Below the pieces are notes generated by a model. It was not told the DNA's origin, made no database searches, and saw nothing but the letters and a program-made list of their open reading frames with translations. Shown here in pieces: positions 1 through 64,000 of a DNA stretch of 64,000 bases. A program made the position numbers and the translations under genes. The stretch comes from Acutalibacteraceae bacterium (GTDB lineage: Bacteria > Bacillota > Clostridia > Oscillospirales > Acutalibacteraceae). Each line of letters starts with the position of its first letter. Positions within the stretch are counted from its first letter, which is position 1. The stretch is taken from the NCBI GenBank assembly GCA_045645885.1, contig JAZRJR010000073.1, positions 9,824 to 73,823 on the forward strand. Direction: 5' to 3'.

Positions 1-699
1 ATCTGTTGTGCCGTCTTCGTTAACTGTCTTTGTTGCACTCTGAAGACCGTAAGGATTCACATATACGCTCTGCATACCTGATGCGAAAAACTGCTGGTAT
101 GTATACTCAGTAACTTCGTCAACAAGATAATCTTCAACAATGGGGTTTGCAAGATCTGCAACAAGCTTTCCGCCGGTGCAATCTACAATTTCAATGCCTA
201 CCTTTGCTGTCTTTATGTAATTGATAGGCTTTTCGGGATAGCAAAGCACACGGGCCATATCGTTGAATTCTTCACAAAGATAGTAAATATCATCGTCTTC
301 GCCGAGGTTTGTTGTGTCTGCTGAGGGAAGATAATCCTTGTCGATGTAGCTTATTCCGAAGGTTTCCCTGAACTTCTTTCTGAGGCTTTTGAAGAAGCTT
401 TCAATTCTGTATCGGATTTCATAGATTCTTTCGCGGATTGTTTCAAAGATACCTAAGCCGCCGTCCTGATCTTCATAATAGCCGTCGTCGAAGCCGTTGT
501 TGTAGCCGTCACCGAAGCCGTCGGTATAGCCGTCATTGTAGCCTGAATTATAACCGTCATCGTAGCCTTCATCATAGCTGCCTGTGGTTGTTTCAGGTGT
601 TTCTGTTGTACCCTCTGCACTTACAAATGTTACTGAGCCGAAAAGCATCATAAGCGCAAGAAGCAGAGCAGTAATTGTTCTGAAGTTTCTGTTTTTCAT
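1..699 (-). CDS. Secreted protein, N-terminal part only (gene runs off the left edge). Signal peptide, then a (D/N)-G-(Y/F) low-complexity repeat, then an amphipathic helix.
   Basis: Absent from the ORF track because no stop lies inside the window. The reverse strand is open in one frame from 705 down to 1. ATGs occur at 705 and 699. GGAG (rc of 709-712) lies 9 nt before the 699 ATG, so 699 is preferred. Translation: MKNRNFRTITALLLALMMLFGSVTFVSA/EGTTETPE..., a typical signal peptide. It starts only 20-26 nt downstream of the stop of the 726-1937 gene, so it is probably co-transcribed. Confidence 0.7.
   Translation of the reverse strand, partial: MKNRNFRTITALLLALMMLFGSVTFVSAEGTTETPETTTGSYDEGYDDGYNSGYNDGYTDGFGDGYNNGFDDGYYEDQDGGLGIFETIRERIYEIRYRIESFFKSLRKKFRETFGISYIDKDYLPSADTTNLGEDDDIYYLCEEFNDMARVLCYPEKPINYIKTAKVGIEIVDCTGGKLVADLANPIVEDYLVDEVTEYTYQQFFASGMQSVYVNPYGLQSATKTVNEDGTTD
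475..573 (-). repeat. Coding low-complexity repeat DEGYDDGYNSGYNDGYTDGFGDGYNNGFDDGYY, i.e. (D/N)(D/S/N)G(Y/F) repeated about 8 times.
   Basis: Read directly from the reverse translation of 475-573. Visible on the plus strand as repeated gccgtc / gtagcc units. Confidence 0.8.
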
Positions 700-725
700 T
701 TTCATTATCTCCTTTTCTGTATATA

Positions 726-1937
726 TCATTCATCCCAGTGCCAGGCACCGCACCTGCACTGTTCATTGATACCGAATAAATCCCAGATTCTGAAGAGCAT
801 TAGATAAATAACCCTTGCTACGCCCTTTTTATGACAGATGCAGCTGCAATAATCGCATGCATCATATTCAGCCATGTCATAGAATCTGTAGCTGTATAAG
901 CTGTAACCATCACCTAAAGAAAGCAGAATGTACGCTGATGAGTTTTCCTTGAAGGATGCCATATCTATATTAAGCTCAACGTCAACTCTGTAAACACCAA
1001 CCTTGTCAATTGTTACTGCATCAGTGAAAGCGGTAATATTACATTCCTTTGTGCGGATTTCAGTTTCACCGTTCATTTTTGTGATTTTATATGTAATGCT
1101 TGTAAGAACATTATTTTTTTCAACTGTGTAGTCTATGAGATCGATTCTTCTGTAAGGACAGTCGATCACTTCAACAGGCACTTCAACACTTGCATCACAG
1201 TAAACGAACTCAACCGATGAGCCCATTTCCTCAGGAAATTCTCCGTCAGTGTATACGCTTTCAGCAACAAGCGGTCTTCCGTCAAGACTGAGGGGACCGC
1301 ACCAGCCTGTATATTCCCCCTGTATAATCGGAGCTGTTTTTGTTGTACCGTCAGCATATTCAATTATCATTTCCTTGCCTTCGAAATAATCCCAGTAGTA
1401 CATTTTATGATGAAACGGTTCAAACTCACACGCCGGTCTGATGCTTTTTATATAGCTTTCAACAATTTTACATTCAACTTCGCCTTCAAAACGCTTATTA
1501 TTGCCTCTTTCAAAGCTGATTGTAAGCTCAACATTTACGGGTACAGTATCGTCACCGTTTTCAATTGCTTTTTTGCAGTCCTCATAGCTTACATTGAATT
1601 TGGGACCTGAATAGCTTGTAGTGCTCGGTATTTCGTCAAATAATCTGTCAAGCTCAACGGTTTTTCCGTTTGAAAAGCTTACAATAAGATTATCGTAGTA
1701 AAAGCCTGAAGCAGGCGTTGAGGCATGAGGGTCATTCTGAAGAACTATAATATCTTCGTTAAGAACATCATGAAGCTTTTCGATTTCCTTCATAGAAATC
1801 ATAACACCCTCATCAAATTTTACCGATTTGATTTCAGGGTTTATGAGGCTGAGAGCTGCAAAGCTCTGAAGTGGTACAATGCTCATAAGCATAAGTATTG
1901 CGAAGGTGGTTGCGAGGATTCTCCTCAATTTTTTCAT
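726..1937 (-). CDS. Secreted protein of unknown function with a Cys-rich amphipathic C-terminal tail.
   Basis: ORF track 726-1952. The first ATG is part of the RBS (ATGGAGGTAAAAACAATG), so the start is moved to the ATG at 1937 (MKKLRRILATTFAILMLMSIVPLQSFA/A, a signal peptide). C-terminus: CDYCSCICHKKGVARVIYLMLFRIWDLFGINEQCRCGAWHWDE. No family recognised by eye. Confidence 0.8.
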   Translation of the reverse strand: MKKLRRILATTFAILMLMSIVPLQSFAALSLINPEIKSVKFDEGVMISMKEIEKLHDVLNEDIIVLQNDPHASTPASGFYYDNLIVSFSNGKTVELDRLFDEIPSTTSYSGPKFNVSYEDCKKAIENGDDTVPVNVELTISFERGNNKRFEGEVECKIVESYIKSIRPACEFEPFHHKMYYWDYFEGKEMIIEYADGTTKTAPIIQGEYTGWCGPLSLDGRPLVAESVYTDGEFPEEMGSSVEFVYCDASVEVPVEVIDCPYRRIDLIDYTVEKNNVLTSITYKITKMNGETEIRTKECNITAFTDAVTIDKVGVYRVDVELNIDMASFKENSSAYILLSLGDGYSLYSYRFYDMAEYDACDYCSCICHKKGVARVIYLMLFRIWDLFGINEQCRCGAWHWDE

Positions 1938-2001
1938 TGTTTTTACCTCCATATTTCTTTTAAGGGATATTCGACACTTTGCACCTTTTTGTTGAATAAA
2001 T

Positions 2002-2053
2002 AAAAAACGTCACGGCGCAGTTAGGCAGTTTCGTGCCTTCTGTTGCCGTGACG
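2002..2053 (-). terminator. Intrinsic terminator-like hairpin inside the leader of the 726-1937 gene.
   Basis: Minus strand reads CGTCACGGC-(28 nt loop with inner GGCA/TGCC stem)-GCCGTGACG followed by TTTTTTATTT. Stem arms are at 2045-2053 and 2008-2016, and the A-run is at 2002-2007 on the plus strand. It lies between a promoter at 2286-2314 and the start codon at 1937. Confidence 0.6.
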
Positions 2054-2285
2054 GTGTATTTATTGTATTTCCGGTTCGCTTTTCCCTGTTTTTATAGTCT
2101 CCCCTAAATGACAATAAAAAGTGCGCCCCCAACAACGGAACGCACCGAAAAATGCATTCCTTTGCCGCGACGCAAAATTATTAAATACAGACCGTTCAGG
2201 GATATAATTTAATAAAAGGAATACATTTTTTCCAAAATAAATTCCCTTCTCGGTTTTGCGGTATCCAATTTCACGTCGCAAAATC

Positions 2286-2314
2286 AGTATAACATAAATT
2301 TCGGGAAATATCAA
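2286..2314 (-). promoter_or_regulatory. Sigma-A-type promoter: TTGATA, 17-nt spacer, TATACT.
   Basis: The reverse complement of 2286-2314 reads TTGATATTTCCCGAAATTTATGTTATACT. It sits immediately downstream of the PAP2 gene terminator and about 350 nt upstream of the 1937 start. Confidence 0.55.
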
Positions 2315-2321
2315 TAGATTG

Positions 2322-2351
2322 GAAGAAAAACGGCAGTCGTCTGACTGCCGT
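2322..2351 (-). terminator. Intrinsic terminator of the PAP2 gene.
   Basis: Minus strand reads ACGGCAGTC-AGAC-GACTGCCGT followed by TTTTTCTTC, starting 7 nt after the stop at 2358. Confidence 0.75.
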
Positions 2352-2357
2352 TAAAAA

Positions 2358-2987
2358 TTACGCTGCTTTTTCTTTTTTCTTGAACTTTGAGAAAATTGCG
2401 TTAAGCACTTTATCAACATAGGGATAAAGAAGCTTTGCAATAAGCACACCGATAAGTGCATAGATGATGCCTACAATTGCGCCGCCGATAACGTCTGTGC
2501 AGTAGTGAACCTCAACATAGATACGGCTGAAGCCCATAATTGCTGCAAAGATTGTTGTGGGAACACCGAGCTTTCTGTCGTGGCAGAGAAGTGCAATTGC
2601 TGCAGCAAAAGCTGATGATGTGTGACCTGAGGGGAATGAGAAGCTTGAGGGCTGGTGAATCTTGAAGTAGGGATACTTGTAAACCTCATACCACCAGTCA
2701 TATGCTTCAGGGTCAAGGTTGAAGGGACGGGGTCTTGCAATAAGCTCTTTAAGTACAAGGTTGTTGAGCACAAGCATTACAACGAGTGCAACGAGAATGC
2801 TTACGCCTGCTTTGCGGTATTTCTTTGTGCAAAGAAGAACAAGACCGAGAACGATGAAAATAATGCCCTCATCACCGAGTGTTGTAACTGTTGTCATAAT
2901 TGCTGTGAGGAAGTGACTCTGAATGCTCTGTACCCATTCGAATACTGCAAGGTCAAATCCAAGCAAGCTGTCGAAAAATGCTGTCAT
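2358..2987 (-). CDS. PAP2-superfamily phosphatase (undecaprenyl-diphosphatase / phosphatidic acid phosphatase type).
   Basis: All three PAP2 signature motifs are present in order: KELIARPRP (K-x6-RP), PSGH (FPSGHTS) and SRIYVEVHYCTD (SR-x5-H-x3-D). Several hydrophobic helices. Confidence 0.9.
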   Translation of the reverse strand: MTAFFDSLLGFDLAVFEWVQSIQSHFLTAIMTTVTTLGDEGIIFIVLGLVLLCTKKYRKAGVSILVALVVMLVLNNLVLKELIARPRPFNLDPEAYDWWYEVYKYPYFKIHQPSSFSFPSGHTSSAFAAAIALLCHDRKLGVPTTIFAAIMGFSRIYVEVHYCTDVIGGAIVGIIYALIGVLIAKLLYPYVDKVLNAIFSKFKKKEKAA

Positions 2988-3035
2988 TTTGATTTTTCCT
3001 TTCTGTCTTCATTAATTTATATTTACCCTTACGGG

Positions 3036-3500
3036 TTAAATATCCTTAGGATAATATTCAAACATACCCTTTGCTATGTCAAGGACACAGTATCTGCCGT
3101 CACAGACCGCACCGGGATTTACGGCAAAAATTCCCGTTGCCGCATCGCTGTAGAGATTTCTCTGATGAGTGTGACCATAAAGAGCAAGGTTGCCCCTGAC
3201 GGAGGCAGTTTTGTTTATCAGCTCACGGAGAGTACTTCTCACTCGGAAAGCATCACCGTGACACGCCATAATGGTTACACCGTCAATATGCTTATATGCC
3301 TCTTTGTTTTCCTGATAGCAGAAATCGTTGTTACCCTTCACGCAGATGAACTTCTTTTTCGGATAATCAGGTTTAACCTTTTCAATATCAGAGAGTCCGT
3401 CGCCGAGAAAGAAAACAATTTCGGCTTCAGGTTCAGTGTCAAGAATTCTTCTGAGAAAATGCACCGCACCGTGTGAATCGGAAAGAACAAGAACTTTCAT
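3036..3500 (-). CDS. YfcE/MJ0936-family metallophosphoesterase.
   Basis: Calcineurin-like motifs in canonical order: LSDSHG (DxH), FLGDG (GD), GNNDF (GNxD), ACHGD, GHTH. The 154-aa size is typical of the family. Confidence 0.9.
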   Translation of the reverse strand: MKVLVLSDSHGAVHFLRRILDTEPEAEIVFFLGDGLSDIEKVKPDYPKKKFICVKGNNDFCYQENKEAYKHIDGVTIMACHGDAFRVRSTLRELINKTASVRGNLALYGHTHQRNLYSDAATGIFAVNPGAVCDGRYCVLDIAKGMFEYYPKDI

Positions 3501-3573
3501 TCATATCCCCGCCTTTCCTTTCATAGAATTGAATATATCTTAGATATATTATCACAAGTCAGGTGGTTTTTCA

Positions 3574-3801
3574 ATGGATAACGGCACAAAAATTTCCAAA
3601 GAACAGATAGAAAATATGAAAACAGAGCTTGAAAGCGTAAAAAAAGAAAACGGAGACATCAACACCTTCCTTCAGAAATATCTTGACAGAGAACAAGGCG
3701 AACGGGTCAAAAGGGTGCTTTCTGATCCGCAGAAAATAAAAGAGATTCTCTCCTCTCCCCTTGCGAAAAGCTTTATGGAGAAATACGAAAGCAAGGAGTA
3801 A
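3574..3801 (+). CDS. Small charged hypothetical protein (75 aa).
   Basis: ORF track. GGTGG RBS 8 nt upstream. Lys/Glu-rich and probably helical. A 5-nt gap separates it from the next ORF. Confidence 0.55.
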   Translation: MDNGTKISKEQIENMKTELESVKKENGDINTFLQKYLDREQGERVKRVLSDPQKIKEILSSPLAKSFMEKYESKE

Positions 3802-3806
3802 CCCCT

Positions 3807-4166
3807 ATGGATTTAAGCTCACTGAACCTTGACAATCTGGGCGATATCATGGCTTCTTTAAGCGAAGAAGATATGGCAAAGCTAAGCTCTCTTGCAGATG
3901 AGCTTATGGGCAGCGGGCAGAAGGAAAAAAGCAAGCCATCTCAGGATGACAGCAATTTTTTCTCAGGGATAAATCCTGATATGATGGCAAAAATGATGAG
4001 CATTATAGGAAAGCTCAACTCTGCGCCCAAAGACCCACGCTGTGACCTTATCAATTCGCTGAAGCCTCTTTTAAGCAAAGAAAAACAGCAAAAGGCCGAT
4101 GAAGCCGTAAAGATGCTTCAGCTTCTGTCGGTGATACCTCTTCTGGGAGATTCCTTACAGTTATGA
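3807..4166 (+). CDS. Hypothetical protein (119 aa).
   Basis: ORF track. AAGGAG RBS 8 nt upstream of the ATG. Coding-like composition. No family recognised. Confidence 0.6.
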   Translation: MDLSSLNLDNLGDIMASLSEEDMAKLSSLADELMGSGQKEKSKPSQDDSNFFSGINPDMMAKMMSIIGKLNSAPKDPRCDLINSLKPLLSKEKQQKADEAVKMLQLLSVIPLLGDSLQL

Positions 4167-4279
4167 ACATAAATCTTGCCGACAGAGATTCTTCACTTGT
4201 CCTCACTCTTCTCATCCTCCTTTTAAGCGAAAGCACAGACGAAATCCTTGTTATGGCGCTGCTGTATATTCTCACTTGA
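4163..4279 (+). CDS. Candidate 38-aa hydrophobic micro-protein, translationally coupled to the preceding ORF.
   Basis: Below the ORF-track size cut-off. The ATG at 4163 overlaps the TGA of the previous ORF (ATGA overlap). Translation read by hand: MNINLADRDSSLVLTLLILLLSESTDEILVMALLYILT, stop at 4277-4279. Confidence 0.35.
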   Translation: MNINLADRDSSLVLTLLILLLSESTDEILVMALLYILT

Positions 4280-4304
4280 CAAAGAGCAAGCCTTTTAATA
4301 TAAT
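4276..4304 (+). promoter_or_regulatory. Consensus sigma-A promoter: TTGACA, 17-nt spacer, TATAAT.
   Basis: TTGACA at 4276-4281, TATAAT at 4299-4304, about 30 nt upstream of the 4335 start codon. Confidence 0.65.
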
Positions 4305-4334
4305 AAGGTGAATTCTAAAAGGAGGACAAGTGAA

Positions 4335-4583
4335 ATGACCTACAGTTACAGACCTCAGGGTGTTTGCGCAAGAGGACTCAGCTTTGAAATTGAAGATAAT
4401 ATAGTTAAAAATATTGAATTCATGGGTGGCTGCTCAGGTAACACTCAGGGTGTTGCCGCTCTTGCAGAGGGTATGGATGCAAACGAGCTTATTGAAAGAC
4501 TTGCAGGAATCCGTTGCGGATTCAAAAGCACATCCTGTCCCGACCAGCTTGCAAAGGCAGTTGCCAAAGCACTCGAAGAATAA
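4335..4583 (+). CDS. TSCPD-domain / TIGR03905-type small 4-Cys protein.
   Basis: MTYSYRPQGVCARGLSFEIEDNIVKNIEFMGGCSGNTQGVAALAEGM...GIRCGFKSTSCPDQLAKAV contains the family's characteristic GGC.GN and TSCPDQLA motifs. The track start (GTG 4308) is moved to the ATG at 4335, which has AAAGGAGGA 8 nt upstream. Confidence 0.85.
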   Translation: MTYSYRPQGVCARGLSFEIEDNIVKNIEFMGGCSGNTQGVAALAEGMDANELIERLAGIRCGFKSTSCPDQLAKAVAKALEE

Positions 4584-4609
4584 AAAGAGCCGACGGGCTC
4601 TTTTTTTTA
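4583..4609 (+). terminator. Intrinsic terminator.
   Basis: AAAAGAGCC-GACG-GGCTCTTTTTTTT immediately after the stop codon. Confidence 0.85.
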
Positions 4610-4750
4610 TTCAGAGTTGAGAGTTCAGAGTTAAGAGTTGAGATGTGGTCACGTTTTTATACTCAGACAACAAGCAATATATTCCCCGCGAAATTAAAAC
4701 ACAAAATCGGATAAACAGTAAATTATATCCGCCTTTACCGATACAAACAA

Positions 4751-4794
4751 TAAAAAGAAAGTCCGCCGAGTAAGCAAATCTGCTTTGGCGGACT
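4751..4794 (-). terminator. Intrinsic terminator of the DMT transporter gene.
   Basis: Minus strand reads AGTCCGCC-(loop)-GGCGGACT followed by TTCTTTTTATT. Confidence 0.7.
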
Positions 4795-4854
4795 GATTGT
4801 TTAATTTCAGTAACACATTGAAACGGATAAAATCGGAGCGAAGCGACCCGCATT

Positions 4855-5799
4855 TCAACTTTCCACTTTCAACTTTTCACTTTGTTTCGTAAGCTTCTTT
4901 TCCGGAAGCTGAGCAACGATTATTGCGGCAAACATAAGGATACAGCCGATTGCTTCCCTTGATGTGGGAATCTGATGAAGAACAATCATGCCTGAGATTA
5001 CTGCAAACACAGATTCAAGACTCATTATCATTGAAGCAACCGTAGGCTGATTCATTTTCTGCTGACCTAAAATCTGAAGGGTGTAAGCCACACCGCTTGA
5101 CATTATGCCTGAATATGCAATTGACGGAGCTGCTGCCTTAATGAGCTCAAGGCTTACCTCTTCAGAGAGAAGCATAGGCACAGAAGCAATTATTCCGCAC
5201 ACAAGAAACTGCATTGCTGAAAGCTTCACACCGTCAACGTGAGGTGAAACATAATCGATAATGAGAATATGCACAGCATAGCAGGCGGCACAGAGAAGCA
5301 CATAGAAATCTGAGCTCTGCACACTGTTTTCTGTTACACAAAGAAGATAAAGGCCCACAAGTGAAACCGCAACGCAAAGCCAGATAAGCGGTCTGATTTT
5401 CTTTTTGAGCGCAATTGAGAAAATGGGTACAAGAAGAATGTAAAGTGCAGTTATAAAGCCTGCCTTACCCGGTGAAGTACCCTTATCAATGCCCACCTGC
5501 TGAAGCACAGAAGCAAAGGTCAGACAAACGCCGCAGGCAAGTCCGCCGAAAAGGAAGAACTTTTTATCCTTATTTTTTTCTGCTGCAGCTTCTGCAGTAT
5601 TTTTCTTTTTAAAGGCTCCCATTATGAAAATAACGGGAACAAGTGCAACGCTGCCGAGAAGGCTTCTCAGCGCAATAAAGGTGAAGGGGCCCACATATTC
5701 TGCGCCTGTGGTCTGTGCAACGAAGGAGCTGCCCCAGACAATAGCGCAAATCATCAGCATTATGCTGCCCACAAGATTATTTTTCTTTTCTGCTTTCAT
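4855..5799 (-). CDS. DMT-superfamily (EamA-type) transporter.
   Basis: 314 aa with about 10 hydrophobic helices arranged as two EamA-like halves. The N-terminus ...ICAIVWGSSFVAQ is typical of the family. Confidence 0.85.
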   Translation of the reverse strand: MKAEKKNNLVGSIMLMICAIVWGSSFVAQTTGAEYVGPFTFIALRSLLGSVALVPVIFIMGAFKKKNTAEAAAEKNKDKKFFLFGGLACGVCLTFASVLQQVGIDKGTSPGKAGFITALYILLVPIFSIALKKKIRPLIWLCVAVSLVGLYLLCVTENSVQSSDFYVLLCAACYAVHILIIDYVSPHVDGVKLSAMQFLVCGIIASVPMLLSEEVSLELIKAAAPSIAYSGIMSSGVAYTLQILGQQKMNQPTVASMIMSLESVFAVISGMIVLHQIPTSREAIGCILMFAAIIVAQLPEKKLTKQSEKLKVES

Positions 5800-5817
5800 A
5801 ATTCTGTCTCCTGAAAT

Positions 5818-6534
5818 TTATGCTAAGGCGGGTATATACTGACCGAGAAGTGCAAAAAGTGCACAGATAAACGGTGCAAAAACAAGGGCAGGAAAATAGT
5901 TTGCAACCTTGATTTTTGTAATACCCATAAGATTGAGTCCGAGAGCGAAAATCATAAGTGAACCCACACAGGTAATTTCTGCAATTGCCGCCTCATTCAG
6001 AACAGAGTCAAGAAGACCTGAAAGAAGCACAAGTCCGCCCTGAAAAACAAGCACAAAAAGCGCGGCAAAAATCACACCGATACCGAGAGAAGCAGAAAGC
6101 ATCATTGACGAGAAAAGGTCAAGAATACTCTTTGTAAAAAGGGTTGTGTTGTCACCCTTAAGACCTGCTTCAAGAGAGCCGATGATTGTCATTGCGCCCA
6201 CACAGAAAAGCAGGCTTGCAGTAACAAAGCCCTCAGCAACGGAAGCTTTTCCGTTTTCGGTCTTTTTCATTTTTCTTTGCAATATATCACCTGCGGAATT
6301 AAGCTTTCCGTCAATATCAAGTGCTGTGCCAACCAAAGCACCAAGCACCATTGAGATAATTGCAACGAGCACATTCTGTCCCTTCAGCATACCTGAAATG
6401 CCGATGAAAACAGTACACAGACCGATGCCTGTCATAACTGCGCCGCTGTATTTTTCGGAAATACCTTTTTTGAAAACAAGTCCGACTGTACTTCCTATAA
6501 GCACCGTAAGGACATTCACGAGAACACCTGTCAT
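5818..6534 (-). CDS. DUF554-family membrane protein (YdfK/YqgA-like).
   Basis: MTGVLVNVLTVLIGSTVGLVFKKGISEKY... matches the conserved DUF554 N-terminus. I prefer the ATG at 6534 over the track start at 6585, which adds 17 atypical residues. Polytopic membrane protein. Confidence 0.8.
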   Translation of the reverse strand: MTGVLVNVLTVLIGSTVGLVFKKGISEKYSGAVMTGIGLCTVFIGISGMLKGQNVLVAIISMVLGALVGTALDIDGKLNSAGDILQRKMKKTENGKASVAEGFVTASLLFCVGAMTIIGSLEAGLKGDNTTLFTKSILDLFSSMMLSASLGIGVIFAALFVLVFQGGLVLLSGLLDSVLNEAAIAEITCVGSLMIFALGLNLMGITKIKVANYFPALVFAPFICALFALLGQYIPALA

Positions 6535-6653
6535 TTTTTCACTTCCAAAAATCAAATCTGCCATAGAGTATATCACAAGCTTCACTCAAAGTAAAGATAA
6601 TATTTTACGGAGAGTTATGGTAAACTCTCCGTATTTTTCTATAAGTTGATTTC

Positions 6654-6682
6654 AAAAAAAGAGGTGTCATGCAAGACACCCC
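6654..6682 (-). terminator. Intrinsic terminator of the flavin-reductase-like gene.
   Basis: Minus strand reads GGGGTGTC-TTGCAT-GACACCTC followed by TTTTTTTG. Confidence 0.75.
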
Positions 6683-6689
6683 TTAAAAA

Positions 6690-7187
6690 TCAGTTTTCAT
6701 AAGCGCCAACAATTTTGCCAACATACATTCTGTGATAATCCTTCTGAGCATAGTTTTTGCCGTCAAGACTTTCATCAACAAAGCCCTTGGGATCAAGGTC
6801 CTGATAATAAAGCTTTTCGCAGACAATTGTGAGTCTGCTTTCAGAAAAGCCCATGCTACCGTCAACGCTTACAGGAGTAAGACCTGTTTCCTTTGCCTTG
6901 TCGCAGTCTCTTCCGCTGTTTCTTCCGCAGAAGGTAAGAGCCTTTTTGTATTCCTCGGAGAAAAAGCTGAGAGTGAATCTTTCGTTTTTCTCTGTGAATT
7001 CATAGGTGTAGCGCTGAGGACGGATAAAGATGAAGCATACATCCTCATTCCACAGCTCACCCATAGCACCCCAGGAAGCAGTCATTGTGTTATAGCTGTT
7101 TTCATCACCCGCTGTAATAAGGCACCAGGAATCATCGAAGAGTGAAACTGCATTTTCCTTAAGCGCTTTGATATCAATTTTCTTCAT
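6690..7187 (-). CDS. Flavin reductase-like, FMN-binding split-barrel protein.
   Basis: 165 aa. The YNTMTASWG motif (N-x-MT-x-SW) and overall size are typical of the flavin reductase domain family. Confidence 0.75.
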   Translation of the reverse strand: MKKIDIKALKENAVSLFDDSWCLITAGDENSYNTMTASWGAMGELWNEDVCFIFIRPQRYTYEFTEKNERFTLSFFSEEYKKALTFCGRNSGRDCDKAKETGLTPVSVDGSMGFSESRLTIVCEKLYYQDLDPKGFVDESLDGKNYAQKDYHRMYVGKIVGAYEN

Positions 7188-7218
7188 AGCCGAACCTCTT
7201 TATCAGATACTTATCAGA

Positions 7219-8415
7219 TTATATGATTTCTTCAATGAGTTTATCCATCATAATAAGCATTCTGGGAAGGTGGAAGGGACCCTTGAAGGTGCTGCCCTTA
7301 CAAGCAGGCTCTGTAGGCTTGCCGTCACGGCGGAGATAGCCGTACCATTCACCGTATGTTCTCTCTGAGAAGTAAGTTTTTACATATTCAAAGGTCTTTT
7401 CGAAGCATTCGAAGAAGTATTCTTCATTTGTATCTCTGAGAGCCATAAGTGAAGCAATTACAATTTCATTGTGGGGCCACCAGAGCTTCATATCATGCTC
7501 ATAAGCTTCGGGAGGATTGCCGAGGCAGTCAAAGAAGTAAAGAAGACCGCCGTATTCCTTATCCCAGCCCTTGTCAAATGCCATACGGAAGATTTCTCTT
7601 GCTGTCTTGTGAATTTCTTCATTCTTCTGATAGTTAGCTTCTTCCATAAGGAACCAGCTGCATTCGATGTCGTGACCCGGATTTACAACTCTGCCTGCTG
7701 AAACGTCTGACATAAACTCACCGTTCATACCGACGCTTTCAAGTGTGCAGCCGATTTCAGGCTTGAAGTGATACTTAACGATTTCTTCAATGCACTCGTT
7801 GCTGTATCTGTCATAAAGCTCTTTGTTTTCGGGGTCAACTCTGCGCATAATTGCAGTTGTGTTGAGGAAAATCATAGGATTGCCGAGAGCTCTGCCTGTT
7901 CTTGTTTCGGGAATTGTCTTTGCGCCAAGACCTGTGGGGTCTGCTGCACCGTGGTTAAGGTCATAGATAATCTTATAAGCCTTTTTAGCTCTTTCAAGAC
8001 ATTCCTTATCGCCAGTAACACCGTAATATTCAGCGTTTGCGATACAGTAAAAGCTTTCTGAGAAGCAGTATCTTCTCTGTCTGAGAGGCTTACCGTCTGC
8101 AGTTACTGTGAAATACATTCTGTCACCGCATTCACGGTTGATGCAGTATTTTTCCATAAAGTCAAGGCAACTCTTTGAAGCAGCGAGCCATTCTTCCTTC
8201 ACACCGTAAGCGTGGCAGAGATATGCAAAAATCCAACCGCATCTGCCCTGCATCCATACGCTCTTGTCTGTTGAGTAGATTTTACCCTCTTTGTCAAGGC
8301 AGGTGTAAACACCGCCGTTTTCCTTATCAAGACCGTTTTTGAGCCAGAAGTTTACGCATATATCAAGTTCTTCCTTTGCCCACTTCTGAGCTTCAAGCAA
8401 ATATTCTTTATTCAT
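7219..8415 (-). CDS. AGE-family N-acylglucosamine 2-epimerase (ManNAc to GlcNAc, renin-binding-protein type).
   Basis: 398 aa. Recognised by overall resemblance to AGE-family (alpha/alpha)6-barrel epimerases (...GGVYTCLDKEGK...DKSVWMQGRCGWIFAYL...). It lies directly downstream of a NanA-type lyase, as in the lyase/epimerase sialic acid route. Confidence 0.8.
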   Translation of the reverse strand: MNKEYLLEAQKWAKEELDICVNFWLKNGLDKENGGVYTCLDKEGKIYSTDKSVWMQGRCGWIFAYLCHAYGVKEEWLAASKSCLDFMEKYCINRECGDRMYFTVTADGKPLRQRRYCFSESFYCIANAEYYGVTGDKECLERAKKAYKIIYDLNHGAADPTGLGAKTIPETRTGRALGNPMIFLNTTAIMRRVDPENKELYDRYSNECIEEIVKYHFKPEIGCTLESVGMNGEFMSDVSAGRVVNPGHDIECSWFLMEEANYQKNEEIHKTAREIFRMAFDKGWDKEYGGLLYFFDCLGNPPEAYEHDMKLWWPHNEIVIASLMALRDTNEEYFFECFEKTFEYVKTYFSERTYGEWYGYLRRDGKPTEPACKGSTFKGPFHLPRMLIMMDKLIEEII

Positions 8416-8434
8416 AATAATTCACCTCGGAAAA

Positions 8435-9352
8435 TCAGCCTAAAAATTCAGCCTTTGCGTCGTCAATCATCTTTTTAACTGCTGCAGCCTTAGGCTTACC
8501 CTCAGCTGTAAGAGGCATAAGAGGAGCTCTTACTGAACCGATGTCGATACCCTGAAGACGAAGAACTTCCTTTGCTGCTGCATACATATTGCATCCGCAG
8601 TCGCACATTGCATAAATAATTGCATTAACCTTGTGCTGAAGTGCATTTGCAGTCTTGATGTCGCCTGCTTTAAGAAGCTCGTCAAGCTTTAAGAAAAGCT
8701 CAGGCATAACACCGTATGTACCGCCGATACCGCCTTCTGCACCGATTGTACGGCCTGCGATAAACTGCTCGTCGGGACCGTTGAAGATTACAACATCATC
8801 TCCGCCGATCATTTTGAAGGTCTGGATATCCTGAGTGGGCATTGATGAGTTCTTTACACCTACAACTCTGGGATTCTTAAGCATCTCTTTGTAAAGAGGA
8901 AGAGTAAGGCTTACACCTGCAAGCTGAGGAATGTTGTAGATTACGAAATCGGTGTTGGGTGCTGCTGATGAAATATCGTTCCAGTATTTTGCAATTGCAT
9001 CTTCGGGAAGTCTGAAGTAAATTGTGGGAATTGAAGCGATTGCATCAACGCCGAGGCTTTCTGCGTGTGCAGCAAGCTCCATTGAATCAGCTGTATTGTT
9101 GGAAGCAACGTGAGCAATAATTGTCATCTTGTCGCCAACTGCTTCCATAACAGCTTCAAGAATAAGCTTTCTTTCTTCCTTGCTCTGATAGATACACTCA
9201 CCTGATGAACCGCAGACATAAAGACCCTTTACACCCTTTTCAAGAAGGTATGTTGCAAAAGCCTTTGTTCTTTCTGCACTTACTGAACCGTCATCGTTGT
9301 AGCAAGCATAAAAAGCAGGAATAACGCCATGGTATTTTTCAAGATTTCTCAT
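8435..9352 (-). CDS. nanA: N-acetylneuraminate lyase (DapA/NanA class I aldolase family).
   Basis: Family motifs GSSGE, IYNIP and VGVKNSS (Schiff-base Lys context). The start is moved from 9376 to the ATG at 9352 because AAGGAG lies 8 nt upstream of it (ATGATTAAAAAAGGAGTCTTTAAAATG). Confidence 0.85.
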   Translation of the reverse strand: MRNLEKYHGVIPAFYACYNDDGSVSAERTKAFATYLLEKGVKGLYVCGSSGECIYQSKEERKLILEAVMEAVGDKMTIIAHVASNNTADSMELAAHAESLGVDAIASIPTIYFRLPEDAIAKYWNDISSAAPNTDFVIYNIPQLAGVSLTLPLYKEMLKNPRVVGVKNSSMPTQDIQTFKMIGGDDVVIFNGPDEQFIAGRTIGAEGGIGGTYGVMPELFLKLDELLKAGDIKTANALQHKVNAIIYAMCDCGCNMYAAAKEVLRLQGIDIGSVRAPLMPLTAEGKPKAAAVKKMIDDAKAEFLG

Positions 9353-9386
9353 TTTAAAGACTCCTTTTTTAATCATATATGAGTAA

Positions 9387-9415
9387 ATATTACCACAATA
9401 TTTTTGTAATGTCTA
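9387..9415 (-). promoter_or_regulatory. Candidate promoter TAGACA, 17-nt spacer, (TGg)TAATAT, with an overlapping 7-5-7 palindrome.
   Basis: The reverse complement reads TAGACATTACAAAAATATTGTGGTAATAT. The palindrome AAATATT-ACCAC-AATATTT at 9385-9403 overlaps the -10 element. Confidence 0.45.
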
Positions 9416-9453
9416 TAAGTTAGCTAATTATTTTAAGAGTTTATCTCTCTTTG

Positions 9454-9657
9454 CGGTGTGACAGTTACGCTTTTTTCAGTTGAGTGCAGACGGTAAGAGA
9501 CGGGGCGCCGACCGCCGTGCTTTACGCACGGCTGCCGCACGGAGGAATCTGCGGCGCCGAAGGGCGCAGATTCCTCCATGAGGTAACAGAATGTTTCATT
9601 CTGTAGTCGGCGCCCCTTTCCCCGTTTCCGCAAATTGAAAAAAAGACTGTCACACCG
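9454..9657 (-). other. About 200-nt GC-rich element of nested inverted repeats (structured RNA or MITE-like palindromic element).
   Basis: The outer arms CGGTGTGACAGT (9454-9465) and ACTGTCACACCG (9646-9657) are perfect complements. The next layer is GGGGCGCCGAC / GTCGGCGCCCC. Inner hairpins are CCGTGC-TTTAC-GCACGG, GGAGGAATCTGCG..CGCAGATTCCTCC and ACAGAATG-TT-TCATTCTGT. It is clearly more GC-rich than its flanks. Confidence 0.45.
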
Positions 9658-9670
9658 TAGTGCAACAGTC
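9638..9670 (-). terminator. Intrinsic terminator of the AraD-like gene.
   Basis: Minus strand reads GACTGT-TGCACTACGGTGTG-ACAGTC followed by TTTTTTT. It shares its 3' arm with the outer arm of the 9454-9657 element. Confidence 0.6.
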
Positions 9671-9677
9671 TGCAGAA

Positions 9678-10367
9678 TTATTTCTGTCCGTAATAAGCAT
9701 TGGGTCCGTGCTTACGCATATAATGCTTGTCGAGAAGATACTGCTCAATGGGTTTTGCTTCGGGATTGAGCATTTCTGTTTTGAGCGCCATTTCAGCGGC
9801 TCTTTCCATTACAACCGCATTGTGAACCGCTTCGTTTGCATCCTTGCCCCAGGCAAAAGGTCCGTGACCTCTTACTACTACACCCGGCACCGCTTTGGGG
9901 TCTTTTCCCTCAAAGGCTTCGATAATAACTGTGCCTGTGTTCTTTTCATAAGCCTCTTCAACCTCTTCTTTTGTAAGCTGTCTTGTGGTGGGAATAGGGC
10001 CGTAGAAATAGTCTGCATGGGTTGTACCGTAAGCAGGAATGCTTCTGCCTGCCTGCGCCCATGAGGTTGCCCAGGTGGAATGTGTGTGGATCACACCGCC
10101 GATTTCAGGAAAAGCCTTGTAAAGCTCAATATGTGTAGGAGTATCTGATGAAGGTCTGAGATTGCCCTCAACAACATTGCCGTCAAGGTCAACAACAACC
10201 ATATGCTCAGCCTTCATTTCGTCATATTCAACACCGCTGGGTTTAATTACGATAAGACCGCTTTCTCTGTCAATTTCACTTACGTTACCCCATGTAAAAG
10301 TAACAAGTCCGTGTTTCGGAAGCTGAAGATTTGCTTTTAAAACTTTTTCTTTAAGCTGTTCTAACAT
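9678..10367 (-). CDS. araD: L-ribulose-5-phosphate 4-epimerase / class II aldolase family.
   Basis: [35 protein letters not shown]...IKPSGV...HTHS...YFYG...RGHGPF... is a full-length, close match to the AraD pattern as I know it. Start set to the ATG at 10367 (AAGGAAA upstream) rather than 10400. Confidence 0.85.
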
Positions 10368-10380
10368 TATTATTTTCCTT

Positions 10381-11814
10381 TCAGATTGATGTGTTTTCAA
10401 TTATGAATGTTGTTACACTGTTGGGTTCAAGATTTGCTCTGAAAATTTTATTTTCAACTCTGAGCTTTTCTTCCTCGTGCCACTTTTTGCCGTCGGCTGT
10501 GCTACCTGAGGTGACAATCACCTGAGCTTCGGCTCCCACAGTCAGGAAATCACTGAGATCAAGCTCAGCCTTTCGGCTTTTCCCCTTGGTGTTAACCGCA
10601 ACAACAACCAACTTTTTATTTTCTTTATCATAAGCGCCAAGAGTGTTTTTGTCAATATGTACAAGTGTCATTCCCGGTCTTATATATCGGCTGAACTGAC
10701 CGCAGGCATAATATTTCTGAGTGAGGATAATTTCCTTTTTGTCGTGGTCGCAGCAGGTAAGTCCCCAGAAGCCTTTTGATTCATCGTAGTTTCCCCAGTC
10801 GGGATTTCCATCGTAGCCGTCTTTACTTCTGTGAAGGTCAATTGTAAGCCACATTATCCACGCCGAGGGAGAAAGACCGTTTATGTCCTTGATTATCTTT
10901 TTTGCAAACCACAGAGCGCTTGCCATATCCCCTGCGTTTTCACCGTCAACACCCGACCAGTCAGTTTCACTCTGCCAGAGATTGAAGCCTTCTTTTTTTC
11001 TCATCTCCGAAAGAGTTTTCATACGGTGAACCATATAGGTATGAGTGCTGATTCTGCCGATAGCCTTTTTTGCTTCATCAGAGTATTTCTTGTAAGCCGT
11101 AACCTGTCTGCTTGTGGAGGTTTCATCTGAAGCTGCAACAATAATATGCGAAAGACCCTCTTTATCAAAAGCCTTTCTTGTTTCCACAATAACATCAGAC
11201 TGCATTTTACCCGGATCAAGGTGGCAGCCCTCCTGCTTCGGAGAATTCATCTTCCAATAATTTGTGTTAGGCTCATTCATAGGCGCAACACTTTTTATTC
11301 TGATTCCCTTTTCCGTTTCGATATATTTTGAAACGTGGGCAAGATATTCTGCAAACTCAGTAATGCACTCAGCTTTAAGGTTATTGTCGGTTGCATTGTG
11401 ACTTCCTGAAGAGCAGCCGCTGACTGTCATAAAGTATGGCGGTGAATTTGAAAACACCTCAACCCATGCATCCTTGCCCGCCGCCTTATAACAGCATTCA
11501 AGAACATTCAGCTGATTTCGGTCAGCTTCATAATTCCAGAGCTTTTCTCCTGTTTCCTTGTTGAAGTCAAGATAACCGGGAATTGCAGAGTCTGAGCGTT
11601 TTATGTGGTTGTGTGTAGGGTCATCTCCTCCGCCGATATTATATCGCATAATGTTGAGATTAAGTCCTTCAGAAGAGAAGAAAAGCTTTGCCGCTTTTTC
11701 GCTCAGCTCGTCGCTGTAGCCTATACGGTGCCCCCACCAGCATATGCTTGAGCCGAAGCCTTCAAAGACACCTTCATTGGTTGTGCTGAAATTTTCTAAC
11801 GTTATTTTCTTCAT
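10381..11814 (-). CDS. Clan GH-A glycoside hydrolase, GH30-like (beta-1,6-glycanase / glucosylceramidase-type). No signal peptide.
   Basis: N-terminal [12 protein letters not shown], acid/base context APMNEPN and nucleophile context NLWQSETDW, followed by a C-terminal beta-sandwich-like region. This pattern is typical of GH30. Confidence 0.7.
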
Positions 11815-11844
11815 ATTATCACACCTTTGTATGAGGTTAACTTA

Positions 11845-11880
11845 ATTATACATTTATTTCCCGAATTAAAATTACATTTA
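11845..11880 (-). promoter_or_regulatory. Candidate extended -10 promoter (TGTATAAT) for the GH30-araD unit.
   Basis: The reverse complement of 11845-11852 reads TGTATAAT. The -35 region is weak and AT-rich. It lies about 30 nt upstream of the 11814 start. Confidence 0.35.
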
Positions 11881-11924
11881 AGAAATATAACTTTTATTAT
11901 TCCGTATTTTAAATTCCTTTCTTA

Positions 11925-11954
11925 TTGACAAATACACTCTGTATTTAGTACAAT
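11925..11954 (+). promoter_or_regulatory. Candidate promoter TTGACA, 18-nt spacer, TACAAT, for the beta-galactosidase gene.
   Basis: TTGACA at 11925-11930 and TACAAT at 11949-11954, 40 nt upstream of the ATG at 11995. Confidence 0.5.
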
Positions 11955-11979
11955 ATAGGATGTAAAAATATATTTATAA

Positions 11980-15132
<3,153 letters not shown>

Positions 15133-15141
15133 TTAAAGATG

Positions 15142-15174
15142 AATCCCACAGGTTTTCAGCCTGTGGGATTTTTG
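15142..15174. terminator. Bidirectional terminator between the convergent lacZ and ABC ATPase genes.
   Basis: AATCCCACAGG-TTTTCAG-CCTGTGGGATT followed by TTTT on the plus strand. The sequence before the hairpin is A-rich, which supplies the U-tract for the minus strand. Confidence 0.8.
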
Positions 15175-15930
15175 TTATCCGAAAATTATTTTCTTTTCAC
15201 CGTCAAGAACAAGTTCATATTTTTTCACATTAAAGGTGCTTTCGATTTTTCCGCTCTGAAGCACCTCTTCTTTTTTTCCGAAAGCAGCTACTCTGCCCTC
15301 ATCAAGAAGCAAAATACTGTCGGCTGTTTCAACTGCCTTGCCGAGATCGTGCATTACTACTATAAGGGTTTTCTTGTGCTTTTCTTTCAGCTCTTCAAGA
15401 AGAGAAATGAACTCCTTCTGAAACTGAATATCCATATAGGTTGTGGGCTCATCAAGAGCGATTATGCGTGTGTTCTGTGCAAGCACCATTGCAATATAAG
15501 CCTTCTGCTTTTCACCGCCTGAAAGCTCTGTAAGCTTCTTGTGACGCAATTCTTCTATGCCAACGTCAGCAATTGCTCTTTCAATCTGCTCTCTGTCCTT
15601 CTGAGAAAGGTTTTTGCCTAAATCCATATAAGGGGTTCTTCCCATAGCGACAAGTCTTTCTACAGTTATCGGCACAGAAGGCAGATACTGCGGCAGAAGA
15701 GAGATATAACCTGCTCTTTGTCTGTCTGTCATCATAGACAGGTTTTTATCTTCATAGTGAATCGTGCCTGTATATTTAGATTCACCTGTAAGGCACGACA
15801 GAAGGGTTGATTTACCGCTTCCGTTTTTGCCGATTACAGCCGTGATTGTGTGAGGCTTCACAGAAAGGTTGATTTCCTTAAGAATCTCTTTTTTGCCCTT
15901 AATTACGGAAAGATTTCGTATGTCAAGCAT
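15175..15930 (-). CDS. ABC transporter ATP-binding protein (FecE/BtuD-type).
   Basis: Walker A GKNGSGKST, signature LSGGEKQKA, Walker B IIALDEPT, H-loop VMHD. An 8-nt overlap with the upstream permease gene. Confidence 0.9.
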   Translation of the reverse strand: MLDIRNLSVIKGKKEILKEINLSVKPHTITAVIGKNGSGKSTLLSCLTGESKYTGTIHYEDKNLSMMTDRQRAGYISLLPQYLPSVPITVERLVAMGRTPYMDLGKNLSQKDREQIERAIADVGIEELRHKKLTELSGGEKQKAYIAMVLAQNTRIIALDEPTTYMDIQFQKEFISLLEELKEKHKKTLIVVMHDLGKAVETADSILLLDEGRVAAFGKKEEVLQSGKIESTFNVKKYELVLDGEKKIIFG

Positions 15931-16933
15931 TCTTCTCCCTCCTTAAAACAATATAGAGAAGGAACGGCGCACCCACAAAAGACATCACTACACCCACAGG
16001 TATTTCTGAGGGTGAAAAGACAGTTCTTCCCACAAGGTCTGCAACAAGAAGAAGAATTCCGCCAAGAGGCACCGAGGTCTTAAGCTGTTCTTCCGTGCTG
16101 CCGTCAGTTATCCTTCTCGCTATATGAGGCACCACAAGACCCACGAAGCCTAAAAGTCCCGCAAAGGATACGGCTGCTGCAGCTGAAAGTCCTCCGAGAG
16201 CAAGACAAACCACTCTGAGCAATTTTACATTTATACCGAGAGAATTGGCAATACTGTCGCCAAGACAAAGGGCGTCAATCTTTTTTGAAAGAAGAAGGGA
16301 TACAACAAAGCTGAAGGCAATCATCACTGTGGGCACAAGAAGTTCATTTTTCTCCACACCTGAAACTCCGCCCACAGAAAAGAAATTGTAATCTGTAAGA
16401 ATGTCAGGATTCAGGTAGGTAAGAAATGAAATTGCCGCATTGAGAACTGCCGTTATACCCACGCCGCAGAGAATTACGGTTGTTTTTGAAAACTGCCCTT
16501 TTGACGCCACAGAAAGAATCAGCATCGTTGTAATGAAAGCTCCCGTAAAAGCGGCAAAAGGCCGCAGATAAACTGCATAAGGCATAAAGAATAATGTCAG
16601 CGCCATAAAAAAGCCTGCACCTGCATTCACACCGATTATGTTAGGTGAAGCAAGCTCATTACCCGTTACGTTCTGAAGAAGCACACCCGAAACTGACAGG
16701 CCTGCACCTGCAACTATGGCTGCAAGAATTCTCGGAAGCCGAAGCTCAAGAAGAATGATTCTTGCCGTTTCAAATTCTTCTTTTCCGAGAAGACCGCCGA
16801 AAAACTGAGTGCTGCTCAGCTCTGCACTGCCCACACGCAAGGACAGAAGACCGCAAAAGAGCAAAATCAGCACAAGGCCGATTTTACCGTATGCTGATTT
16901 CAAATTTTGTTTTTTCAACATATTATCACTCAT
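15923..16933 (-). CDS. FecCD-family ABC permease (iron-complex / cobalamin type).
   Basis: 336 aa with about 9-10 TM helices and typical FecCD features (LRLPRILAAIVAGAGLSVSG...). An 8-nt overlap with each neighbouring gene. Confidence 0.9.
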   Translation of the reverse strand: MSDNMLKKQNLKSAYGKIGLVLILLFCGLLSLRVGSAELSSTQFFGGLLGKEEFETARIILLELRLPRILAAIVAGAGLSVSGVLLQNVTGNELASPNIIGVNAGAGFFMALTLFFMPYAVYLRPFAAFTGAFITTMLILSVASKGQFSKTTVILCGVGITAVLNAAISFLTYLNPDILTDYNFFSVGGVSGVEKNELLVPTVMIAFSFVVSLLLSKKIDALCLGDSIANSLGINVKLLRVVCLALGGLSAAAAVSFAGLLGFVGLVVPHIARRITDGSTEEQLKTSVPLGGILLLVADLVGRTVFSPSEIPVGVVMSFVGAPFLLYIVLRREKNA

Positions 16934-17867
16934 TGTTTAAAATTGTTGCTATATACTTATAGCTTTCAGCCCATCTGCTGCAGGGCTTATACTGAAACAG
17001 CTCTTTGGGAAGAAAATATACTCTCCCCTCTTTCACCGCTTCAAGATTTGCATATTCTTTTTCTTTGAAAAGGCTTTCCATATAGGCCTTGCCGTTGTCA
17101 TAATCGCCCATAACAGAAATGAAAATATACTGTGGTTTTTCTTTCAGAATCACCTCTGCGCTGAGGTTGTCAAGAAGTGCTTTTTCCTTGTCGGCAATAT
17201 TGACACAGCCTAAGTCTTCAAGAATTTTTGCAGCAAAATTATCTTCAGCCTTTTTTGCTTTGGCTGAGCTTGCTGATGAGCCTGAACGAACAAAAAGAAT
17301 TTTTGGGTTGTCTGTTCTTTTGCTTTCAGAGATTATCTTTTCAATTTCTGTTTTTGCGCTTTCGCCGTACTGCCCATAGTTTTCATTCTGAGCCGTAATT
17401 TTTGTAAGCACCTTAAGAATTGTAAGATAATCCTCAAAGGTATCCATTCGCATAAGTGCCACAGGAATTCCTGCTTTTCTGAGAAGTGATGCAGTATCCT
17501 TATGGGAAGCAATATCAGCCGAGCAGATTACAAAATCAGGCTCAAGAGAAAGCAGCTTTTCGTTGTCAATTGTTTTTCCTGCACCTGAATCAACAAGAGC
17601 CGCAGTTTCCGTTGCAAAGTCTCTTTCAACGCTCTCTCCTACGGTTGCATAAATTTCACCGCCTGCTTCAATCCAGCATTCAGCAAGTGAAGAAAACAGA
17701 ATTGCAGTTTTCTGCGGTTTTTCTGAAAGCTCAACAAGGTTTCCGTCACTGTCTGTGAAGGTCAGATAAGAGCCGTCACTCTGAGGCTTGTTGGTTTCTA
17801 TTGCACCTGAAACAAAAATTATGAGAACTACCAACACAACTGCAATAATAATACTTTTCTTATTCAT
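16926..17867 (-). CDS. ABC substrate-binding protein, BtuF/FecB class (PBP type 8), with an N-terminal membrane anchor.
   Basis: An N-terminal hydrophobic helix, then a two-lobe periplasmic-binding-protein-like sequence (...PDFVICSADIA..., ...PQYIFISVMGD...). Operon context with the FecCD permease and ATPase. Confidence 0.8.
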   Translation of the reverse strand: MNKKSIIIAVVLVVLIIFVSGAIETNKPQSDGSYLTFTDSDGNLVELSEKPQKTAILFSSLAECWIEAGGEIYATVGESVERDFATETAALVDSGAGKTIDNEKLLSLEPDFVICSADIASHKDTASLLRKAGIPVALMRMDTFEDYLTILKVLTKITAQNENYGQYGESAKTEIEKIISESKRTDNPKILFVRSGSSASSAKAKKAEDNFAAKILEDLGCVNIADKEKALLDNLSAEVILKEKPQYIFISVMGDYDNGKAYMESLFKEKEYANLEAVKEGRVYFLPKELFQYKPCSRWAESYKYIATILNNE

Positions 17868-18798
17868 TCTTCAGAATCTCTTCTTTTCTTAAAAGTATGT
17901 CATCAGAGAGAACAGCTTCTTTCACCTTATCGAAGCCTGCTCTTTCAATTGTATCTGCAAAACGTTCACCGGCTATGCCGTTTTCTTTATAAAAAAGTAT
18001 TGTCTTTTCAACAGCTGAAAGAATTTCTTCTTCTGTTTCAAAAATAAAGTCAAGAGGTGTACCTCTACCCACCTTTTTACCCCAACGTCCGCCAAGATAA
18101 AGTCTGTAGCCGCCTTTTTCAATATTCATTCCGTCAAGGTTGCAAGCACCGATACATCTTCCGCAGTTGTTGCATTTTTCTCTGTCAATTACAGGCAGAC
18201 CGTCTTTCATTGTAAGAGCCTTCATCGGACAAGTTTTTGCACAAAGTCCGCAGCCCTTACACTTTTCTTTGTTCACCTCAGGCTTGCGCTGACCGATAAT
18301 TCCAAGGTCATTGATATCAGGCTTAACACAGTTATTAGGACAACCGCCCACTGCAATTTTGAATTTATGCGGAAGCTTTACACTGTGATATTTCAGGTAA
18401 AATTCGTTATGAATTTTTTCTGAAAGTGAAAAGGTGTCAATAAGACCATACTGGCAAGTGGTACCCTTACATGAAACCACAGGACGCACCTTCGGACCTG
18501 TTCCGCCACATTCAATTCCTTTTGAATTGATAAAAGCAATGAAGTCATCCACATTGCTGTAGGGTATTCCCTGAACCTCAATTGTCATTCTTGATGTCAT
18601 TGCGAGCTTACCTGAGCCGAATCTGTCAGCGGCCTCAACAACGTTACGCACAAAATCTGTTGTTACCCGTCCGTTCACGGTGAGAACTCTGCAATTGAAT
18701 TTATCTTCTGTCGTTTTATCTCTAAGAAAACCAAGTCCTTTTATTCTTGCAACTTCAGCTGCAGGAACAGAACATTTCGGATAAATCGGTTTATTCAT
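17860..18798 (-). CDS. Sulfite/nitrite-reductase-like Fe-S protein with an inserted 2x[4Fe-4S] ferredoxin domain (AsrC/DsrA-like architecture).
   Basis: An NIR_SIR ferredoxin-like half-domain, the Cys clusters SCKGTTC and GGCPNNC (sirohaem-[4Fe-4S] type), then two CxxCxxCxxxCP-type motifs (CKGCGLCAKTCP and CNNCGRCIGACN). Confidence 0.75.
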   Translation of the reverse strand: MNKPIYPKCSVPAAEVARIKGLGFLRDKTTEDKFNCRVLTVNGRVTTDFVRNVVEAADRFGSGKLAMTSRMTIEVQGIPYSNVDDFIAFINSKGIECGGTGPKVRPVVSCKGTTCQYGLIDTFSLSEKIHNEFYLKYHSVKLPHKFKIAVGGCPNNCVKPDINDLGIIGQRKPEVNKEKCKGCGLCAKTCPMKALTMKDGLPVIDREKCNNCGRCIGACNLDGMNIEKGGYRLYLGGRWGKKVGRGTPLDFIFETEEEILSAVEKTILFYKENGIAGERFADTIERAGFDKVKEAVLSDDILLRKEEILKNE

Positions 18799-18829
18799 AA
18801 TAGCATCTCCTTTTTTCAGATACTATAAC

Positions 18830-18857
18830 AGTATAGCACTTTTTACTGAAATTTCAA
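18830..18857 (-). promoter_or_regulatory. Promoter TTGAAA, 16-nt spacer, (TGc)TATACT, for the reductase-ABC operon.
   Basis: The reverse complement reads TTGAAATTTCAGTAAAAAGTGCTATACT, about 30 nt upstream of the ATG at 18798. Confidence 0.5.
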
Positions 18858-18871
18858 CCCTTTTGAGCACG

Positions 18872-18904
18872 ACAAAAGCCCCCACCTCATAAGAGATGGG
18901 GGCT
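18872..18904 (-). terminator. Intrinsic terminator of the giant gene.
   Basis: Minus strand reads AGCCCCCATCTC-TTAT-GAGGTGGGGGCT followed by TTTGTCGTG, about 40 nt after the stop codon at 18942-18944. Confidence 0.75.
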
Positions 18905-18941
18905 GAAGTCTGTTATTCAGTTCAGAAATTCATCTTTGGAA

Positions 18942-21900
18942 TTAACCGAAGATACCGAAAATCTTAGCGAAGAATTCCTTAATCTTCTTGATGATTCTCT
19001 GGAACCAGTTGAGGGTTTCTTCTGCCTCTTCTTCAGCTTCTTCGTGGTCTTCATCAGGACCTACAGTGTCATACCATACACCTGTCATCTGTTCCATAAC
19101 ACGTGCGATGCTACCATAGATACATGTTGAACCGTTTGCGATGTCGTTGAAGAGCTGCTTGAAGATTTCCTGAACAGTGATGATGTCGTTACGATAGAAC
19201 GCATCAACTGTTACTGCAAGACCGAGAGCCTGGAAGAGAGCTGCTACGATAATGTCGGGCATACCGTAAGATGCAGTTGTCTTGAAGAGCTGATCGATTG
19301 CATATCTTACAGACTGTTCTGAACCAGCCTTAAGATCGAATGCACCAACAATCCACTGTACAAGAGCTTCTCTGTTACCTGCATCACCGAACATATCAAG
19401 TAAGAATGTGAAGAGCCATGTAAGGGTGTTGCCCTTATCAGCCTGGATGTAGGTCTGAGTCTTCTTGTTGCCTTCAGCAATGTACTTGTCGTACTTGCCG
19501 TTTTCGTAATTCTTCACATAATCCTTAGGATCTGTGATAGCTGTCTTGAATGAACCAGCCTTTTCTGAACGAGCTGTTGCAACTTCCTTCTTACCTGTAC
19601 CTGTCTGAGCAAGTTCATAGAAGTCGATTTCAGGAATCTTGAAGTTGTACTTAGCGCCGAGGAGCTGGATGGGAATGTTGATGTTGTGGATAAGCTTAGC
19701 AACATCAAGACCTTCAAGAAGGTTACCAAGTCCGGGGATAATGCCTGAAACAGCATTGAGAATTCCGAATACGGGAGCTGCAAGGTTTCTTACGATGAGG
19801 TAGAAGCCTTCATTTGACAGGAAGTATCCAACGTTGGGAAGAACGCCGAGAAGTCTGTCAACGGGTTTAGCAAGGAGCCAATCTGCCCAGTTGCCGATCT
19901 TAGTAAGAACATAACCGAGGGTGTTTGCAGGATTTGACTTAACAGCATCTGCATACTGAGCCTGAGTCTTAACGTCCTTAGCTTCAAGACCGAATGCTTC
20001 AAGGAGAGGAATAATTGCGTAATCGTAACCGTTACCACCCTTGATATTAGCTACACATACGGGCATACCGTCGTCGCCCTTGATGATTGTACCGTTGTCG
20101 TTTCTGCTGGGAAGTACGCCGAGAGTCTTGCCTTCGCCGAGAAGGAGAAGTTCAAGTACGCAGTTAAGCGGGTTGAGGATTGATGCAAGGCCGTTTACAA
20201 AGCTTGTAACTGTGCCGTTTACACCCCAGTTGATGCCAGCTGCGCTTACGTCTGACCACTTCTTAGCAGCCTTAAGTCTCTTAGCGAATTCAGCGTTAGC
20301 ATTTGAATACTTAGCATATTCTGTTGCATAGCCCTGAACTGTAAGATCAAGACCGAGAGGTTTAACGTTACCCTTTTCGTCATAAACTACGAGGATTGCC
20401 TTGTCGCCTGTTGCAAGAGTTGAGATAGTACCAAGGATACCTTCAACGCTTTCACCGGCAAGGAGACCTGTGATTGTACCAACAAGGTTGGATACGAGAT
20501 CGTTGTTGAGCATACCGCCGAGGAGACCTGCGAGTGAGCCGCCGCCTACGCCTGCAGCCTTGAGAATGTCATTGATAAGGTTGTCAATGTTAGCTGCGAT
20601 TACGTCTGCGTTAGCTTCTGTAAGGAAGCCGTAGGTTCTGTAGTCGATACCCTGAAGAGTAATTGTTCTGTTCTGGATGGGAATGTATGAAACTTCGCCG
20701 CCGAGAAGAGTTGCAATTACGTCGAGGATCTTTGCGGGATCCTTGATGATGTCTTCGATGAGACCTTCGAAGTCGCCGAGGTCAAGACCGAGAGCACCCT
20801 TAAGTGCATTCCAGTTATCTTCTGTAAGGATTGTCTTAAGAAGAGCATAGAATGTGTATGCGTTGTCACCTGCAACGTTCTTATAACCTGTACCGTTATA
20901 GATGTCGTACTTAGTATCAAGAACTGAGCCCTTGAAGTCAATCTTGCCATCGCCGTTTGCATCTGCTGCTGCCATAGCTGCAAGCTCAGCAAAGTTGAGG
21001 TCAAGCTGGAGACCGAGAGGCTTGCCGTCAATTGCAATACCCTCAATAAGGTTACCGAGGAGATTTGCAAGAGCAGCACCGTCAATCTTGAGTGAAACAC
21101 CTGCGCTTACGCCGGGATGTTCCTGACCAAGGAATGTCTTGAGTACGGGATACTTGTCAGCATCTGCAGCACCGATGTTACCAAGGTCAATCTGGATAGC
21201 GATCGGGAAGATGGGATCTACTGCTGCGATGAGGTTATTTACGGGAGCGATGAGGTTTTCAACAAGAATACCTACGTTACCGTTAGCAATTGCATAGCAG
21301 AGGTTAGCAAGAATTCCGAGAACGCTGTTGATGGGCTGTTCAAGAATCTTATCAACCTGAGCGAAGAGCATGTCAAGGATAGGCTTGAGTGATGAGCCGT
21401 GGTTAGCAGCAACTGCTTCTTCATACTTAGCCTGAGTCATCGGTGTTGCACCGAGTGCTTCAAGAAGAGGAATGATAGCGTAGTTGTAGCCGTTACCGCC
21501 GCTTACCTTAACACCGTCAAGGATTGCGAGTGTATCACCTGTGAAGCCCTTTGTATCGAACTCAGCGTTAATCATACCGCCGTGGAGAAGGAGACCGAGG
21601 ATGCAATCAAGCGGGAGAAGCATATCACTGAGAAGTGCAATGAAGTCTGCCTTATCTGTGATGCCCCAAGCATATGCCTTAGCAACTCTTGTCTTTGTTC
21701 CGTCTTCGTTGGTCTTTTCTTCGCTGTGTGCCATCCATACTTCGTTCCATGTAATAGCACCATCTTTGTCCGTATCTTTAGCTTCTTCAATATAAGCTTT
21801 AAGCTTAGAACCGAACTTGGTGTTCTTGAATGCTGCGGGAGCAATGCTGAAGCTGTCACCGTTGTTCTTGAGATTTGAGAGCTGACCAACAAGGTCTTCA

Positions 21901-24900
21901 ATCATATTAAGAGTATCAACGGGAAGTCCTGCAAGAAGTTTAACTACTGCGCTTACAAGAGCATTTGCGATATCATCCTTCACGAAGAGCGGATATACGA
22001 TATCTGCAAGACCGCTTACCTTTGAACCATCTTCTGTCTTAACAAGGAGTTCAAGGAGCATCGGGATAAGTCCGTCAAGGCCTGCGAGTACATCGCCTAC
22101 CTGCTGGCTTACGCTTTCGTCCTTAATCTTATCCATTGCGGGAAGGTTATAAGGCTTGTATTCAACCATGTATTCGCTGAAGAGCATGAGGATGAGGTCG
22201 ATAAGCTCGCCATCCTTATCAGCAAGTGACTGGATGATGTTGTAAACCATATTGGGCTTGCCAGCTTCATCTTCAGCCTTGAGGCCGATAGCTTCGCAGA
22301 GGATGTTGAGGAAGTCGCTTGTAAGAACTGTTGAAAGAACATACATGATAGCGTTGCCGCTGTCTGTTGTCCATGTCTTAACGTTGTCGCCTTCTTGCTT
22401 CTTAACTGTAACAGCTGCGTTAGCAAGGTTAAGGAAGAAGTCTGCGGGAAGTGCATTTACAACTGCAATTACCTTGCCATCCTTATCCTTAATTTCGATA
22501 TTGGGAAGGAGACCGTTGATAAGGTCAATGAGAATCTTACCGTTGTCGCCTGCAATAGTGAAGATGTTTGTGATGTTGAGCTTCTTACCGTTCGGAAGTG
22601 TTACATTCACAAGGCTTTCGATAAGTGCATCAAGCTGATCCATTGTAATTACATTGTCAAGAGCATCAACAATGCTGAGTACGGGAGCAACGAGATTCTT
22701 GATTACAACTTCTACATCGTTGTTAGCGATGAAGTAGCTGAGGTTACCGACAACTGTGAGAATTGTTTCGAGCGGAGCCTTAGCAACAGCACCTACAAGG
22801 TCATCAAGGATGAAGTCAAGTACATTAGCGATTGCTTCGTTAGCAGTAGCTGCCTTCTTAGCTGCAGATACAACTGACTTGTTAGTGCCATCCTTACTTG
22901 TGAGTTCTTCAAGGCCGAGACCCTGGAAGAGGAGAGGAATAAGAGCAGTTTCGTAAGCGTTACCGCCTGCGAGACTTACGCTTGCCTTCTGTCCGTCATT
23001 TTCAAGTGTGAGTGTAAGATCGCCACCTGTGAGAAGGAATGCGAGAACAGGTTCGAGAGGCTTAAGGAGACTGAGAAGTGCGCCTACCCAAGCTTTCTTA
23101 CCCTTTACGCCTTCGAATACAGGCTTGTAAGTTACCTTAGTTGTAGTTGTACCGTCTTCGTTCTTGATTTCTTCAGTCTTGTCAACGTTAGCTGCTGCTA
23201 CATCTGCCCAGGTTACACCTACAGTTGCGTCAGAAGCTTTTGCCTTAGCCACATAAGCGATAAGGTCAGCGTTTTCTGTCTCAGCTGCGAATGCTACGGG
23301 TGAAAGGTCGATACCGATGATACCGCCGATTGTAGCAAGAAGTTCAGGATCAAGTCCCTTAAGGAGACCGATGAGAGCGCCTGTGATTGTGCCCATAAGA
23401 CTTTCTGTGAAGAGAAGGTCGTTAAGGAGATAATCAACCATACCTGCAAGAGTAGCATTATCTTCAATGCCTGCTGCAAGGTTAGCAAGGAATGTGCCCT
23501 CTTCAGCTGATTCACCAAGAAGGTCAATGATGATGGGAGCACCCTTAACAAGAACTGAGTCAAGGTTTTCAATAGCTGTTGATGCCTTGTCACCGTTTTC
23601 TACAGCGAGCTTTCCGAGATACTTGAAGATGTAATCATATTCTGTTACTTTGTTGTCACCTGTGAGAACGAGAACGAGAGTTGTGAGAACACCCTTGATG
23701 TTTTCATCACTTGCAAGAGCATTGTTGATGAGTTCAATAACAGCATCGGGAAGAGCAGCGCCGTCGAGGAGACCGCCTACAAGGTTCTTTATTGCCTTAC
23801 AGTTTTCATCTGTAAGAATTGTGTCAAGGAGCGTAATGAGTGCATTACCTGCATCACCGGTGATGTTAACAAGATCAGCAGTTGAAGCGTTCTTAACTGT
23901 ACCGATGTTGTAAACCTGCTTAGTACCGGTTGTGAGAATCTTGCCGTCTGTGTCTCTCTTAGCCATCTTAGCTGCAAGTTCGAGCCAGTTGAGGTCAAGC
24001 TTGATGCCAAGCTTGCTTCCGCCGATTTCGATACCTGCAAGGAGATCGCCGAGAAGATCTGCGAGGTCTGCGCCTGAAACGTTCACTGTGATACCTGCAG
24101 GTACACCTTCGTGTGACTTAGCGAGGTATGTTGTGAGAATGTTTTCAGCTGCAAGGTCGATTCTGATTGCAAGAGGAATTGCATCGTCTACTTCGTCAAT
24201 AAGAGTATTAACAGGAGCGAGAAGGTTTTCTGCAATCGTGTTGATACCGTCTGAACCGATGAAGTAGAAGAGGTTAGCAAGTCTTGAAAGGAGCTCGTTA
24301 AGCGGTGTCTTGAGGATTTCGTTAACAACGCCGATGAGTGCTTCAAGAACATACTGAAGTGATGAGCCTACTTCGATTGAGTATGCGTCATATTCCTTCT
24401 GAGACTTAAGGTTTGTTGCACCGAGAGCCTCAAGAAGCGGGATAATAGCGTAGTTGTAGCCTGCGCCACCCTGAATCTTGATTTCGTTGCCGTTATTGGT
24501 TTCGTCGTCAAGAGCTACAAGGTCGCCTTCTCTGAGGAGAAGCTGGAATACTACATCGAGAGGTCTGAGAAGGTCTACAAAGATGGGGATGAGATCGTTG
24601 AGAGATGTAACCTTCCAATCGAAGCCGTTAAGCTTTGTCTTCTGGTTGCCGTCTTCGCCGTTTACTGCCTTGAGTTCATATGTTTCGCCGTCTACCGTAA
24701 TTTCGGTTTCACCCTTAGCACGGTAAACAGTGATTGTCTGAGCCTCTGTAGCAGCTACATAGCCGTCTGTACCTTCTTCGCCTACTGCTTCCTTAGCAGG
24801 AATTGTGTAGGTGAATTCATACTGGGTATAAGCATCAAGGATTTCTGTCCATGTGCTACCAGCATCAAGGAAGTCCTTAACCTTTGAATCAGCAACAAGT

Positions 24901-27900
24901 ACGCCTTCTGCTGTCCAAAGTGTGGGATTGATTGTTGTAAGATCGATGTTTGTGAGTTCTCTTACATAACTGAGGATTGCATCAAGATCGAGGTTTTCGT
25001 TCTTGTCAAGACCTGCGAGTAAGGGAACAAGTGCGTTCATTACAAGGTTTACAAGGTCAGCGTCTGCGATGAGACCATTGATAAGACCGCCTAAATCCTT
25101 GCCTGCGAGCATGGGAACAACGAGTTTTACAATTGAATCAAGAACAAGAACTGCTTCGTTTGTATTAGCGTTGTTAAGAGCGCCTTCATCAGTCTTGAAG
25201 CTTTCGTAGGGAGCTACAACATTTTCATCAAGATCTGCCTGAGTGAGCTTCTTATAAACTACCTTGTACTCTGTGAAGAGCATAAGGATTACGTCAACAA
25301 GTTCGTTTTCCTTATCTGCAAGACCGATGATTGCTTCACCGATACCCTTGCTGAGGTCAAGACCAACCTTCTTGAGAAGTGTCTCGAAGAAGTTGTAATC
25401 AAGAACTGTTGTAAGGATATACATGAGAGCTTCACCGCAGTTGATGTTCCAATCAGTTACATCATCACCGATGTCTGTCTTAGTTTCGTCAGCAAATGTG
25501 CTGTCTTCAACAACATACTTAGCGAACTGCTCGAAGAAGTTAGCGGGAAGGAAGTCAATTACATGGAGAACCTTCCAGTAAACTGTTGACTTGGTTCCGT
25601 CTTCGTTTTCAATTTCAACAGGCCAGTACTGATTTTCCTTATCAGCGTCTACCTGTTCCTTAGTGAATTTGATGATGTCACCGTTTTCGTTCTTTTCGTA
25701 TACTCTGATACCACCGATGAGGTCGTTGATGATAGCTACGAGGCCTTCACCCTTATCACCGGCAATACCAATGATGTTGCTGAGTGTAAGAGGTCTGTTG
25801 CCGGGAAGCTTAACATTTACAAGACCTTCAAGGAGAGCGTCAATTTCGTCTCTTGTAATTACTGATTCAAGGAGTTCAAGAATAGCCATTACAGGAGCTA
25901 CAAGGTTCTGGATAAGAACGTCAATGTTGTTGTTTGCAATGAAGTAGCTGAGGTTACCTACAATTGTGAGAATTGAGGTGAGCGGAGCTTCACAGATTGC
26001 ATCAACAACGCCCTTCTTACCTTCTGTACCAAGGAGAGCATTAACAAGCTTTCTGAGAGCGTCTGTTGTATGTTCGCCTTCACTGATTCTTTCAACGTTT
26101 ACGCCGAGCTGTTCAGCGCCGAGACCGTTGAGGAGCTGAACGATTGCATTGTTGTAACCATTTGAACCCCAGATTGATACATCGCCGATTGCAAGAGTGA
26201 GGTTTTCACCTGCAAACAGGAAGTCAAGAACAGAATTGAGCGGTGAAACAATCGCGAGAAGAGTTTCAACGAATGTTTCTCTGTCTGCAACACCCCATGC
26301 GAATGCTGTCTTATTAGCGTCACTTACCTGTGCCCATGTTACAGCCTTCTTATCAGCTTCTGTTGCATTTTCAGCATATGCCTTAGCAACATAGTTCTGA
26401 AGAGCTACGTTACCTGAAGCCTTTGCAAATTCGTACGGCATAAGGTCAACAGGAATAATCTGAGCGATTGTGCCTGCAAGGTCTGCAGTTACAAAGCCTG
26501 CAAGGAGGTCTGTGAGCATTGTCATAAGACTGTTGAAGTTAGCTTCTGTGAATACATATTCCTTAAGGAGCCAATCAACGAGTGATGCAAGACCCTTATC
26601 TTTGTTGATTGCATTTGCAATCTTGTTGAATGTTGTAAGATCTGCTTCTGCCGTACCTTCAGCGGGTGAACCGATAAGCTTGATGATTGCAGCAGCTTCT
26701 CTGTCAATTATCTTGTCGAACTTGTCAACAGCAATTGAGAGTTCATCTGTTCTGTAATCATAGTTAAGATCACCAAGGTACTTGTAGATGTAAGCGGGAA
26801 GACTTGAAAGCTCGCCTTCACCTGTAAGGATGAGTACTACTGTACCGAGAACCTTCTTGATTGTTACATTGGTTGAAAGAACATTGTCAATAATGCCCTT
26901 AACCTCTGTGGGAAGGTTTGCATTCTTAAGGAGGCCTTCTACAAGATTCTTTATAGCCTTACAGTTATCTACTGTAAGAATTGTGTCAAGGAGCGCAATG
27001 AGTGTATCTGCGGGATCACCTGCAATGTTTACAAGATCTGCAGCTGTTGAATTCTTGAGGTGGTTAAGCGAACTGCCTTCACCTACTGAACCAACGGTGT
27101 AATTCTGTGATGTGCCTGTTGATTCAACTGAGTAAATCTTATTACCTGCAGCATCTGTTACATCATTGCCGTCTTTGTCCTTAAGAGCTTCACCCTTCTT
27201 AGCCATCTTAGCTGCGAGTTCGATGAAGTTAAGGTTGAGCTTGATGCCAAGCTTGTCACCATTTACTTCAATGCCTTCAAGGAGACCGCTGAGAAGTTCA
27301 GCAAGAGCTGTGCCTGAAACGTTTACGTGGATACCTGCATCGATACCGGGATGAGCCTTACCGAGATATGTGGTAAGGATTTCGTCTGCTGCTACGTCAA
27401 TAACGATAGCAAGCGGGAAGAGATCGTCTACTTCGGAAATGAGGGTATTAACAGGAGCAAGAAGGTTATCTGCTATTGTGTTGATACCGTCTGAACCGAT
27501 GAAGTAGAAGAGATTTGCGAGTCTTGAAAGAAGCTCGTTAAGCGGAGTAGCGAGGATTTCGTTAACTTCGCCGATAAGCACTTCAAGAACATACTTGAGT
27601 GATGAGCCTGTTTCAGCTACATATGCGTCATATTCTGCCTGAGTCTTAAGATCGGTTGCACCGAATGCTTCAAGGAGAGGAATAATTGCATAGTTGTAGC
27701 CGTAGCCACCCTTAATGCTGATCTGAGCGTTTGCAGGAGCTACATCGTCAGTATCAGGAAGAGCAACGATTGAGTTGCCGCTGAGAAGCACCTGGAATAC
27801 GATGTCAAGAGGCTTGAGAAGGTCACATACAACGGGGATGAGATCGTCGAGATCTGTGATGCCCCAATTGAAGTCACTTGCCATCTTGCTGCGGTGAGTT

Positions 27901-30900
27901 TCGTTACCTATAAGAGCAACTGCTACATCAGGTGTATCCTTGTTGTTGTCAACATCAGCCTTTGTAAGGTCATTCTTAGTTGAGTAGAACTTCTGTTCCT
28001 TACCGTCCTTATCTGTATATGTGTATTCGTAATCATATACAGGAGCGAGAGTGTAAGTCTTAGTATTTTCGCCTTCGCCAACGATGATTTCGGTAGCGTC
28101 AGCCTTATCAAATACTGTGATTGTCTGCTCAGCTACATAGCCTTCTGCACCTTCAGTTCCTACAGCAGGAATTGTGTAGGTGTATTCGTACTTAGTGTAC
28201 TTTTCAAGGATTGCTGTCCATGTCTTAGCATCGCCAAGGAACTTTTCAACCTTGGAATCACTGCTGAGCATATCTGTCCAGAGTGTGGGAGCAATTGTTG
28301 TGAGCTTAATATTTGTGAGCTGTTCTACGTATGCAAGGATTGCATCGAGGTCGAGACTTTCGTTCTTGTCAAGACCTGCAAGTACGGGAACAAGCGCATT
28401 CATAATAAGGTTTGCAAGATCAGCATCTGCAATGAGACCGTTTACAAGACCGCCGAGTGTCTTGCCGTCTGCGATAAGACCGATTACGGTGTTAACGAGA
28501 GGATCAAGAACATTGATTGCAGTTGTAACGTCTTCGTTTGTGAGCTGATGTGCGTCAGGACTGAAGCCTGCGTATGCTTCTGTGAGGTCAGCCTTTGTGA
28601 TTGTGGGCTGTTCAAGCTTGCTGTAACGAACTGTGTAGTCGTTAAGGAGCATGATGATTACGTCAACAAGTTCATTTTCCTTGTCAGCCATTGAGAGAAC
28701 GGTTTCACCGATACCCTGGCTGAGATCAAGGCCTACCTTCTTGAGGATTGTCTCGAAGAAGTCGTAGTCAAGAACTGTTGAAAGGATGTACATAAGTGCA
28801 TCGCCTGTGTTGATTGTCCAGCTGTCAACGTCAGCACCTACAGTTGTAACTGCTTCGTCTTCATATTCGCTGTTTTCAACAACATACTTAGCAAACTGTT
28901 CGAAGAAGTTTTCGGGAAGAACGTTGATTACATGGAGAACTCTCCAGTATACCTTTTCAGGTACCCTCTGGCCGTCCTTATCGAGAACGAATGTTACATT
29001 ACCGTCTTTGTCCTTAGTTGTCTTATAAACTACATTACCGTCTTCATCTGTTACGATTACTTCGTGGTAGTTGTGGTTCTTAACAAGCTGTTCAACCTTG
29101 TATTCCTTAATCTTTCCGTCTTTGTCCTTTTCGTATACTCTGAGGCCGCCGAGGAGGTCGTTGATGATTGCAACGAGACCTTCGCCGCTATCACCAGCAA
29201 TATTGATGATATTGCTGATTGTAAGAGCCTTGCCACCGGGAAGCTTAACATTGAGGAGACCTGCAAGAAGAGCATCGAGCTGATCTCTTGTAATTACTGA
29301 CTCAAGGAGTTCAAGAATTGCAAGTACTGGAGCAATAAGATTCTGGATAAGTGAATCAAGGTTACCGTTTGCAATGAAGTAGCTGAGGTTACCTACAATC
29401 TTAAGAATTGAGGTGAGCGGAGCAGTACAGATTGCATCAACGATGCCATTCTTACCTTTTGTGCCGAGAAGAGCATTAACAAGCTTTCTGAGAGCGTCTG
29501 TTGTATGTTCGCCTTCACCGATTGTTTCAACAGTTACATCAAGCTGCTTAGCACCGAGACCGTTGAGGAGCTGAACGATTGCATTGTTGTAACCGTCTGC
29601 ACCCCAGAGTGCAACACCATTGATGTTGAAGCTGAGATTATTACCTGCGAAGAGGAAGTCAAGGATCGGGTTAAGAGGCTTGAGGAGATCAAGAAGAGCA
29701 TTAATGAAGCTGTTCTGATCGTTTACACCCCAAGTGAATTCACCGTAGTTATAAGTCCATTCGCCGAATTCTTCTGTTGCATAAGCTGCACGAACGTCAG
29801 CCCATGTAACTGCTGCCTTTTCAGCATCTGTTGCACCTTCCTTGATTGCCTTTGCAACATAAGCGACAAGCTTATCATTCTTTGTTGCTTTAGCGAATGC
29901 TACAGGCATAAGGTCGATGGGAAGAAGCTGAGCAATTGTGCCTGCAAGGTCAGCTGTGATAGCGCCTGCAAGAAGGTTTGTGAGCATTTCCATAAGAGCT
30001 GTGAAGTTGTCAGCTGTGAATGCAAATTCACCAAGGAGCCAGTTCACAAGGTCTGTAAGAGTTGCCTTTCTGCCTTCTGCATCATCTGTGCCTTCTTCGA
30101 TCTTATTCATTGCTGCTGTCATCTTACCAAGGAAGCTGTCAGCTTCAGCGGTTGCACCGAGCATAGTGATAACGCCTACTGCTTCACGAGCAATCATTGA
30201 ATCGAACTTAGTGATTGCATCTGAAAGTTCAGCTTCTTTGTAATTGAAGTCGAGCTTACCGAGGAACTTGTAGATGTAAGCGAAGGGATATACATCACTT
30301 GAAAGGTTACCGTTACCTGTAAGAATGAGTACTACAGCACCGAGAACCTGCTTGATAGTATTTTCGCTTGAAAGTGCCTTTTCAATAAGATCTGCAATGT
30401 CTTTATTTTCCTTCATGAAATCTTCAGGAAGAAGTCCCATTACAAGAGCCTTTATAGCCTCACAGTTCTTTTCTGAGAGGATTGTGTCAAGGAGCGCAAT
30501 AAGTGTATCTGCTGAGTCTCCTGAGATATTTACGAGGTCAGCAATGTTTTCATCAGCAATTGTACCGAGGGTATAAACCTGCTTAGTCGGAATTCTTTCC
30601 GTACCTGCCATCTTAGCTGCAAGCTCAATCCAGTCAAGGTCAAGGCTGAGACCAAGAGCTTCACCGTTAACCTTGATACCAACGAGTGCATCATTGATGA
30701 ACTTGGTAAGAGCTGAACCTGAAACATTCACGGTAATGCCTTCAGGTACACCTTCGTGTTCTTTACCAAGGTAGAGACCGAGGATTTCGTCAGCTGCAAG
30801 GTCAATTCTGATTGCAAGCGGGAAGAGGTCGTCTACTTCTGCGATGAGAGTATTAACAGGAGCGAGCAGGTTAGCTGCGATTGTGTTGATACCATCTGAA

Positions 30901-33900
30901 CCAATGAAGTAGAAGAGGTTAGCAAGTCTTGAAAGGAGCTGATCAACAGGAGTAGCGAGGATTTCGTCTACTTCAGCGATAAGTGCTTCAAGAATGTACT
31001 TGATTGATGAGCCTTCAGCCTTTGAGTATGCATTATATTCTGCCTGAGTCTTAAGGTCTGTAGCACCGAATGCTTCAAGGAGAGGAATGATTGCATAGTT
31101 GTAGCCGTGACCACCCATGATTCTGATGTCAGCACGAGCTGCTGATTTATCTTCAACTGCGATGATAGGCTCGCCTCTGAGAAGAACCTGGAGAACGATG
31201 TCAAGAGGCTGGAGAAGGTCGCATACGAATTTGACAAGAGTATCGTTAAGACCTGTGATCTTCCAATCGAATTCACTTACCATCTTTGACTTCTGAATAC
31301 CCTTGCTGGATGTTACAGTGAATGTTTCTTCACCGATTGTAATCTCAGCAAGACCAGCTTCTGCAAGAACAACTTTCTTTGTTTCAGGCTTAGCTTCTTC
31401 GCCTTCACCTACAGTTACTTCGTAGGTGTATTCATATGAACCGTATACAGGAGCAAGATCATAAATTACAGCCTTATCGCCTTCGCCGATAGTAATCTGA
31501 GCTGTGCCTGCGGGCTTGTAAACTGTTTCTGTCTTAGCTGCTGCATCAGCTGTAGCAGGAATTGTGTATGTGTATTCATACTGAGTATAGTGTGCTTCAA
31601 CTTCTGCCCATGAGATTTCACCATCTTCATTAAGATCTTCTGCTGCTGCAAGGAAGTTCTTGAGTTCTGAACCGAACTTAGCGTCTGCCCAGAGTTCAGG
31701 ACTGAGAGTTGTAAGCTTGATATTTGTGAGCTCGTTTACGTATGCAAGAATTGAATCGATATCAAGTGTTGCGAGTACGGGAACGAGAGCGTTCATAATG
31801 AGGTTTGCAAGATCAGCATCTGCAATGAGACCGTCTACAAGACCGCCGAGTGAGTCAGCACCGGGAACGATAAGTCCGAGAACTGTATTTACAAGAGGAT
31901 CGAGAACTGCAATAGCTGTTTCAACTTCATCCTTTGTAAGTGTATGTCCTTCAGGACTGAAGTCAGCATATGTATCTGTAAGATCAACCTTTGTAATTGC
32001 AGGCTGATTAATCTTGCTGTAAACAACCTTATAGTCATTGAAGAGCATAAGGAGTACGTCAACAAGGTCATTTTCCTTTTCAGCCATAGCTGCAACTGTT
32101 GCGCCGATACCCTGGCTGAGATCAAGACCGATCTTCTTGAGAATTGTCTCGAAGAAGTTCTGATCAAGAACTGTTGTGAGAACATACATGAGCGCATCAG
32201 CTGTATTGATTGTCCAGCTGTCAACAACAGCGTCTACAGCTGTTACTGCTACGTTGTCATATTTAGTGTCTTCAACAACATACTGAGCAAACTGCTTGAA
32301 GAAGTTGTCGGGAAGTACGCTGATTACCTGGAGAACCTTCCAGTAAACAACTGTTCCGTCTTCCTTCTCAACCTTGTGGAACTGAGCACCTGTTGTGTCA
32401 GCCTTCACGTCTGCTTCTGTATATTCAACGATTGTTGATTTGTCAAGGAGCTTGTAATATTTACCTGTACCCTTACCGTCAGCACCCTTAATTTCGACAT
32501 ATTCACCGCTATTTGTCATTGTGGCCTTGCTATATGTCTTTACTGTCTTGTCGGGATTGAGTTCATATGCAGTCTTATGGTAAGCTCTGATACCGCCGAG
32601 GAGGCCGTTGATGAGAGCTACGAGACCTGAACCGTCTTCACCTGCAATATTAAGGATATTGCTGATGTTGAGAGCGTAACCTTCGTAGAGTTCAATCTTA
32701 GCAAGACCTTCGATGAGTACGTCAAGTTCTTCTCTTGAAAGAAGTGACTCTGCAAGCTTGAGAATGTTCATTACGGGAGCAATGAGATTCTGAATGAGTT
32801 CATCGAGATTGCCGTTTGCAAGGAAGTAGCTGAGGTTACCAACAATTGTGAGAATTGAGGTAAGCGGAGCTTCGCAGATTGCATCTACGATACCCTTCTT
32901 ATAAACATCTGTAAGAACACCATCAACTTCTTCTTCAACCTGACAACCGAGAAGAGCATCTACAATATAGCCGATAGCTGTAGTGCTGTTTGCGGCTGTT
33001 TCAGGAAGATTTACGCCGAGTTGCTGAGCACCGAGAGCGTTAAGGAGAGGAACGATTGCATTCTTGTAACCGTTTGCACCCCAGAGTTCAACGCCTTCGA
33101 TTTCGAACTTGAGATTCTTACCTGCGAACAGGAAGTCAAGGATCGGGTTAAGAGGCTTGAGGAGGTCAAGGAGAGAATCTACGAATGTAGTCTGATCTGC
33201 TACATCCCAAGTGAATGATTCATACTTGTCGTATGTCCATGTTGACTTGTCTCCATCCTTGGTTTCAGTAGCATAAGCTGCACGAACGTCAGCCCATGTA
33301 ACTGCCTTCTTAGCTTCTTCTGTTGCATCTTCTGCATATGCCTTAGCAACATAAGCGATGAGCTTAGCATTGCCTGTTGCAGCTGCAAATTCATAAGGCA
33401 TAAGGTCGATGGGAAGAATTGTTGAGATGATTCCTGCAAGCTCTGATGTAATAAGATCTGCAAGGAGAGTATTAAGCATTTCCATGAGTGCCTTATAGTT
33501 GTCAGCTGTGAATGCGAATTCACCAAGGAGCCAAGCTACAAGATCACTGAGAGTAGCCTTTCTGCCTTCTGCATTTTCTGTGCCTTCTTCGATCTTATTC
33601 ATTGCTGCTGTCATCTTACCAAGGAAGCTGTCAGCTTCAGCAGTTGCGCCAATCATAGTGATAATGCCTACTGCTTCACGAGCGATAATTGCATCGAACT
33701 TGTTAATTGCTGACTGTACATTATTCATTCCGTAGTTAAGGTCTGTGTTTGCATAAGCAAAGTCGAGCTTACCAAGGAACTTGTAAATGAAGTCTAACGG
33801 ATAATCATCTTCTGTAAGAGCCTTTTCACCTGTAAGGAGAAGAACTACTACGCCTACAGCCTTTTCAACTGCATCAGGATCTGAAAGGATATCCATAAGA

Positions 33901-36900
33901 ATATTCTTAAGTTCACCGTCTTCAAGGAGACCGTCAACAAGATCCTTAATAGCCTTTGTATTATCCTGAGTAAGGAGTACCTGGAGAAGTGTTACGAAAC
34001 CGTCAACTGCACTACCTTCAATGTTGTAGTATTTTTCTGCATTAATATCATCAGCAGCGAATTCGTAGTTGCCATAGAACATTGCTGATTCGTTCTTAAC
34101 TACTTCGTAAACAGGATTGCCGTTTTCAACAACAGGAGTACCTTCTGCGTCAACACGCTGTGCACCCTGCTTAGCCATCTTAGCTGCAAGTTCAATCCAG
34201 TTAAGGTCAAGACTGAGACCAAGCTTAGTACCGTTGATTTCGATACCGCCAAGAAGGTTGTTAAGAAGAGCTGCAAGGTCTACACCTCTTACATTTACGC
34301 TGATGCCTGATGAAATGCCGGTATGTTCCTTACCGAGGAAGAGCTTAATAATTTCTGCACCTTCAATGCCTACCTGACCAACATCAATCTGGATAGCAAG
34401 CGGGAAGATGGGATCTACTTCTGCAATAAGAGTATTAACGGGAGCAAGAAGGTTTCTTGCAAGGTCGTTGATACTGTCGTTACCAATGAAGTAGAAGAGG
34501 TTTGCAAGTCTTGACATAAGCTCTGATACGGGAGAAGCAAGGATTTCTTCAACTTCTCCGAAGAGTACATCAAGAATGTATTCAAGGTGTGAACCGATTT
34601 CTTCACTCTTTGAGTAATCTTCATATTCTCTCTGAGTCTTAAGGTCTGTCGCACCGATTGCTTCAAGAAGCGGGATAATTGCGAAGTTATAGCCGTCGCC
34701 GCCACGAACAGTAATCTGAGCGGGGTAAGGCTGTTCATTCTTCTTATTGTCAGGTACTACAACGATGTCTGCACCTGCAAGGAGAAGCTCGAATACTACA
34801 TCGAGAGGCTTGAGAAGGTCAACTGCGAACTTCTTAAGTCCATCAAAGTTTTCAATGTTCCAATCATATTCGCTAACCATCTTTGACTTCTGAATAGTCT
34901 TGCTGAGTTTTACTTCAACTTCAGCTGTGTCAGCCTTACCGTCAACATCGTATGTTGTGTAGTCATTCTTATCAAGGATGATTGTCTTTGTTTCCTTCTT
35001 AGCGTCTTTGCCTTCACCGTTTACTACTTCGTAGGTGTATTCGTACTCGTAAACAGGAGCGAGGTCATAAGTCTTCTTCTTGTCGCCTTCGCCAACTGTT
35101 TCTGTGTATGTGCCTTCAGCTGTGGGCTTGTAAACTGATGTAGCCTTTTCAGCGCCTTCAGCTGTGTATGAGTATTCATACTGAGTATAGTGTGCTTCAA
35201 CTTCTGCCCATGTTACCTTACCGTCAGCATTTTCGTCAGCTGCAAGGATGAACTTAGCGATTTCGCTGTTAGCGTTTGCTGTCCAAGCGGAAGGATCAAG
35301 CTTAACGTTGAGGTTGCTGAATTCCTTAACATAGCCAAGGATAGCGTCGATGTCAAGTCCGCTGAGGAGAGGAACAAGAAGGTTCATGAGAAGGTTGCCG
35401 AGGTCTGCACCTGCAACAAGGTTTTCAACAAGACCCTTAAGTGAATCAGCACCGGGAACGAAGAGACCGATAATTGCGGGAACAAGACCGTCGATAGCTT
35501 CGATAGCCTGACCAAGGTTCTGATCGGTGAGAGGATCCTTGGGTTCAACATCTATCTTAGTAATGTCGTTCTGAGCATACTTCTTGTATACAAGAGTATA
35601 GTTGTTGAGAAGCATTGAGATGATGTTGATTACCTTATTCTGATCGCCTGCAAGACCGTAGATGAGGTCACCGAGAACTGTGCCTTCTTCTGCATTTGCA
35701 AGGTCACCGATAAGAGCGATGAAGTCTGCACTGAGAACTGTTGAAAGGAGATACATAAGTGCATCAGCCTTGTCAACTGACCATTTAGTTACAGGCTGCT
35801 TGCCTGTTTCGTCAACACCGAGAAGCTTTTCGTAAACGATTGCATACTGGCTCATCTTTACGAAGAAGTCGCCGGGAAGAGCCTGAGCAATTCTTACAGT
35901 ACCATCTGCACCTGTGATTTCAACCTTGGGAAGGAGGCCGTTGATCATTGAAACGAGCTTACTACCGTCTGCACCTGCGATACCTGTGATATCGTTGAGG
36001 TCCATCTTAATAAGGCTCTTGAGAAGTGCGTTGATATCAGCCATTGTGATACCTTCGGTCTTTTCAGTTGTTGAGCCGTCAGTATTTGTAACTGTTGTCT
36101 TCTTTTCGAAGATTGAAAGGAGACCTGTTACAGGAGCAATAAGGTTGTTGATTACAGTTTCAATACCGTTGTTTGCGATGAAGTATGATGCATTAGCAAG
36201 TACTTCGAGGATTGTTGAGATGGGAGCCTTTTCAATCTTTGTTACAAGACCGAAGATGCCGTCTACAACTGCCTTAAGCATATCAGTTGCTTCTGCAAAA
36301 CTGCCAATGGTATCAGGAATGTCAATGTTCAATGCCTTAGCAAGAGGAACAAGAGCATTTTCATAGCCGTTGCTGCCCTTGAGGCCGAATGTATCAACAA
36401 GAATTGTGATATCTTCACCCATGAAGAGGAATGCAAGGAGAGGTTCAACCACTGCAACGATTTCATAGATAACCTTGAGGAAGTCATCCTTATCAGCGAT
36501 GTTCCATTTTTCTTCAAGGATTACCTTAGTTACATGCTTGCCGTCTTTGTCCTTAACTGCTTCAAGTGTGAATGTCTTGCCTGCATAGTCACCCTTTGTA
36601 GGTGTATGCTCTGTGTCGTTAAGGTTTGCATCAGCAAAGTGAGTTGTTACATACTTAGCTGCAACATAATCGTCGTCGCCTTCTTCACCCTTAGCTTCTT
36701 CAACAAGATATCTGTATTCATACCAAGCGTGTGCTTTAGCAATTTCAGCCCAAGTGAGGTCTGCAATAGTCTTACCTTCAGCGATATGCTTTTCAATAAA
36801 GGCTGCGATTGCGCCGATTTCTGAGTATGACTTTTCAGCTACGCCTGCAGGTGAAATGTCGATACCGAGAACTTCCTTAACAATGTCAACGATTGTTGTG

Positions 36901-39900
36901 AATGTCTTTTCGTCGATACCACCAAGGAGATTTACGATAGCAGCGAGGAGATAGTTCATCATCTTGTCGTTGAATACAAGGTCGTTAAGGAGATAATCTA
37001 CTACTGCCTTGATGTCAGCTTTTGCTGCATCTTCACCAAGACCAACATAGATGTCCTTAATGAGTTCAACAGGTGTTTCAAGGTCATTGCCGAGGAGCTT
37101 GAGAAGCTTCGGAATGAGGTTGTTGAGCATCTTGTCGAATTTGCTGATTGCAGAATTAACTGCTCCGTGGCCACCGTTGAGAGCGCCACCCTTTACGCCT
37201 GTGTAATCATATTCAAGTTCGTCGAGGAAGTAGAATACCATTGCCTTGATAACGCCTGATACGTCGTAGTTGTTAGCAAGAAGCTTGATAACGGCACCGA
37301 TTACTACATCAGGAGCGTCTATTACTTTTTCAAGGAGCTTATAAACTTCAAGAGGAAGTGTTGTAAGGTCAACCTTAAGCATCTGGAGAAGTGCATCGAT
37401 GTTATCAGCAGTGATAATCATAGCAAGAAGAGTTACGATTGTTGCTGCGGGATCACCTTCGATATTCTTACCCCAAACTGCATCTTCAGGAGTGATCTTA
37501 TCCCACTTGGTGTCTACCTTAGAGTTGTTATAAATGATTGCTCCGTTAGCATCAAGCTTAGCTGACTTAGCAGCAATGTCACTGAAATCGAATGCAATGT
37601 CAAAGCCTGCTACGAACTTAGTGAGCACCTTAGCGATAAGTTTTTCAAGAGTTGCGCAATCGAGGTCGAGTGTGAGACCAACCTTTGCGTTCTTCTTAGC
37701 CACATCATCACCGAGGAGAATTTCAGCAACCGAGCCGCCATCGATAAGCTTAATAAGGTCAACCTTAATAGCTACGGGAAGAACACCTTCAACTGCTTCA
37801 ATTACTTCGCTGAGAGGAGCGATGAGATTTGAAACGATTGTTGTTACGCCATCCTTGCTGATTGTGTAAGCAAGGTTTGCGAAGAGACCGAGAACGAAGT
37901 CAAGCGGTGTGTCAAGGTTATCGTTTACAGTATGGAGAATTGTCTCGAGAATGTAACCGAGTGTACCCTTAGATTTGATTGTAGCTTCGTATTCAGACTG
38001 AGTCTTGATGCTGTCAGCAGGAACGTTGAGAGCTTCAAGAAGCGGGATGATAGCATAGTTGTAACCGCTACCGCCCATGATATTGATTTCTTCAAATGCA
38101 CCGAGTGAATCACCGTATGTATTTGTTGTAGCAAAGTTGTAAGTACCACCTGCAAGGAGAAGTGACAGTACACCGTCAAGAGGCTTGAGAAGGTCTGTTA
38201 CAACGTCAACGAGGATATCTGCCTTATCGTTGAGTTCCTTCTTATTTTCAATATCCCATGTAAAGTCAGATTCAACCTTGGTGTTGTGAACTCTTTCAAC
38301 TTCACCCTTTGCTGTGAGAGCGTAGGTTTCTTCGCCTACCTTATATTCAGTAAGCTTGTCATCTGTTGACTTGAGAGTTTCAGTCTTAGCTGCTACATAG
38401 TCATCAGTACCCTCTGTTCCTGTTGCAGGAATTGTGTACTCATAACCGTAGTATACAGTTTCAACCTTTTCGAGCTTGAAGGTCTTGCCTGCATAGTCGC
38501 CTGATGTAGGAGTATGATCCTCGCCGTCGAGATTTGCATCAGCGAACCAAACTGTTACATACTTAGCTTCAACAGGTGCTACATAACCTTCTTCACCCTT
38601 TTCACCCTGAGCTGCCTTAGCTTCTTCTACCATGTAACGGTATTCGTACTTGGTGTAGAATGCTGCAACGTCAGCCCACGTAAGGTCAGCAACAGGAATT
38701 CTTTCTTCGCCTGTTACGTTACCTTCAGCGTCAAGAATGTCTCTCTTAACGTCAACTGCCTTAATGAACTCGCCGAGAGTCTTGCTGTCTGCATAGGCTG
38801 CAGGTGAAATGTCTATATCGTTTTCAAGGTTCACGATATCATTTACATAACCGATAATTTCTGTAATTGTTGACCATGTCTTCTCGTCCATACCGCCAAG
38901 GAGACCAACAAGGAGACAAATAATACCGTTGATAACTTTATCTGTGTAGAGGTTGTCAGCTACAAGCTTATCAAGTGAGCCTACGCCGAGAAGCGCAAGA
39001 ACTTCGGGAAGGAGAGCCTGAAGATTGCTGAGAGCAAGGTCAACGTCTGCCTTGGTTACGCCGTACTTAGCATAATCAGGAGCATCGGGAGAAAGTGCTT
39101 TAGCGGGTTCTTCAATTGCTTCATATGTGATTACATATTCATTGAGAAGCTTGATGAGAATAGCTGATACATTCTTAGTTGCATCGGGGCCCATTACGTT
39201 GTCGATGATTGTCTTGAGAATGCCTTCCATTGAAGCAGTGTCAAGAAGACCGCCAACGAGACCGTCTGCAAGTGCAAACTGAAGAAGACCTGTAAGTGTG
39301 TACTGAGTGTTACCGACAATTGTTGTGATATGGCCGTCAGCTGCAGGTTTAGCAACTGCGTTACCATCAGCGTCAACCCAGATGTCGCCATCCTTCTTAG
39401 CGATAATCTGACCTGCTGCATTTACATATGCATCAAGCTCTGTATCGTAAAGAGCTGGTGATGCTGTTGTTCTTACTGTTTCGATAGTCTGGTAGTCACC
39501 AAGGTAGCCTGCTGCCTTAAGGAGCATATCCTTGCTGATGAGATCCTTACCGATAAGACCGTTGATCATTGAGCAAAGACCGTCTACTTCGATTGTACCA
39601 TCAATCATAACAGCTTCGATTTCAACTTCGCCGTTCTTTGTAAGACCAGCTTCGTCAAGGTAGATTTCTGTCTTGGTTGCGTCACCCTTAACGATGTAAG
39701 CATACTTACCGTTTTCAACCTTTTGTACCTTGCCGGGCACAGTTGAATCATCGAGCTTGAGCATCTTGAGGTCAAGAGGAAGACCAAGTGTATCTGAGAA
39801 CTTGATGCCTTCTTCACCGATGAGAGGTTTAACCACATCGATGAGACCGTTTGCAAGCTGGAGAACTGACTGAACTGCATTGTATACACCGTCACTGCCG

Positions 39901-42900
39901 ATGAAGTAAAGGAGTGAGGGAAGGTATGTTGCAAGGTAAGTTACAGGATTTGCTACAAGATTGTTAACGAATGCGAATACAACGTTAACGATGTATGAAA
40001 GCATATCATAAGCATTGTTGATTGCGCAGAACTGTTCTGCAGTCATAATGCCGTCAGCGTTATCCTCTGCATCATATCTGCCGAATGCAGCGATACCGCC
40101 GAGTGCGTCAAGTACGGGAACAAGGAGTTCTTCGTAGCCGTTTACACCAACAAGCTCGATGTAACCGTTACCGATTTCGTTACCTGTTCTTGAATCATCC
40201 GTGATTTCAAGATGTGTACCGTCCTTATAATACTCAACCATATTTACAGGTGTGTATTCGTTCTTGCCGTGACCAACAAGAGTGAGAATCTTGCCCTGAA
40301 GTACAAGCTGAAGTACGGGGAAGAGAGGTTCAACGATAACTGCAAGAGCCTTGATGAATGCAGCCTTCTTATCGGTTGCATCATTTACGCCCCATTCAAC
40401 GTCAGCAACGTTCTTACCGTCTTCTGTCTTATTGAATTCAGCCTTTGTTACTCGTACTTCTTCACCTTCAACTTTCTTAGTAACAGGTGTAAGAGTTACA
40501 TCGTAAGTTACTTCCTTAGCTGCTTCGCCTTCGCCTTCTGTCTTGGTAAGTTCGTAAGTTTCAGCATCAGCATCAGCAAGGTAAACAGTTACCTTTTTAT
40601 CTGTGTTGTCTTCGTTCTTACCGTCAACATATTCGTAAGCGTAGAGAGGAGTTGTGTCATTCTTAACAACATCAGCCCATGTTGTAGCTTCACCGATGAT
40701 AGCTGCAAGTGTCATTACAGCTGTATCGTTTTCACCGTAAGCCTTCTTAACTGTTGCAAGATAGCTCTGAGGATCAAGCTTGATACCTGTAAGACCGAAG
40801 TATCCGATGATAGTACCAACGATATCAGTTGTGCCGATAAGGTTGATAATGAGAGCTGCAAGTGTATTCACAAGCTCGTCTGACCATACAAGGTCGTCGA
40901 GGAGATACATTGCAATTTCATAAAGGTCAGCAACCTTGTCATCCTTTGCAATCTTAGCGTAATCGTCAAAGATTTCGTTAAGGATTGTGGGTTCCTTGCC
41001 GTCCTTAGGAGCGAGAAGCTTTGAAAGGATGGGAGCAAGTGTGGGAAGAGCTTCGTTGATAACCTTATCGAGCTGTCCGGGAACCTTTTCAGCCTTATCC
41101 TTGTCTTCTTCATCAAGAACATCGAGATGGCTGTGGTCGGGAGTGATGTATTCACCGTAGAGTTCGTTATAAGTAATTGTGTAATTTTCAAAGAGCGCTG
41201 TGATAATGTCTGCGATTACAAGACCTGTGAACTTATTGTCAGCGAGGTTGCTGAGAATAACGCCAAGGATGTTGCTTTCGTCATCCATATCAATGTTTGC
41301 AAGCTTAGCAATTGCTTCGAGAAGTGACTCTGAAAGAACATTGTCAAGAAGGAATACTGCTGAGTCAGCGATGTCAACCTTGAACCAGTCAACAACGTAG
41401 TGAGTTTCAACAACTGTACCCATTGAGTCATTAAAGTCTTTTGCTTCTATCTTGTACCAGTTGCCTTCAGCATCTGTGTAGAAGTAATAGAATCTAGCGT
41501 TAACCTTCTGCTCGTTGATTGTAATTGCATGAGCTGCATAATCTGAGAAGAATGTATCGTCAAGGAGCTTGAATGCTGCCTTTTCATCTTCTGTTGCATC
41601 TTCACCGAGAAGGAGAGGACCAACCAGGTTGTTAATGATCTTAACGAGGTTTTCACCGTATTCACCGCAGATCTTGAGAAGGTCTGTGAGAGCGTATGCG
41701 TTGTATTCCTCGAAGTCAGGAACGGTTACACCGTCAACTTTTTCTGTTGTTACAACATACTTGCCTTCGATAATTTCGCCTGCATCTGTACCTGCAGAAA
41801 TGTAATATGTTTCATCTCTGAATGTGATTGTTTCACTGTCTGTTCTTGCGGGAACCTTAACTTCAGTTTCAACACCGTCTACTGTCTTCTTTTCTGTCTT
41901 GTAGATAGGAGCCTTATAGTTGGTCTTTTCTACAAAGGGAACATTTGTGGGCATATAGTCTGCGAAGATACCGCTGATAGCTGAACCGATGAGGTCATCA
42001 AGAAGATCGCCTACGATGGGATCAGCAAGGTTAAGGAGTGCAAATACGGGTGAGAGGAGGTTGTTGAGAACAACTTCCGGACCGTTACAGCTGATGAAAT
42101 ATGAAAGTGAGGGAAGAAGTGTGAAGATAAACTCAAGAGGACCGTCAGTGAGGGCTTCAATGATTGCAAAGATGCCGTCAGTGATAGCTGTGAGAGTGAT
42201 AGCTTCGCCTCTGCCTGCTTCATAAGCTTCAGCTGATACGATTGTGCCGCCTACCTGGTCAACTGCAAGAGCCTGGAAGAGAGGCATAATTACGTTTTCG
42301 TAACCGTTGTTACCGTGGAATTCAAGAACACCGCTGTTCTTTGTATCTTCGTTGGGAAGGATGTAGAGTGAGTCGCCTCTGAGAAGGAAGTTGAGAATGC
42401 CTTCAAGAGGTGTTACGATACCTGCAAGGATTTCTACGAATGCATTCTTAGCTGCATTGTAACCGCCACGTGAAGCTGCTTTATCGATCTTCCAATCGAA
42501 TGCATCAGCGCCTGTAAGAGCGTTAACTCTTGTTGCACGGACTGTAACCTCTGTTTCAACTTCGTCTACTGTCTTCTTTTCTGTCTTCTTTGCAGGTTCG
42601 CCTGTTGCTTCGTCAATCCAGAGAAGGTTGCCGTCAGCATCAGTAGCCTGCTCGTAACCGTACCATGTCTTGCCGTCAACCTCTGTTGTTTCACCGAGGT
42701 CAGTCTTGCTGTACATGTAGTCGGTTGTGTATGTGTAGAATGTCTTTGTTTCATTTGCTGTGAGTTCATACTTATTGTCGCCCTGTGTGATGATAATCTT
42801 ACCATCTTCAGCGTTAGGCTCAAGCTTTTCGTCAGCATAGTAGTACTGATTCTCGCCTTCAACATCTGTGTATGTATATTCATACTTGGTTTCTGCTGTT

Positions 42901-45900
42901 ACAGTGTTGTGTGAGTATACATATACTCTGTAGTAATCAGCAATGTCAGTCCATGTAACTGCTTCTACGCCCTTCTGAACTTCGAGACCGTCGTCATCAA
43001 GAGCAACATCACCGTTTTCGTCAAGAACGAATTCTGAAGCAGCTGCGTTGATAGCAGGAGCGAGATACTGTTCAATAGCTTCTGATGAAGTTGCTTCCAT
43101 GAAGCCGTAAGGTGTTACGTCGATGCCAACGATAGTGTCAACGAGAGGAAGAACTGTGTTCAATGTGCCAGCAAGATCTTCACCGCCAAGGAGACCCACA
43201 AGGAGACCCATAAGCTCGTTCATTGTCTGGTCGTTGAATGCATAAGCCATAAGGAGTTCATGAACAAGGTCCTTAAGACTCTGACCTTCCTTATAGCCGC
43301 CTATCTTTTCAAGGAGCATCTTGATGAAGTCAACTTCTTCAAGCATAGGAATGAGATCGGGAATAACTGTGAGTATTGAGCCGTCAAGCTTCTTGATAGC
43401 TCTTCTGAGCTTACGCTTTGTAAGTCTGTCGCTGATTTCTTCGTACGCATATTCTACCTTTTCAAATGACAGGTAGTCCATAAGCATTGTTTCAACATCA
43501 TATTCGTTGAAGTATGTAAGAAGAACTACGAAGAGCTGATATCTGTTTTCGCCTGTGAGTGCCTTAAGAATTGTGTCAAGGATTTCACCTTCCTTGATTT
43601 CAACTCCGAAGGATGAAAGGAGGCTTGTGAGCATTTCACCACCGAGGAGAGTCTCTGAAATAATCTGTACAAGAGTATCTGCACGGCTAGCTTTCACGCC
43701 CCAGATCTGATCGTTATTGTCTGCACCGTATTCACGGATTGTGTCTACCTTTTCGATCTTACATGTCTTTTCAAGGATCCACTTGAAGATGCCGATGATT
43801 TCGCCTTCACTGTTATCCTTATCGAGACCGAAGGTCATAGGAGTCTTATTCTTTTCGGGAACAGCCTTAAGAGTGAACTGCTTATCCTTGCCGTTACCGT
43901 TTGTAGGAGTGTGAGTTGCGCCATCAAGGTTATCCTTGTTGAAGTAAACTGTTACAAGCTCATCTTCTGTTGCGCCTTCAACCATTTCCTTGGGAATTGT
44001 GTATTCGTAAGCATAAATCCATGCATTTGCATTGTCAAGAAGACCCTGGAGAAGAGTTTCGAGACCGTTTGCAGTGAGAAGTCTTGTGATAAGACCGTTG
44101 TCACCGTAGAAGCCAGTAACTTCTGCAATGTTGTTGGGCTTCATAAGGTTGTCGTTGATAAGGTCAGTGATAAGACCAACGATATCAAGAGCAACAAGCT
44201 TGTCATCTCTGCCTTCGATTGCTACTTCCTTAGCTGTGATGTCGTTAACCATGTCAACGAGAGTAAGAAGAGGAGCAACAAGCTGTTCAACAGCCTGAGC
44301 AAGACCGTCTGAGTAGATGAAGAATACAAGTTCGGGAACAAGGTCAACAATTGTCTGAATGGGAGTATTAACGATCATTGAGATGAGAGCGTCAATATAA
44401 CCTTCAACAATCTGGGCTGTAAATGCTTTATTATCAAGAGCTGCAAACTCATCCTTGTCAATGAACTCATAGTCACCCTTGTATGCTGACTGAGGATCGT
44501 TCATATACTTAGCAACGCCAAGCATTTCGAAGAGAGGAATGATGAATCTGTCGTAGCCGTCACCACCTGTGATGTGGATACCGTCAAGAGCTACGAGGTC
44601 AGCTTCTGTAAGAAGGAATCTGAGTACAGGTGCGAAGGGAGCAAGAATCTGTGATACGAGTGCGAGAACATCATCATAATCTTCGATACCGAATGAATCA
44701 GTATTCTTGAGCTTGAGTTCGTACTGGTATTCATAAACGATATTGCCTTTTTCGTCTGTCTCTACAACATATGTGTCAGCAATAGCTTCTTCGTCAGCTG
44801 CTGCTGTACCGCCATTGACATACCAAGTGCCATATGCATCGGTCTTTGTTGTGCCGTTTGCATATACGGGGATCTTAGCACCGTTTTCGTCGAGAGCATA
44901 TACGGGAATGGGCTTGCCATTTCCGTCAACTGCATAGAGGTTAAGTGTATCTGCTTCATGAGCAGGTGCAACATAATCTGCTGCAGGCTCCTTGGGAGCT
45001 TCATACTTCTTGATTGACTTGAAGTATTCATATGCATCTGCCCATGTATCGAGCTGTTTACCATCATCAGTTACAAAATATTCAGCAAATGCATCGTTAA
45101 CTGCCTTGAAGTCATCCAGTTCAACGTCTACGCCTTCGATGATTGTGGGAAGAAGACCTACGATCATTGAAACTGTTGCGTTACCGCCGAGAAGATTTAC
45201 AAGGAGTTCTACAAGCTGAGTTGCGAAGCCATATTTGATTTCTTCTTTGCCAAGTTCATTAGTTACCGTCTTGTCCATCATAAGATCGGCAAGGAGGTTG
45301 TGTACCATTTCTTCAAGGTTTGCACCCTGGAGCTTAAGGTCGCCGAGAGCACCTTCGGGAAGCATGCCGAGAACTGCAGGAACGATTGCACCGATAAGTG
45401 AGTCAAAGTCTTTAGGAAGCTTTTCCATCTGTTCCTTATCGAGACCGTTACCGTTTTCACCGTAAACGAGTTCGTTGTTTGAATCGATTTCGTTAAATGC
45501 ATCTTCTGCGTCTGTCTTCTTAACACGAGGATCTTCATACTCGATTTCGTACCATGAAAGAAGGTCGATAAGAAGTCTTTCAAGAGCTTCGGGATCTTCA
45601 AATACACCGTAGAGGAGTACTGTAAGGAGATAGTTGCTGTCTTCTTCAGTAAGAGTTGTCATTGCAGCCTTGCTGAAGTCGAATTTGAGAAGTCCGCCGA
45701 TAAGGTCACGGATACCGTCTGTGAATACGATATCATTAAGAAGGTTGATGAGAACAGACTCACGGTCAACTGTGTATTCAGTTGCTGTGCAAGGCCAGTA
45801 TGAACCACTGCGTCTGTCAGCAGCAATTGTGATTACCTTCTTTGTGCTGCCTGCACGCCATGCTGTTGAAGCAAGGTTGAGGAAGATAAATTCGGGATCA

Positions 45901-48900
45901 ATGATTGATTTGAGATCTGTACCGTTAATTGATACGCCTTCAAGAAGCTCAACAATGATCTGCTTGAATGTGTAAGCTGAACCTGCACCGCCTGAAAGAT
46001 CGAGAGCTTCGTCGGGTTCTGTAAGTGAAGCAACTGCTGCCTCGAGACCTGACTGACCGCCTTCGTTTTCTTCGATCATATTGAGAGCTACAGCTGCAGC
46101 TGCAGCGCCAACAGTTGACTGATCTGCGGGATCAGTGCTGTCTGATGTTTCGCCTGCCTTGTCGTTCATATCCTTGATGAGGCCTCTGAGAAGATCCTTA
46201 ACAATACCCATAAGGTCGATATCATAGATGCTTTCAAGCATATCAGTGATTGTTGTTACAGGTACTATAAGGTTATTGAGGATAGCATCAATACCGTCAC
46301 TTTCAACAAAGTGAGCAAGGTAGGGAATAATTGTAAGGAGTGTGTTTACAGGTCTTGCGCAGAGTGAGTCTACGAGTGCAAAGATTGCATCTGTAAGAGT
46401 TGTGAGCATAATCTTTGCGCCATCATAATCGATTGAGCCGTTGTCGTTATAAACAGCAGCCTTGTAAGCTGTATAGTCAACAAGTGTTGCTTCGGTTGCA
46501 CCGCCGCCAAGGAAGTAATTACCTTCGTTTACAATAGGTGTGCCGAGATTATCTGACCAAGTACCGTCAGCGTTCTTGTTTGCACGGAGTGCGGGAATGC
46601 CGAGAGCCTTGATGAGAGGAAGAATGAAGCCTTCATAACCTGCTGCGCCGTTAATTGTAATCTTATCATAAATTACAAGTGAACCTTCAGCGAAGAGAGC
46701 TGCGAAAATGGGAGCGAGAGGCTTGATGCAATTCCAGAGAAGATCTACGAAACCGTCACGAGTATTAAGACCCCATGTAGCGTTGATCTTAACAGCAGTC
46801 TTCTGCTTAGCAGGTTTAACATTCTCCATTACAGCTTCAACGAGGTGCTTAACTTCTTCGTTTTCTTCTGTTTCAGGATTGTCAGGAGTTGCAATCCATT
46901 CAGTCTTGCCTGCTTCCTCGAGCCAGAGTTCTGTGTCTACGAGCTCGCCTGCTGCGTTCTTAACTGAATATGTGTACTTATATTCTGTAACCTTCTTTGT
47001 GGTTGTTTCACCGGTTGCCTCGTCAGTTACCTGCTTGTCAACCTCGCGGTCAGTCTGCTTCTGAACCATGTCAGCAATTACAGCAATTTCTGCTGTATTT
47101 TTGTCATTGTCGTGGTCGAGTGTTGTAAGACCCTTTTCGTCAGCATAATATGTTGCAGTAACTTTTCCGTCAGCATCTTTAACAACATACTGATACTTAG
47201 AGTTAGCCTTTACAACATCTGACCAATTAAGAGCCTTAAGAGCCTTTTCCTGTTCATCGGTAAGAGTTTCTGCAGCAGGATCAAAGGTGATAGATTTATC
47301 TTCTACTGCCTTTACAATTGTTTCTCTGAGGTTATCGATATTCATATAGAATGAATACGGTGTAAGGTCATAGCCTGAACCCTTGAGAACAGTAAGTACA
47401 ATATTTACAATCTGAGCTGAATCTTCACCGCCAAGGAGACCGATAAGCATATCCATAATGCTGTTGAGACCCTTGTCATCGTAGAGATATGTTTCAAATA
47501 CCTTATCAACGATCAGCTGAAGAGTAATTGTGTCGTCAGTTGTGATACCGAAGAGCTTGTTGAAAGCACCGCTTTCGTCTTCTGCTGTGTCAGGATCATC
47601 TTCCTTAGCAAGCATATCCTTAAGAAGTGAAAGGTTGAGAATCTTACCTACGAGTGCATCGAGGTTGTCGATTGTTGCTGAAGTCTTAACACGTGAGATT
47701 TCAGTTACCTTTTCTTCGCCAGCACCGAGATTCTTGTTGTGGTCAAGAACTTCTTCGTGTGTATCATAGCCTGCATCTTCATAGAATTCGAAGTGGTTTT
47801 CTGATGTAATTTCAATTAATGTTACGGGCTTAATTGTGCCACGTGTATCACCTGTAAGAAGAGCAACAATTAAGTCAACAAGTGCATTCGGATTTTTGAA
47901 TACATTTGTGATGATTTCGTCAAGAAGTTCTGCTTCGGTTGCTGAGTTGTCGTCTGTAAGGTCGTAACCGAGAAGTGAACCGATAACTTCTTTGAGTGTT
48001 GTGTTTGTAAAGATGAAGTCAAGAAGGAACATAAGAACTTCAGCCTTACTTACATATACAGTACCTGTTCCTGATACATATACATAATCAGCATATTTTC
48101 TCTTAATATAATCGTTTGCTTCATCTTCATGTTCGCTTACGGGATCACCGAGAGCTGCAATTGACTTAAGGAAGTTCTTAACTGCAGTTGCTCTAAGTGT
48201 TCTTGCATCAGCCTTGAGTGATTCAATCTGATCCTTATTTGCAACTGCATTTTCCTTGGTGAGATCAGCAGCCATCTTGTTCTTAGCCTTAGCCTCAAGC
48301 TCCTTATCCTTGTCAAGGAAGAGAACTATACCGTACATGCCTTCATACGGATCATTTCCGCCTAAAACGCCGGAAAGGTCAAATTCAAGGTTTGCAATAA
48401 GAGCAAGAAGTGAATCAGTAAGTGAATATACATTATCTGAAACAATCTGATCTCCGTTTTCATCATACTTAACGAATTCGTTGAGAGCATTCTGGAAGTT
48501 CTCCCAGTCGTCTGTTGCAAGAGCGTCAATAAGACCTGATGCAATGTTGTTGATATCAAGGTTAATGATATCTGTAAGACGGTTTGTTAATGTTGTTACA
48601 GGAATAAGAATGTTTGTAACGAGTGTTGTAATACCATCTGCATAGAGGAAATATGCAAGAGTGGGAAGTGCATTTGCAAGTGTTTCAACGGGATACTTAC
48701 AAAGAATTTCAACAAAGTAGAATACATAGTTTACAATGTTCTTTACTGTGTATCCAACACCTGCAGGACTCATCTTGCCGTCTACATAAACTCTGGAGAG
48801 ATACTCTTCTTTTGTCATAAGGTGCTCGATCTTCTGACCTTCAGCATCCTTTGTTTCAAGAGTATTGAGCTTGTCACCGAGCTGAGCGATGATTGAGTCA

Positions 48901-51900
48901 AGACCGAATGCACGGAGAAGAGGAAGGAGGTAATCGTCATAACCGAAGCCGCCTTCGATATTAAGAGTGTGTCCGAAGAGACTGAGTGCGTCACCGGCAA
49001 AGAGTGTTGAGAATACGATTGCGAAGGGTTCAAGAACACTCCAGAGTGTGTTAACCATAGCAACCTTCTTAGCTGTGAATTCATCTTTTCTTACAGGTTT
49101 GCCGTCTGCATCCAAGATGTACTCAGCTTCGTCAATACCCCATGCCCATTTGCGGTCTCCGAGTGTTTCAGAGTATACAGGAGTAAGGGTATAGTAAACA
49201 TCTTTACCCTGAGCATCTTTTTGGTCGCTCTTAAGAACTTTAAGCTGCTGATAGTCACCATAATATGTAACTACTTCACCTTCAGCATTTGTGTATGTAT
49301 ATTCATACTTGCCTGCATCATTTGTCTTCTGCGGATAAGCAGTAGCATATACTTCAGTTGCATAAACGATTTCCTTAACTTCGTTACCGCTTGCATCGAG
49401 CTTAGGTTCACCGTTTTCGTCAAGAACAGTTACATACTTATCTTCTGTAGCGTCTCTGAGTGTATATGTTACAGCATTTGCGCCTTCACCGACAACATAA
49501 GCCTTAAGACCTGCCTCTTCAAGCCATACGGTCTTGGTTTCTGTTACTTCGCCGGCATCGTCTGTAATATCATACTCATACTTATATGCGGTTATATATT
49601 CACCGTTTTCGTCTTTAAGCTCTTCGTCGCTTGTTGTCTGAATCTGAACAGCCGCCTTCTTGGGTGTGCCGTCTTGATTCTTTACAAGCTCGCCGTTCTT
49701 GTCAAATTCATAAAGCACATAGCTGTGATTGTTATAAATCTGAACGAATGTAAGCTCTACTTCGTCGGCTACGGTGATTACTCCGTCACCGTTTATATCA
49801 TCCTTCTGGTCATTGAAGTCCATATCAAGATAATACTTATCGTAATCGCCTGAAGCACCGGGAACGATCTTGCCGTTTTCTTTATAGAAGCCGTATGTGA
49901 AGTATTCGTAGAGAGGAGACGGTTTACTCTTGTCGGGCTTTCCGTTTTCATCAAGATTGTAAATAAATGCATCGAAGGTCATATCGAAGCCAGCAGCCTT
50001 GAGAGCCTGCTGAAGTGTACGTGATGTGCTTGTGCTACCACCTGCACCGAAGAGACCTACAATAAGATTTGCAATCCATGTGAATGAGTCATCCTTAAGG
50101 GCATAGTCCATAGCAAGGCCCTTAACAAGACCCCAGAGACCGTCATCGCCCTTAATACCGTTTACAAGGTCACCGCCGATAATACCGTTATCGGTAAGAA
50201 TTGAGAGAATTTCAGGAAGAGCTTCTCTTACTACATAGTCAAGGTTTTCAATTGTTTCATTTACATCTTCTTCAGTGAAGAGAATTTCATTATTATTTTC
50301 TTTGTCAATAACTGCAAAGGTACCGTCATTCTGTACAATCGCATTTTCGTTATTTGCATAACCGCTGTGTACGATACCGTAATCAGTCATAGCCTGATCC
50401 TGAATAGCCTCTGTGAGCTTATTATCAAGATTATTGATGAAATCATAGTAGTAGAGATTACCTTCATCAGGATTATAGTCGCTGAAAATGTCGATAATAA
50501 TACCTGTAAGGATATCTACCTTCATGCCGCCTTCAGCATCTGCTGCTTCGCCTGTAAGGTTGTTTATAACACCGTTAACGATATTGTGAACACGCTGTCT
50601 GTATTCAAGTTCTTCGTTTTCATCATTTGCATTTGTAGCGTTGAGAATTACATTACCCAATACAGTAGCAATCTGTCTGTTAAGAACCGTTCTTACGAGT
50701 GTGATTAAGAATTTACCTGCTGAACCGTTGAAGCTTGTCCATTTCTTGTTAGCATTAACCGCACCGCTGTCGTCAGTACCTACTGCACGGTATGTGATTT
50801 CTTTTGTGATATCCGATGATTCAGCTGCGATTTTTGCAAAGTCAAGCATCTGCACATTGAATCCGCTGTTATCTTCGCCAATATTTGCAAGAACATTGTT
50901 GAGAAGATTTTCAAGGTCGAGGAAGCTTTCAATAAGTGCATTAAGATCGAGAGTAATAAGTCTTGAAAGAACGGGATCTACGATGTCAAGAAGCTTAGTT
51001 ACGGGAGCAATAAGGTTTTCAACCGCAATCATAAAGTTTGAACGCTTCTTATCATCATCGGGATCATTATAGATATAGAGAGCATATGCAAGATTAGGAA
51101 TCTTCTCGAAGAGAACTGTAAGAGGTGAATCAACAAAGCCCTTAATGCCCTTGGTTTCATCACCAACAAGAAGCTCTCTGATAGCATCAAGAAGAGGACG
51201 AAGCGGTGAATTGTATGTCTGAGCAAACTTCTTGCCGCCTTTTGCTGTAAGTGCGTCTACATCTACATTTGTATCCTTTGTCTTGTCGTTGTTGTATACA
51301 TAGTTGTCGAACTGGTTCTGGCTCATGCAAGCACTGTTAAGACCAAGTGCTTCGAGAATTGCAACGATTGATCTTGAATAACCGTTATTACCCTGGAGCT
51401 CGAGTTCATCAAGAAGGAGAATATCCTGACCTGAAAGGAGGAATGAAAGAATGGGGTTAAGGGGTGAAAGAAGGTCACAGAGATATTCAACAAAATTGTT
51501 AATTCTTTCTGAGAAATCTTCAGCTTCTACGAACCACTCAAAGCCGGCTTCATAACCGATGTCAGCCCAAGTCATTTCGTCCCTGATATATTCGTATACC
51601 TGTGTATCGCTGTATGCATTTGCATTGTATCCGGAAATACTGCCTGTACGATGAATATAATGCTGTCTTTCAAGCCACTGTGCAAGCTGTGTGTTGCCTG
51701 ATGATGATACACTTGAAGAAGTGGTAAATGCCTGATAGAAACCTGCAGGAGTAAGGTCGATTCCGATATCTGCAAGTGTGTTTGCGATCTTATTTACAAT
51801 ACCATTGGGATCACCGAGGAGACCACCAAGGAGACCCTGATCGTAGTTGAGCTTGTATTCTGTTTCCTTTACGGGGTTGCCTTCATTATCGAGAACAACA

Positions 51901-54900
51901 TCACCGTTTTCGTCAAGCTTGTCAACTTCTGATACTGTTGTTGAAACAACAAACTGACCTTCACGTACCTGGCCTTCACCGTTGCCGGCATCAACATAGT
52001 ATACCACGCCGTCTACTATGATCTGTGTGCTTGTTGTTGTAGCAGGAATCTTTTCACCTGTTGTTTCGTCAGTAGCATAGATAAGTTCTTTTGTACCAAC
52101 AAGAAGGTCTACAAGGAATTCGATAAGTGCATTACTGAATACAAATTCAGAAAGAATTTCATCGAGACCTAAGGCTGTGCCTGCATTTGCAGCTGCCTTT
52201 GCTTTTGCGATTACAGTTTCAGCACCAAGAGTCTTAAGAAGATCTACGTTTAAAATTGTGTCTTCAAGTGCAACAAGAAGTGTTGTTGCAAGTGAGCTGA
52301 TAAGCTTATCTACATTTGCAACAGCAAGGTCTGCCTTTGCAATAAGATCTGCGTCTGTGTATGTCTTGTTTGCAAGCTCGGTAGCACTCACCTCGCTGTT
52401 TGCTTCACGAAGTGTTTCTTCAAGATATTTACCAATCTGGAATGTTGACTTGAGGTTACCGGCTAAATCTTTTGTAACATAAGACTTCCAACTGTCACCT
52501 TCCCAATAACCGAATCTCTGAGCGTCATCAGCTACGTCATAGTAGTCTCTGAAATTCATTGTGTAGTCATTAAGAAGACAAATAAGAATAGCTACAATTG
52601 TGTCAGCCTGACCGTCAACAATACCTGCAATCATATCGAAGGTGTCGCCGAGAAGACCGCCGAGAAGCGGCTCAAGAACATAAAGAGTACCGTCGTCCAT
52701 AAGCCATCTGAGAAGTGTAAGAAGAACGTCACCGGAGTCAGTGTCGATATGATAGTTTGTCTTGGGTGAAAGCGGCTGAATTGTAGGAAGGGTTGTTCTT
52801 ACGACCTTACCGCAGGCCATAAGTCGGTTAGTCGGCAGGATAAGAGGACACGAACCCGTGTTTCCATCCCATTCGAGCCAGTCCAGGAAGCCGTCGCCGG
52901 CAAGACCGTATAACGTTCCTGTAAGCAAGCCGGTCTGAACATATTTTTCGTTATGTTTTATGTATTCGATGACGTTACCGTCTTCATCCGTCTTTGCCAG
53001 ATATTTACTCTTGGTTGAATCGGTTGGAGATTCACTTGTTACTTTTGCACCAAGAAGCATATTAAGAAGACCTGCGCTGCCCTGCTTTGTTACATCAGGT
53101 GTAAGACCAAGATCTCCGATAAGATTTCTGAGAGCAAGATCCCAAAGCTGAATATCTGTAAGTGAAGCACTAACAAGGCTGAGTATAACTTTAAGATTCA
53201 TATCCGTAATCTTGGGAAGAATCTGATCATATTCAAGAGCAGCAACAAGATTGGGAAGAAGCTCAAGAATTGTTTCAACAGGCTTGTTGAAAAGTCTCAT
53301 ATTGATGAAGTTGATAATGGGTTCAAGAAGCATCTGCCAAAGCTCAACACCATAGCCGTCTTCAGCTACGATACCTGCGCACTTGCCGTCAAGAGCATGG
53401 ATATCTGTATCACACGCTGCAGAAACTTCACCACCGGAATAATATCCGTAACCGTCTTTGTTGTTGGGATCGGCAAGAGCCTGAATACCAAGAAGACGAT
53501 AAAGCGGCATAAATACATTGTCATAAAGCGACTGGCCGGTTGAGTCAATTGTAATATCAAAGTCCATAAGTGCAACTTCGACCTTCTTAGCATTACCTGT
53601 TACAAGTGAGGCAAGAACAGGAGCAAGACCTGATGCTGCAGCGGCCATTGCATGATAAAGGTCATCAGCATTTTCTGTATGCCATGCTCTGTCCTGATCA
53701 AAGTATACGGGCTCGCCGTTTTCATAATAGATAGGCTCTGTACCCTTCCATACACCGTCAGGAATACCTTGATATGTTGCGCCGTCTCTGGGGTTGGTCC
53801 AATTATCGTTCCAATATGATCTGAGTTCCTTACCACTACCATAAGACGAACTATCATGAGGTGCTGTCTGAAGAGCATAAAGAACTTCAGTATAGTCATA
53901 GCGTGAACCCATAAGGTCACCATTGAACATCTTATACCAAATTACATCCGTGTCATCACAGATGTTACCAGCAGATGTACCATTCTTTGATTTGCCCCAG
54001 TTTGCATAGAACATATGAGGCATGGTAGGAAGCGCTCTACGGAGAGTTTTGGGAAGATCCTGGTAGTATTTCGGAAGAATAACCGCTACGCCACCTGCAA
54101 GGCTATAAACAGCAGGACCTACCGCACCTTCAAGAACTGTGAAAATAGTATTAGGAAGTAAACCGCCATAGAGGATGTTGGCGATAAGACTGATAAGGAA
54201 TTCGCGAAGATTCTTTACATCGTCACCCTTCTTGAAGGTTTCCTTTGCATGCTTTACACCATCTTCATCAGTGAACGCAGGAATTTCATAATCTCTCTTC
54301 CACTGTCCAAGCATATTAGTCTTGACAGGAACAATTTCTAATTTGGTTGTGGGGTGTATCTCAAGATCTGCCTCATCAAGATAGAACTCATCTGTTCCGT
54401 TCTTGTATGTATAAGCAAACTTACCGTAAGCATCAGTCTTCTGCTTCATTGTAAGATTTTTGAGAAGTATACCAAGGTCCTCTGAAACGAGAATTCTGTC
54501 TAGATCTTCTACAGCTAAGTCCATAAGGTCAGCAATTTCACCTCTGGAAATGGAGCTGTTCTGTGCAAGCTCAACCTCATTAACCAGTTCCATGATGTCT
54601 TTATAATTAAGCTTACCTACACAAGTAGCCCACATATATGCATTATAAGCAGGTGCCTTGCCTTTGTGGAGAATATACTGAAGCATTGTTTCATCAAGAA
54701 CATTATAGGGGTCTCCGCCATATTCTCCCTTGTGTGCAGCCTGAGGAGCCTGTGCTGTATTCTCATAAGCGAGATTCTTCAGGTTATTGAAATATGTCTT
54801 GAAAGAATTTGCGTCACTATATGCTCTGGTAGCACTTTCGTAGGTTTCAAGGAATTCATCTTCTGTCATATCACCCTTCTTTGAGTTGGGTTCATACGCA

Positions 54901-56813
54901 GGAGCTTCAGCGAGGAAGGTTCCTAAACCGCTGGGAGTGATAGCTGCAACACTCTTATAAGCTGAAATAATTGCTTCGTAGTTATAGTATGTAGCAGTAT
55001 TCTTGCCTTCTGCATAATACTTAAGAACGAGATTGTAAGAATCGTTAGCCTTAAGAAGAAGGTCCGCTTTGATATCATTTACATACTCTGTATAAGGCGC
55101 AATACCTTCTTCACCGTAAATTTCTTCAAAAATTGAAGCAAGACCGGCATTAGTTGAAAGCTCATAAGCCTGTCTGTAGAGTGTTGCAAATTCAGCAACC
55201 TGTGCCTTAGCATTGTTGAAGGTAAGACCTGCGATTACAACAGTATCCATAAATGCATCCATCTTGTCTTTTACAACAACATGCTCAGCACCTTCAATAT
55301 TAAACGAAACGTCACCTACTTTTTCAGCAAGCTTTGTGTAGGCTTCTTCATTGATATTGTTGCCTGCGTCTGTCTTTGTGTTCTTAATATCTTCATATGT
55401 AGCGTATCCGAGAACATATGTATTGATATCTGAAACAAGTGCAAGTGTACCATCATTGCCATTGGGGCCATAGAGCCAGAGAGCAGCATCTTCTTCAGTC
55501 GCATCAACCCATGTCTGTGTTGCTTCGTCATAAGTCTGCCACTTTTCTGTTGCAATATCAAACTTGGGAGCAAAATCAACTTTATCAACAGCTGCTTTAA
55601 GAGCATCTGCGTACATAAGAGCATAAGCCTTAGAAATTTCAATTCTAAGACGAGCCATTTTTGATTCAACTGTAGCAGAGTCTGAACCAATGTAGTCTGT
55701 ACCCTTAATGATGTTCATCAACTTTTTGGCAGGTGTAGCATACGGACTTGCATTGAGTTCATTCATAGCAGCAACATAGCTGTTGTAATGCGCAAGAAGA
55801 CCGGGAGCATCCAGATCAGCTGTTTTAACTGCAAGGAGTGCGTCAAACTTAGCAATAATACTTGATGCAAGCTGTTGCGCCTTTACTTCCGCACCGGCGT
55901 TGTTGTAGAATGCCTCTGTTTCGCCGTAAGTCTTATTTACAGTCTTTGCGATATAATGATCCCATACCTGTGCAGGGGTATATCCTGACTGTGATAAGAT
56001 TACAACATCAGTAAATTCATTGAAAAGCTTAGCAAAAGCGTCAAGCTGAATATCACCAAGCGCTCCGCCGCCTTCAACTATTGCAAACCAAGCGATGAAG
56101 TTTGAAGGATTAACACTCTGCTCAATTGCAGTCTTAATCGCACCAACAGTTGTTACCATGCTGGTGGGGTCTTCAAGTATATCTGTTTCATACTTGGTCT
56201 TGTCATTGATTTTATACTGCTTACTTCCGGCAGCTGTTTCACCGGTTACAATTGTAAGGGTAGCTGTGGAGTATGTACGGTTTTCGTCCATATCTTCCCA
56301 CTTGTTCCATGCAAGCAGATCAAAGCCGCAACCAATATCAAGTGTAATCTTGGTTGAAGCTGAATAATAATCGCCTTCCGGTGTCCCAAACTTAAAGTAG
56401 TCAAGAATGTCCTTGTAGTCTTTCGCAGGAATTCCAGATGAAGTACTACGATTATCCGCAACCGACTTAATACTTTCAACTATGTTCCACAAGCTGCCAA
56501 AGTTTTCCTTACCTACATTACTGAGTGCATAATCTGCAAACGCTTTGGCAACAGCCTGCCAACCACTTGTTGCAGTATCCATCTCAACAACCCAGTTCTT
56601 GCCTGAACCATCAGGAACTCGGGTCTTGTCAGGATCCTTTTCTTTGTTTGCGTTTACAATAGCTTCTTTAAGTCCTGCATAATGCGTTTCAATGGCGTCA
56701 AACACGATGTCAGTAGTAAGATCTGCACCGAGAACGCTGAAGCATACAGAACAGCTGGATACTATCATAATAATAGCCAGCAAGCAACTTAACGCTTTTT
56801 TACCAACTTTCAT
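18942..56813 (-). CDS. Giant secreted modular protein of about 12,620 aa and unknown family. Layout: signal peptide, a unique N-terminal region of about 940 aa, 19 tandem modules, an acidic stretch, then an amphipathic C-terminal helix.
   Basis: The ORF track shows one open frame across 18942-56852 (12,636 codons). AAGGAGG lies inside codons 9-11 of that ORF, 8 nt before the ATG at 56813, so the start is set there (MKVGKKALSCLLAIIMIVSSCSVCFSVLGA/DL, a signal peptide). A dedicated promoter and terminator flank it. The protein is acidic and Cys-poor. I found no LPXTG, SLH, dockerin, RTX, Rhs/YD or NRPS/PKS core motifs when reading it. Confidence 0.9.
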   Translation of the reverse strand: MKVGKKALSCLLAIIMIVSSCSVCFSVLGADLTTDIVFDAIETHYAGLKEAIVNANKEKDPDKTRVPDGSGKNWVVEMDTATSGWQAVAKAFADYALSNVGKENFGSLWNIVESIKSVADNRSTSSGIPAKDYKDILDYFKFGTPEGDYYSASTKITLDIGCGFDLLAWNKWEDMDENRTYSTATLTIVTGETAAGSKQYKINDKTKYETDILEDPTSMVTTVGAIKTAIEQSVNPSNFIAWFAIVEGGGALGDIQLDAFAKLFNEFTDVVILSQSGYTPAQVWDHYIAKTVNKTYGETEAFYNNAGAEVKAQQLASSIIAKFDALLAVKTADLDAPGLLAHYNSYVAAMNELNASPYATPAKKLMNIIKGTDYIGSDSATVESKMARLRIEISKAYALMYADALKAAVDKVDFAPKFDIATEKWQTYDEATQTWVDATEEDAALWLYGPNGNDGTLALVSDINTYVLGYATYEDIKNTKTDAGNNINEEAYTKLAEKVGDVSFNIEGAEHVVVKDKMDAFMDTVVIAGLTFNNAKAQVAEFATLYRQAYELSTNAGLASIFEEIYGEEGIAPYTEYVNDIKADLLLKANDSYNLVLKYYAEGKNTATYYNYEAIISAYKSVAAITPSGLGTFLAEAPAYEPNSKKGDMTEDEFLETYESATRAYSDANSFKTYFNNLKNLAYENTAQAPQAAHKGEYGGDPYNVLDETMLQYILHKGKAPAYNAYMWATCVGKLNYKDIMELVNEVELAQNSSISRGEIADLMDLAVEDLDRILVSEDLGILLKNLTMKQKTDAYGKFAYTYKNGTDEFYLDEADLEIHPTTKLEIVPVKTNMLGQWKRDYEIPAFTDEDGVKHAKETFKKGDDVKNLREFLISLIANILYGGLLPNTIFTVLEGAVGPAVYSLAGGVAVILPKYYQDLPKTLRRALPTMPHMFYANWGKSKNGTSAGNICDDTDVIWYKMFNGDLMGSRYDYTEVLYALQTAPHDSSSYGSGKELRSYWNDNWTNPRDGATYQGIPDGVWKGTEPIYYENGEPVYFDQDRAWHTENADDLYHAMAAAASGLAPVLASLVTGNAKKVEVALMDFDITIDSTGQSLYDNVFMPLYRLLGIQALADPNNKDGYGYYSGGEVSAACDTDIHALDGKCAGIVAEDGYGVELWQMLLEPIINFINMRLFNKPVETILELLPNLVAALEYDQILPKITDMNLKVILSLVSASLTDIQLWDLALRNLIGDLGLTPDVTKQGSAGLLNMLLGAKVTSESPTDSTKSKYLAKTDEDGNVIEYIKHNEKYVQTGLLTGTLYGLAGDGFLDWLEWDGNTGSCPLILPTNRLMACGKVVRTTLPTIQPLSPKTNYHIDTDSGDVLLTLLRWLMDDGTLYVLEPLLGGLLGDTFDMIAGIVDGQADTIVAILICLLNDYTMNFRDYYDVADDAQRFGYWEGDSWKSYVTKDLAGNLKSTFQIGKYLEETLREANSEVSATELANKTYTDADLIAKADLAVANVDKLISSLATTLLVALEDTILNVDLLKTLGAETVIAKAKAAANAGTALGLDEILSEFVFSNALIEFLVDLLVGTKELIYATDETTGEKIPATTTSTQIIVDGVVYYVDAGNGEGQVREGQFVVSTTVSEVDKLDENGDVVLDNEGNPVKETEYKLNYDQGLLGGLLGDPNGIVNKIANTLADIGIDLTPAGFYQAFTTSSSVSSSGNTQLAQWLERQHYIHRTGSISGYNANAYSDTQVYEYIRDEMTWADIGYEAGFEWFVEAEDFSERINNFVEYLCDLLSPLNPILSFLLSGQDILLLDELELQGNNGYSRSIVAILEALGLNSACMSQNQFDNYVYNNDKTKDTNVDVDALTAKGGKKFAQTYNSPLRPLLDAIRELLVGDETKGIKGFVDSPLTVLFEKIPNLAYALYIYNDPDDDKKRSNFMIAVENLIAPVTKLLDIVDPVLSRLITLDLNALIESFLDLENLLNNVLANIGEDNSGFNVQMLDFAKIAAESSDITKEITYRAVGTDDSGAVNANKKWTSFNGSAGKFLITLVRTVLNRQIATVLGNVILNATNANDENEELEYRQRVHNIVNGVINNLTGEAADAEGGMKVDILTGIIIDIFSDYNPDEGNLYYYDFINNLDNKLTEAIQDQAMTDYGIVHSGYANNENAIVQNDGTFAVIDKENNNEILFTEEDVNETIENLDYVVREALPEILSILTDNGIIGGDLVNGIKGDDGLWGLVKGLAMDYALKDDSFTWIANLIVGLFGAGGSTSTSRTLQQALKAAGFDMTFDAFIYNLDENGKPDKSKPSPLYEYFTYGFYKENGKIVPGASGDYDKYYLDMDFNDQKDDINGDGVITVADEVELTFVQIYNNHSYVLYEFDKNGELVKNQDGTPKKAAVQIQTTSDEELKDENGEYITAYKYEYDITDDAGEVTETKTVWLEEAGLKAYVVGEGANAVTYTLRDATEDKYVTVLDENGEPKLDASGNEVKEIVYATEVYATAYPQKTNDAGKYEYTYTNAEGEVVTYYGDYQQLKVLKSDQKDAQGKDVYYTLTPVYSETLGDRKWAWGIDEAEYILDADGKPVRKDEFTAKKVAMVNTLWSVLEPFAIVFSTLFAGDALSLFGHTLNIEGGFGYDDYLLPLLRAFGLDSIIAQLGDKLNTLETKDAEGQKIEHLMTKEEYLSRVYVDGKMSPAGVGYTVKNIVNYVFYFVEILCKYPVETLANALPTLAYFLYADGITTLVTNILIPVTTLTNRLTDIINLDINNIASGLIDALATDDWENFQNALNEFVKYDENGDQIVSDNVYSLTDSLLALIANLEFDLSGVLGGNDPYEGMYGIVLFLDKDKELEAKAKNKMAADLTKENAVANKDQIESLKADARTLRATAVKNFLKSIAALGDPVSEHEDEANDYIKRKYADYVYVSGTGTVYVSKAEVLMFLLDFIFTNTTLKEVIGSLLGYDLTDDNSATEAELLDEIITNVFKNPNALVDLIVALLTGDTRGTIKPVTLIEITSENHFEFYEDAGYDTHEEVLDHNKNLGAGEEKVTEISRVKTSATIDNLDALVGKILNLSLLKDMLAKEDDPDTAEDESGAFNKLFGITTDDTITLQLIVDKVFETYLYDDKGLNSIMDMLIGLLGGEDSAQIVNIVLTVLKGSGYDLTPYSFYMNIDNLRETIVKAVEDKSITFDPAAETLTDEQEKALKALNWSDVVKANSKYQYVVKDADGKVTATYYADEKGLTTLDHDNDKNTAEIAVIADMVQKQTDREVDKQVTDEATGETTTKKVTEYKYTYSVKNAAGELVDTELWLEEAGKTEWIATPDNPETEENEEVKHLVEAVMENVKPAKQKTAVKINATWGLNTRDGFVDLLWNCIKPLAPIFAALFAEGSLVIYDKITINGAAGYEGFILPLIKALGIPALRANKNADGTWSDNLGTPIVNEGNYFLGGGATEATLVDYTAYKAAVYNDNGSIDYDGAKIMLTTLTDAIFALVDSLCARPVNTLLTIIPYLAHFVESDGIDAILNNLIVPVTTITDMLESIYDIDLMGIVKDLLRGLIKDMNDKAGETSDSTDPADQSTVGAAAAAVALNMIEENEGGQSGLEAAVASLTEPDEALDLSGGAGSAYTFKQIIVELLEGVSINGTDLKSIIDPEFIFLNLASTAWRAGSTKKVITIAADRRSGSYWPCTATEYTVDRESVLINLLNDIVFTDGIRDLIGGLLKFDFSKAAMTTLTEEDSNYLLTVLLYGVFEDPEALERLLIDLLSWYEIEYEDPRVKKTDAEDAFNEIDSNNELVYGENGNGLDKEQMEKLPKDFDSLIGAIVPAVLGMLPEGALGDLKLQGANLEEMVHNLLADLMMDKTVTNELGKEEIKYGFATQLVELLVNLLGGNATVSMIVGLLPTIIEGVDVELDDFKAVNDAFAEYFVTDDGKQLDTWADAYEYFKSIKKYEAPKEPAADYVAPAHEADTLNLYAVDGNGKPIPVYALDENGAKIPVYANGTTKTDAYGTWYVNGGTAAADEEAIADTYVVETDEKGNIVYEYQYELKLKNTDSFGIEDYDDVLALVSQILAPFAPVLRFLLTEADLVALDGIHITGGDGYDRFIIPLFEMLGVAKYMNDPQSAYKGDYEFIDKDEFAALDNKAFTAQIVEGYIDALISMIVNTPIQTIVDLVPELVFFIYSDGLAQAVEQLVAPLLTLVDMVNDITAKEVAIEGRDDKLVALDIVGLITDLINDNLMKPNNIAEVTGFYGDNGLITRLLTANGLETLLQGLLDNANAWIYAYEYTIPKEMVEGATEDELVTVYFNKDNLDGATHTPTNGNGKDKQFTLKAVPEKNKTPMTFGLDKDNSEGEIIGIFKWILEKTCKIEKVDTIREYGADNNDQIWGVKASRADTLVQIISETLLGGEMLTSLLSSFGVEIKEGEILDTILKALTGENRYQLFVVLLTYFNEYDVETMLMDYLSFEKVEYAYEEISDRLTKRKLRRAIKKLDGSILTVIPDLIPMLEEVDFIKMLLEKIGGYKEGQSLKDLVHELLMAYAFNDQTMNELMGLLVGLLGGEDLAGTLNTVLPLVDTIVGIDVTPYGFMEATSSEAIEQYLAPAINAAASEFVLDENGDVALDDDGLEVQKGVEAVTWTDIADYYRVYVYSHNTVTAETKYEYTYTDVEGENQYYYADEKLEPNAEDGKIIITQGDNKYELTANETKTFYTYTTDYMYSKTDLGETTEVDGKTWYGYEQATDADGNLLWIDEATGEPAKKTEKKTVDEVETEVTVRATRVNALTGADAFDWKIDKAASRGGYNAAKNAFVEILAGIVTPLEGILNFLLRGDSLYILPNEDTKNSGVLEFHGNNGYENVIMPLFQALAVDQVGGTIVSAEAYEAGRGEAITLTAITDGIFAIIEALTDGPLEFIFTLLPSLSYFISCNGPEVVLNNLLSPVFALLNLADPIVGDLLDDLIGSAISGIFADYMPTNVPFVEKTNYKAPIYKTEKKTVDGVETEVKVPARTDSETITFRDETYYISAGTDAGEIIEGKYVVTTEKVDGVTVPDFEEYNAYALTDLLKICGEYGENLVKIINNLVGPLLLGEDATEDEKAAFKLLDDTFFSDYAAHAITINEQKVNARFYYFYTDAEGNWYKIEAKDFNDSMGTVVETHYVVDWFKVDIADSAVFLLDNVLSESLLEAIAKLANIDMDDESNILGVILSNLADNKFTGLVIADIITALFENYTITYNELYGEYITPDHSHLDVLDEEDKDKAEKVPGQLDKVINEALPTLAPILSKLLAPKDGKEPTILNEIFDDYAKIAKDDKVADLYEIAMYLLDDLVWSDELVNTLAALIINLIGTTDIVGTIIGYFGLTGIKLDPQSYLATVKKAYGENDTAVMTLAAIIGEATTWADVVKNDTTPLYAYEYVDGKNEDNTDKKVTVYLADADAETYELTKTEGEGEAAKEVTYDVTLTPVTKKVEGEEVRVTKAEFNKTEDGKNVADVEWGVNDATDKKAAFIKALAVIVEPLFPVLQLVLQGKILTLVGHGKNEYTPVNMVEYYKDGTHLEITDDSRTGNEIGNGYIELVGVNGYEELLVPVLDALGGIAAFGRYDAEDNADGIMTAEQFCAINNAYDMLSYIVNVVFAFVNNLVANPVTYLATYLPSLLYFIGSDGVYNAVQSVLQLANGLIDVVKPLIGEEGIKFSDTLGLPLDLKMLKLDDSTVPGKVQKVENGKYAYIVKGDATKTEIYLDEAGLTKNGEVEIEAVMIDGTIEVDGLCSMINGLIGKDLISKDMLLKAAGYLGDYQTIETVRTTASPALYDTELDAYVNAAGQIIAKKDGDIWVDADGNAVAKPAADGHITTIVGNTQYTLTGLLQFALADGLVGGLLDTASMEGILKTIIDNVMGPDATKNVSAILIKLLNEYVITYEAIEEPAKALSPDAPDYAKYGVTKADVDLALSNLQALLPEVLALLGVGSLDKLVADNLYTDKVINGIICLLVGLLGGMDEKTWSTITEIIGYVNDIVNLENDIDISPAAYADSKTLGEFIKAVDVKRDILDAEGNVTGEERIPVADLTWADVAAFYTKYEYRYMVEEAKAAQGEKGEEGYVAPVEAKYVTVWFADANLDGEDHTPTSGDYAGKTFKLEKVETVYYGYEYTIPATGTEGTDDYVAAKTETLKSTDDKLTEYKVGEETYALTAKGEVERVHNTKVESDFTWDIENKKELNDKADILVDVVTDLLKPLDGVLSLLLAGGTYNFATTNTYGDSLGAFEEINIMGGSGYNYAIIPLLEALNVPADSIKTQSEYEATIKSKGTLGYILETILHTVNDNLDTPLDFVLGLFANLAYTISKDGVTTIVSNLIAPLSEVIEAVEGVLPVAIKVDLIKLIDGGSVAEILLGDDVAKKNAKVGLTLDLDCATLEKLIAKVLTKFVAGFDIAFDFSDIAAKSAKLDANGAIIYNNSKVDTKWDKITPEDAVWGKNIEGDPAATIVTLLAMIITADNIDALLQMLKVDLTTLPLEVYKLLEKVIDAPDVVIGAVIKLLANNYDVSGVIKAMVFYFLDELEYDYTGVKGGALNGGHGAVNSAISKFDKMLNNLIPKLLKLLGNDLETPVELIKDIYVGLGEDAAKADIKAVVDYLLNDLVFNDKMMNYLLAAIVNLLGGIDEKTFTTIVDIVKEVLGIDISPAGVAEKSYSEIGAIAAFIEKHIAEGKTIADLTWAEIAKAHAWYEYRYLVEEAKGEEGDDDYVAAKYVTTHFADANLNDTEHTPTKGDYAGKTFTLEAVKDKDGKHVTKVILEEKWNIADKDDFLKVIYEIVAVVEPLLAFLFMGEDITILVDTFGLKGSNGYENALVPLAKALNIDIPDTIGSFAEATDMLKAVVDGIFGLVTKIEKAPISTILEVLANASYFIANNGIETVINNLIAPVTGLLSIFEKKTTVTNTDGSTTEKTEGITMADINALLKSLIKMDLNDITGIAGADGSKLVSMINGLLPKVEITGADGTVRIAQALPGDFFVKMSQYAIVYEKLLGVDETGKQPVTKWSVDKADALMYLLSTVLSADFIALIGDLANAEEGTVLGDLIYGLAGDQNKVINIISMLLNNYTLVYKKYAQNDITKIDVEPKDPLTDQNLGQAIEAIDGLVPAIIGLFVPGADSLKGLVENLVAGADLGNLLMNLLVPLLSGLDIDAILGYVKEFSNLNVKLDPSAWTANANSEIAKFILAADENADGKVTWAEVEAHYTQYEYSYTAEGAEKATSVYKPTAEGTYTETVGEGDKKKTYDLAPVYEYEYTYEVVNGEGKDAKKETKTIILDKNDYTTYDVDGKADTAEVEVKLSKTIQKSKMVSEYDWNIENFDGLKKFAVDLLKPLDVVFELLLAGADIVVVPDNKKNEQPYPAQITVRGGDGYNFAIIPLLEAIGATDLKTQREYEDYSKSEEIGSHLEYILDVLFGEVEEILASPVSELMSRLANLFYFIGNDSINDLARNLLAPVNTLIAEVDPIFPLAIQIDVGQVGIEGAEIIKLFLGKEHTGISSGISVNVRGVDLAALLNNLLGGIEINGTKLGLSLDLNWIELAAKMAKQGAQRVDAEGTPVVENGNPVYEVVKNESAMFYGNYEFAADDINAEKYYNIEGSAVDGFVTLLQVLLTQDNTKAIKDLVDGLLEDGELKNILMDILSDPDAVEKAVGVVVLLLTGEKALTEDDYPLDFIYKFLGKLDFAYANTDLNYGMNNVQSAINKFDAIIAREAVGIITMIGATAEADSFLGKMTAAMNKIEEGTENAEGRKATLSDLVAWLLGEFAFTADNYKALMEMLNTLLADLITSELAGIISTILPIDLMPYEFAAATGNAKLIAYVAKAYAEDATEEAKKAVTWADVRAAYATETKDGDKSTWTYDKYESFTWDVADQTTFVDSLLDLLKPLNPILDFLFAGKNLKFEIEGVELWGANGYKNAIVPLLNALGAQQLGVNLPETAANSTTAIGYIVDALLGCQVEEEVDGVLTDVYKKGIVDAICEAPLTSILTIVGNLSYFLANGNLDELIQNLIAPVMNILKLAESLLSREELDVLIEGLAKIELYEGYALNISNILNIAGEDGSGLVALINGLLGGIRAYHKTAYELNPDKTVKTYSKATMTNSGEYVEIKGADGKGTGKYYKLLDKSTIVEYTEADVKADTTGAQFHKVEKEDGTVVYWKVLQVISVLPDNFFKQFAQYVVEDTKYDNVAVTAVDAVVDSWTINTADALMYVLTTVLDQNFFETILKKIGLDLSQGIGATVAAMAEKENDLVDVLLMLFNDYKVVYSKINQPAITKVDLTDTYADFSPEGHTLTKDEVETAIAVLDPLVNTVLGLIVPGADSLGGLVDGLIADADLANLIMNALVPVLATLDIDSILAYVNELTNIKLTTLSPELWADAKFGSELKNFLAAAEDLNEDGEISWAEVEAHYTQYEYTYTIPATADAAAKTETVYKPAGTAQITIGEGDKAVIYDLAPVYGSYEYTYEVTVGEGEEAKPETKKVVLAEAGLAEITIGEETFTVTSSKGIQKSKMVSEFDWKITGLNDTLVKFVCDLLQPLDIVLQVLLRGEPIIAVEDKSAARADIRIMGGHGYNYAIIPLLEAFGATDLKTQAEYNAYSKAEGSSIKYILEALIAEVDEILATPVDQLLSRLANLFYFIGSDGINTIAANLLAPVNTLIAEVDDLFPLAIRIDLAADEILGLYLGKEHEGVPEGITVNVSGSALTKFINDALVGIKVNGEALGLSLDLDWIELAAKMAGTERIPTKQVYTLGTIADENIADLVNISGDSADTLIALLDTILSEKNCEAIKALVMGLLPEDFMKENKDIADLIEKALSSENTIKQVLGAVVLILTGNGNLSSDVYPFAYIYKFLGKLDFNYKEAELSDAITKFDSMIAREAVGVITMLGATAEADSFLGKMTAAMNKIEEGTDDAEGRKATLTDLVNWLLGEFAFTADNFTALMEMLTNLLAGAITADLAGTIAQLLPIDLMPVAFAKATKNDKLVAYVAKAIKEGATDAEKAAVTWADVRAAYATEEFGEWTYNYGEFTWGVNDQNSFINALLDLLKPLNPILDFLFAGNNLSFNINGVALWGADGYNNAIVQLLNGLGAKQLDVTVETIGEGEHTTDALRKLVNALLGTKGKNGIVDAICTAPLTSILKIVGNLSYFIANGNLDSLIQNLIAPVLAILELLESVITRDQLDALLAGLLNVKLPGGKALTISNIINIAGDSGEGLVAIINDLLGGLRVYEKDKDGKIKEYKVEQLVKNHNYHEVIVTDEDGNVVYKTTKDKDGNVTFVLDKDGQRVPEKVYWRVLHVINVLPENFFEQFAKYVVENSEYEDEAVTTVGADVDSWTINTGDALMYILSTVLDYDFFETILKKVGLDLSQGIGETVLSMADKENELVDVIIMLLNDYTVRYSKLEQPTITKADLTEAYAGFSPDAHQLTNEDVTTAINVLDPLVNTVIGLIADGKTLGGLVNGLIADADLANLIMNALVPVLAGLDKNESLDLDAILAYVEQLTNIKLTTIAPTLWTDMLSSDSKVEKFLGDAKTWTAILEKYTKYEYTYTIPAVGTEGAEGYVAEQTITVFDKADATEIIVGEGENTKTYTLAPVYDYEYTYTDKDGKEQKFYSTKNDLTKADVDNNKDTPDVAVALIGNETHRSKMASDFNWGITDLDDLIPVVCDLLKPLDIVFQVLLSGNSIVALPDTDDVAPANAQISIKGGYGYNYAIIPLLEAFGATDLKTQAEYDAYVAETGSSLKYVLEVLIGEVNEILATPLNELLSRLANLFYFIGSDGINTIADNLLAPVNTLISEVDDLFPLAIVIDVAADEILTTYLGKAHPGIDAGIHVNVSGTALAELLSGLLEGIEVNGDKLGIKLNLNFIELAAKMAKKGEALKDKDGNDVTDAAGNKIYSVESTGTSQNYTVGSVGEGSSLNHLKNSTAADLVNIAGDPADTLIALLDTILTVDNCKAIKNLVEGLLKNANLPTEVKGIIDNVLSTNVTIKKVLGTVVLILTGEGELSSLPAYIYKYLGDLNYDYRTDELSIAVDKFDKIIDREAAAIIKLIGSPAEGTAEADLTTFNKIANAINKDKGLASLVDWLLKEYVFTEANFNSLMTMLTDLLAGFVTADLAGTIAQIIPVDLMPYEFAKASGNVALQNYVAKAYAENATEADKKAVTWAQVSDANKTAFAWGVADRETFVETLLAIVSPLNSVLDFLFAGENLTLAIGDVSIWGSNGYNNAIVQLLNGLGAEQLGVNVERISEGEHTTDALRKLVNALLGTEGKKGVVDAICEAPLTSILTIVGNLSYFIANNNIDVLIQNLVAPVMAILELLESVITRDEIDALLEGLVNVKLPGNRPLTLSNIIGIAGDKGEGLVAIINDLIGGIRVYEKNENGDIIKFTKEQVDADKENQYWPVEIENEDGTKSTVYWKVLHVIDFLPANFFEQFAKYVVEDSTFADETKTDIGDDVTDWNINCGEALMYILTTVLDYNFFETLLKKVGLDLSKGIGEAIIGLADKENELVDVILMLFTEYKVVYKKLTQADLDENVVAPYESFKTDEGALNNANTNEAVLVLDSIVKLVVPMLAGKDLGGLINGLIADADLVNLVMNALVPLLAGLDKNENLDLDAILSYVRELTNIDLTTINPTLWTAEGVLVADSKVKDFLDAGSTWTEILDAYTQYEFTYTIPAKEAVGEEGTDGYVAATEAQTITVYRAKGETEITVDGETYELKAVNGEDGNQKTKLNGFDWKVTSLNDLIPIFVDLLRPLDVVFQLLLREGDLVALDDETNNGNEIKIQGGAGYNYAIIPLLEALGATNLKSQKEYDAYSIEVGSSLQYVLEALIGVVNEILKTPLNELLSRLANLFYFIGSDGINTIAENLLAPVNTLIDEVDDAIPLAIRIDLAAENILTTYLAKSHEGVPAGITVNVSGADLADLLGDLLAGIEIGGSKLGIKLDLNWLELAAKMAKRDTDGKILTTGTKQVYNIGTVKNASTADLVNITGDAGNALITLLDTILTDENCKAIKNLVGGLLDGAALPDAVIELINNALASDENIKGVLTTLVLVLTGDNKVTEYDYIFKYLGKLAVENGDKASTAIENLDSVLVKGAPIIIDLLGESAEEGTFLANLAAGIEDNATLAGMVDYLLNDLLFTESLMGTITGALIGLLKGLDPELLATIGGIIGIDLSPVAFAAETENADLIAYVAKAKASDATVGVTWADVAAANVDKTEEIKNEDGTTTTKVTYKPVFEGVKGKKAWVGALLSLLKPLEPVLAFLLTGGDLTLTLENDGQKASVSLAGGNAYETALIPLLFQGLGLEELTSKDGTNKSVVSAAKKAATANEAIANVLDFILDDLVGAVAKAPLETILTVVGNLSYFIANNDVEVVIKNLVAPVLSIVDALDNVITMDQLDALIESLVNVTLPNGKKLNITNIFTIAGDNGKILIDLINGLLPNIEIKDKDGKVIAVVNALPADFFLNLANAAVTVKKQEGDNVKTWTTDSGNAIMYVLSTVLTSDFLNILCEAIGLKAEDEAGKPNMVYNIIQSLADKDGELIDLILMLFSEYMVEYKPYNLPAMDKIKDESVSQQVGDVLAGLDGLIPMLLELLVKTEDGSKVSGLADIVYPLFVKDDIANALVSAVVKLLAGLPVDTLNMIEDLVGQLSNLKNNGDSFSIAPAAFKNTKFGSKLKAYIEEAKDTDKDGAITWNEVWMAHSEEKTNEDGTKTRVAKAYAWGITDKADFIALLSDMLLPLDCILGLLLHGGMINAEFDTKGFTGDTLAILDGVKVSGGNGYNYAIIPLLEALGATPMTQAKYEEAVAANHGSSLKPILDMLFAQVDKILEQPINSVLGILANLCYAIANGNVGILVENLIAPVNNLIAAVDPIFPIAIQIDLGNIGAADADKYPVLKTFLGQEHPGVSAGVSLKIDGAALANLLGNLIEGIAIDGKPLGLQLDLNFAELAAMAAADANGDGKIDFKGSVLDTKYDIYNGTGYKNVAGDNAYTFYALLKTILTEDNWNALKGALGLDLGDFEGLIEDIIKDPAKILDVIATLLGGEVSYIPIQNRTITLQGIDYRTYGFLTEANADVIAANIDNLINDILKAAGVGGGSLAGLLGGMLNNDLVSNLVGTITGLLAGESVEGILGTISTLATGDKAILVVYDEKGNVKPLGLDLTVQGYATEYAKYSNANAEFAKRLKAAKKWSDVSAAGINWGVNGTVTSFVNGLASILNPLNCVLELLLLGEGKTLGVLPSRNDNGTIIKGDDGMPVCVANIKGGNGYDYAIIPLLEAFGLEAKDVKTQAQYADAVKSNPANTLGYVLTKIGNWADWLLAKPVDRLLGVLPNVGYFLSNEGFYLIVRNLAAPVFGILNAVSGIIPGLGNLLEGLDVAKLIHNINIPIQLLGAKYNFKIPEIDFYELAQTGTGKKEVATARSEKAGSFKTAITDPKDYVKNYENGKYDKYIAEGNKKTQTYIQADKGNTLTWLFTFLLDMFGDAGNREALVQWIVGAFDLKAGSEQSVRYAIDQLFKTTASYGMPDIIVAALFQALGLAVTVDAFYRNDIITVQEIFKQLFNDIANGSTCIYGSIARVMEQMTGVWYDTVGPDEDHEEAEEEAEETLNWFQRIIKKIKEFFAKIFGIFG
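19950..53560 (-). repeat. Array of 19 tandem coding modules (1.47-2.44 kb each), each anchored by the motif [GN]G.GY..[AF][IL][IV]PL[LF].A[LF]G.
   Basis: Anchor motif copies, read on the reverse strand, are centred near 53505 (degenerate), 51370, 48930, 46625, 44545, 42290, 40125, 38055, 36360, 34680, 33060, 31090, 29580, 27685, 26140, 24445, 22945, 21476 and 20014. Examples: IMGGHGYNYAIIPLLEAFGA, LWGANGYKNAIVPLLNALGA, ITGGDGYDRFIIPLFEMLGV. Each is followed about 40-60 aa later by L.NL.YFI...G....I.NL[IL]APV. Confidence 0.85.
21000..38900 (-). repeat. A/B super-repeat zone: two module subtypes alternate with a period of about 3.2-3.6 kb, with long nucleotide-identical stretches.
   Basis: A-type anchors (GG.GYNYAIIPLLEA.GATDLKTQ.EY) are at 38055, 34680, 31090, 27685, 24445 and 21476. 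B-type anchors (LWG.NGY.NAIV.LLN.LGA.QL and relatives) are at 36360, 33060, 29580, 26140 and 22945. 30085-30149 is identical to 33577-33641 (65 nt), and 24241-24272 is identical to 27481-27512. Confidence 0.8.
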
Positions 56814-56933
56814 AAAATTTTCCTCCTTATATGAAAGAATTTTATATAACATTAATAGATTTCCCCATGATAAACACCCTTACACCCTGAAAAAGGGTGC
56901 AAAATGCCCATAGAGACACCTATAACTGTACGT

Positions 56934-56962
56934 AGTATACCATTTTTGGACAAGTATTTCAA
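56934..56962 (-). promoter_or_regulatory. Strong sigma-A-type promoter TTGAAA, 17-nt spacer, (TGg)TATACT, dedicated to the giant gene.
   Basis: The reverse complement reads TTGAAATACTTGTCCAAAAATGGTATACT. It predicts a 5' UTR of about 110 nt containing a CACCCT-TTTTC-AGGGTG hairpin and the AAGGAGG RBS. Confidence 0.55.
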
Positions 56963-57039
56963 TATAAATTTTAATAAATTATGTATTTCTGCGTTTTGCA
57001 CAGTCTGTTTAGTGGCTTTTTGTGTAGATTAACCATTGT

Positions 57040-57078
57040 CAAAAATAACAAATCAGAGTGCCAAATTAATGCACTCTG
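57040..57078 (-). terminator. Second terminator-like hairpin in the intergenic region between the two giant genes.
   Basis: Minus strand reads CAGAGTGC-ATTAATTTG-GCACTCTG followed by ATTTGTTATTTTTG. Confidence 0.5.
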
Positions 57079-57149
57079 CACAAACAAATGTATCTTGTGG
57101 TATACCTGTTTCCATACCCAACCTGTTGGGGTTTTACAGCTTGTTCACA

Positions 57150-57195
57150 AATTCCCACCAAAGAAAAGCTCCTCTCCAGAAGGAGAAGAGCTTTT
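57150..57195 (-). terminator. Intrinsic terminator of the upstream gene (at least 2,260 aa).
   Basis: Minus strand reads AAAAGCTCTTCTCC-TTCT-GGAGAGGAGCTTTT (one mismatch) followed by CTTTGG, 15 nt after the stop at 57210-57212. Confidence 0.6.
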
Positions 57196-57209
57196 GGGTT
57201 TGATTTGAA

Positions 57210-60200
57210 TTAACCGTAAAGGTGTGAGGGATCGCTACAGCACTTGAATTCACCGGTGAGCATCTTGATGATCTTGTGGAAGAATCTGAAGATTGCACCC
57301 CAGATGTTGTCACGGTGACAAGCACATCCGCAGCCTCTGATTGAAACTGTACCAACGATTTCGCAGTCAGCCTGAACGTCCTTAGTGATTTCAACCTTAT
57401 TGGCATTTGTAACTGTAATAACAATGTTGTATTTGCCCTTAGCTACTTCAAATGTTGTTACGCCCTGAGCGTTTGTATACTTGGTTGTTATGTAGTTACC
57501 GCCTGAGTAGATGTCAACCTTTGCGTTCTGAACAGCATTTCTGCCGTCTGTAACTGATACCTTGATGGTTGCATTCTTGCTCTGTTCGGTATTACCGCTG
57601 TCGTCGTCATCTGAACCTGAATCGCTCCATACAAGTTCACGTTCCTCTTCGTAGTCACAACGTATGCACTCAAAGATTACTGAACCCTTCTGAGTGGGAG
57701 TTGCAGGAACTCTAGTGTTTGCTTTTTCTACAAGCTTATGGCCGAGAGGACCACCCTGTTCATGCTGGAATGTGTAATCACAATACTCACACTTTTCAAG
57801 GATGCTTTCACCCTTTGTACATGTTGCGCCAACTGTAGCAGAGCTGTCAATCTTCATTGAGTGAGCAGTTGCATCGAACTGTGCATAATAGATATATGCA
57901 TTGTTGTTAGCGTCTTTCTTTTCAAGCTTCCATCCACTGAAGGTGTAATGATTGTTGTTATCATACTTCTTAGTGGGTGTTGTGCCTTCATAAAGATCTG
58001 CACTGATTTCAGCAAATGTCTTATCAAAATAGTAAGCAATTGTGTTATTTGCATCATAGCCGAAGATTACAGTATACTTACGGGCTGTTGATGTGTAGAT
58101 AGCAACAAGTTCAATGTTTGCTTCAACAACTGCATCAGCAGCAATCTTTTCTTCTGTGCCCTTGTATGCCCAGTGGCTGAATGCGTAGGTGTATTCATCA
58201 TCCTTATCCTTTGAAGGAGTGATTACTGAAATTTCTGCAATCTTTGTGCCTGCCTTAACAGTCTTTGTTGAGATTGCTGTTGTTGCTGTCTCATTAGCAT
58301 AATACTTAACAGTGTATTCAACTACGCCGCCAACTTCTTCTGTTTCACCGCAGAGTGTACAAGTCTTAACGCCGTTTACAGGTTCGCCCCATGTGTGATC
58401 GCCAAACTTGCCTTCAACTGTGTAGCTGTAATCACAGCCGCTACATGTGTAAGTCTTGATTTCCTTCTCCTTACAGGTTCCTGCAGTTGCTACTTTTTCT
58501 GAAATTGTGTGTTCAACAGCTGTAAAGTCTGCTGATGTTACAACATCGCTGTAAACTGCATTGAGTTCAACCTGCTTGCTCCAACCCTTGAAGGTGTAAT
58601 GGAAAGTGCCATCAGGAGCCTTTGTGGGAAGCTTATTAGCAGGACAAACTGCTGCTTCACCTGCTTCAACAGTTGTTTCGTAAACAACATCGCCTGTTGC
58701 ATTGAGGAACATAACTGTGTAGGTTCTTACTTTTTCTGCATATACGGGAACAAGTTCAAGATCTGAATTTACAAATACAGGAACTATTGATTCATTACTC
58801 TTTAATGCCCAACCGATAAATTCGTATGTCTTTTCCTTATCAGCTGCCTTTGCAGGACCGTTTACAGGAAGTATATCACCAAGAAGTGTGCCTGCAACAA
58901 TGTTGTATGCACGGGTGTAAACATTACCCTTTGCGTTGTAGTAAACGATTGAGTATGTTACGCCTTCAGATGTAGTAGCATCACAGCCTTCTCTCTGACA
59001 ATGTCTTACACCGTTTTCATCGGGATCGCCATAACTATGTGCAATCTTTGTGCCGGGAACAACTCTGTCATAGGTGTAACCACAATCACAAGTATATGTA
59101 TCAACTCTGTCTGCTTTACAAGTTGCTGCTTCCTTTACTGTTACTTTAAAAGTATGTGCTGTGTGAGTGAAGTTGGGAGTTGTATAAATATCACTGTAAA
59201 CAGCCCTGAGCTCTTCAGCCTTGTTCCATTCCTTGAAGGTGTAGTGATACTTTGTATCAGCTTCCTTGGTAATATTCTTAAACTCCTTATTGGCAGGCTG
59301 ACCTGCAGTTACTTCTTCTTCACCGATATATGCGCCTGCATTGTAAGCATATACAACTGTATACTTTCTTAATGAGCCTTCATAAAGAGGATAAAGCTTA
59401 AGGTCTGATTTTACAGCTGTGTTTTCAGCATCAAGCGCTGTTCTTGTATCTTCGCCTTCTGTGGGAGGTGCTACTGTTGACCAGCCGATGAAGGTGTATG
59501 TATACATCTTATCAGCAGCCTTTTCGGGAGCAGCAGGAAGAACTGTGCTGAGAACGGTATCTTTATAAACCTTGTAGCTATGTGTATAAACCTTGCCAAT
59601 TGCATTGAAATATGTGATTGTGTAGCTTACTAAGCCTATGTCTGCTACAGCTTCATCACAGTTTGCATTCTGACATTCAAAGAGTCCTGTTGTTTCGTTG
59701 AGAAGCCAATTATGTCCGTTTGCTGTGTTTTCGACTTCAGCTGTGTAGCCATAACCACATTCATCTTTACAACCATAATATACTACCTTGTTTTCAGTAC
59801 AGGTTGCTTCTGTTACAACACGTTCACTTCTGTTGTGCTCAACAGCGTCGAATACAGGTGTTGTGTAGATGTTGCTTTCCACAGCTCTGAGCTGTTCTGC
59901 CTTATCCCAGCCCTTGAATGTGTAATGATATACATTATCATAAGCCTTTGTGGGAGTTTCGAAACAAGGACGAGCAAGAGAACCTGCCTTCACAAGGAAG
60001 GTTTCGAGGATATTCTCAGTATCATAAGCATATGTTACTGCATAATATCTGTCTGCCTTTGTGTATTTTGCTTTAAGTTTAATATCTGAACCGTTAATTG
60101 TATATGTGTTGAATGCTTCGGCTTCTTCAGCGTCATTAGTGAAAATCCAACCTACGAATTCATAAGAATAATGAGTTGAAGCTGCCTTTGCAGGCCCCTT

Positions 60201-63200
60201 AGCAAGATCATAAGTCTCGCCGTTCTTGAGATAACCTGTCTTGCCGATTTCAGTTATGCCGTCTTCTGCATAATAAGTGATTGTATAATTGATCTGCTTT
60301 TCAGCATAAACAGCGTAGTAAATTGCATCACCCTTAACTTCGATGGGGAACTTAACTTCGTTGCCGTCTTTATCTGCCCAATGTGAGAAGGTGTAAGTGT
60401 AGGTTGCATCTGCTTCCTTTGCGGGAACAGTTACTGCATCAGCAGCGATTGATTCGCCAACAAATTTAGTAATTACCTTAGTATTAAGCTCAGTAGCCTC
60501 TTCACCGTTAACGAACGAAACTTTTGCTTCAACAGGAGGTACATAACCGTCTAACTTTTTATTTTCGATGTCACCGCATCTTGAACACTTGTAGTCCTGA
60601 TAGTATACGGTGATTGTTTCGCCTGTTTCTTCATCGGTTTCTTCTTTTGAATAAACTTCACCATCGATCTCATAAGCGTGGCCGAGTGCAGGAATTTCCT
60701 TAGCAACGGGAGCTTTCATTGGATCATATTCACCTTCACCGATCCAGCTTTCACAAACTGCACAAGTGAGCATTTCTGAACCCTTGTCTACACAAGTCGG
60801 CTCAACTATTGTCACATATTTACCTGCAACGTGACCGAGCGCAGGAATATATTCTGTTGTTTCCACATAACCGCAATAACGACAAGTCTTGCCCTTCTTA
60901 CCAATTTCCTGACAAAGAGGTTCAGAAATTATCTTTACGCGATAGAAATTATGGCCGTTTTCTGTGTCAACAGAAATCTCTTCAGTTACCCTTGCTGTTT
61001 CAAGACCGCAGACTGTACAGTCTCTGTGCTTTGAACCAACAGTCTTACAAGTGGCCTGCTGATCAATTACCCATTCATATTCATCTGTGTCTTTGCCGTC
61101 TTCACCTTTAACCATCGCATAAGTGTGTTTACCTGTTGCTTTAAGGTGTCCGAGATCATCAGCAGTGAGAGCTTCCCATGTGCCTTCTTCTTCATCTTCA
61201 GCAGGTTCAACAAACTTCTTAGCCTGAGCAAGGTCATCTGCAGAGCTTGTGGGATAAAGAACAAGTGTTAAGCCGCAGTTGTTGTCGCAGACATATGTTC
61301 TGTAACCGTCATTTACACAGTCAGGTGCTGTGTCAACATAGTTTACTGTAAAGCTGTGACCCTTGGCAGCAATAGTTGTTACAGCTTTTCTGTCACCGCA
61401 GAGTGTACAGATGTCATATTTTGAACCGTCGGCCTCACAAGTTGCAGCAATAGTATATTGTCTATAGCTATGCTTACCCTTGATTTCGAATACCTTTGAT
61501 GTCTTGTTGCCGTGCACATCAATAGCTGTTACTGTGTGAGTACCTTCTGCTTTACATACATACTCGCCGTTAACAAGAGTAACCTCTTCACCGTCGATGT
61601 AGGCCTTTGTGCCTTCAATATCATCAGTTATATTTATAGTAGCTGTACTACAGAACTCACTGCCGTAACCATCACCTGTAACTGTAATTGAAGGAGCCTT
61701 TGTACCATAGCTGATTGTACCTGAGCTGAGGTAACTTACGTTTACTTCACCAAAGCCTTCACGGTCTGAAAGTCTGATGTAAATGATATACTCCTTGCCA
61801 TCTTCAAGATTAAGATTTGACACAATACCTGTTGCATTCGCATTGTAGTGTGCAAGTATTTCATCAACAGCTCTGTCGATTTCAGCCTTGAGAACCCTAT
61901 CGTTACGCATAAGAGCGCTGTATTCAACAAAATCAAGGTCATATTCATCAAGCACTGCCGCAAAAACATCATTCTTTGCTGCTTCGTAGTTGTAAATTTC
62001 TGTCCAACCTGAAATTACTGTAGTAAGATCTTTGATTTCTTCAGTTGAAATGAAATATTCCATTTTGCCAACGCCACGACTGAGCTTAGCTAAGGGGTTA
62101 GGCATTGTGCGTGTACCGACATCGTTTGCATTTGCAATGAGGAAAGTATTTGCAGAAACATAAGTAATCTCGTTGTAATCGATCTTACCGAAATCGCTGC
62201 TGTCCCATAACTTGTTACCAACATAGAGCTTACCTATAGGAGCGTCATTATCTTCAACGATGGGAATCTCTACATTGTAATCAATCTTGTTACACTCATC
62301 ATCCATACACTTATAGTTAGCGAAACCGGGAACGGTGCATGTAGGTTCTGCAACAATTTCATAAACTACTTTTTGATGCTCTTCTTCTGTATATGTAGGC
62401 TTAAGAGAAATCACACCATTAACAAGAAGAGTTTCATTGATTATATCAACTTCTGCACCAGTAGCGATATGAGTCCATTTCTCGTTGAGCTTATAGTGAT
62501 GCTCATCTGTTGCGGGTTTATATGCTTTAGATATAAATGAACCATTGTAATCTGCAATATTTCCACCGAAGGGAATCTTAACTGTTTTTATTATGTCTGT
62601 GCAGTCTTCATTATAGAAGTTTACTGTAAACTCCTGAGCCTTTCCTTCAAAAACAGGATAGAAGTAAAGGTTTTTGCCCGGCATTCTGTCGCCACGAACA
62701 AAAATCACTTCATTTTTTGCAATGTATTCTGCCGGCGCAGAAAGTTCAATCTGAGCAATAGCTGCCTGTTTTTCAGGCTCTGTTAATTCACTGTTACTGT
62801 TTATTTCTTCTATTTTTGTTACATAACCATATTCAGGATTACTTAAAAGATCCGCCGGTACTATAATAATATTACCATCAGCGTTAAGTTGACGACCGAA
62901 TTCGTCACACAGCACCCAATGCTTAAACACCCACTGATATCCTATTTCAGGAACTTCATAGCTAACAGGTTCAGTGAATACAGGTTGCTGAATCTTTGCA
63001 TTGTATCTGTATACAGCTGTTGAATGAACATCTTTGTTGTCTTTTAACCATGTAACTGTATATGTCTGATAAGATCTTATGTAGGTTGCTGTGTAGGTTG
63101 CATCACCATGACAAAACTCTGAAACATCAGGTGACCATGATCTGAAACTATAACTAAACTCTACATCATCATCTTTAACAGGATTTTCAGGAATAACTAT

Positions 63201-64000
63201 TTTATCACCATAATGATATGTATTTTTTGAAATTATTTCCTGTTCACCGTCTTCATTTTTTATGTCGTTAAGGAATGTAATTGTGTAATCCTTATAAACA
63301 GTTTCGAACTGTGCTGTAAGATAGGTATCACCGCTGAACACATCTTCACCCGGAACAACGATATTACCGTTGCTGTCTTGCCAGCCCTTGAAGTTATATG
63401 TACCAACCTCATCTTCAGCTCTTTCAGGAAGAGCATTTGTGGTTGCGCCGTCCTCATTTTGCACAAGGTTTTCATAAGCAGGGATTTTTTCATCTACAAA
63501 CAGACCGTTTTCTTTACCGTCAAGCTTATAGATGAGTGTTCCGTCATAGTTATAGTAATAAATATCGGCATAATCTTTCTTTTCATAGATTGCCTTATAT
63601 TTTGCGTCACCGACAGCAATACCGATAACTGCAGGAGACCATTCCTTGAAGGTATAAAGTGAATCATCCGTAACAATTGTCTTGGGAATATCATATACCG
63701 TGCTATCACCTTCAACCGTATCACCAACTGTGGGAGCAGTAACCGATGCACCGTGACTGTAAAGAGTTGAATCAGCTTTGATGACTTTTCCGTCTATATC
63801 GAGGAACTCGATAGTGTATTCAGCGAGTATGGGGTTACCGTAAACTGCATAGAGCTGTGTGTCGCCCTCAATCATAATATCTTTAAGCTGATAAACGTTA
63901 CCCTTCTGAGGATCACCGATTCTCCAACCCTGAAGGAAGTATCTGTAACCACCATAAACATAGTTGTTAAGGATTTCAGGATCCACGGGAGCTTCGCCCC
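57210..64000 (-). CDS. Very large secreted or surface protein, C-terminal 2,260+ aa only. Layout: Listeria-Bacteroides (Flg_new-like) beta repeats interleaved with CxxC-containing motifs, a prealbumin/CarboxypepD_reg-like domain, then a Cys-rich amphipathic tail.
   Basis: The ORF track gives 57210-63986, but the frame stays open to the window edge (GEAPVDPEIL...), so the N-terminus lies outside the window. It has many units of the form Y[TS][IV].[FY]......G......P...P.K....Y.[FY].F.[GEHS]W, and many motifs such as ATCEADGSKYDICTLCGD and ATCKTVGSKHRDCTVCGLE. Near the C-terminus come SDSGSDDDDSG, then ATIKVSVTDGRNAVQNAKVDIYSGG...GKYNIVITV, then GCGCACHRDNIWGAIFRFFHKIIKMLTGEFKCCSDPSHLYG. Confidence 0.88.
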   Translation of the reverse strand, partial: GEAPVDPEILNNYVYGGYRYFLQGWRIGDPQKGNVYQLKDIMIEGDTQLYAVYGNPILAEYTIEFLDIDGKVIKADSTLYSHGASVTAPTVGDTVEGDSTVYDIPKTIVTDDSLYTFKEWSPAVIGIAVGDAKYKAIYEKKDYADIYYYNYDGTLIYKLDGKENGLFVDEKIPAYENLVQNEDGATTNALPERAEDEVGTYNFKGWQDSNGNIVVPGEDVFSGDTYLTAQFETVYKDYTITFLNDIKNEDGEQEIISKNTYHYGDKIVIPENPVKDDDVEFSYSFRSWSPDVSEFCHGDATYTATYIRSYQTYTVTWLKDNKDVHSTAVYRYNAKIQQPVFTEPVSYEVPEIGYQWVFKHWVLCDEFGRQLNADGNIIIVPADLLSNPEYGYVTKIEEINSNSELTEPEKQAAIAQIELSAPAEYIAKNEVIFVRGDRMPGKNLYFYPVFEGKAQEFTVNFYNEDCTDIIKTVKIPFGGNIADYNGSFISKAYKPATDEHHYKLNEKWTHIATGAEVDIINETLLVNGVISLKPTYTEEEHQKVVYEIVAEPTCTVPGFANYKCMDDECNKIDYNVEIPIVEDNDAPIGKLYVGNKLWDSSDFGKIDYNEITYVSANTFLIANANDVGTRTMPNPLAKLSRGVGKMEYFISTEEIKDLTTVISGWTEIYNYEAAKNDVFAAVLDEYDLDFVEYSALMRNDRVLKAEIDRAVDEILAHYNANATGIVSNLNLEDGKEYIIYIRLSDREGFGEVNVSYLSSGTISYGTKAPSITVTGDGYGSEFCSTATINITDDIEGTKAYIDGEEVTLVNGEYVCKAEGTHTVTAIDVHGNKTSKVFEIKGKHSYRQYTIAATCEADGSKYDICTLCGDRKAVTTIAAKGHSFTVNYVDTAPDCVNDGYRTYVCDNNCGLTLVLYPTSSADDLAQAKKFVEPAEDEEEGTWEALTADDLGHLKATGKHTYAMVKGEDGKDTDEYEWVIDQQATCKTVGSKHRDCTVCGLETARVTEEISVDTENGHNFYRVKIISEPLCQEIGKKGKTCRYCGYVETTEYIPALGHVAGKYVTIVEPTCVDKGSEMLTCAVCESWIGEGEYDPMKAPVAKEIPALGHAYEIDGEVYSKEETDEETGETITVYYQDYKCSRCGDIENKKLDGYVPPVEAKVSFVNGEEATELNTKVITKFVGESIAADAVTVPAKEADATYTYTFSHWADKDGNEVKFPIEVKGDAIYYAVYAEKQINYTITYYAEDGITEIGKTGYLKNGETYDLAKGPAKAASTHYSYEFVGWIFTNDAEEAEAFNTYTINGSDIKLKAKYTKADRYYAVTYAYDTENILETFLVKAGSLARPCFETPTKAYDNVYHYTFKGWDKAEQLRAVESNIYTTPVFDAVEHNRSERVVTEATCTENKVVYYGCKDECGYGYTAEVENTANGHNWLLNETTGLFECQNANCDEAVADIGLVSYTITYFNAIGKVYTHSYKVYKDTVLSTVLPAAPEKAADKMYTYTFIGWSTVAPPTEGEDTRTALDAENTAVKSDLKLYPLYEGSLRKYTVVYAYNAGAYIGEEEVTAGQPANKEFKNITKEADTKYHYTFKEWNKAEELRAVYSDIYTTPNFTHTAHTFKVTVKEAATCKADRVDTYTCDCGYTYDRVVPGTKIAHSYGDPDENGVRHCQREGCDATTSEGVTYSIVYYNAKGNVYTRAYNIVAGTLLGDILPVNGPAKAADKEKTYEFIGWALKSNESIVPVFVNSDLELVPVYAEKVRTYTVMFLNATGDVVYETTVEAGEAAVCPANKLPTKAPDGTFHYTFKGWSKQVELNAVYSDVVTSADFTAVEHTISEKVATAGTCKEKEIKTYTCSGCDYSYTVEGKFGDHTWGEPVNGVKTCTLCGETEEVGGVVEYTVKYYANETATTAISTKTVKAGTKIAEISVITPSKDKDDEYTYAFSHWAYKGTEEKIAADAVVEANIELVAIYTSTARKYTVIFGYDANNTIAYYFDKTFAEISADLYEGTTPTKKYDNNNHYTFSGWKLEKKDANNNAYIYYAQFDATAHSMKIDSSATVGATCTKGESILEKCEYCDYTFQHEQGGPLGHKLVEKANTRVPATPTQKGSVIFECIRCDYEEERELVWSDSGSDDDDSGNTEQSKNATIKVSVTDGRNAVQNAKVDIYSGGNYITTKYTNAQGVTTFEVAKGKYNIVITVTNANKVEITKDVQADCEIVGTVSIRGCGCACHRDNIWGAIFRFFHKIIKMLTGEFKCCSDPSHLYG
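57850..60600 (-). repeat. Four tandem coding units of about 650-680 nt each: two Flg_new-like repeats plus one double Cys motif.
   Basis: The block Y[HT]YTF[KS][GE]W.K...L.AV.S..[YV]T...F....H......... [AG]TC......... Y.C..C.Y.Y recurs. Its Y.YTF.GW part is centred near 59920, 59238, 58593 and 57940. Confidence 0.75.

Follow-up and report, generated by a model that had tools for sequence, protein, structure and literature searches.

Is an open reading frame of 37.9 kb, found in an uncultured gut member of the Acutalibacteraceae (Clostridia), a genuine gene, and what kind of protein would it encode? We addressed this on the whole stretch of DNA that carries it (64,000 nt, hereafter the window), starting from an earlier note that had read the frame as a secreted giant protein.

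The gene and its modular product

The frame (18942..56852, minus strand) runs uninterrupted for 12,636 codons, as the note had described it; it occupies 59% of the window, contains zero N bases, and has a single stop, at its end. A frame of this length would stay open by chance, at the base composition found here, with a probability of ~10^-335. Among candidate starts we prefer the ATG at 56813, which gives a protein of 12,623 aa. The promoter lies where the note had placed it and matches the consensus at 10 of 12 positions, and the AAGGAGG ribosome-binding site was likewise found 8 nt before this ATG (Table 1). The terminator stood in part: the hairpin exists (12 pairs, 8 of them G-C), but the proposed U-tract is reduced to a short TTTTG. 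A search of the whole window against Rfam gave zero family matches. The GC and GC3 of the gene are those of the adjoining genes.

Table 1. Features of the giant gene, its product, and its upstream neighbour
Feature	Position	Strand	Remarks
Upstream syntenic partner gene	57210..64000	-	>2,262 aa, cut by window end; Flg_new and CxxC-rich repeats
Sigma-70-type promoter	56934..56962	-	TTGAAA-17-TATACT, extended -10 TG; predicted from consensus match only
Hairpin within ~120-nt 5' UTR	56878..56904	-	11 pairs
Shine-Dalgarno sequence	56822..56828	-	5' of ATG
Giant-protein CDS	18942..56813	-	12,623 aa and stop; 1.37 MDa
Signal peptide, aa 1-30	56724..56813	-	KD 2.54; predicted cleavage after VLGA
N-terminal head, aa 31-1029	53727..56723	-	Non-repetitive; conserved in orthologues
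Array of 18 full modules, aa 1030-12138	20400..53726	-	~450-590 aa each; core motif GGxGYxxAIxPLLEALG
EF-hand/dockerin-like loop	49764..49799	-	DINGDGVITVAD
Five A/B super-repeats, aa 6045-11664	21822..38681	-	~1,000-1,190 aa each; youngest part of array
Canonical EF-hand loop, module junction	35202..35237	-	DENADGKVTWAE
Canonical EF-hand loop, module junction	31602..31637	-	DLNEDGEISWAE
Canonical EF-hand loop, module junction	21741..21776	-	DTDKDGAITWNE
Terminal half-module (core domain alone), aa 12181-12385	19659..20273	-	Also present in P0001-P0005
Conserved C-terminal domain, aa 12386-12601	19011..19658	-	Last part is acidic linker DEDHEEAEEEAEE
C-terminal amphipathic helix, 22 aa	18945..19010	-	NWFQRIIKKIKEFFAKIFGIFG; F/K-rich; net charge +4; candidate membrane anchor
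Intrinsic-terminator-like hairpin	18877..18904	-	3' of stop codon, then TTTTG

The product is acidic, poor in cysteine, and within the 1.3-1.4 MDa that had been estimated (1,372,571 Da; pI 4.3; D+E 15.4%; Cys 0.32%). It belongs, as proposed, to the size class of the largest bacterial surface proteins, being longer than Embp with its 10,203 aa (PMC7587433). The N-terminus is a classic signal peptide, MKVGKKALSCLLAIIMIVSSCSVCFSVLGA, almost unchanged in orthologues whose mature parts share only 29-40% identity; 108 of 155 family proteins have a signal peptide. Its conservation agrees with the reading of a secreted protein, and Sec-dependent export, as predicted from this peptide, is supported.

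The signal peptide is followed by a head of ~1,000 aa, 18 modules, a terminal half-module, a C-terminal domain, and a helix of 22 aa. The head has zero internal repeat matches and zero matches in Pfam or the PDB, and is 35-40% identical to that of P0156-P0158 and 29% to that of P0159; the unique N-terminal region, previously put at 940 aa, in fact runs to about residue 1030. We delimited the modules by an iterated HMM on the giant protein itself and an alignment (A1). Their helical core domain of ~200 aa is present in 19 copies, 18 of which then carry a variable helical/beta extension. Within the super-repeats, adjoining units share 50-61% amino acid identity and the oldest pair 37%. G70, Y74, and P131 are the only invariant positions over 18 to 32 modules, and the AF2 model of one module (aa 9002-9530; pLDDT 80-90 at residues 30-350, mean 70.9, C-terminal third poor) consists of helical bundles and a beta insert. 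On these two grounds, we propose that the modules are structural and non-enzymatic.

The note had recognised no domain family in the protein, and our searches concur. Pfam, scanned with the whole protein and permissively module by module, NCBIfam, and sequence and profile searches of the PDB gave no match, and Foldseek, queried with the fair AF2 module model, returned no PDB chain at E <= 0.001 (best 0.17). The modules thus match no characterised repeat family in these profile and structure searches.

A family of unnamed giant proteins

A profile search retrieved 648 clusters at 50% identity, many of 2,000-7,700 aa and all unnamed; the family is already in public metagenomes as "hypothetical protein". 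Orthologues are found in ~65 species-level MAGs and are conserved across the Acutalibacteraceae (also in Oscillospiraceae). In ~55 of the orthologue MAGs, the frame is open through all of the 10 kb taken upstream, which was the full span of this test (at least 3,750 codons). A related cluster of 6,546-6,572 aa recurs in independent assemblies. The layout of the family is a head of 900-1,900 aa, then 9-13 core domains, then a tail. The homologue search that the note had recommended therefore finds the gene conserved, and it also finds the upstream neighbour syntenic: in both L078 and L079, the gene immediately upstream of the giant one is an orthologous partner (in L078, 2,338 aa with 37% identity). 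The partner protein matches Pfam Flg_new (6.5e-14), and its C-terminal end is a Cys-flanked amphipathic segment.

Could the gene be a chimeric or mis-expanded array from metagenome assembly, or one whose expression has been lost? The window's own proteins are absent from a large public collection, so the exact sequence lacks an independent assembly; the giant protein, with 12,623 aa, exceeds every other member seen, the largest of the 155 family proteins examined having 7,691 aa; and the gene is split on some related metagenome contigs (L078). However, the repeats are old and divergent: internal DNA repeats are ~65-90% identical, the upper values (~80-90%) over at most 300 nt, and dS between super-repeats is 0.8-2.0. 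Each copy is under purifying selection (dN/dS ~0.35; 0.32-0.39 in the super-repeats), the 37.9 kb contain zero internal stops, the promoter, RBS-region, and terminator signals are intact, and the modules at either end run colinear with those of orthologues. We regard such an origin as highly improbable. The 37.9-kb gene is real and not an assembly artefact, and the call of an independent gene is sound, given its open frame, expression signals, purifying selection, and orthologues.

The C-terminal end and the proposed surface stalk

The C-terminal domain shows 52-81% identity in an alignment (A2) and is matched by 17 family proteins. It includes a hydrophobic helix (aa 12521-12539, KD 2.08) whose counterparts in distant branches of the family do not resemble TM segments; in the orthologue group of the giant protein it could act as a stop-transfer segment, and the tail would then be intracellular. 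The hydrophobic moment of the tail, 0.76, is the highest of all 18-aa windows in the protein. An amphipathic F/K helix ends 94 of the 155 family proteins, at least 10 have in its place a TM helix with a basic tail (KKKK), and members of ~910 aa (e.g., P0200) end in VPTGD, a hydrophobic stretch, and RKKKHA. This last ending is a sortase-type signal, which places the domain on the cell surface, at least in that branch. The giant protein itself has no LPXTG-like motif, C-terminal TM segment, or basic tail. Within these lineages, secreted proteins unrelated to the family also have tails of this kind, with no TM segment before them. Because the C-terminal anchors are interchangeable among members, they point to cell-surface attachment through the C-terminus; the family appears to consist of giant proteins tethered in this way, and the cell-surface location suggested by the note gains support.

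The tail could nevertheless serve self-association or an unknown sorting machinery rather than lipid binding. The protein would then form a released self-assembling sheath or matrix, with the tail as oligomerisation element, or be handled by that machinery, with the tail as recognition signal. Its hydrophobic pattern is heptad-like, although 22 aa are short for a stable coiled coil. Its sequence, ESLNWFQ..IKxIKxFFxKIF, is conserved far beyond the needs of a simple lipid-binding helix, but, like in-plane membrane anchors, it contains much Phe/Trp and Lys. The tail is common to unrelated secreted proteins of the same genomes, as sorting signals are, and the upstream partner bears a related, Cys-flanked version; yet no conserved candidate sorting enzyme adjoins the gene, and bona fide membrane or wall anchors replace the tail in other members. 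We find these uses of the tail quite unlikely.

Some module junctions carry canonical DxNxDGxIxxxE loops, and DxDxDG occurs 6 times in the giant protein against 0.95 expected from shuffles. EF-hand Pfam models match the protein, but below threshold, and the loops are not conserved at equivalent junctions in P0001-P0004. Judging from these motifs, the giant protein probably binds Ca2+ through EF-hand-type loops.

We favour, as the probable reading, an extended stalk on the cell surface that is tethered to the membrane, probably binds Ca2+, and carries its head at the distal end. Once the signal peptide is cleaved, the entire chain would lie outside the cytoplasmic membrane. The last 22 residues would form a strongly amphipathic aromatic/basic helix in the outer leaflet of this membrane, tethering the C-terminus and doing the job of the TM helix with basic tail or the LPXTG-type signal of other members. 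From this anchor, the 19 core domains would make a long chain across the cell wall and past it, stiffened by the Ca2+ loops at some module junctions. The extended shape is an assumption, as the AF2 model is only fair. A long chain anchored at its C-terminus would carry the head on its outermost end, in a position to touch substrate, host material, or other cells, perhaps in an adhesive role. The Cys-rich upstream protein of ~2,300 aa, with its own amphipathic C-terminus, may be a conserved partner on the same surface.

For staphylococcal Ebh, a role in envelope integrity, cell size, or osmotic tolerance has been proposed. The giant protein might similarly be an envelope scaffold in or along the cell wall, with a head that has no ligand-binding role. 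The gene is inherited vertically, keeps its chromosomal position in related genomes, and is retained across the bacterial family, which fits a housekeeping-type envelope role, and Pfam shows no recognisable binding domain. The signal peptide, long helical array, and putative C-terminal membrane anchoring, as in Ebh/Embp (PMC7587433), are also compatible with it. Yet the number of core domains differs widely by species (9 to 19) and the C-terminal region diverges faster than its neighbours (61% versus 70-80% identity), both more typical of exposed surface proteins, and the distinct conserved head suggests a specific distal function. A scaffold is in our view unlikely, and we retain the stalk.

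Comparison with known systems

In E. coli, a C-terminal amphipathic helix keeps the exported DD-carboxypeptidases PBP5 and PBP6 on the outside of the cytoplasmic membrane. The giant protein resembles them in its signal peptide with predicted cleavage, short terminal basic amphipathic helix, and proposed outer-face geometry; it differs in having no sequence relationship to them and in its helix, a Phe-rich one with a conserved sequence signature that comes after an acidic linker and occurs on megadalton proteins. The likeness to LPXTG surface proteins concerns the sortase-type ending of the ~910-aa members and does not extend to the giant protein. Giant1-5 of Apilactobacillus kunkeei, described as lineage-specific extracellular proteins of 3,000-8,000 aa and studied, as the present family was, by structure prediction (PMC12863079), are likewise very large extracellular proteins of host-associated Bacillota. 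This is a likeness of category only; they come from another lineage (Lactobacillaceae), and all our searches detected no homology.

Similar in architecture are Ebh (S. aureus) and Embp (S. epidermidis), Gram-positive proteins of ~1 MDa with an export signal, a non-repetitive N-terminus, and dozens of helical-bundle repeats in a putative rod, anchored at the C-terminus via the membrane and without sortase (PMC7587433). Export signal, non-repetitive N-terminal region, helical repeats, and C-terminal anchoring recur here. Unlike them, the giant protein lacks FIVAR, GA, DUF1542, and the YSIRK motif, shows no sequence or profile relationship, and has modules of ~500 aa with a beta insert instead of three-helix units of 125-170 aa, and an amphipathic helix instead of a predicted TM segment as anchor; Ebh/Embp repeat structures are absent among the Foldseek matches listed. 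The resemblance is one of architecture, without homology. The note's "new type" therefore holds for the module, which has no match in Pfam, NCBIfam, or the PDB, but not for the gene, which belongs to a large family, nor for its general kind: giant modular C-terminally anchored Gram-positive surface proteins are already known from Ebh/Embp.

The giant gene and its integrity

The reading frame that the earlier note had singled out (the giant gene) indeed runs through 12,636 codons to a single stop at its end, and its sequence contains no ambiguous base. At the base composition of the window, the random chance of such an open frame is about 10^-335. Translation from the first ATG with a ribosome-binding site (AAGGAGG, 8 nt upstream) gives a protein of 12,623 aa and 1,372,571 Da, with a pI of 4.3 and a composition of 11.7% Leu, 10% Ala, 15.4% Asp plus Glu and 0.32% Cys. 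The promoter and terminator attributed to the gene were located where they had been placed: a TTGAAA-17-TATACT site with a TG preceding the -10 element, and a hairpin with 8 G-C pairs. We treat both as putative signals, because they are consensus matches and not proof of use. The ~120-nt 5' UTR between promoter and ribosome-binding site also holds an 11-pair hairpin, which matches no Rfam family; the Rfam scan of the whole window gave nothing useful.

Coordinates of the features discussed, in the window unless a locus handle (L) is given
Feature	Residues (aa)	Nucleotides (strand)
Giant reading frame		18942-56852 (-)
Start codon		56813 (-)
Ribosome-binding site		56822-56828
Promoter-like site		56962-56934
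Hairpin in the 5' UTR		56878-56904
Terminator-like hairpin		18904-18877
Signal peptide	1-30	56724-56813 (-)
Head, non-repetitive	31-1029	
18 modules of ~450-590 aa, with linkers	1030-12138	
Super-repeats of alternating A and B modules	6045-11664	
Half-module, core domain only	12181-12385	
C-terminal domain, conserved, acidic stretch at end	12386-12601	
Borderline hydrophobic helix	12521-12539	
Tail NWFQRIIKKIKEFFAKIFGIFG	12602-12623	18945-19010
Upstream partner gene		57210 to window end (-)
Its orthologues in L078 and L079		L078, 2389-9405; L079, 3-6275
4Fe-4S protein and FecCD-type importer genes		15175-18798
Promoter-like site of these genes		18857-18830
Sugar-metabolism cluster		7219-15132
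408-aa ORF		726-1952 (-)
Smallest complete family member (P0006)		L080, 1544-7924 region
Unrelated tail-bearing proteins (loci L068, L070, L071, L073, L074, L076, L077)		ORF ends near 10081 (L076: 4856)

Several observations bear on whether this frame is real and on its origin. The DNA repeats within it are at most ~80-90% identical, over stretches of at most 300 nt, which makes collapse or expansion during assembly unlikely. The five super-repeats of ~1.1 kaa differ by pairwise dS of 0.8-2.0 with dN/dS of 0.32-0.39. Hence, the duplications are old and every copy is under purifying selection. GC and GC3 are those of the flanking genes, and a tblastn search of plasmid and phage collections with one module returned no useful match, so there is no sign of an origin in mobile elements. 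We also scanned genomes, one per species, with a query built from aligned C-terminal regions. The last 443 aa have relatives in ~65 MAGs, at 41-61% identity in nearly all (33% in two outliers), and in ~55 the frame is open through the full 10 kb fetched upstream (at least 3,750 aa). A related cluster of proteins of 6,546-6,572 aa comes from many independent assemblies. The evidence thus says that the frame is not an artefact, and we regard the alternative, an artefact or a dead gene, as highly improbable.

Modular architecture and the wider family

Most of the protein is an array of modules, in which two types, A and B, alternate late in the array to form super-repeats of ~1,130 aa. The N-terminal ~200 aa of the module, here called the core domain, are present in 19 copies and have the signature F.W...F..L..LL.PL..VL.FLL.G ... 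GGxGYxxAIxPLLEALG ... P...L..L.NL.YFI. The only invariant residues are G70, Y74 and P131, in the motif GGxGYxxAIxPLLEALG, both among the 18 modules and in the set enlarged to 32 by relatives. Neither set has a conserved polar residue, which argues for a structural rather than a catalytic module. Among 155 family proteins we counted 923 module matches, 465 of which span only the N-terminal ~200 positions, showing that the conserved unit proper is the core.

That the protein has no recognisable domain family, as first proposed from reading the sequence, was upheld: Pfam and NCBIfam match no part of it. Permissive scans of every module with both collections gave only scattered sub-threshold matches, none recurring across modules; none of nine small family members has a Pfam domain; and sequence and profile searches of the PDB with one super-repeat, the head, the module profile and the C-terminal domain were empty. 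AlphaFold2 models of the module at aa 9002-9530 reached a mean pLDDT of 64.6 with 18 aligned modules and of 70.9 with 32 sequences, residues 30-350 of the latter scoring 80-90. The predicted structure is a helical array into which a beta-rich segment is inserted (positions 223-333); its last third, also helical, is poorly defined. Foldseek searches of the PDB with two module models gave no significant match (best E 0.17, TM <0.1), nor did a search of the predicted viral folds of BFVD with the better model (best E 6.5e-3, TM 0.10). As modelled, the module appears to have no known fold among solved structures (PDB), to which this statement applies. No description of the family was found in the literature, and the module matches nothing described.

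An exhaustive profile search of 1.84 billion representatives matched 648 clusters at E<=1e-3 and 377 at E<=1e-30, whereas word-indexed searches returned few relatives. Many members have 2,000-7,700 aa and up to 17 matched stretches each, and those whose names were looked up are called nothing beyond "hypothetical protein". Complete members follow a common plan, in which a signal peptide precedes a head of 900-1,900 aa, followed by 9-13 core domains and then by an element at the C-terminus. The window protein shows the whole of this plan, including the terminal half-module and the C-terminal anchor element, and with its 19 core domains is the longest of the 155 examined; the next has 7,691 aa. 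Nearly all genomes that matched are MAGs from human and ruminant gut, carrying the labels Acutalibacteraceae, Oscillospiraceae or "Clostridia bacterium". The two families are common in these habitats, mostly uncultured, and their cell surfaces are essentially unknown. The smallest complete member, P0006 (983 aa), consists of a signal peptide, two core domains, a TM helix and a long basic tail. Its gene overlaps the stop of a TetR-family regulator gene and is followed by that of a 926-aa ABC_tran+FtsX (MacB-like) protein, which places the core domain in a different, perhaps regulated, operon context.

Export, the C-terminal tail and neighbouring genes

The protein starts with a cleavable N-terminal signal peptide, MKVGKKALSCLLAIIMIVSSCSVCFSVLGA, from which the YSIRK-G/S motif of Ebh/Embp-type signals is absent. 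This peptide hardly varies among orthologues that share only 29-40% identity in their mature parts, and the pattern K-K-x-L-S-x-x-L-A-x-x-M recurs in signal peptides family-wide. Such conservation suggests a specialised export signal, in concept like YSIRK. A lipobox-like VSSC lies within the peptide, but Cys21 is present in only three of five orthologues, and we rejected a lipoprotein.

The C-terminus (...EETLNWFQRIIKKIKEFFAKIFGIFG) carries the tail, whose helical hydrophobic moment of 0.76 is the highest among all 18-residue windows of the protein and whose net charge is +4. The end of the protein has no clear TM segment, only a borderline hydrophobic helix (KD 2.08) and the terminal amphipathic helix. 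A stop-transfer TM in the C-terminal domain was discarded as a family feature because hydrophobicity is too low in distant branches. An F/K-rich amphipathic helix forms the C-terminal end of 94 of the 155 family proteins; at least 10 end instead in a TM helix followed by KKKK, and members of ~910 aa (e.g., P0200) in a sortase-type signal made of VPTGD, a hydrophobic stretch and RKKKHA. That known membrane and wall anchors take the place of the tail elsewhere in the family is our chief reason to see it as an anchor, one that may bind lipid, and to think that the domains are displayed on the cell surface. A C-terminal amphipathic helix is the established anchor of two exported E. coli proteins, PBP5 and PBP6. 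The surface location proposed in the earlier note is thus likely; the fibre or adhesin function proposed with it is unproven.

The tail, as EESLNWFQ[KR][IL]IKAIKDFFA[KR][IL]FGKK, also closes unrelated secreted proteins of 1,450-2,030 aa in the same lineages. With a beta-rich domain and without a TM segment ahead of the tail, they indicate that the tail is a portable element working outside the membrane. Both classes share an acidic linker followed by a ~22-aa F/K-rich amphipathic helix (ESLNWFQ..IKxIKxFFxKIF..), a combination absent from Pfam and NCBIfam and, judged from sequence, a candidate lineage-specific anchoring or sorting element. Beside its occurrence on unrelated secreted proteins one may set a different reading, in which the giant protein is released and self-assembles, or is otherwise sorted, the tail being an oligomerisation or recognition signal; beside the interchange with known anchors, we find this quite unlikely.

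Some junctions between modules contain canonical EF-hand loops (DENADGKVTWAE, DLNEDGEISWAE and DTDKDGAITWNE); compared with the 12-residue pattern DxDxDGxIxxxE, three loops fit exactly and three partly. The 6 copies of DxDxDG compare with 0.95 expected and the 15 of DxDGx with 1.2, and EF-hand models score just below threshold (Pfam EF-hand_5, 21.5 bits for a cut-off of 25.9). Together with the very acidic composition, the loops suggest Ca2+ binding, which could stiffen the chain. This stays a hint, because the loops are not kept at the equivalent junctions of four relatives (P0001-P0004).

The gene upstream codes for a protein of over 2,262 aa that contains Flg_new repeats along with numerous CxxC motifs and ends in CGCACHRDNIWGAIFRFFHKIIKMLTGEFKCC; DUF1542 matches it only below threshold (E 0.0028). 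In L078 (2,338 aa, 37% identity) and in L079, an orthologue of it immediately precedes the giant gene, so the two genes form a conserved pair, a point that had been left for checking. Each has its own promoter and terminator signals. The C-terminus of the partner carries a Cys-flanked amphipathic segment, C.C.CHR...W..[IL]FRFFH......TG...CC, conserved in the syntenic orthologues, which might serve metal binding or lipidation beside an anchor helix.

The genes downstream are of ordinary metabolism and transport: a small sulfite/nitrite-reductase-like 4Fe-4S protein, then a FecCD-type ABC importer. The order giant, NIR_SIR, binding protein, FecCD, ABC is common to the window, L001 and L002 (70-80% protein identity), which places the source of the window among uncultured Acutalibacteraceae. 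The genes keep their synteny with the giant gene in the six nearest genomes (L001, L002, L018, L038, L046, L047; 50-80% aa identity). A conserved downstream partner was rejected since these genes are common to those six only; the adjacency is probably plain synteny, not a functional link. Farther along lies a cluster encoding a GlcNAc 2-epimerase, a DHDPS-family lyase (N-acetylneuraminate-lyase-like), a class II aldolase, a GH30 enzyme and a GH2 beta-galactosidase. It looks like a locus for host-glycan or sialic-acid utilisation, and would fit a mucus- or glycan-associated lifestyle. The 408-aa ORF has no Pfam match.

Proposed role and relation to known giant proteins

On balance, we think that the protein is probably a surface chain. 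Sec would export it, and the amphipathic helix at its C-terminus would hold it on the outer face of the membrane; the 19 domains, if extended, would reach through and past the cell wall, with the conserved head at the distal end, perhaps in adhesion, and the Flg_new partner on the same surface. More tentatively, the core domain of ~200 aa might have a fold without any solved relative, and the conserved acidic linker with its F/K tail might be an unrecognised surface-anchoring or sorting signal specific to Oscillospirales. If so, the tail signal would be common to the giant protein, its Flg_new partner (in a Cys-flanked form) and the unrelated 1.5-2-kaa class, and fold and tail signal together would amount to a new mode of cell-surface construction in gut Clostridia that are abundant but uncultured.

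The gene devotes 37.9 kb, probably more than 1% of the genome, to one protein, whose domain is missing from Pfam, NCBIfam and the PDB yet recurs in no fewer than 648 protein clusters. Once the domain and the tail are named, hundreds of "hypothetical" giant proteins could be annotated, and the molecules through which these bacteria most probably attach to particles, mucus or partners would stand out. The naming would also put forward a candidate anchoring signal, new for monoderm bacteria, that can be tested.

The known systems were compared by their defining features. There is no LPXTG-like motif at the C-terminus, such motifs occurring only in small paralogues like P0200, and we rejected a sortase-anchored adhesin. 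An RTX, Bap or SiiE-type T1SS adhesin is contradicted by the cleavable signal peptide and the lack of Ig-like Pfam repeats (BIg, Cadherin-like) and GGxGxD nonapeptides. Pfam and NCBIfam give no SLH or CWB2 domain that would indicate an S-layer or wall-bound protein, and no YD repeats or condensation, adenylation, KS or AT domains, which, with the lack of an invariant polar residue, discards Rhs/YD toxins and NRPS/PKS. A cellulosomal scaffoldin was dismissed because Cohesin and Dockerin_1 have no match and the EF-hand-like loops are isolated. The giant proteins of "Hodor" megaplasmids differ in carrying S-layer/MBG domains.

By design, the closest analogue is Ebh/Embp. Embp, a classic Gram-positive giant, has 10,203 aa and a YSIRK signal; its helical F/FG repeats form a rod, and a TM region lies at its C-terminus (PMC7587433). 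The window protein is longer. Pfam finds none of the FIVAR, GA or DUF1542 repeats of Ebh/Embp anywhere in it, and where they have a TM anchor it shows no clear TM, only the borderline hydrophobic helix and the amphipathic tail; other family members have true TM segments with basic tails. Membership was rejected because the repeat domains and the YSIRK motif are lacking. An envelope scaffold, as proposed for Ebh, would share this likeness of design; we hold it to be unlikely, and prefer the tethered surface chain. The "new type" of the earlier note applies to the domain and perhaps to the anchor, but neither to the general kind of protein nor to this gene alone, which has hundreds of unannotated relatives. 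With the tests against known systems failed, the giant protein represents a new, unnamed domain family that fills a known category of role.

Follow-up and report, generated by a model that had tools for sequence, protein, structure and literature searches.

Background

Gram-positive fibrillar surface proteins are built from a signal peptide, an N-terminal functional region, tandem stalk repeats and a C-terminal anchor, and the sortase-anchored MSCRAMM and Bap-type proteins are examples of such fibrillar proteins and adhesins. Ebh/Ebp of Staphylococcus is a surface protein of about 1.1 MDa; its helical repeats are of the FIVAR-GA kind, and it is anchored by a membrane-spanning segment at the C-terminus. 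The E. coli DD-carboxypeptidases PBP5/PBP6 are exported and have a C-terminal amphipathic helix as membrane anchor. The account of pestivirus Erns in PMC4536213 includes an in-plane amphipathic membrane anchor. Giant genes of gut Clostridia (bioRxiv 10.1101/2023.11.21.568195) and megaplasmid giants (PMC12934698) carry RCC1, Listeria-Bacteroides repeat, YG-repeat, dockerin, S-layer or MBG domains together with sortase signals, and their products are predicted to be extracellular; the megaplasmid ones have about 7,000 aa (PMC12934698), and the range extends to more than 10,000 aa (10.1101/2023.11.21.568195).

How does the present locus compare? The window, a stretch of 64,000 nucleotides from an Acutalibacteraceae bacterium, holds a gene for a giant protein with 19 tandem modules. 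It resembles the MSCRAMM/Bap type in its Sec signal, its variable N-terminal region and its conserved, presumably anchoring C-terminal end; in an array whose copy number sets the length (r = 0.94 across this family, about 600 aa per copy); and in being acidic, putatively Ca-associated and fast-evolving. Where that type repeats Ig-like beta domains of some 100 aa, this protein repeats an alpha/beta module of 500-800 aa that is undescribed, and it has no LPXTG/sortase signal and no wall-binding or recognisable adhesive domain. Like Ebh/Ebp it reaches megadalton size, its repeat array is mostly alpha-helical and, as we infer, it is exported and then attached to the membrane at its C-terminus without sortase. 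However, it has no FIVAR, GA or DUF1542 match, its module, which contains beta subdomains, is some 5 times the size, and the anchor predicted in most members is an in-plane amphipathic helix instead of a TM segment. As in PBP5/PBP6 and Erns, its extreme C-terminus is an amphipathic helix some 20 residues long, with basic and aromatic residues; there is no sequence relationship to them, membrane binding of the tail is a prediction, and the tail motif LNWFQR.IKKIKEFF.KIF.IF, preceded by an acidic stretch, is specific to the family. The Clostridia and megaplasmid giants share its habitat, class, size and predicted extracellular location, but none of their domains or sortase signals occurs in it.

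A single gene for a 1.37-MDa protein

An ORF of 12,636 codons (18942..56852, minus strand) runs for 37.9 kb without an internal stop and contains all 19 anchor motifs of the repeat. A sequence-only reading of the stretch had put the repeats at 19950-53560; this range does fall in one ORF, but the gene reaches at least 18942..56813. Translation was taken to start at the ATG at 56813-56811 (ORF residue M14), because AGGAGG lies 8 nt upstream and the N-termini of relatives align from ORF residue 14.

56934..56962 (-): promoter-like site, TTGAAA, 17 nt, TG-extended TATACT; 10/12 matches, by consensus match only
56822..56827 (-): perfect Shine-Dalgarno AGGAGG, read from the sequence
18942..56813 (-): giant gene, product about 12,623 aa and 1.37 MDa, from the ORF list, the Shine-Dalgarno site and the N-terminal alignment
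18877..18904 (-): intrinsic-terminator-like hairpin (12 pairs, 8 G-C) then a T-run, 38 nt past the stop codon

The region thus delimited would be one monocistronic gene for a strongly acidic protein. No phage or mobile-element genes were found among its neighbours in the chromosomal context. The product has a pI of 4.3, a net charge of about -977 and 0.3% Cys; this pI, the low Cys content and the EF-hand-type Ca loops described below are typical of extracellular proteins.

The module and its repetition

A repeat profile was built from 13 anchors found by regular expression. Searched against the giant protein, it recovered a consistent module in 19 strong copies (E = 5e-13 to 7e-90), and the alignment shows that homology among them spans the entire module. 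The anchor expression G..[GAL][YF]...[ILVMF][ILVAMF][PAQ][ILMFV][ILFMAY] has exactly 19 matches, compared with a shuffle mean of 0.044 (maximum 2; 500 shuffles). Both results bear out the 19 tandem copies that had been noticed in the reverse-strand translation; the aligned anchors lie 2-17 nt from each of the centres proposed, and the spacing, proposed as 1.47-2.44 kb, measures 1,461-2,439 nt. The anchor had also been called invariant, which goes too far: the 19 copies agree fully at just three positions, namely one G, the Y and a P some 50 residues further downstream. The complete form GGxGYNYAIIPLLEAxG is seen in A-type copies, and copy 1 has only a partial, degenerate version, TGQSLYDNVFMPLYRLLG. 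The module cores below are given as profile-search matches, and the anchor column of the 19-copy alignment is the higher coordinate of each anchor range.

53220..53786 (-): module 1 core, partial and degenerate, aa 1023-1211, anchor 53487-53537
50955..51872 (-): module 2 core, aa 1661-1966, anchor 51342-51392
48546..49352 (-): module 3 core, aa 2501-2769, anchor 48903-48953
46212..47078 (-): module 4 core, aa 3259-3547, anchor 46599-46649
44232..45032 (-): module 5 core, aa 3941-4207, anchor 44517-44567
41994..42899 (-): module 6 core, aa 4652-4953, anchor 42264-42314
39816..40694 (-): module 7 core, aa 5387-5679, anchor 40098-40148
37749..38657 (-): module 8 core, aa 6066-6368, anchor 38025-38075
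36111..36737 (-): module 9 core, aa 6706-6914, anchor 36327-36377
34374..35195 (-): module 10 core, A-type, aa 7220-7493, anchor 34653-34703, canonical EF-hand loop DENADGKVTWAE
32736..33545 (-): module 11 core, B-type, aa 7770-8039, anchor 33030-33080
30789..31595 (-): module 12 core, A-type, aa 8420-8688, anchor 31065-31115, canonical EF-hand loop DLNEDGEISWAE
29289..30053 (-): module 13 core, B-type, aa 8934-9188, anchor 29553-29603
27384..28208 (-): module 14 core, A-type, aa 9549-9823, anchor 27660-27710, copy used for modelling
25854..26582 (-): module 15 core, B-type, aa 10091-10333, anchor 26118-26168
24147..24908 (-): module 16 core, A-type, aa 10649-10902, anchor 24420-24470
22644..23336 (-): module 17 core, B-type, aa 11173-11403, anchor 22917-22967
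21177..21944 (-): module 18 core, A-type, aa 11637-11892, anchor 21450-21500, canonical EF-hand loop DTDKDGAITWNE
19722..20483 (-): module 19 core, aa 12124-12377, anchor 19989-20039
19722..36110 (-): super-repeat, the C-terminal ten modules as five A-B double modules, aa 6915-12377

The A-B super-repeat has a period of about 1,000-1,150 aa, seen in the DNA as repeats every 3.2-3.6 kb with 65-90% identity, and its linkers alternate, even matching even and odd matching odd at 29-59% aa identity. Module DNA identity is 60-90%; TRF found no tandem repeat in this DNA, and there are no near-identical DNA copies.

A module is 493-811 aa long with at least three subdomains, and runs from a helical N-half (about 300 aa) through a TWA[DE]V block and a beta insert of varying length, probably a beta-hairpin subdomain, to a helical core of about 155 aa with the anchor. 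Aligning 18 full modules gave the same order of conserved blocks as described earlier. Do the modules stack as a solenoid, with the Gly-rich turn and its helix as the unit, as had been suggested? The usual solenoid repeat unit has 20-60 aa and stacks into a continuous superhelix. The anchor turns out to be the best-conserved part of the helical domain, and since the unit, with its helical N-half and beta subdomain, is so large, the module is not a usual solenoid repeat; a strict solenoid reading of the array is unlikely. No internal sub-repeat was found between the N-half and the C-half by hhalign (probability 0.3%). The core model of module 14 gives a beta subdomain and a helical bundle (pLDDT 74), and the full-module model is of low confidence (pLDDT 58.7, pTM 0.43). 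The most constrained element in the bundle would be a beta-hairpin leading into a G-x-x-G-Y turn and the helix (A)IIPLLEA(L)G.

EF-hand loops were sought with the 12-residue pattern D-x-[DN]-x-[DN]-G-x-[ILV]-x-x-x-[DE]. At the TWA[DE]V block, 3/18 modules have a canonical loop and the remaining ones a degenerate form; two further canonical loops lie outside these blocks, at aa 2352 and aa 11964. Note that EF-hand loops normally sit in paired helix-loop-helix units. The Pfam EF-hand scores on the giant protein are sub-threshold. The TWA[DE]V block is read as EF-hand-derived, with putative Ca binding.

Is the module a member of any described family? Neither the whole giant protein, searched in three chunks against Pfam, NCBIfam and PHROGs, nor 5 shorter relatives and 42 diverse family cores, searched against profile-HMM families, gave a match; the sole leftovers were the sub-threshold EF-hand and scattered single-member noise. 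Among PDB sequences, hmmsearch returned designed helical bundles only, at E >= 0.0006 with the 19-copy profile and E >= 0.0035 with a 42-sequence profile. Foldseek with the core model found nothing significant (best E 0.76 in PDB, 0.17 in BFVD); the full-module model also had no significant match, its confidence being too low to count. Thus the lack of a described family, claimed from the letters, is upheld in all of these databases, including the annotated Pfam families. Profile and motif searches of the giant protein found no adhesin, enzyme, cell-wall-binding, SLH, CWB2, dockerin or LPXTG element. A cellulosome/amylosome scaffoldin, an RTX or Rhs/YD protein and an Ebh-type giant find no support, the giant protein having no Pfam match to cohesin/dockerin, RTX nonapeptide, YD or FIVAR/GA repeats.

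The two ends of the protein

56724..56813 (-): Sec-type signal peptide MKVGKKALSCLLAIIMIVSSCSVCFSVLGA, the sole TM-grade hydrophobic segment in the protein (KD19 = 2.54)
53787..56723 (-): N-terminal region of about 980 aa without recognisable domain, kept only in the closest relatives
19014..19721 (-): C-terminal domain of about 236 aa with acidic end, conserved at the extreme C-terminus of relatives
18945..19013 (-): amphipathic aromatic/basic C-terminal helix LNWFQRIIKKIKEFFAKIFGIFG, then the stop codon; candidate in-plane membrane anchor

An N-terminus like the signal peptide is shared by 113/150 family representatives; the cleavage site is a predicted one, and lipoprotein processing is also conceivable. 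The N-terminal region that follows matches just 2/150 representatives and has no match in Pfam, NCBIfam, PHROG or PDB. Conservation is low there and rises toward the C-terminal domain and tail. The C-terminal domain has a strong match in ten relatives (E = 1e-35 to 1e-111) and is matched by fifteen C-terminal fragments as well; its identity to one relative, L004, is 71%, against about 50% overall.

The hydrophobic moment of the tail, 0.76, is that of the top 18-residue stretch in the protein (99th percentile 0.52), and a matching tail closes 54/56 related giant ORFs and 111/150 representatives. In about 11 family members a TM helix followed by KKKK takes its place. Such an ending is a classical stop-transfer anchor and speaks for an equivalent role of the amphipathic tail. 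The tail weakly resembles phenol-soluble modulin, at a sub-threshold level. A sortase-anchored protein was rejected: the signal peptide is present, but no LPXTG-type sorting signal was found at the C-terminus, the only match being IPATG at aa 6141, far from the end, and NCBIfam sorting-signal models do not match the tail.

Family and evolution

An exhaustive HMMER search found 640 related clusters, all labelled 'hypothetical', with proteins of up to 7,691 aa and up to 14 matched stretches; copy number in the family ranges from 2 to 19. The related loci come solely from Acutalibacteraceae, Oscillospiraceae and Ruminococcaceae MAGs. Orthologous collinear ORFs of more than 5,200 aa, with matching module positions, occur in about 50 independent MAGs, and positions of the last 8-11 modules are kept across about 55 species. 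Such positional conservation speaks against the stalk reading given below, since it suggests a multi-domain machine of fixed build more than a stalk free to vary in length. The giant protein has diverged faster than its neighbours (50-62% against 70-97% identity), and dN/dS is about 0.33, an approximate value because dS is near saturation. The gene is under purifying but fast evolution.

Discussion

What could such a protein do? We lean towards an exported acidic protein, tethered to the membrane by its tail, whose 19 modules form a stalk or fibril that shows a variable N-terminal end. Export would use the Sec pathway via the signal peptide, and the C-terminal helix would hold the protein on the outer face of the cytoplasmic membrane. 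The 19 paralogous modules, lying between the variable N-terminal region and the conserved anchoring domain, would most likely be elongated and project the N-terminal, distal end through the wall away from the cell, where a surface or adhesive role may be supposed. Because no wall-binding, sortase or adhesin element was found, retention at the surface would fall to the amphipathic tail alone.

It is rather unlikely that the protein is instead a lineage-specific envelope layer or a cell-cell or matrix scaffold (an S-layer-like sheet, a sheath, an inter-cell tether) in place of a projecting adhesin. That its modules touch laterally in fixed stoichiometry is equally doubtful. In about 55 species the C-terminal end does keep the number and positions of its modules, the family is widespread in Oscillospirales MAGs of many species, and the acidity and predicted Ca-binding loops could support Ca-bridged lattices; against this, SLH, CWB2 and other wall-binding modules were not found, copy number varies from 2 to 19, and the highly variable N-terminal region fits an exposed tip rather than a lattice element. 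A secreted membrane-active effector or toxin, with hydrophobic helical hairpins in the modules and a modulin-like tail that insert into competitor or host membranes instead of fixing the protein to its producer, is improbable. Every module does have L/I/V/P-rich helices (KD19 1.6-2.1), the tail is very amphipathic with its weak, sub-threshold modulin likeness, and the protein evolves fast. But the hydrophobic helices carry D/E and are placed within a predicted soluble helical bundle, the net charge is about -977, the TM and KKKK tail variants point to self-anchoring, and 1.37 MDa with 19 ordered, position-conserved modules is atypical for toxins; no toxin, immunity, Rhs/YD, RTX or polymorphic-toxin domain and no immunity-like neighbour was found.

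Is the gene real at all? The assembly is probably of metagenome type, assembly can collapse or expand repeats, and word-index searches give fragments only. However, an artefact, whether from repeat mis-assembly, a pseudogene or an ORF arisen by chance, is largely refuted by the diverged module DNA, by the intact ORF with its Shine-Dalgarno, promoter-like site and terminator-like hairpin, by the collinear orthologues in independent MAGs and by the dN/dS. A structural protein of phage or mobile-element origin, for instance a tape measure or fibre, has no PHROG or BFVD match in its favour, and the neighbours are not phage genes; either origin is very improbable.

On sequence grounds, the giant protein belongs to a sizeable family without annotation, whose members are giant, probably cell-surface proteins from uncultured Clostridia of gut and rumen. 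As a membrane-tethered stalk, it would follow the known plan of fibrillar surface proteins and adhesins in Gram-positive bacteria, with a module and a non-sortase anchor that are both undescribed.

The giant gene and its surroundings

All repeat positions reported earlier are enclosed by one uninterrupted minus-strand ORF, 18942..56852, of 12,636 codons. Where does its translation start? The ATG at 56813, residue 14 of the mechanical ORF, has the sequence AGGAGG 8 nt ahead of it, and the alignment with the N-termini of relatives starts exactly at that residue. Thus the true product has about 12,623 aa, with a mass of 1.37 MDa, a pI of 4.3, a net charge of about -977 and 0.3% Cys. The range proposed by the sequence-only reading contains the anchors, the short conserved motifs of the array, but was drawn too short, as the feature is the whole gene and extends past it.

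The giant gene is set among ordinary chromosomal genes. Downstream are genes for a sulfite-reductase-type protein, an FecCD-type ABC transporter, GH2 and GH30 glycosidases, an aldolase, a DHDPS-family protein and a GlcNAc 2-epimerase. From its sequence signals the gene looks monocistronic, because it has its own promoter-like site and is flanked on both sides by terminator-like hairpins, which follow the upstream gene and its own stop codon.

Signals and ORFs around and opposite the giant gene
56962-56934, minus strand: promoter-like site matching the consensus (TTGAAA, 17 nt, TG-TATACT)
56878-56904, minus strand: terminator-like hairpin (11 pairs) in the 5' leader, between promoter-like site and SD
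3' of the giant-gene stop codon: terminator-like 12-bp G+C-rich hairpin with T-run
57210-63986, minus strand: upstream ORF of >2,258 aa, exported-looking, running off the window end
21399-21878, 22395-22877, 29505-30200, 31944-32438, 35914-36366, 40212-40883 and 49221-49853, plus strand: antisense ORFs of 150-231 aa

The leader hairpin may act in attenuation or in RNA stability; Rfam gave no match in the window, including this leader. The antisense ORFs are probably by-products of the codon composition of the giant gene and not genes. The upstream ORF carries a Listeria-Bacteroides repeat domain (Flg_new, E = 6.5e-14) and many repeated Cys-rich CxxC segments. It was considered as a member of the giant family and rejected.

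Composition and growth of the repeat array

The motif was located by regex, and a profile of 13 clear copies was searched against the giant protein. It gave 19 strong matches (E 5e-13 to 7e-90) and a few weak partial ones. A degenerate regex catching all 19 anchors had on average 0.044 matches in 500 residue shuffles, and the anchor columns fall 2-17 nt from the centres first proposed, so the 19 spaced copies are real. The anchors are 1,461-2,439 nt apart.

Anchor column in the 19-core alignment, minus strand
Copies 1-10: nt 53537, 51392, 48953, 46649, 44567, 42314, 40148, 38075, 36377, 34703
Copies 11-19: nt 33080, 31115, 29603, 27710, 26168, 24470, 22967, 21500, 20039

The motif had also been called invariant, which does not hold: only a G, a Y and a P about 50 residues downstream are identical in 19/19 copies. 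The full GGxGYNYAIIPLLEAxG form is restricted to a subset, and copy 1 is partial.

How did the array arise? The C-terminal ten modules (19722-36110, minus strand) form five double modules of alternating A and B type. Even-numbered linkers match one another at 29-59% amino acid identity, and so do odd-numbered ones, and their DNA repeats every 3.2-3.6 kb at 65-90% identity. The double modules indicate that at least part of the array grew by copying two modules as one unit. Compared with the last ten, the nine N-terminal modules are older and have diverged further. At the DNA level the anchor is seen as a 57-nt repeat with 16 copies of 60-88% identity. TRF reported no DNA tandem repeat, as expected for units of >500 nt at 60-90% identity, and the array holds no near-identical DNA copies. 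Taken together, these two results mean that the array is old and not an assembly artefact.

Module anatomy and predicted structure

The 18 complete units between successive cores (a core being the part of a module that holds the anchor) are 493-811 aa each, and in their alignment homology spans the entire unit. The order of blocks described from the sequence was reproduced.

Conserved blocks of the module, in order
Block 1: helical Leu-rich N-half (…ADALMYLL.TVL…, LL.NY.V.Y, AI..LD.LI, LV..LL, N.LM..LV.LL.G)
Block 2: IDL.P..F
Block 3: TWA[DE]V
Block 4: beta-rich insert of 0 to ~200 residues (YEYTYT…)
Block 5: F.WGI…F…L.DLL.PL..VL..LL.G
Block 6: short hairpin
Block 7: anchor, G(G).GY..AIIPLLEALG
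Block 8: P…LL..L.NL.YFI..DG…..NL.APV..L

The TWA[DE]V block sits at the end of what looks like an EF-hand-type loop. This loop is canonical (D-x-N/D-x-D-G-x-[IV]-[ST]-W-x-E) in 3/18 modules and degenerate in the others, where only the W and the acidic position 12 are retained. The block therefore looks like a decayed EF-hand.

Canonical 12-residue EF-hand-type loops at the TWA[DE]V block
34374-35195, minus strand: module 10, loop DENADGKVTWAE
30789-31595, minus strand: module 12, loop DLNEDGEISWAE
21177-21944, minus strand: module 18, loop DTDKDGAITWNE

Two more canonical-looking loops lie at aa 2352 and aa 11964. These loops explain the only Pfam signals of the giant protein, which are sub-threshold EF-hand matches. 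The possibility that the module began as a smaller helical unit which then duplicated internally was rejected (hhalign probability 0.3%).

One core was modelled by AlphaFold2 with the 19 in-protein paralogues as alignment (mean pLDDT 74, pTM 0.49). Residues 15-120 form a confident beta-hairpin-rich subdomain, the first 70 residues having pLDDT 82-90, and residues 130-271 form a seven-helix region (pLDDT ~75-89). Inside that region the GG.GY turn joins a beta-hairpin (157-175) to a helix (180-191), and this is the anchor. In the model the anchor does not stand free but forms the most constrained turn-plus-helix within a helical bundle. The full 643-aa module reached only pLDDT 58.7 and pTM 0.43, its N-half being predicted as helices and a small beta element at low confidence. 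The earlier suggestion that turn and helix stack into a solenoid fails as stated, for the unit is 493-811 aa long and the anchor is predicted to be embedded in a bundle; the idea of a fibre stays plausible.

Comparison with known families and folds

Does the module belong to any described family? It had been called unmatched from the sequence alone, and the databases bear this out. Pfam-A, NCBIfam and PHROG hold no family for the giant protein or its termini, nor for five shorter relatives, nor for 42 diverse cores scanned at E <= 1. Among PDB sequences the matches were designed helical bundles only, at E >= 0.0006 with the 19-copy profile and E >= 0.0035 with a 42-sequence family profile, and these are compositional; the N- and C-terminal domains had no match there. 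Foldseek found nothing at E <= 0.001 for both models against PDB or for the core model against BFVD. The Pfam scans gave no signal of SLH, CWB2, dockerin, cohesin, RTX, Rhs/YD, FIVAR or GA in the giant protein, and there is no LPXTG motif near its C-terminus. Literature searches found no published description of the module family or of the C-terminal tail.

Size, hosts and evolution of the family

An exhaustive HMMER search of the 19-copy profile against 1.84 billion representatives gave 640 proteins at E <= 1e-3, 350 of them at E <= 1e-30. The best 150 of the 640 have lengths of 1,009-7,691 aa and 2-14 matched stretches, together 852 module copies at a median spacing of 453 aa. In this set protein length follows copy number (r = 0.94, about 600 aa per copy), and G, G, Y and P of the consensus are conserved at 82-90%. 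The largest member here is the window protein (19 copies, 12.6 kaa), although contig ends truncate many of the database members. The only name given by the sources is 'hypothetical protein'. A word-index protein search returned only short family fragments or chimeras, whereas the HMMER library holds hundreds of multi-kiloresidue members, so a word index seems in effect to miss giant proteins. Among the ENA fragments, some look like chimeric gene calls; for example, P0002 is fused to phosphoglucomutase, and P0181 and P0197 carry unrelated Pfam domains.

One genome per GTDB species was also scanned with the pattern GY[ND][YF]AIIPL, taken from 7 A-type copies. The 56 loci found are all in MAGs labelled Acutalibacteraceae, Oscillospiraceae, Ruminococcaceae or 'Clostridia', from guts or rumen of human, Hadza, cattle, goat, sheep, deer and buffalo. 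At nearly every locus the ORF continues past the fetched 10-kb flank, which leaves >5,200 aa to be seen. Measured from the C-terminus, the positions of the last 8-11 modules are closely similar across loci (~410, 900, 1,400, 1,900 aa etc.). Two loci, L030 and L036, are on different contigs of one MAG (RGIG4739), so paralogous giant family genes exist within a genome.

Synteny with the neighbours in the window is confined to the closest relatives, L004, L008 and L010, which assigns the window to Acutalibacteraceae and means that no partner gene is kept across the family. The giant protein is 50-62% identical to those of L004, L008, L010 and L001, with dN/dS ~0.33 at dS near saturation, while the adjacent operon of ABC-transporter and sulfite-reductase-like genes is 70-80% identical in those relatives. 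Judged from these sequences, the giant protein is constrained yet fast-evolving. The GH2 beta-galactosidase (11995-15132, plus strand) is 94-97% identical to its copies in L008, L010 and L004, which points either to unusually strong constraint on the GH2 gene or to its recent exchange.

Sec-type signal and C-terminal tail

The same Sec-type signal (MK..KK.LSVLLA.IMI.SS.SVCF…) starts 113/150 of the best representatives, and it is the sole segment of TM-grade hydrophobicity in the window protein. Lipoprotein processing is not claimed, since the lipobox-like VSSC of the window protein is absent from the family consensus. At the other end, an acidic stretch followed by an aromatic/basic helix closes 111/150 of the best representatives and 54/56 related loci. 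The giant protein ends in …DEDHEEAEEEAEETLNWFQRIIKKIKEFFAKIFGIFG before the stop codon, its tail peptide being LNWFQRIIKKIKEFFAKIFGIFG and the family consensus PNGFI.FFQKII.FFKKII.WFK.LF. The helical hydrophobic moment of the window tail (0.76) is the highest of all 18-residue stretches, the 99th percentile being 0.52. NCBIfam sorting-signal models did not match it.

What could such a tail do? About 11 of the best 150 representatives (P0028, P0037, P0052, P0070, P0071, P0081, P0086, P0088, P0095, P0098, P0120) have in its place a TM helix, KKKK and an acidic tail. Such a TM helix with KKKK after it is the classical form of a stop-transfer anchor; that it takes the place of the tail suggests the same role for the amphipathic helix. 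These members may be read as a natural swap experiment, which points to membrane anchoring as the function of the tail.

Conservation increases from the N- to the C-terminus. The N-terminal ~1,000 aa match only 2/150 of the best representatives. For the C-terminal 259 aa there are ten strong matches (E 1e-35 to 1e-111) and a further one at E = 0.002, and most of the family is matched by the tail. The C-terminal domain shares 71% identity with L004, the protein overall ~50%.

The upstream Flg_new ORF ends …CGCACHRDNIWGAIFRFFHKIIKMLTGEFKCCSDPSHLYG, with an amphipathic segment that resembles the giant-family tail, most of all its Cys-flanked variants in P0043, P0079 and P0084 (…DCDCHS..FIKFFFKIANFFRRLFGM..CECGDAHW). 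With the tail HMM it scored below threshold. If the likeness is real, the tail would be a surface-anchoring signal common to other proteins.

Discussion

Giant repetitive exported surface proteins are a known kind of protein. The simplest reading of this one, which we consider probable, is an exported, membrane-tethered, extended fibrillar array that presents its N-terminal region. The protein would be exported by Sec, and the C-terminal amphipathic helix would tether it to the outer leaflet of the cytoplasmic membrane. The 19 alpha/beta modules, a long, acidic and presumably partly Ca-binding array, would extend through and beyond the wall and present the variable N-terminal region. [quoted passage not shown]

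One alternative is a more fixed scaffold of the envelope or matrix. The conserved positions of the C-terminal modules speak for it, and we regard it as unlikely, though a step above the idea of a membrane-active effector. The latter is improbable given the extreme acidity of the protein and the TM-anchor variants in the family, and no toxin or immunity signature was found. An artefact, a pseudogene or a phage origin is essentially excluded by the lack of near-identical DNA copies, the dN/dS, the conserved module positions and the absence of PHROG and BFVD matches.

Giant genes of gut Clostridia have already been noted, and the described giants have RCC1, Listeria-Bacteroides, YG, dockerin, S-layer or MBG domains with sortase signals (10.1101/2023.11.21.568195; PMC12934698). 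The present module family is undescribed, and the anchoring signal probably so. Beyond the tethered array lies a bolder and quite tentative proposal: a new fold family, specific to uncultured gut and rumen Oscillospirales, may build megadalton, mostly alpha-helical surface appendages held by an unrecognised C-terminal sorting or anchoring signal (acidic stretch and LNWFQR.IKKIKEFF.KIF.IF), possibly shared with other surface proteins of the lineage. If true, this would add a new type of surface organelle in Gram-positive bacteria, anchored by a new mechanism.

Why does the family matter? The guts of humans and ruminants are rich in Acutalibacteraceae, Oscillospiraceae and Ruminococcaceae, which are largely uncultured, and little is known of how these bacteria present themselves to host, mucus, fibre particles and phages. 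One gene here occupies 38 kb of the genome, and its family comprises hundreds of 50%-identity clusters without any annotation. The module profile, the end signals (signal peptide and amphipathic tail) and the copy-number range make the family searchable and testable. It shows a large protein architecture of the gut microbiome missed by current domain libraries and PDB, and its tail may be a non-sortase anchoring route for Gram-positive surface proteins.

Follow-up and report, generated by a model that had tools for sequence, protein, structure and literature searches.

The tails at the C-termini of three secreted proteins encoded in a 64,000-nucleotide stretch of an Acutalibacteraceae genome (the window) belong, judged from sequence, to large, undescribed families; Cys-bracketed and Cys-less (WFQ) tails most likely represent a new way to hold proteins on the cell surface. 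An earlier note on this DNA had proposed one tag shared by four secreted proteins, with an internal copy in one of them. Such a single tag was not recovered; at least two separate C-terminal families, one Cys-bracketed and one Cys-less, are present, together with an N-proximal helix of a third family. The four peptide stretches quoted in that note are all present as quoted, but on the minus strand, as are all features described here, and the proteins carrying them are indeed secreted.

The giant ORF (18942-56852) encodes 12,636 amino acids with an N-terminal signal peptide and repeats of an unannotated helix-rich unit; it did not match any Pfam family at the family's cutoff. Its Cys-less tail, LNWFQRIIKKIKEFFAKIFGIFG followed by the stop codon, is a basic, aromatic amphipathic helix at residues 12614-12636 (18945-19013, the span given before) and is immediately preceded by an acidic linker read from the sequence, GPDEDHEEAEEEAEET (19014-19061). 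The second protein has 2,858 residues and Flg_new repeats; the window contains its C-terminal 2,262 residues (57210-63998) and its N-terminus lies outside. These residues are 100% identical to residues 597-2858 of P0026, the N-terminus of which is the signal peptide MKKNLKKSLSLFLAVLMLMSCWVWVAPQKA. The tail of this protein (type B) spans 57213-57332 (given before as 57213-57340) and consists of CGCACH (57315-57332), the helix NIWGAIFRFFHKIIKML (57258-57308), CCSDPSH (57222-57242) and a terminal LYG; it scored 58.6 bits with the family HMM and 85 bits with the type-B HMM. The third, a 408-residue protein (726-1952) without Pfam or NCBIfam family, has a type-A tail at 729-848 (given before as 729-865), made up of CSCICH (831-848), the helix VARVIYLMLFRIWDLF (774-821), CRCGAWH (738-758) and a terminal WDE, which scored 58.8 bits with the family HMM. 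Exact-sequence look-ups of P0026 and the 408-residue protein returned no record. The fourth stretch, taken before for an internal copy of the tail, is the N-proximal amphipathic helix IFETIRERIYEIRYRIESFFKSLRKKFRETFGISY of a truncated protein (1-699); it spans 346-450, not 352-450, and has the highest hydrophobic moment of the 233 residues of this protein in the window.

The Cys-bracketed tail comprises approximately 38-42 residues and is built of C-x-C-x-C-H, [KR]-x-G, a 16-residue helix and a second Cys cluster; the helix is rich in F, I, L and W, has one basic stripe and ends with K-[LI]-F. Type A closes with C-x-C-G-x-x-H-[YW]-stop and type B with C-C-x-[DN]-P-...-Y-stop, the endings of the latter being of the form ...DPxxxY(G/K). 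That two of the three tails are bracketed by C-x-C-x-C-H upstream and C-x-C or CC downstream, as claimed before, was borne out by their alignment, which is gapless and places C-x-C-x-C-H, 24 residues, C and then H at identical positions. The type-A HMM matched the tail of the 2,858-residue protein with 15.5 bits (i-Evalue 9e-7) and the type-B HMM that of the 408-residue protein with 9.5 bits (5.6e-5). By these matches, the two Cys-bracketed tails are one homologous module.

A full HMMER scan of 1.84 billion proteins with a 47-position tail profile retrieved 982 cluster representatives at E<=1e-3. The best 150 of these 982 matches all end 0-6 residues from the C-terminus, in hosts of 44 to 2,981 amino acids. 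The DNA pattern CxCxCHKxG-N63-CxCGxxH, of which the stop codon is not part, was run on GTDB species genomes and gave 123 matches, all of them in frame: the stop followed the His after one codon in 104 cases (mostly HY, some HW or HF), directly in 18 and after four codons in one. Profile and DNA pattern both confirm that the conserved tails are strictly C-terminal and sit on many unrelated proteins. In a set of 154 extracted tails, mostly representative hits of the profile search, 35 are of type B, and the seven Cys/His ligands are invariant or near-invariant. Homologs of the 408-residue protein down to 30% identity keep C, C, C, H, K, G, F, C, C, G, A, W and H invariant. Highly conserved non-ligand positions of the Cys tails are the K after CH, the G, K-[LI]-F and an N; the hydrophobic positions of the helix swap freely among F, I, L, W, Y and V. 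The 20 residues ahead of type-A tails are rich in D and E (24%). A c-type heme motif, the CX3CH spacing of which is contained in C-x-C-x-C-H, was considered and set aside: the middle Cys is invariant as well and nothing else supports it.

By one crude rule for calling signal peptides, 63 of 69 tail ORFs but only 75 of 279 other ORFs of the same loci were signal-peptide-like (Fisher p 1.6e-23), and the enrichment on secreted proteins on which the proposal of a tag had been made to depend is thus present. A lipobox pattern was found in 1 of the 69 tail ORFs versus 8 of the 75 other signal-peptide-like ORFs. Pfam matches in tail-bearing proteins or their secreted neighbours include BspA-type LRR_5, Flg_new, CHAP and CAP, and further metallophosphatase, DUF6273 and fn3. 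Cys-rich mini-repeats and D-x-D-G-x-C-D-x-C-G motifs abound in the hosts, which suggests that these organisms make wide use of extracellular metal or Cys modules. With dozens of large signal-peptide proteins per genome as hosts, RiPP-like or SCIFF-type precursors were dropped as an explanation. The labelled source genomes are all gut MAGs of Acutalibacteraceae, Ca. Fimenecus, Oscillospiraceae or 'Clostridia', uncultured MAGs account for all host organisms found, and the source records name the tail proteins 'hypothetical protein' without exception. One MAG (JAZLAJ01) has at least ten Cys-tail loci. No Pfam or NCBIfam family matched the tails of the window proteins, consensus tails or ten host proteins, and the NCBIfam sorting-domain models did not match five consensus-type Cys tails or the WFQ tail at E<=10; in the same scan, the tail of a small relative of the giant (P0188), which served as positive control, matched LPXTG_anchor and Rumino_NPXTG. 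An analogue was found neither by Foldseek against PDB with the tail model nor by an HMM search of PDB sequences, and literature searches on Cys-rich C-terminal anchors, Acutalibacteraceae surface proteins and Cys sorting signals yielded no account of the module. The tails are multi-copy per genome, lineage-restricted and match no known family.

The WFQ tail of the giant consists of an acidic linker followed by [ST]-L-N-W-F-Q-[RK]-h-I-x-x-I-K-x-F-F-x-K-[IL]-F-x-x-x-stop; Cys is absent. It is kept in ten orthologous C-terminal fragments of the giant with 39-99% identity, and otherwise unrelated proteins on three metagenome contigs (L127, L128 and L132) match the giant only in the last 21 residues, which are the WFQ tail. 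L127 encodes Ig-like surface domains (Pfam) and L132 similar repeats; acidic stretches precede the tail in both, as well as in the orthologs of the giant. Judged by this conservation, WFQ is a separate conserved modular C-terminal tail. Small relatives (P0184-P0189) align at many positions along the giant, and those with its repeat unit (P0184 and P0186-P0188) have a sortase-type signal or a TM helix with a basic cluster at the position of the tail. The termini of P0186-P0188 are composed of (V)PTGD or NVNTGD, a TM helix and RKKK; that of P0188, with NVNTGD, matched TIGR01167 with 20.5 bits (cutoff 15.9) and Gram_pos_anchor with 20.3 bits (cutoff 20). These sortase or TM anchors at the tail position support an anchoring role of the giant's tail. 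The tail takes the same position as the sortase signals (Ruminococcus-type NPXTG/LPXTG_anchor) of these relatives but has no xPxTG, no TM helix and no homology to them, and it seems to stand in place of the anchor rather than to be a variant of the sortase signal.

The tail had also been called the only obvious candidate for an anchor, which does not strictly hold for the giant because its N-terminus is lipobox-like. The statement that the proteins are free of a lipobox needs correction at this one point: read from M14, the N-terminus of the giant, whose hydrophobic segment is the signal peptide (56724-56813), matches with MKVGKKALSCLLAIIMIVSSC the G+LPPv2 regular expression for Gram-positive lipoboxes (...IVSSC). 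The hydrophobic stretch runs on to VLGA, a possible SPase I site, and visual inspection suggests that two distant homologs, P0186 and P0187, have no Cys at the lipobox-like position. A C-terminal TM helix of the giant (residues 12530-12553) was dropped as a candidate, since more than 30 hydrophobic helices like it occur inside the protein. An AF2 model of the last 220 residues was uninformative (pLDDT 43).

The Cys-tail HMMs did not score the giant's tail (best score -6.8 bits) or the internal stretch significantly, and a helix-only HMM matched neither of them. In the 591-residue ortholog of the truncated protein (L123:10784-12559) the internal helix is N-proximal and the C-terminus is without tail; the stretch is thus not a tail copy but a helix of another family. 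The WFQ and Cys tails are furthermore unlike in length, flanks and host range. All this argues for four independent amphipathic helices that became alike by convergence, the giant's tail and the internal stretch being unrelated to the Cys module, and we give this explanation a little less than an even chance. It is opposed by the F-F-x-K-[IL]-F-G which WFQ and type-A helix have in the same register and by the profile comparison of the two with hhalign, the score of which (20.6) was reached by only 1 of 400 and 2 of 400 column-permuted controls, indicating a likeness of kind with homology unproven because permutation also destroys helical periodicity. Moreover, a neighbouring family of ~290 residues joins ...FFHNLIAKIFGIFG, the ending of the giant's tail, to C-P-x-C-x-x-H, and all three forms are found within 64 kb of one genome. 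The similarity between the tail classes, FFxK[IL]FG, is graded as borderline.

The description of the core as basic, aromatic and amphipathic was confirmed: in four out of four proteins the flagged stretch has the highest 18-residue hydrophobic moment of its protein, and the giant's tail ranks first of 12,619 windows (muH 0.76). Family-wide, muH amounted to 0.53 for type A, 0.63 for type B and 0.70 for WFQ. The tail helices have a net charge of +2.7 to +4.9 and contain ~28% aromatic residues; WFQ tails have 5-6 Lys/Arg per 20 residues. The longest run free of K, R, D, E, Q, N and H between the Cys clusters is at most 11 residues, mostly 5-8 (153 tails), which makes the helix too polar for a TM segment. 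From an alignment of 58 tail sequences, AF2 predicted one helix, spanning residues 17-32 of the 47-residue tail (pLDDT 85-89); in this prediction the two Cys clusters are coil, lie at either end of the helix and are not brought together. A structural zinc site, such as a zinc ribbon or knuckle, gathers four Cys/His ligands around one metal ion.

We favour, with moderate confidence, the reading that the tails are surface-retention tags which would be placed in-plane at the outer membrane surface of the cell; membrane association, retention of the tail and metal binding are what we infer for it. After export and cleavage of the signal peptide the tail would stay on the mature protein. Within the outer leaflet of the cytoplasmic membrane the helix would run parallel to the surface, its aromatic face buried and its Lys/Arg stripe in contact with the headgroups of anionic lipids or with lipoteichoic acid. 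In the Cys-bracketed form, the Cys3His cluster at one helix end and the Cys2His cluster at the other probably bind metal, for example Zn2+, which could serve as a cap or clamp of the helix or bring two tails together; extracellular thiols would be expected to stay reduced, the gut being anoxic. The protein would thus be tethered to the cell as is PBP5 of E. coli, the C-terminal amphipathic helix of which (last ~18 residues) holds it peripherally at the outer surface of the cytoplasmic membrane (PMC2909392). PBP5/DacA, PBP6 and PBP4 and the tail proteins alike are Sec-exported and have an amphipathic helix at the extreme C-terminus but no TM segment; in the tail proteins, a Sec signal peptide is combined with a predicted C-terminal helix of ~18 residues. 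The PBP5 anchor is not cleaved, and the same is presumed for the tails. The tails have no sequence relationship to PBP5, are far richer in Phe/Trp and are modular, with many unrelated hosts per genome; unlike PBP5, the Cys tails are bracketed by Cys3His/Cys2His and have a fixed HY end, and their membrane binding is putative. For the 1.4-MDa giant a 16-residue peripheral helix would be a weak tether, and oligomerisation or a second anchor may be needed. Seven invariant Cys/His and an exact HY-stop exceed the needs of a lipid-binding helix and point to specific recognition by a metal site, an enzyme or a partner.

Such recognition could be that of a sorting signal, in which an unlinked membrane enzyme cleaves the tail or lipidates its Cys (S-acylation or thioether), leaving the protein covalently lipid- or wall-anchored. 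We consider this unlikely. Like LPXTG, PEP-CTERM, GlyGly-CTERM and MYXO-CTERM signals, the Cys tails are C-terminal, lineage-restricted and multi-copy, on unrelated signal-peptide hosts, and their extreme C-terminal position, at least ten copies in one genome and narrow taxonomy speak for a signal, as do the invariant Cys adjoining a membrane-seeking helix. Modification of the Cys ahead of cleavage is assumed for the known Cys-bearing sorting signals (10.1101/2023.06.07.544157), and covalent anchoring of this sort has been proposed for the Cys-containing MYXO-CTERM class. The comparison which the earlier note drew with PEP-CTERM, GlyGly-CTERM and MYXO-CTERM systems nevertheless fails structurally: tripartite sorting signals comprise a signature motif, a hydrophobic segment of TM length and a basic, usually Arg, cluster near the C-terminus (10.1101/2023.06.07.544157), whereas the Cys tails have no TM-length segment and no Arg cluster and stop at HY; 122 of the 123 genome matches end in H or in H and one aromatic residue (Y/W/F), without a terminal basic cluster. 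Cys-type sorting signals share with the Cys tails a short C-terminal domain with an invariant Cys in a signature motif; they differ in that the tails are conserved to the precise C-terminus and have no known cognate protease. All 38 residues are conserved up to the exact HY-stop, whereas known signals have a variable basic tail. We know of no Cys-type sorting signals described in monoderm Clostridia, where the Cys tails occur. The lack of any NCBIfam sorting-domain match also stands against a sorting signal, as does the same helix motif without Cys in the WFQ tail and N-proximal helices. A recurrent gene or enzyme beside the tail genes was not found in 120 loci (8-kb blocks, 1,093 ORFs clustered all-against-all), which counts against a signal and fits an autonomous anchor; the genes of sortases and exosortases usually lie apart from those of the substrates, so that a missing neighbour gene is also compatible with a dispersed enzyme.

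The recognised partner could instead be a receptor, a scaffold or a wall polymer into which a dockerin-like, metal-dependent module plugs, the helix face being buried in the partner, an explanation we regard as rather improbable. Like the tails, the dockerins of cellulosome-type systems are short, C-terminal and modular, and they bring many different secreted Oscillospirales proteins to the cell surface, as the tails would; multiple copies on enzymes and adhesin-like proteins fit this picture, the invariant ligands and the conserved K after CH, G, K-[LI]-F and N suggest a specific fold or interface, and the Cys-rich mini-repeats and D-x-D-G-x-C-D-x-C-G motifs are abundant in the hosts. Dockerins bind Ca2+, whereas the tails have no Ca-binding loops and no known cohesin-like partner, are half the size and have one dominant hydrophobic helix. 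Neither Dockerin_1 (PF00404), searched on Cys and WFQ tails, nor another Pfam family matched; the interchangeable hydrophobic positions are those of lipid-binding helices, and the giant's relatives have wall or membrane anchors at this place and not docking domains. Highly improbable is an effector function, in which the helix would attack membranes of other cells or of the host upon contact or release like a cationic antimicrobial peptide. The composition resembles cationic amphipathic peptides and the sole resemblances met in the databases were to PSM_alpha_3 (E 0.74) and the C-terminal LPS-binding domain of CAP18 (E 0.22), but both are non-significant and far below threshold, dozens of unrelated housekeeping-type surface proteins per genome bear the tail, it takes the anchor position of the giant's relatives, and no processing site or immunity gene was seen in the 120 loci.

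Beyond retention in the membrane plane, we tentatively consider, as a possible but doubtful extension, that the Cys3His-helix-Cys2His tail defines a new sorting or docking system of gut Oscillospirales, with a dedicated machine or receptor by which each cell would display adhesins and enzymes by the dozen, among them megadalton proteins, and with WFQ as a degenerate or parallel branch. The machine or receptor might be an acyltransferase or a protease with the cysteines as its target, or a surface receptor that depends on metal.

The guts of humans and livestock harbour Acutalibacteraceae and related bacteria in abundance, almost all of them uncultured, and it is, to our knowledge, poorly understood how large adhesins and enzymes are retained at the surface of monoderm gut Clostridia that lack S-layer-homology, LPXTG and lipobox signals. 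With a 38-residue tag found in ~1,000 protein clusters, the surface proteome of these organisms could be predicted by a simple sequence criterion, the tag covering BspA-type LRR proteins, Listeria-Bacteroides-repeat proteins and cell-wall hydrolases. The tag merits a curated family model, its host proteins now all being 'hypothetical', and the role of seven invariant Cys/His around an extracellular amphipathic helix is a tractable biochemical question. Should an enzyme or a receptor take part, the tails would belong to a new sorting system of Firmicutes; should the tail act on its own, anaerobes would gain a compact, transplantable tag for surface display.

The four genes considered here all lie on the minus strand of the window, and translation of that strand reproduced exactly the peptides quoted by the earlier note. 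The ORF at 18942-56852 (minus strand) encodes a giant protein of 12,636 aa, whose last 23 residues, LNWFQRIIKKIKEFFAKIFGIFG, are encoded by 18945-19013 (minus). The ORF at 57210-63998 (minus) runs off the window; it matches, at 100% identity, residues 597-2858 of the database protein P0026 (NCBI, 2,858 aa), which begins with a signal peptide. Translation further gave a 408-aa ORF at 726-1952 (minus) and a truncated ORF at 1-699 (minus). When hydrophobic moments (muH) were scanned in 18-residue windows, the stretch flagged as an amphipathic helix came out on top in all four proteins; for the giant, this meant rank 1 of 12,619 windows with a muH of 0.76. The observation of amphipathic helices is, therefore, objective.

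As judged from their sequences, the two Cys-bracketed tails, those of the 408-aa and the 2,858-aa protein, are members of one large, undescribed family. The pattern C-x-C-x-C-H-K-x-G...F...C-x-C-G-A-W-H stayed unchanged among 408-aa homologs even where overall identity fell to 30%, and the tail of the 2,858-aa protein aligned with these homologs without a gap, with C, C, C, H, C and H in the same columns. A search of 1.84 billion representative proteins with a 47-position tail profile yielded 982 clusters at E<=1e-3. For the best 150 of these 982 clusters, the match always ended 0-6 residues from the C-terminus, and the hosts in these 150 were 44 to 2,981 aa long. Two subtypes were distinguished: type A (CxCxCHKxGIxxFFFKIxLFFQKLFGxNKxCxCGxxHY-stop), which is carried by many different proteins and has the 408-aa protein as a divergent member, and type B (CxCxCHRDNxWGxIFRFFHKIIKxxTGEFKCCxDPxxxY-stop), the hosts of which are for the most part orthologs of the 2,858-aa protein. 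The HMM of each subtype detected the window member of the other (i-Evalues of 9e-7 and 5.6e-5). The C-terminal position was tested independently with a DNA pattern encoding CxCxCHKxG-(21 codons)-CxCGxxH, which contains no stop codon and for which roughly 0.004 chance matches are expected by our own estimate from its information content. At least 120 stretches in a species-representative genome collection matched and, indeed, 123 of the 123 matches listed were in frame with a stop codon, which followed the His after one codon in 104, directly (0 codons) in 18 and after four codons in one. The earlier finding is real and wider in scope than the earlier note knew.

Neither Pfam-A nor NCBIfam 20.0 matched the consensus tails even at E<=10, with a control sortase signal being detected, and a Pfam scan of the tail-bearing host proteins gave nothing that covers the tail itself. 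A PDB sequence search and Foldseek yielded no match to the tail, the source annotations read 'hypothetical protein' and no description of the tail module was found in a literature search. The labelled records among the matches listed were all gut MAGs. They carry the names Acutalibacteraceae, Ca. Fimenecus, Oscillospiraceae, Ruminococcaceae, Clostridia or Eubacteriales and derive from human, goat, sheep, cattle, roe deer and chicken; a single MAG contained at least 10 tail loci. The Cys-bracketed tail is a large, lineage-restricted family that is absent from every database searched.

From an alignment of 58 tail sequences, AF2 predicted one 16-residue helix (pLDDT 85-89; mean pLDDT 77) with the Cys/His clusters in non-helical segments at both of its ends. 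Across the family the helix has a muH of 0.53-0.70, a net charge of +2.7 to +4.9 and about 28% aromatic residues. By our own reading of the column statistics, its polar residues are arranged as a single narrow, basic stripe at positions i, i+4, i+7 and i+11. The longest stretch without K/R/D/E/Q/N/H is at most 11 residues, so the helix cannot span a bilayer. The linkers upstream of the tails are acidic.

Most hosts look secreted. By a crude rule, 63 of 69 complete tail ORFs were signal-peptide-like, as against 75 of 279 further ORFs from the same loci with a length of 250 aa or more (Fisher p 1.6e-23), and the same rule gave 94 of 114 among representative tail proteins. A lipobox was rare on tail-bearing proteins (1/69 tail ORFs versus 8/75 of the other signal-peptide-like ORFs). 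The tail-bearing proteins scanned contained BspA-type LRR_5, Flg_new, CHAP, Metallophos and DUF6273 domains (Pfam) and their secreted neighbours Fn3, LRR_5 and CAP; across 120 loci, no recurrent gene was found beside the tail genes. Many copies of an unannotated Cys repeat of ~33 aa ('ATCTxxGxxxxxCxxCG') are present in the 2,858-aa protein and in the majority of Cys-tail hosts, for example those at L034:3322-5574, L085:639-2516 and L091:3407-5455; the second half of this repeat resembles the terminal CxCGxxHY of the tail. A D-x-D-x-D-G-x-C-D-x-C-G motif precedes many type-A tails. The cases at L084 (JALEQX010000073.1) 438-…, L010 1257-… and P0120 show that a Cys tail can end a few very short ORFs (35-49 aa) and, once, a 139-aa ORF with an N-terminal part that does not resemble a secreted protein; gene remnants or mis-assemblies may explain them. 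Near an ortholog of the 408-aa protein, a 1,459-aa LRR_5 protein (L124:13184-17563) carries a type-A tail in which the first cluster reads C-D-H-M-C-H, the second Cys being replaced by His. His can thus stand in for Cys in the ligand set, as it can in metal sites.

The tail of the giant is a second C-terminal family, a smaller, Cys-less sister class to the Cys-bracketed tail, here called the WFQ tail. The motif [ST]LNWFQ[RK]hIxxIKxFFxK[IL]F[GS]IF[GK]-stop, preceded by an acidic linker, was kept in 10 orthologous C-terminal fragments of 39-99% identity, and the eight metagenome contigs that matched a DNA pattern for this tail had it at the very C-terminus in every case. Since the likeness to the giant was limited to the last 21 residues at three loci (L127, L128 and L132), the WFQ tail is a modular C-terminal element. 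The surface protein of L127 (metagenome contig SDBV01026654.1) comprises a signal peptide, Bact_surface_Ig-like, He_PIG and Big_13 domains (Pfam), an acidic linker and the WFQ tail; that of L132 (SDBV01031793.1), also ending in the WFQ tail, has a signal peptide and repeats similar to those of L127. From these two contigs, the WFQ tail may extend beyond Oscillospirales.

The earlier note had described a single shared tail with an additional internal copy. This holds for the 408-aa and 2,858-aa proteins, whose tails are homologous and align without gaps, but not for the giant's tail and the internal stretch of the truncated ORF, on which the Cys-tail HMMs gave no significant score. The best local alignment of these HMMs among the 12,636 residues of the giant coincided exactly with its tail. 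A comparison of the WFQ profile with a type-A helix-only profile by hhalign paired FQrliKKIKeFFaKIFgI (WFQ) with IakifyKIllFFwKLFGi (type A) at a score of 20.6 and a probability of 84.5%, and this score was reached by 1/400 and 2/400 column-permuted controls (z about 4-5). Because permutation also destroys helical periodicity, this demonstrates a common pattern, FFxK[IL]FG at the helix end, in which descent and convergence are indistinguishable. The internal stretch is not a tail: in a 591-aa ortholog it is conserved and N-proximal, and the C-terminus of this ortholog has no tail. In related genomes, a family of secreted proteins of ~290 aa that adjoins the 408-aa orthologs (L123:8256-9119, L124:8628-9503) carries ...FFHNLIAKIFGIFGADCPICDNH directly after the signal peptide, i.e. 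the ending of the giant's tail followed by a CxxCxxH cluster, N-terminally instead of C-terminally; its link to the giant's tail is weak (6.3 bits, i-Evalue 4e-4). By sequence comparison, the earlier note had merged two or more C-terminal families and a single N-proximal helix, which have their helix style in common.

Pfam found no domain above threshold in the whole giant, which consists of many copies of a helix-rich unit; the same unit occurs in single or few copies in homologous database proteins of 830-910 aa (P0184-P0189), and the repeat family itself is undescribed. At the position equivalent to the giant's tail, P0184 has a TM helix and a basic cluster, and P0186-P0188 have a sortase-type signal made up of VPTGD or NVNTGD, then a TM helix and then RKKK. 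P0188 scored above the cutoffs of TIGR01167 (20.5 bits, cutoff 15.9) and Gram_pos_anchor (20.3, cutoff 20) and below that of Rumino_NPXTG (22.1 bits, cutoff 23.5). That the small relatives carry these putative anchors where the giant has its tail is the strongest indirect argument for an anchoring role of the tail. The earlier note had listed a lipobox among the anchors that the proteins lack and had taken the tail as the only obvious candidate. Read from M14, the signal peptide of the giant (MKVGKKALSCLLAIIMIVSSC, …IIMIVSSC; 56724-56813, minus) fits a Gram-positive lipobox regex and, therefore, the tail is not strictly its only conceivable anchor. The hydrophobic N-terminal stretch runs on to VLGA, a plausible SPase I site, and by eye distant homologs seem to have no Cys at the matching position. 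Directly downstream of the giant gene are four genes on the same strand (15175-18798, minus): as read from the sequence, one encodes a 312-aa protein rich in Cys, with CxxCxxCxxxC motifs, and three resemble the substrate-binding protein, the permease and the ATPase (Walker A motif GKNGSGKST) of an ABC importer.

Three features define the known CTERM sorting signals, including the four with an invariant Cys: the signature motif, a hydrophobic segment of TM length and a cluster of Arg (10.1101/2023.06.07.544157). The tails have neither a TM-length hydrophobic segment nor an Arg cluster, and the proposed analogy to such systems is not borne out in structure. Among known systems, the closest functional precedent is E. 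coli PBP5 (DacA) with its C-terminal amphipathic-helix anchor. The tails would stay on their proteins and, on their own, tether them in-plane to the membrane; metal bound by the Cys3His and Cys2His clusters would cap, clamp or pair the helix. We hold this reading with middling confidence. The invariance of seven ligands and the exact position of the HY-stop point to a specific recognition, and two substantial rivals are therefore kept: the tail could be the substrate of an enzyme-mediated lipidation or cleavage, which we regard as rather improbable, or it could mediate metal-dependent docking to a surface partner, to which we give a similarly small chance. We infer a surface-retention role for these C-terminal tags, the architecture of which resembles that of no described sorting signal.

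Follow-up and report, generated by a model that had tools for sequence, protein, structure and literature searches.

Giant surface proteins and the locus described here

Giant surface proteins largely decide how gut bacteria attach to particles, to their hosts, and to each other, and to our knowledge almost no such proteins from uncultured Clostridia have been characterized. Surface proteins with the Flg_new or InlB B-repeat (Listeria-Bacteroides repeat, PF09479) occur in gut Firmicutes and archaea. The Giant1-5 proteins of Apilactobacillus kunkeei combine a signal peptide and internal repeats with a conserved C-terminal end that carries positive charge and has been proposed to mediate wall attachment, and 2 of them, Giant4 and Giant5, co-diverge (PMC12863079). 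West-Roberts et al. described RCC1-type giants from Oscillospiraceae and Clostridia proteins of 10,000-30,000 aa with Listeria-Bacteroides or YG repeats (bioRxiv 10.1101/2023.11.21.568195). The surface module of the conjugative "Hodor" megaplasmids contains proteins of >7,300 aa and ~2,642 aa with S-layer/MBG domains, which are co-transcribed with their neighbors and accompanied by sortases and a dedicated Sec set (bioRxiv 10.64898/2026.02.21.707213). In a different setting, PBP5 of Escherichia coli is tethered to the outer face of the membrane by an 18-aa C-terminal amphipathic helix (PMC2909392).

The locus analyzed here lies within a stretch of Acutalibacteraceae DNA of 64,000 nucleotides (the window) and comprises 2 adjacent genes:

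57210..64000, minus strand: 3' 6.8 kb of the upstream gene (ORF and translation), encoding residues 597-2858 of a secreted protein of 2,858 aa
18942..56813, minus strand: giant gene, 12,623 codons plus stop

The pair takes up 44.7 of the 64 kb, in agreement with the 45 kb estimated in the first-pass annotation, and its whole coding sequence, with the upstream gene at full length, amounts to ~46.5 kb. Consecutive very large secreted-protein genes, co-diverging neighbors, and allele-reshuffling recombination are features shared with A. kunkeei Giant1-5, which also resemble the pair in having long imperfect repeats between a Sec signal peptide and a conserved C-terminal end of positive charge (PMC12863079). 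However, there is no sequence relationship between the 2 systems: the DUF5776/SH3b-like C-terminal domains are absent from the Clostridia pair, which ends in a short amphipathic helix, the fold of the giant is different and undetected, and the host belongs to the Clostridia rather than to the Lactobacillaceae. The giant resembles those of West-Roberts et al. in coming from gut Clostridia, exceeding 10,000 aa, being predicted extracellular, and being built of repeats, whereas its 12,623 aa contain no match to RCC1 (PF00415), Flg_new, YG, or dockerin domains and consist instead of an alpha-rich unit of 480-820 aa with no PDB relative. As in the Hodor module, a giant and a gene for a secreted protein of ~2,600 aa form one conserved gut-Firmicutes module; unlike it, the pair is separately transcribed, lacks S-layer/MBG domains, and sits among housekeeping genes in a context that looks chromosomal. 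A tblastn search against 72,556 plasmids gave no match, and a plasmid origin was rejected on this basis; as for a phage origin, there was no PHROG match.

The giant gene and its product

The distance between the 2 genes had initially been put at 357 nt, counted from the start of the longest ORF at 56852. The start codon of the giant is ATG 56813, located 8 nt 3' of an AAGGAGG ribosome-binding site (56828-56822), and every giant homologue begins with MKVGKK at the position matching this ATG; the spacer is thus 396 nt. The following segments can be distinguished in the coding sequence:

56813-56724, minus strand: Sec signal peptide of the giant
53867-18945, minus strand: repeat region made up of 19 divergent units (480-820 aa), each built around a core of ~160 aa

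A unique region of ~980 aa separates the signal peptide from the 19 units. The signal peptide is of the SPI type, conserved, and followed by an AXA-type site, and a hydropathy scan of the remainder revealed only moderately hydrophobic 19-mers with charged residues and no credible membrane span. The protein is Leu/Ala-rich with 0.3% Cys, and the AlphaFold models of 2 units are mainly helical at moderate confidence (pLDDT 63.5 and 66.5), which bears out the initial description of the giant as helix-rich and Cys-poor. Searches against Pfam, NCBIfam, PHROGs, and PDB sequences returned nothing usable; EF-hand-like Pfam matches were sub-threshold, with a single strict EF-hand loop in 12,623 aa. Foldseek comparison of the 2 unit models with the PDB gave no match either (best E-values 0.44 and 0.75, TM ≤0.13). 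Homologues align collinearly across >3,000 aa with 32%-45% identity, intact ones of 12,178 and 9,508 aa have been called in other genomes, and the locus displays an allele replacement that starts exactly where the signal peptide ends.

The upstream gene encodes a secreted Flg_new protein

As the first-pass annotation had indicated, a very large gene on the same strand runs open to the window edge. Its ORF extends over 2,262 codons to a stop at 57210-57212, and the encoded fragment matches residues 597-2858 of P0021 exactly; this full-length protein of 2,858 aa supplies the N-terminus sought for the upstream gene, including a signal peptide. The beta-rich, Flg_new-like repeats and Cys motifs ascribed to this protein were confirmed: the fragment matches PF09479 with an E-value of 1e-13 and a score of 51.6 bits (cut-off 27), full-length P0021 scores 47.6 bits, above the Pfam gathering score, Cys makes up 2.3% of residues, and a motif count gives ~9-10 C-x9-C-x1-3-C modules. 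There is also a CarboxypepD_reg-like domain, with PF13620 recorded on the homologous C-terminal fragments P0005-P0007. The conserved Sec signal peptide (SPI type, AXA-type site) carries a WVWVAP motif that is near-invariant in the family, and the hydropathy scan detected no membrane-spanning segment in the window part of the protein.

One family member is named "InlB B-repeat-containing protein" at NCBI, and the match to PF09479 above cut-off is shared with other surface proteins of this kind. In contrast to those, the upstream family adds C-x9-C-x2-C modules, the WVWVAP motif, and a CxCxCH...FRFFHKIIK...CC tail, and its 60 long members span 2,185-2,869 aa; no Pfam or NCBIfam model covers the Cys modules, the length range, WVWVAP, or the Cys-flanked tail. 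A profile of the tail, searched against 1.84 billion proteins, recovered 92 clusters (at 50% identity), with the tail at the extreme C-terminus in nearly all hits; 60 of the clusters exceed 2,000 aa and most of the others are fragments. By this profile, the tail defines a family of proteins of ~2,200-2,900 aa. Word-index protein searches yielded 4, 4, and 12 hits, and family sizes taken from them are underestimates, to be read as lower bounds. Both members of the pair have a common layout, namely, a signal peptide, a long, fast-evolving, repetitive body (beta-rich in the upstream protein and alpha-rich in the giant), and a family-specific conserved tail.

Separate transcription signals and an invariant leader

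The spacer and the 3' end of the giant contain the following signals:

57157..57194, minus strand: terminator 1 of the upstream gene, 13-bp stem at 57194-57165, -20.7 kcal/mol, T tract to ~57157
57041..57078, minus strand: second terminator-like hairpin, GCAGAGTGC...GCACTCTG, stem 57078-57054, T-rich tail to ~57041
56934..56962, minus strand: giant promoter, TTGAAA-17-TGgTATACT, with TG extension and 10 of 12 consensus positions
56814..56927, minus strand: 5' leader of the giant mRNA, ribosome-binding site AAGGAGG at 56828-56822
18877..18904, minus strand: intrinsic terminator of the giant, 12-bp stem with 8 G-C pairs
18857-18830, minus strand: promoter of the gene after the giant, next past its terminator

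Both hairpins noted earlier (57150-57195 and 57040-57078) were found, in a spacer region with 5 terminator-like hits against 0.6 expected; the scanned segment containing hairpin 2 has an energy of about -12.7 kcal/mol. Directly after the upstream stop, a strong hairpin with a T tract (-15 to -27 kcal/mol) is present in 15/15 loci, its sequence not being conserved. A second hairpin follows 90-150 nt past the stop in most loci (11 of 15, counted from the listing) and is thus the less consistent of the two. The near-consensus promoter attributed to the giant was likewise recovered and is kept throughout the aligned loci, even in L023, the most distant of them, with the -35, extended -10, and +1 region invariant over at least 17 loci. 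The upstream gene has a conserved promoter of its own, TTGACT-17-TGATATACT, with a leader of ~240 nt.

It could be argued that the pair is effectively one operon, with read-through of the hairpins coupling the genes and the giant's "promoter" being minor; the shared strand, the short distance, the weaker second hairpin, and the rarity of 100% efficiency among intrinsic terminators would all fit. We regard this as highly improbable, given a hairpin and T tract after the stop in every locus examined, a second hairpin in most, and an invariance that is unexpected for a nonfunctional promoter. Judged by these predicted signals, the upstream gene and the giant are separate transcription units, each with a strong sigma-A-type promoter, an extended -10, a conserved leader, and an intrinsic terminator, consistent with the original proposal of separate transcription signals.

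The leader of the giant is conserved to an unusual degree: ~20-40 nt do not vary even though protein identity falls to about 30%. Its invariant 5' block, AGTTATAGGTGTCTCTATGGG, runs on to ...GCACCCTTTTT in most loci, and a conserved ATAGGGAATCCTAT-type element and a UUCUUUC anti-SD stretch are also present; the motif occurs once per locus, at the leader position only. A long-range stem is compatible with the alignment (93% of cells paired versus 46%-66% when slid), with no supporting compensatory changes in the aligned loci. The elements are also DNA palindromes (ATAGG-N4-CCTAT), which makes a palindromic operator a possible role for the leader alongside an RNA structure. Processive antitermination was considered and set aside as answering no particular need, because the coding strand has only ~5 weak terminator-like sites in 38 kb. 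Comparison of the leaders of the giant and the upstream gene with Rfam 15 gave chance-level matches only (E-values 0.11 and 0.73, far below gathering scores).

The pair persists in diverse genomic contexts

We compared 20 related loci, all from Acutalibacteraceae/Oscillospiraceae or unclassified Clostridia (MAGs and gut metagenomes), and found the pair in 19, with gene order and shared strand preserved, intergenic distances of 300-680 nt, and protein identities down to 27%-50%. Among these are L001, L003, L004, and L005, the loci of P0089 and P0110, the 2 most divergent family members tested, and all 10 GTDB species-representative loci with room downstream; in L018, the leader of the giant is present just before the contig end. 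The pair has been kept together in at least about 15 species-level lineages. Synteny is thus retained, as a check proposed with the original annotation had called for, though the flanks differ: downstream genes include NIR_SIR, Flavin_Reduct, or melibiase, and upstream ones an ABC-2 pair, Rce1-like, GtrII-like, SHMT, or RF-1. No conserved third gene, such as a sorting or secretion factor, was found near the pair across the loci compared, the Rce1-like protease lying upstream in only 2. The exception is L020, which carries a distantly related member of the upstream family; there the conserved promoter of the upstream gene is kept and the gene downstream encodes glutamine synthetase, not a giant. 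The divergence of the 2 proteins is correlated (rho 0.83-0.87); since all loci come from one bacterial family, this correlation and the synteny partly reflect shared descent.

That restricted sampling leaves some room for an unlikely reading, in which the proteins are independent, non-cooperating adhesins that are neighbors through common descent or through clustering of large surface-protein genes in a variable region. Separate promoters and terminators, the non-homologous tails described below, and the persistence of the upstream gene in L020 without an adjoining giant all agree with it. What it accommodates poorly is that adjacency, order, strand, and 300-680-nt spacing outlast repeated rearrangement of the flanks and a fall in protein identity to 27%-35%, and that in none of the loci compared does a giant have a different upstream neighbor. 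Judged from synteny, the pairing is not accidental, and on the sequence evidence the locus is a real, conserved, and undescribed two-gene surface cassette of uncultured gut Clostridia.

Conserved amphipathic C-terminal tails

Three C-termini in the window may be relevant to the retention of the exported proteins:

57213..57332, minus strand: C-terminal tail of the upstream protein, CGCACHRDNIWGAIFRFFHKIIKMLTGEFKCCSDPSHLYG (profile search; amphipathicity maximum)
18945..19016, minus strand: C-terminal tail of the giant, TLNWFQRIIKKIKEFFAKIFGIFG, located after an acidic run and kept in 11 close homologues (P0009-P0019)
726..1952, minus strand: unrelated secreted protein of 408 aa with a C-terminus laid out like the upstream tail

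The giant tail is the most amphipathic 18-mer of ~12,600 windows (muH 0.76), and the corresponding maximum of the upstream protein falls within its tail (muH 0.69), both values exceeding those of the C-termini of 14 other window ORFs. Both have net charges of +3 to +4, with 5-6 of 24 residues aromatic, and each is conserved within its own family while the protein bodies diverge. In the structure model, the giant tail is a free helix of low confidence. The earlier statement that both proteins end in the same kind of tail therefore stands insofar as both are cationic, aromatic-rich amphipathic helices, and fails in that CxCxCH and CC flank the upstream tail only and that the tail profiles are not significantly similar (hhalign probability 8%). 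Homology was rejected on the latter result, and by these comparisons the tails are alike in kind only and not demonstrably homologous. The Cys/His clusters that flank the upstream tail may bind metal or form disulfides.

Other modes of attachment found no counterpart in the pair. Neither C-terminus has an LPXTG-like motif or the hydrophobic segment of such a sorting signal, and neither protein has a Pfam hit to SLH, CWB2, or SH3b/DUF5776 domains. Anchoring as bacterial lipoproteins was rejected because the signal-peptide Cys is not conserved in either family and both have AXA sites further on: the giant has lost its lipobox-like Cys in L012-L017, and about 9 of 60 members of the upstream family have A, S, or V in place of the Cys that usually precedes WVWVAP ("...SCWVW").

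The closest parallel is with PBP5 and PBP6 of E. coli (PMC2909392), which are likewise exported by Sec, have no transmembrane segment, and end, within the last ~18-24 residues, in a strongly amphipathic helix; the sequence signature of a PBP5-type anchor, an exported protein with a terminal helix of ~18 aa and a high hydrophobic moment, is found in both proteins. Unlike in the PBPs, there is no homology, the cargo is larger by a factor of 7 to 30, Cys/His clusters flank the upstream tail, and membrane binding is predicted. The 408-aa protein ends in CSCICHKK, an amphipathic helix, and then CRC, and has no match in Pfam or NCBIfam; the occurrence of the upstream-type tail on a third secreted protein fits a general anchoring module. 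The same observation, together with the retention of the tail in L020 without a neighboring giant, speaks against a partner specific to the giant and makes it improbable that the helices are docking modules rather than envelope anchors. Such docking would suit the hydrophobic residues, which recur every 3-4 positions as is typical where helices pack together, the equal length of the tails, and their extreme conservation on divergent bodies; net charges of +3 and +4, in turn, disfavor pairing of one tail with the other.

A candidate two-component surface structure

The explanation that we favor, with a probability of roughly 0.55, is a two-gene cassette whose products are both held at the envelope by their C-terminal helices and act as one surface structure. 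Both proteins would be exported through their Sec signal peptides and retained at the cell envelope by the cationic amphipathic helices, which may be oriented in-plane in the membrane's outer leaflet or attach to anionic wall polymers (compare the PBP5 helix of E. coli), leaving the N-terminal parts to project outward. The 2 proteins would then work jointly in a single surface coat or appendage, with the giant as a long structural element and the Flg_new protein as the part that probably adheres or binds ligands, and the invariant leader would probably control or stabilize expression of the 38-kb monocistronic mRNA of the giant. Neither protein has a known function, which makes them likely partners in an undescribed cell-surface structure, and their physical cooperation is inferred. 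We counted against this explanation that the tail profiles are not significantly similar, that L020 has no giant next to it, that all loci belong to one bacterial family, and that model pLDDT is only 63-67; an amphipathic helix may also seem a weak tether for 12,623 aa. A fuller version is tentative: the pair might form an undescribed envelope structure made of a giant with a new fold and a Flg_new/Cys protein, held by a new class of helix anchors, one of them stapled by CxCxCH/CC and shared with other secreted proteins, and dependent on a leader of a new type needed by the 38-kb mRNA.

Three elements of the locus, all directly testable in heterologous hosts, stand out: a >12,000-aa protein without a recognizable domain, the invariant leader, and the C-terminal motif of the upstream protein, which is sharply defined, new, present in 92 clusters, and absent from Pfam and NCBIfam. 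The allele replacement at the end of the signal peptide bears on how giant surface-protein genes diversify, and the C-terminal motif may represent a new Gram-positive means of retaining exported proteins.

Architecture of the gene pair

The longest open reading frame (ORF) of the giant gene comprises 12,636 codons (18942..56852, minus strand), and a second ORF on the same strand, lying upstream, enters at the window edge and ends with a stop at 57210, with 2,262 residues inside the window. They match residues 597-2858 of P0021 exactly. P0021 is a protein of 2,858 aa with a signal peptide at its start, encoded on a 79 kb NCBI contig; the very large upstream gene described in the first-pass annotation as open to the window edge is thus part of the gene for this protein. 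All giant homologues open with MKVGKK at the same start, and the true start of the giant is ATG 56813, 8 nt past AAGGAGG. This start gives the giant a length of 12,623 aa and the spacer one of 396 nt, correcting the 357 nt given initially; the adjacency of the two genes stands.

The upstream protein yielded a Flg_new match above threshold and contains 9-10 C-x9-C-x1-3-C modules, in agreement with its initial description as built of Flg_new-like repeats and Cys motifs. A CarboxypepD_reg-like domain precedes its tail (the conserved C-terminal cationic amphipathic helix), and the signal peptide is conserved in the family (...SCWVWVAP.KAEA). In the giant, the SPI-type signal peptide is followed by ~980 aa of unique N-terminal sequence and then by 19 divergent units, which are 480-820 aa long and share a ~160-aa core carrying motifs such as G-x-GY-x-x-AIIPLLEA and NL-x-YFI. 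The giant had no sequence match in Pfam, NCBIfam, PHROG or PDB. In AlphaFold models of two units (pLDDT 63.5 and 66.5), helices predominate and beta elements are small, so that the characterization of the giant as helix-rich holds for these two units; Foldseek comparison of both models with the PDB gave no match. Export of both products by Sec is strongly supported by their predicted signal peptides. The termini of both proteins are conserved around divergent bodies.

In several metagenome assemblies, the giant homologue is split into 2-3 ORFs (L001, L003, L004, L007, and L008; for instance, 1,162 + 1,786 aa in L001 and 9,030 + 771 aa in L007), and it is called as a single gene in the window and L021-L023 (12,623, 12,178, and 9,508 aa). 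Frameshifts introduced during assembly of the repetitive DNA probably account for these splits, with real pseudogenization being the less probable explanation.

Transcription signals and leaders

Transcription signals of the gene pair (window coordinates unless a locus is named)
57194-57165, minus strand: hairpin 1, 13-bp stem (-20.7 kcal/mol) followed by a T tract
57078-57054, minus strand: hairpin 2, with a T-rich tail
56962-56934, minus strand: giant promoter, TTGAAA-17-TATACT with a TG extension
56890..56927 and 56840..56870, minus strand: giant leader elements, invariant block AGTTATAGGTGTCTCTATGGG and conserved ATAGGGAATCCTAT-type element; same positions in L001-L005, L009-L019, and L021-L023
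18904-18877, minus strand: strong giant terminator, 12-bp stem with 8 G-C pairs
About 250 nt 5' of the ATG in L009-L020 and L001 (e.g., L010 2730..3058), beyond the window: upstream-gene promoter, conserved TTGACT-17-TGATATACT

The two hairpins and the giant's promoter lie where the first-pass annotation had placed them. In 15 of 15 loci, the stop of the upstream gene is followed by a strong hairpin and T tract (-15 to -27 kcal/mol) of differing sequence, and the giant's -35 region, extended -10, and first ~20-40 nt of transcript (AGTTATAGGTGTCTCTATGGG...) are identical across loci in which the proteins are 27-45% identical. The ~240-nt leader (5' untranslated part of the transcript) of the upstream gene contains the invariant blocks GATACTAACTAAAAGTGACTC, ACGGTCAGGTCAGGGAC, and TAAGTTTCGTT, and a search of it against Rfam returned no match. 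Terminator-like sites on the coding strand of the giant are few and weak. By comparison of the loci, the proposal that the adjacent genes are separate transcription units is well supported. Window 18830..18904 contains the giant terminator and, directly after it, a TTGAAA-16-TATACT (TG) promoter for a NIR_SIR-like gene and FecCD-type ABC transporter genes.

The giant leader matched no Rfam family. It can fold into a long stem between the invariant 5' end and the conserved ATAGGGAATCCTAT element, which are mutually complementary, and into an anti-SD hairpin; compensatory changes are absent from the stem because both of its sides are invariant. Both elements are also DNA palindromes of the form ATAGG-N4-CCTAT. 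Given that the elements are complementary yet palindromic, without covariation, the leader may function as an RNA structure or, alternatively, as an operator.

Conservation of the pair

Homologues of the giant N-terminus were rare in a word-indexed search (4 matches), and their contigs carry the same upstream gene wherever room exists (L001, L003, and L004; also L005). A profile of the upstream tail, searched against 1.84 billion representative proteins, retrieved 92 clusters, 60 of which are longer than 2,000 aa (2,185-2,869 aa), the remainder being mostly fragments; the tail occupies the very C-terminus in nearly all matches. Scanning the same profile over one genome per GTDB species revealed 12 loci, all from Acutalibacteraceae, Oscillospiraceae, or unclassified Clostridia metagenome-assembled genomes. 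In all 10 loci with downstream room, an uninterrupted same-strand ORF begins 300-570 nt later and reaches the locus end; these ORFs exceed 3,200 aa in nine of the loci (L009 and L019 are cut shorter) and align collinearly to the giant of the window, with 32-45% identity. L018 stops at the contig edge, with the giant's leader already visible. The two most divergent family members looked up, P0089 (2,869 aa) and P0110 (2,383 aa), are followed by genes called as 12,178 and 9,508 aa, respectively, and in both of these genes the promoter, leader, and signal peptide are those of the giant.

The exception among the 12 GTDB loci is the most distant one, L020; at this locus, glutamine synthetase (glnA) lies downstream in place of the giant. 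Its distant upstream-family member (3041..10093; tail CSCSCHKNTFWGMIFRFFQKIVRFFGGKDCC) retains the conserved promoter and leader of the family. Conservation of the pair across genomes, suggested initially as a check, is thus borne out, and linkage of the two genes across species is strongly supported by these comparisons. Flanking genes on both sides vary between loci while the pair is constant; the conserved unit is therefore exactly these two genes, and no third conserved gene was found among the loci compared. In 2 loci (L010 1620..2381 and L011 1474..2313), a gene for an Rce1-like (CAAX/CPBP) intramembrane protease adjoins the 5' side of the upstream gene, which is noteworthy as the upstream tail ends in ...KCC..P; this may be coincidental, since other loci have different neighbors.

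Variation and proposed allele replacement in the giant

L003 (1..1424) and the window (58147..56724) are 97.4% identical from the 3' end of the upstream gene through the spacer to the last signal-peptide codon of the giant, and exactly past this codon the identity collapses. Beyond this point, the giant N-terminus of L003 is ~35% identical to that of the window and 77% identical to that of L013. The window's giant stands apart in its N-terminal 1,000 aa, with 31-37% identity to each of the others, and these mostly share 45-86% identity among themselves (L019 and P0004 are also distant). The drop at the end of the signal peptide and the resemblance of the L003 giant to that of L013 point to replacement of giant alleles through recombination with a breakpoint at this boundary; the DNA of the promoter, leader, and signal peptide, which hardly varies, would provide one homology arm.

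C-terminal tails and the envelope

In the giant family, an acidic run precedes the terminal (S/T)LNWFQR(L/I)I.KIK.FF.KIFGIF(K/G), and the upstream family ends in CxCxCH(R/K)..(F/L/I)W..IFRFFHKIIK..TG...CC..P. Both tails are cationic and aromatic-rich, and the single most amphipathic 18-mer of each protein falls in its tail (muH 0.76 in the giant and 0.69 in the upstream protein). The earlier statement that both proteins end in the same kind of tail is accurate for physical character but does not extend to demonstrable homology, as profile-profile comparison of the two tails gave no significant alignment. A third secreted protein in the window has a tail of matching layout:

726..1952, minus strand: secreted protein of 408 aa, ending in ...CDYCSCICHKKGVARVIYLMLFRIWDLFGINEQCRCGAWHWDE (CSCICHKK, amphipathic helix, CRC)

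This protein, which has no Pfam or NCBIfam match, is unrelated, and its C-terminus shares the layout of the upstream protein's tail (CxCxCH, amphipathic helix, Cys pair), which suggests that secreted proteins of this organism may carry the upstream-type tail as a general C-terminal module and not as a private docking site. Lipoprotein anchoring is unlikely, the lipobox-like Cys being conserved in neither family. An LPXTG motif, SLH, CWB2, and SH3b domains, and a credible transmembrane segment are absent from both proteins.

Relation to known giant proteins and proposed function

Clusters of giant surface-protein genes are already known, including A. kunkeei Giant1-5 (PMC12863079), the Oscillospiraceae RCC1-type and other Clostridia giants (bioRxiv 10.1101/2023.11.21.568195), and the Hodor megaplasmid pair (bioRxiv 10.64898/2026.02.21.707213), but the defining domains of each of the three groups are absent from the window's pair. 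Neither the tail motif nor the giant unit's fold is represented in Pfam, NCBIfam, Rfam, or PDB, and a literature search found no paper describing this gene pair. The A. kunkeei proteins resemble it in having a signal peptide, repeats, and a conserved basic C-terminal end, and one neighboring pair among them co-diverges too (PMC12863079). Divergence of the two proteins studied here is correlated across loci (rho 0.83-0.87), as shared phylogeny alone would also yield.

In PBP5, an 18-aa C-terminal amphipathic helix tethers the protein at the membrane's outer face (PMC2909392). By this precedent, the C-terminal helices would hold both proteins at the envelope, with their variable N-terminal parts directed outward. 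The conserved linkage is read most economically as a sign that the two proteins would build one structure.
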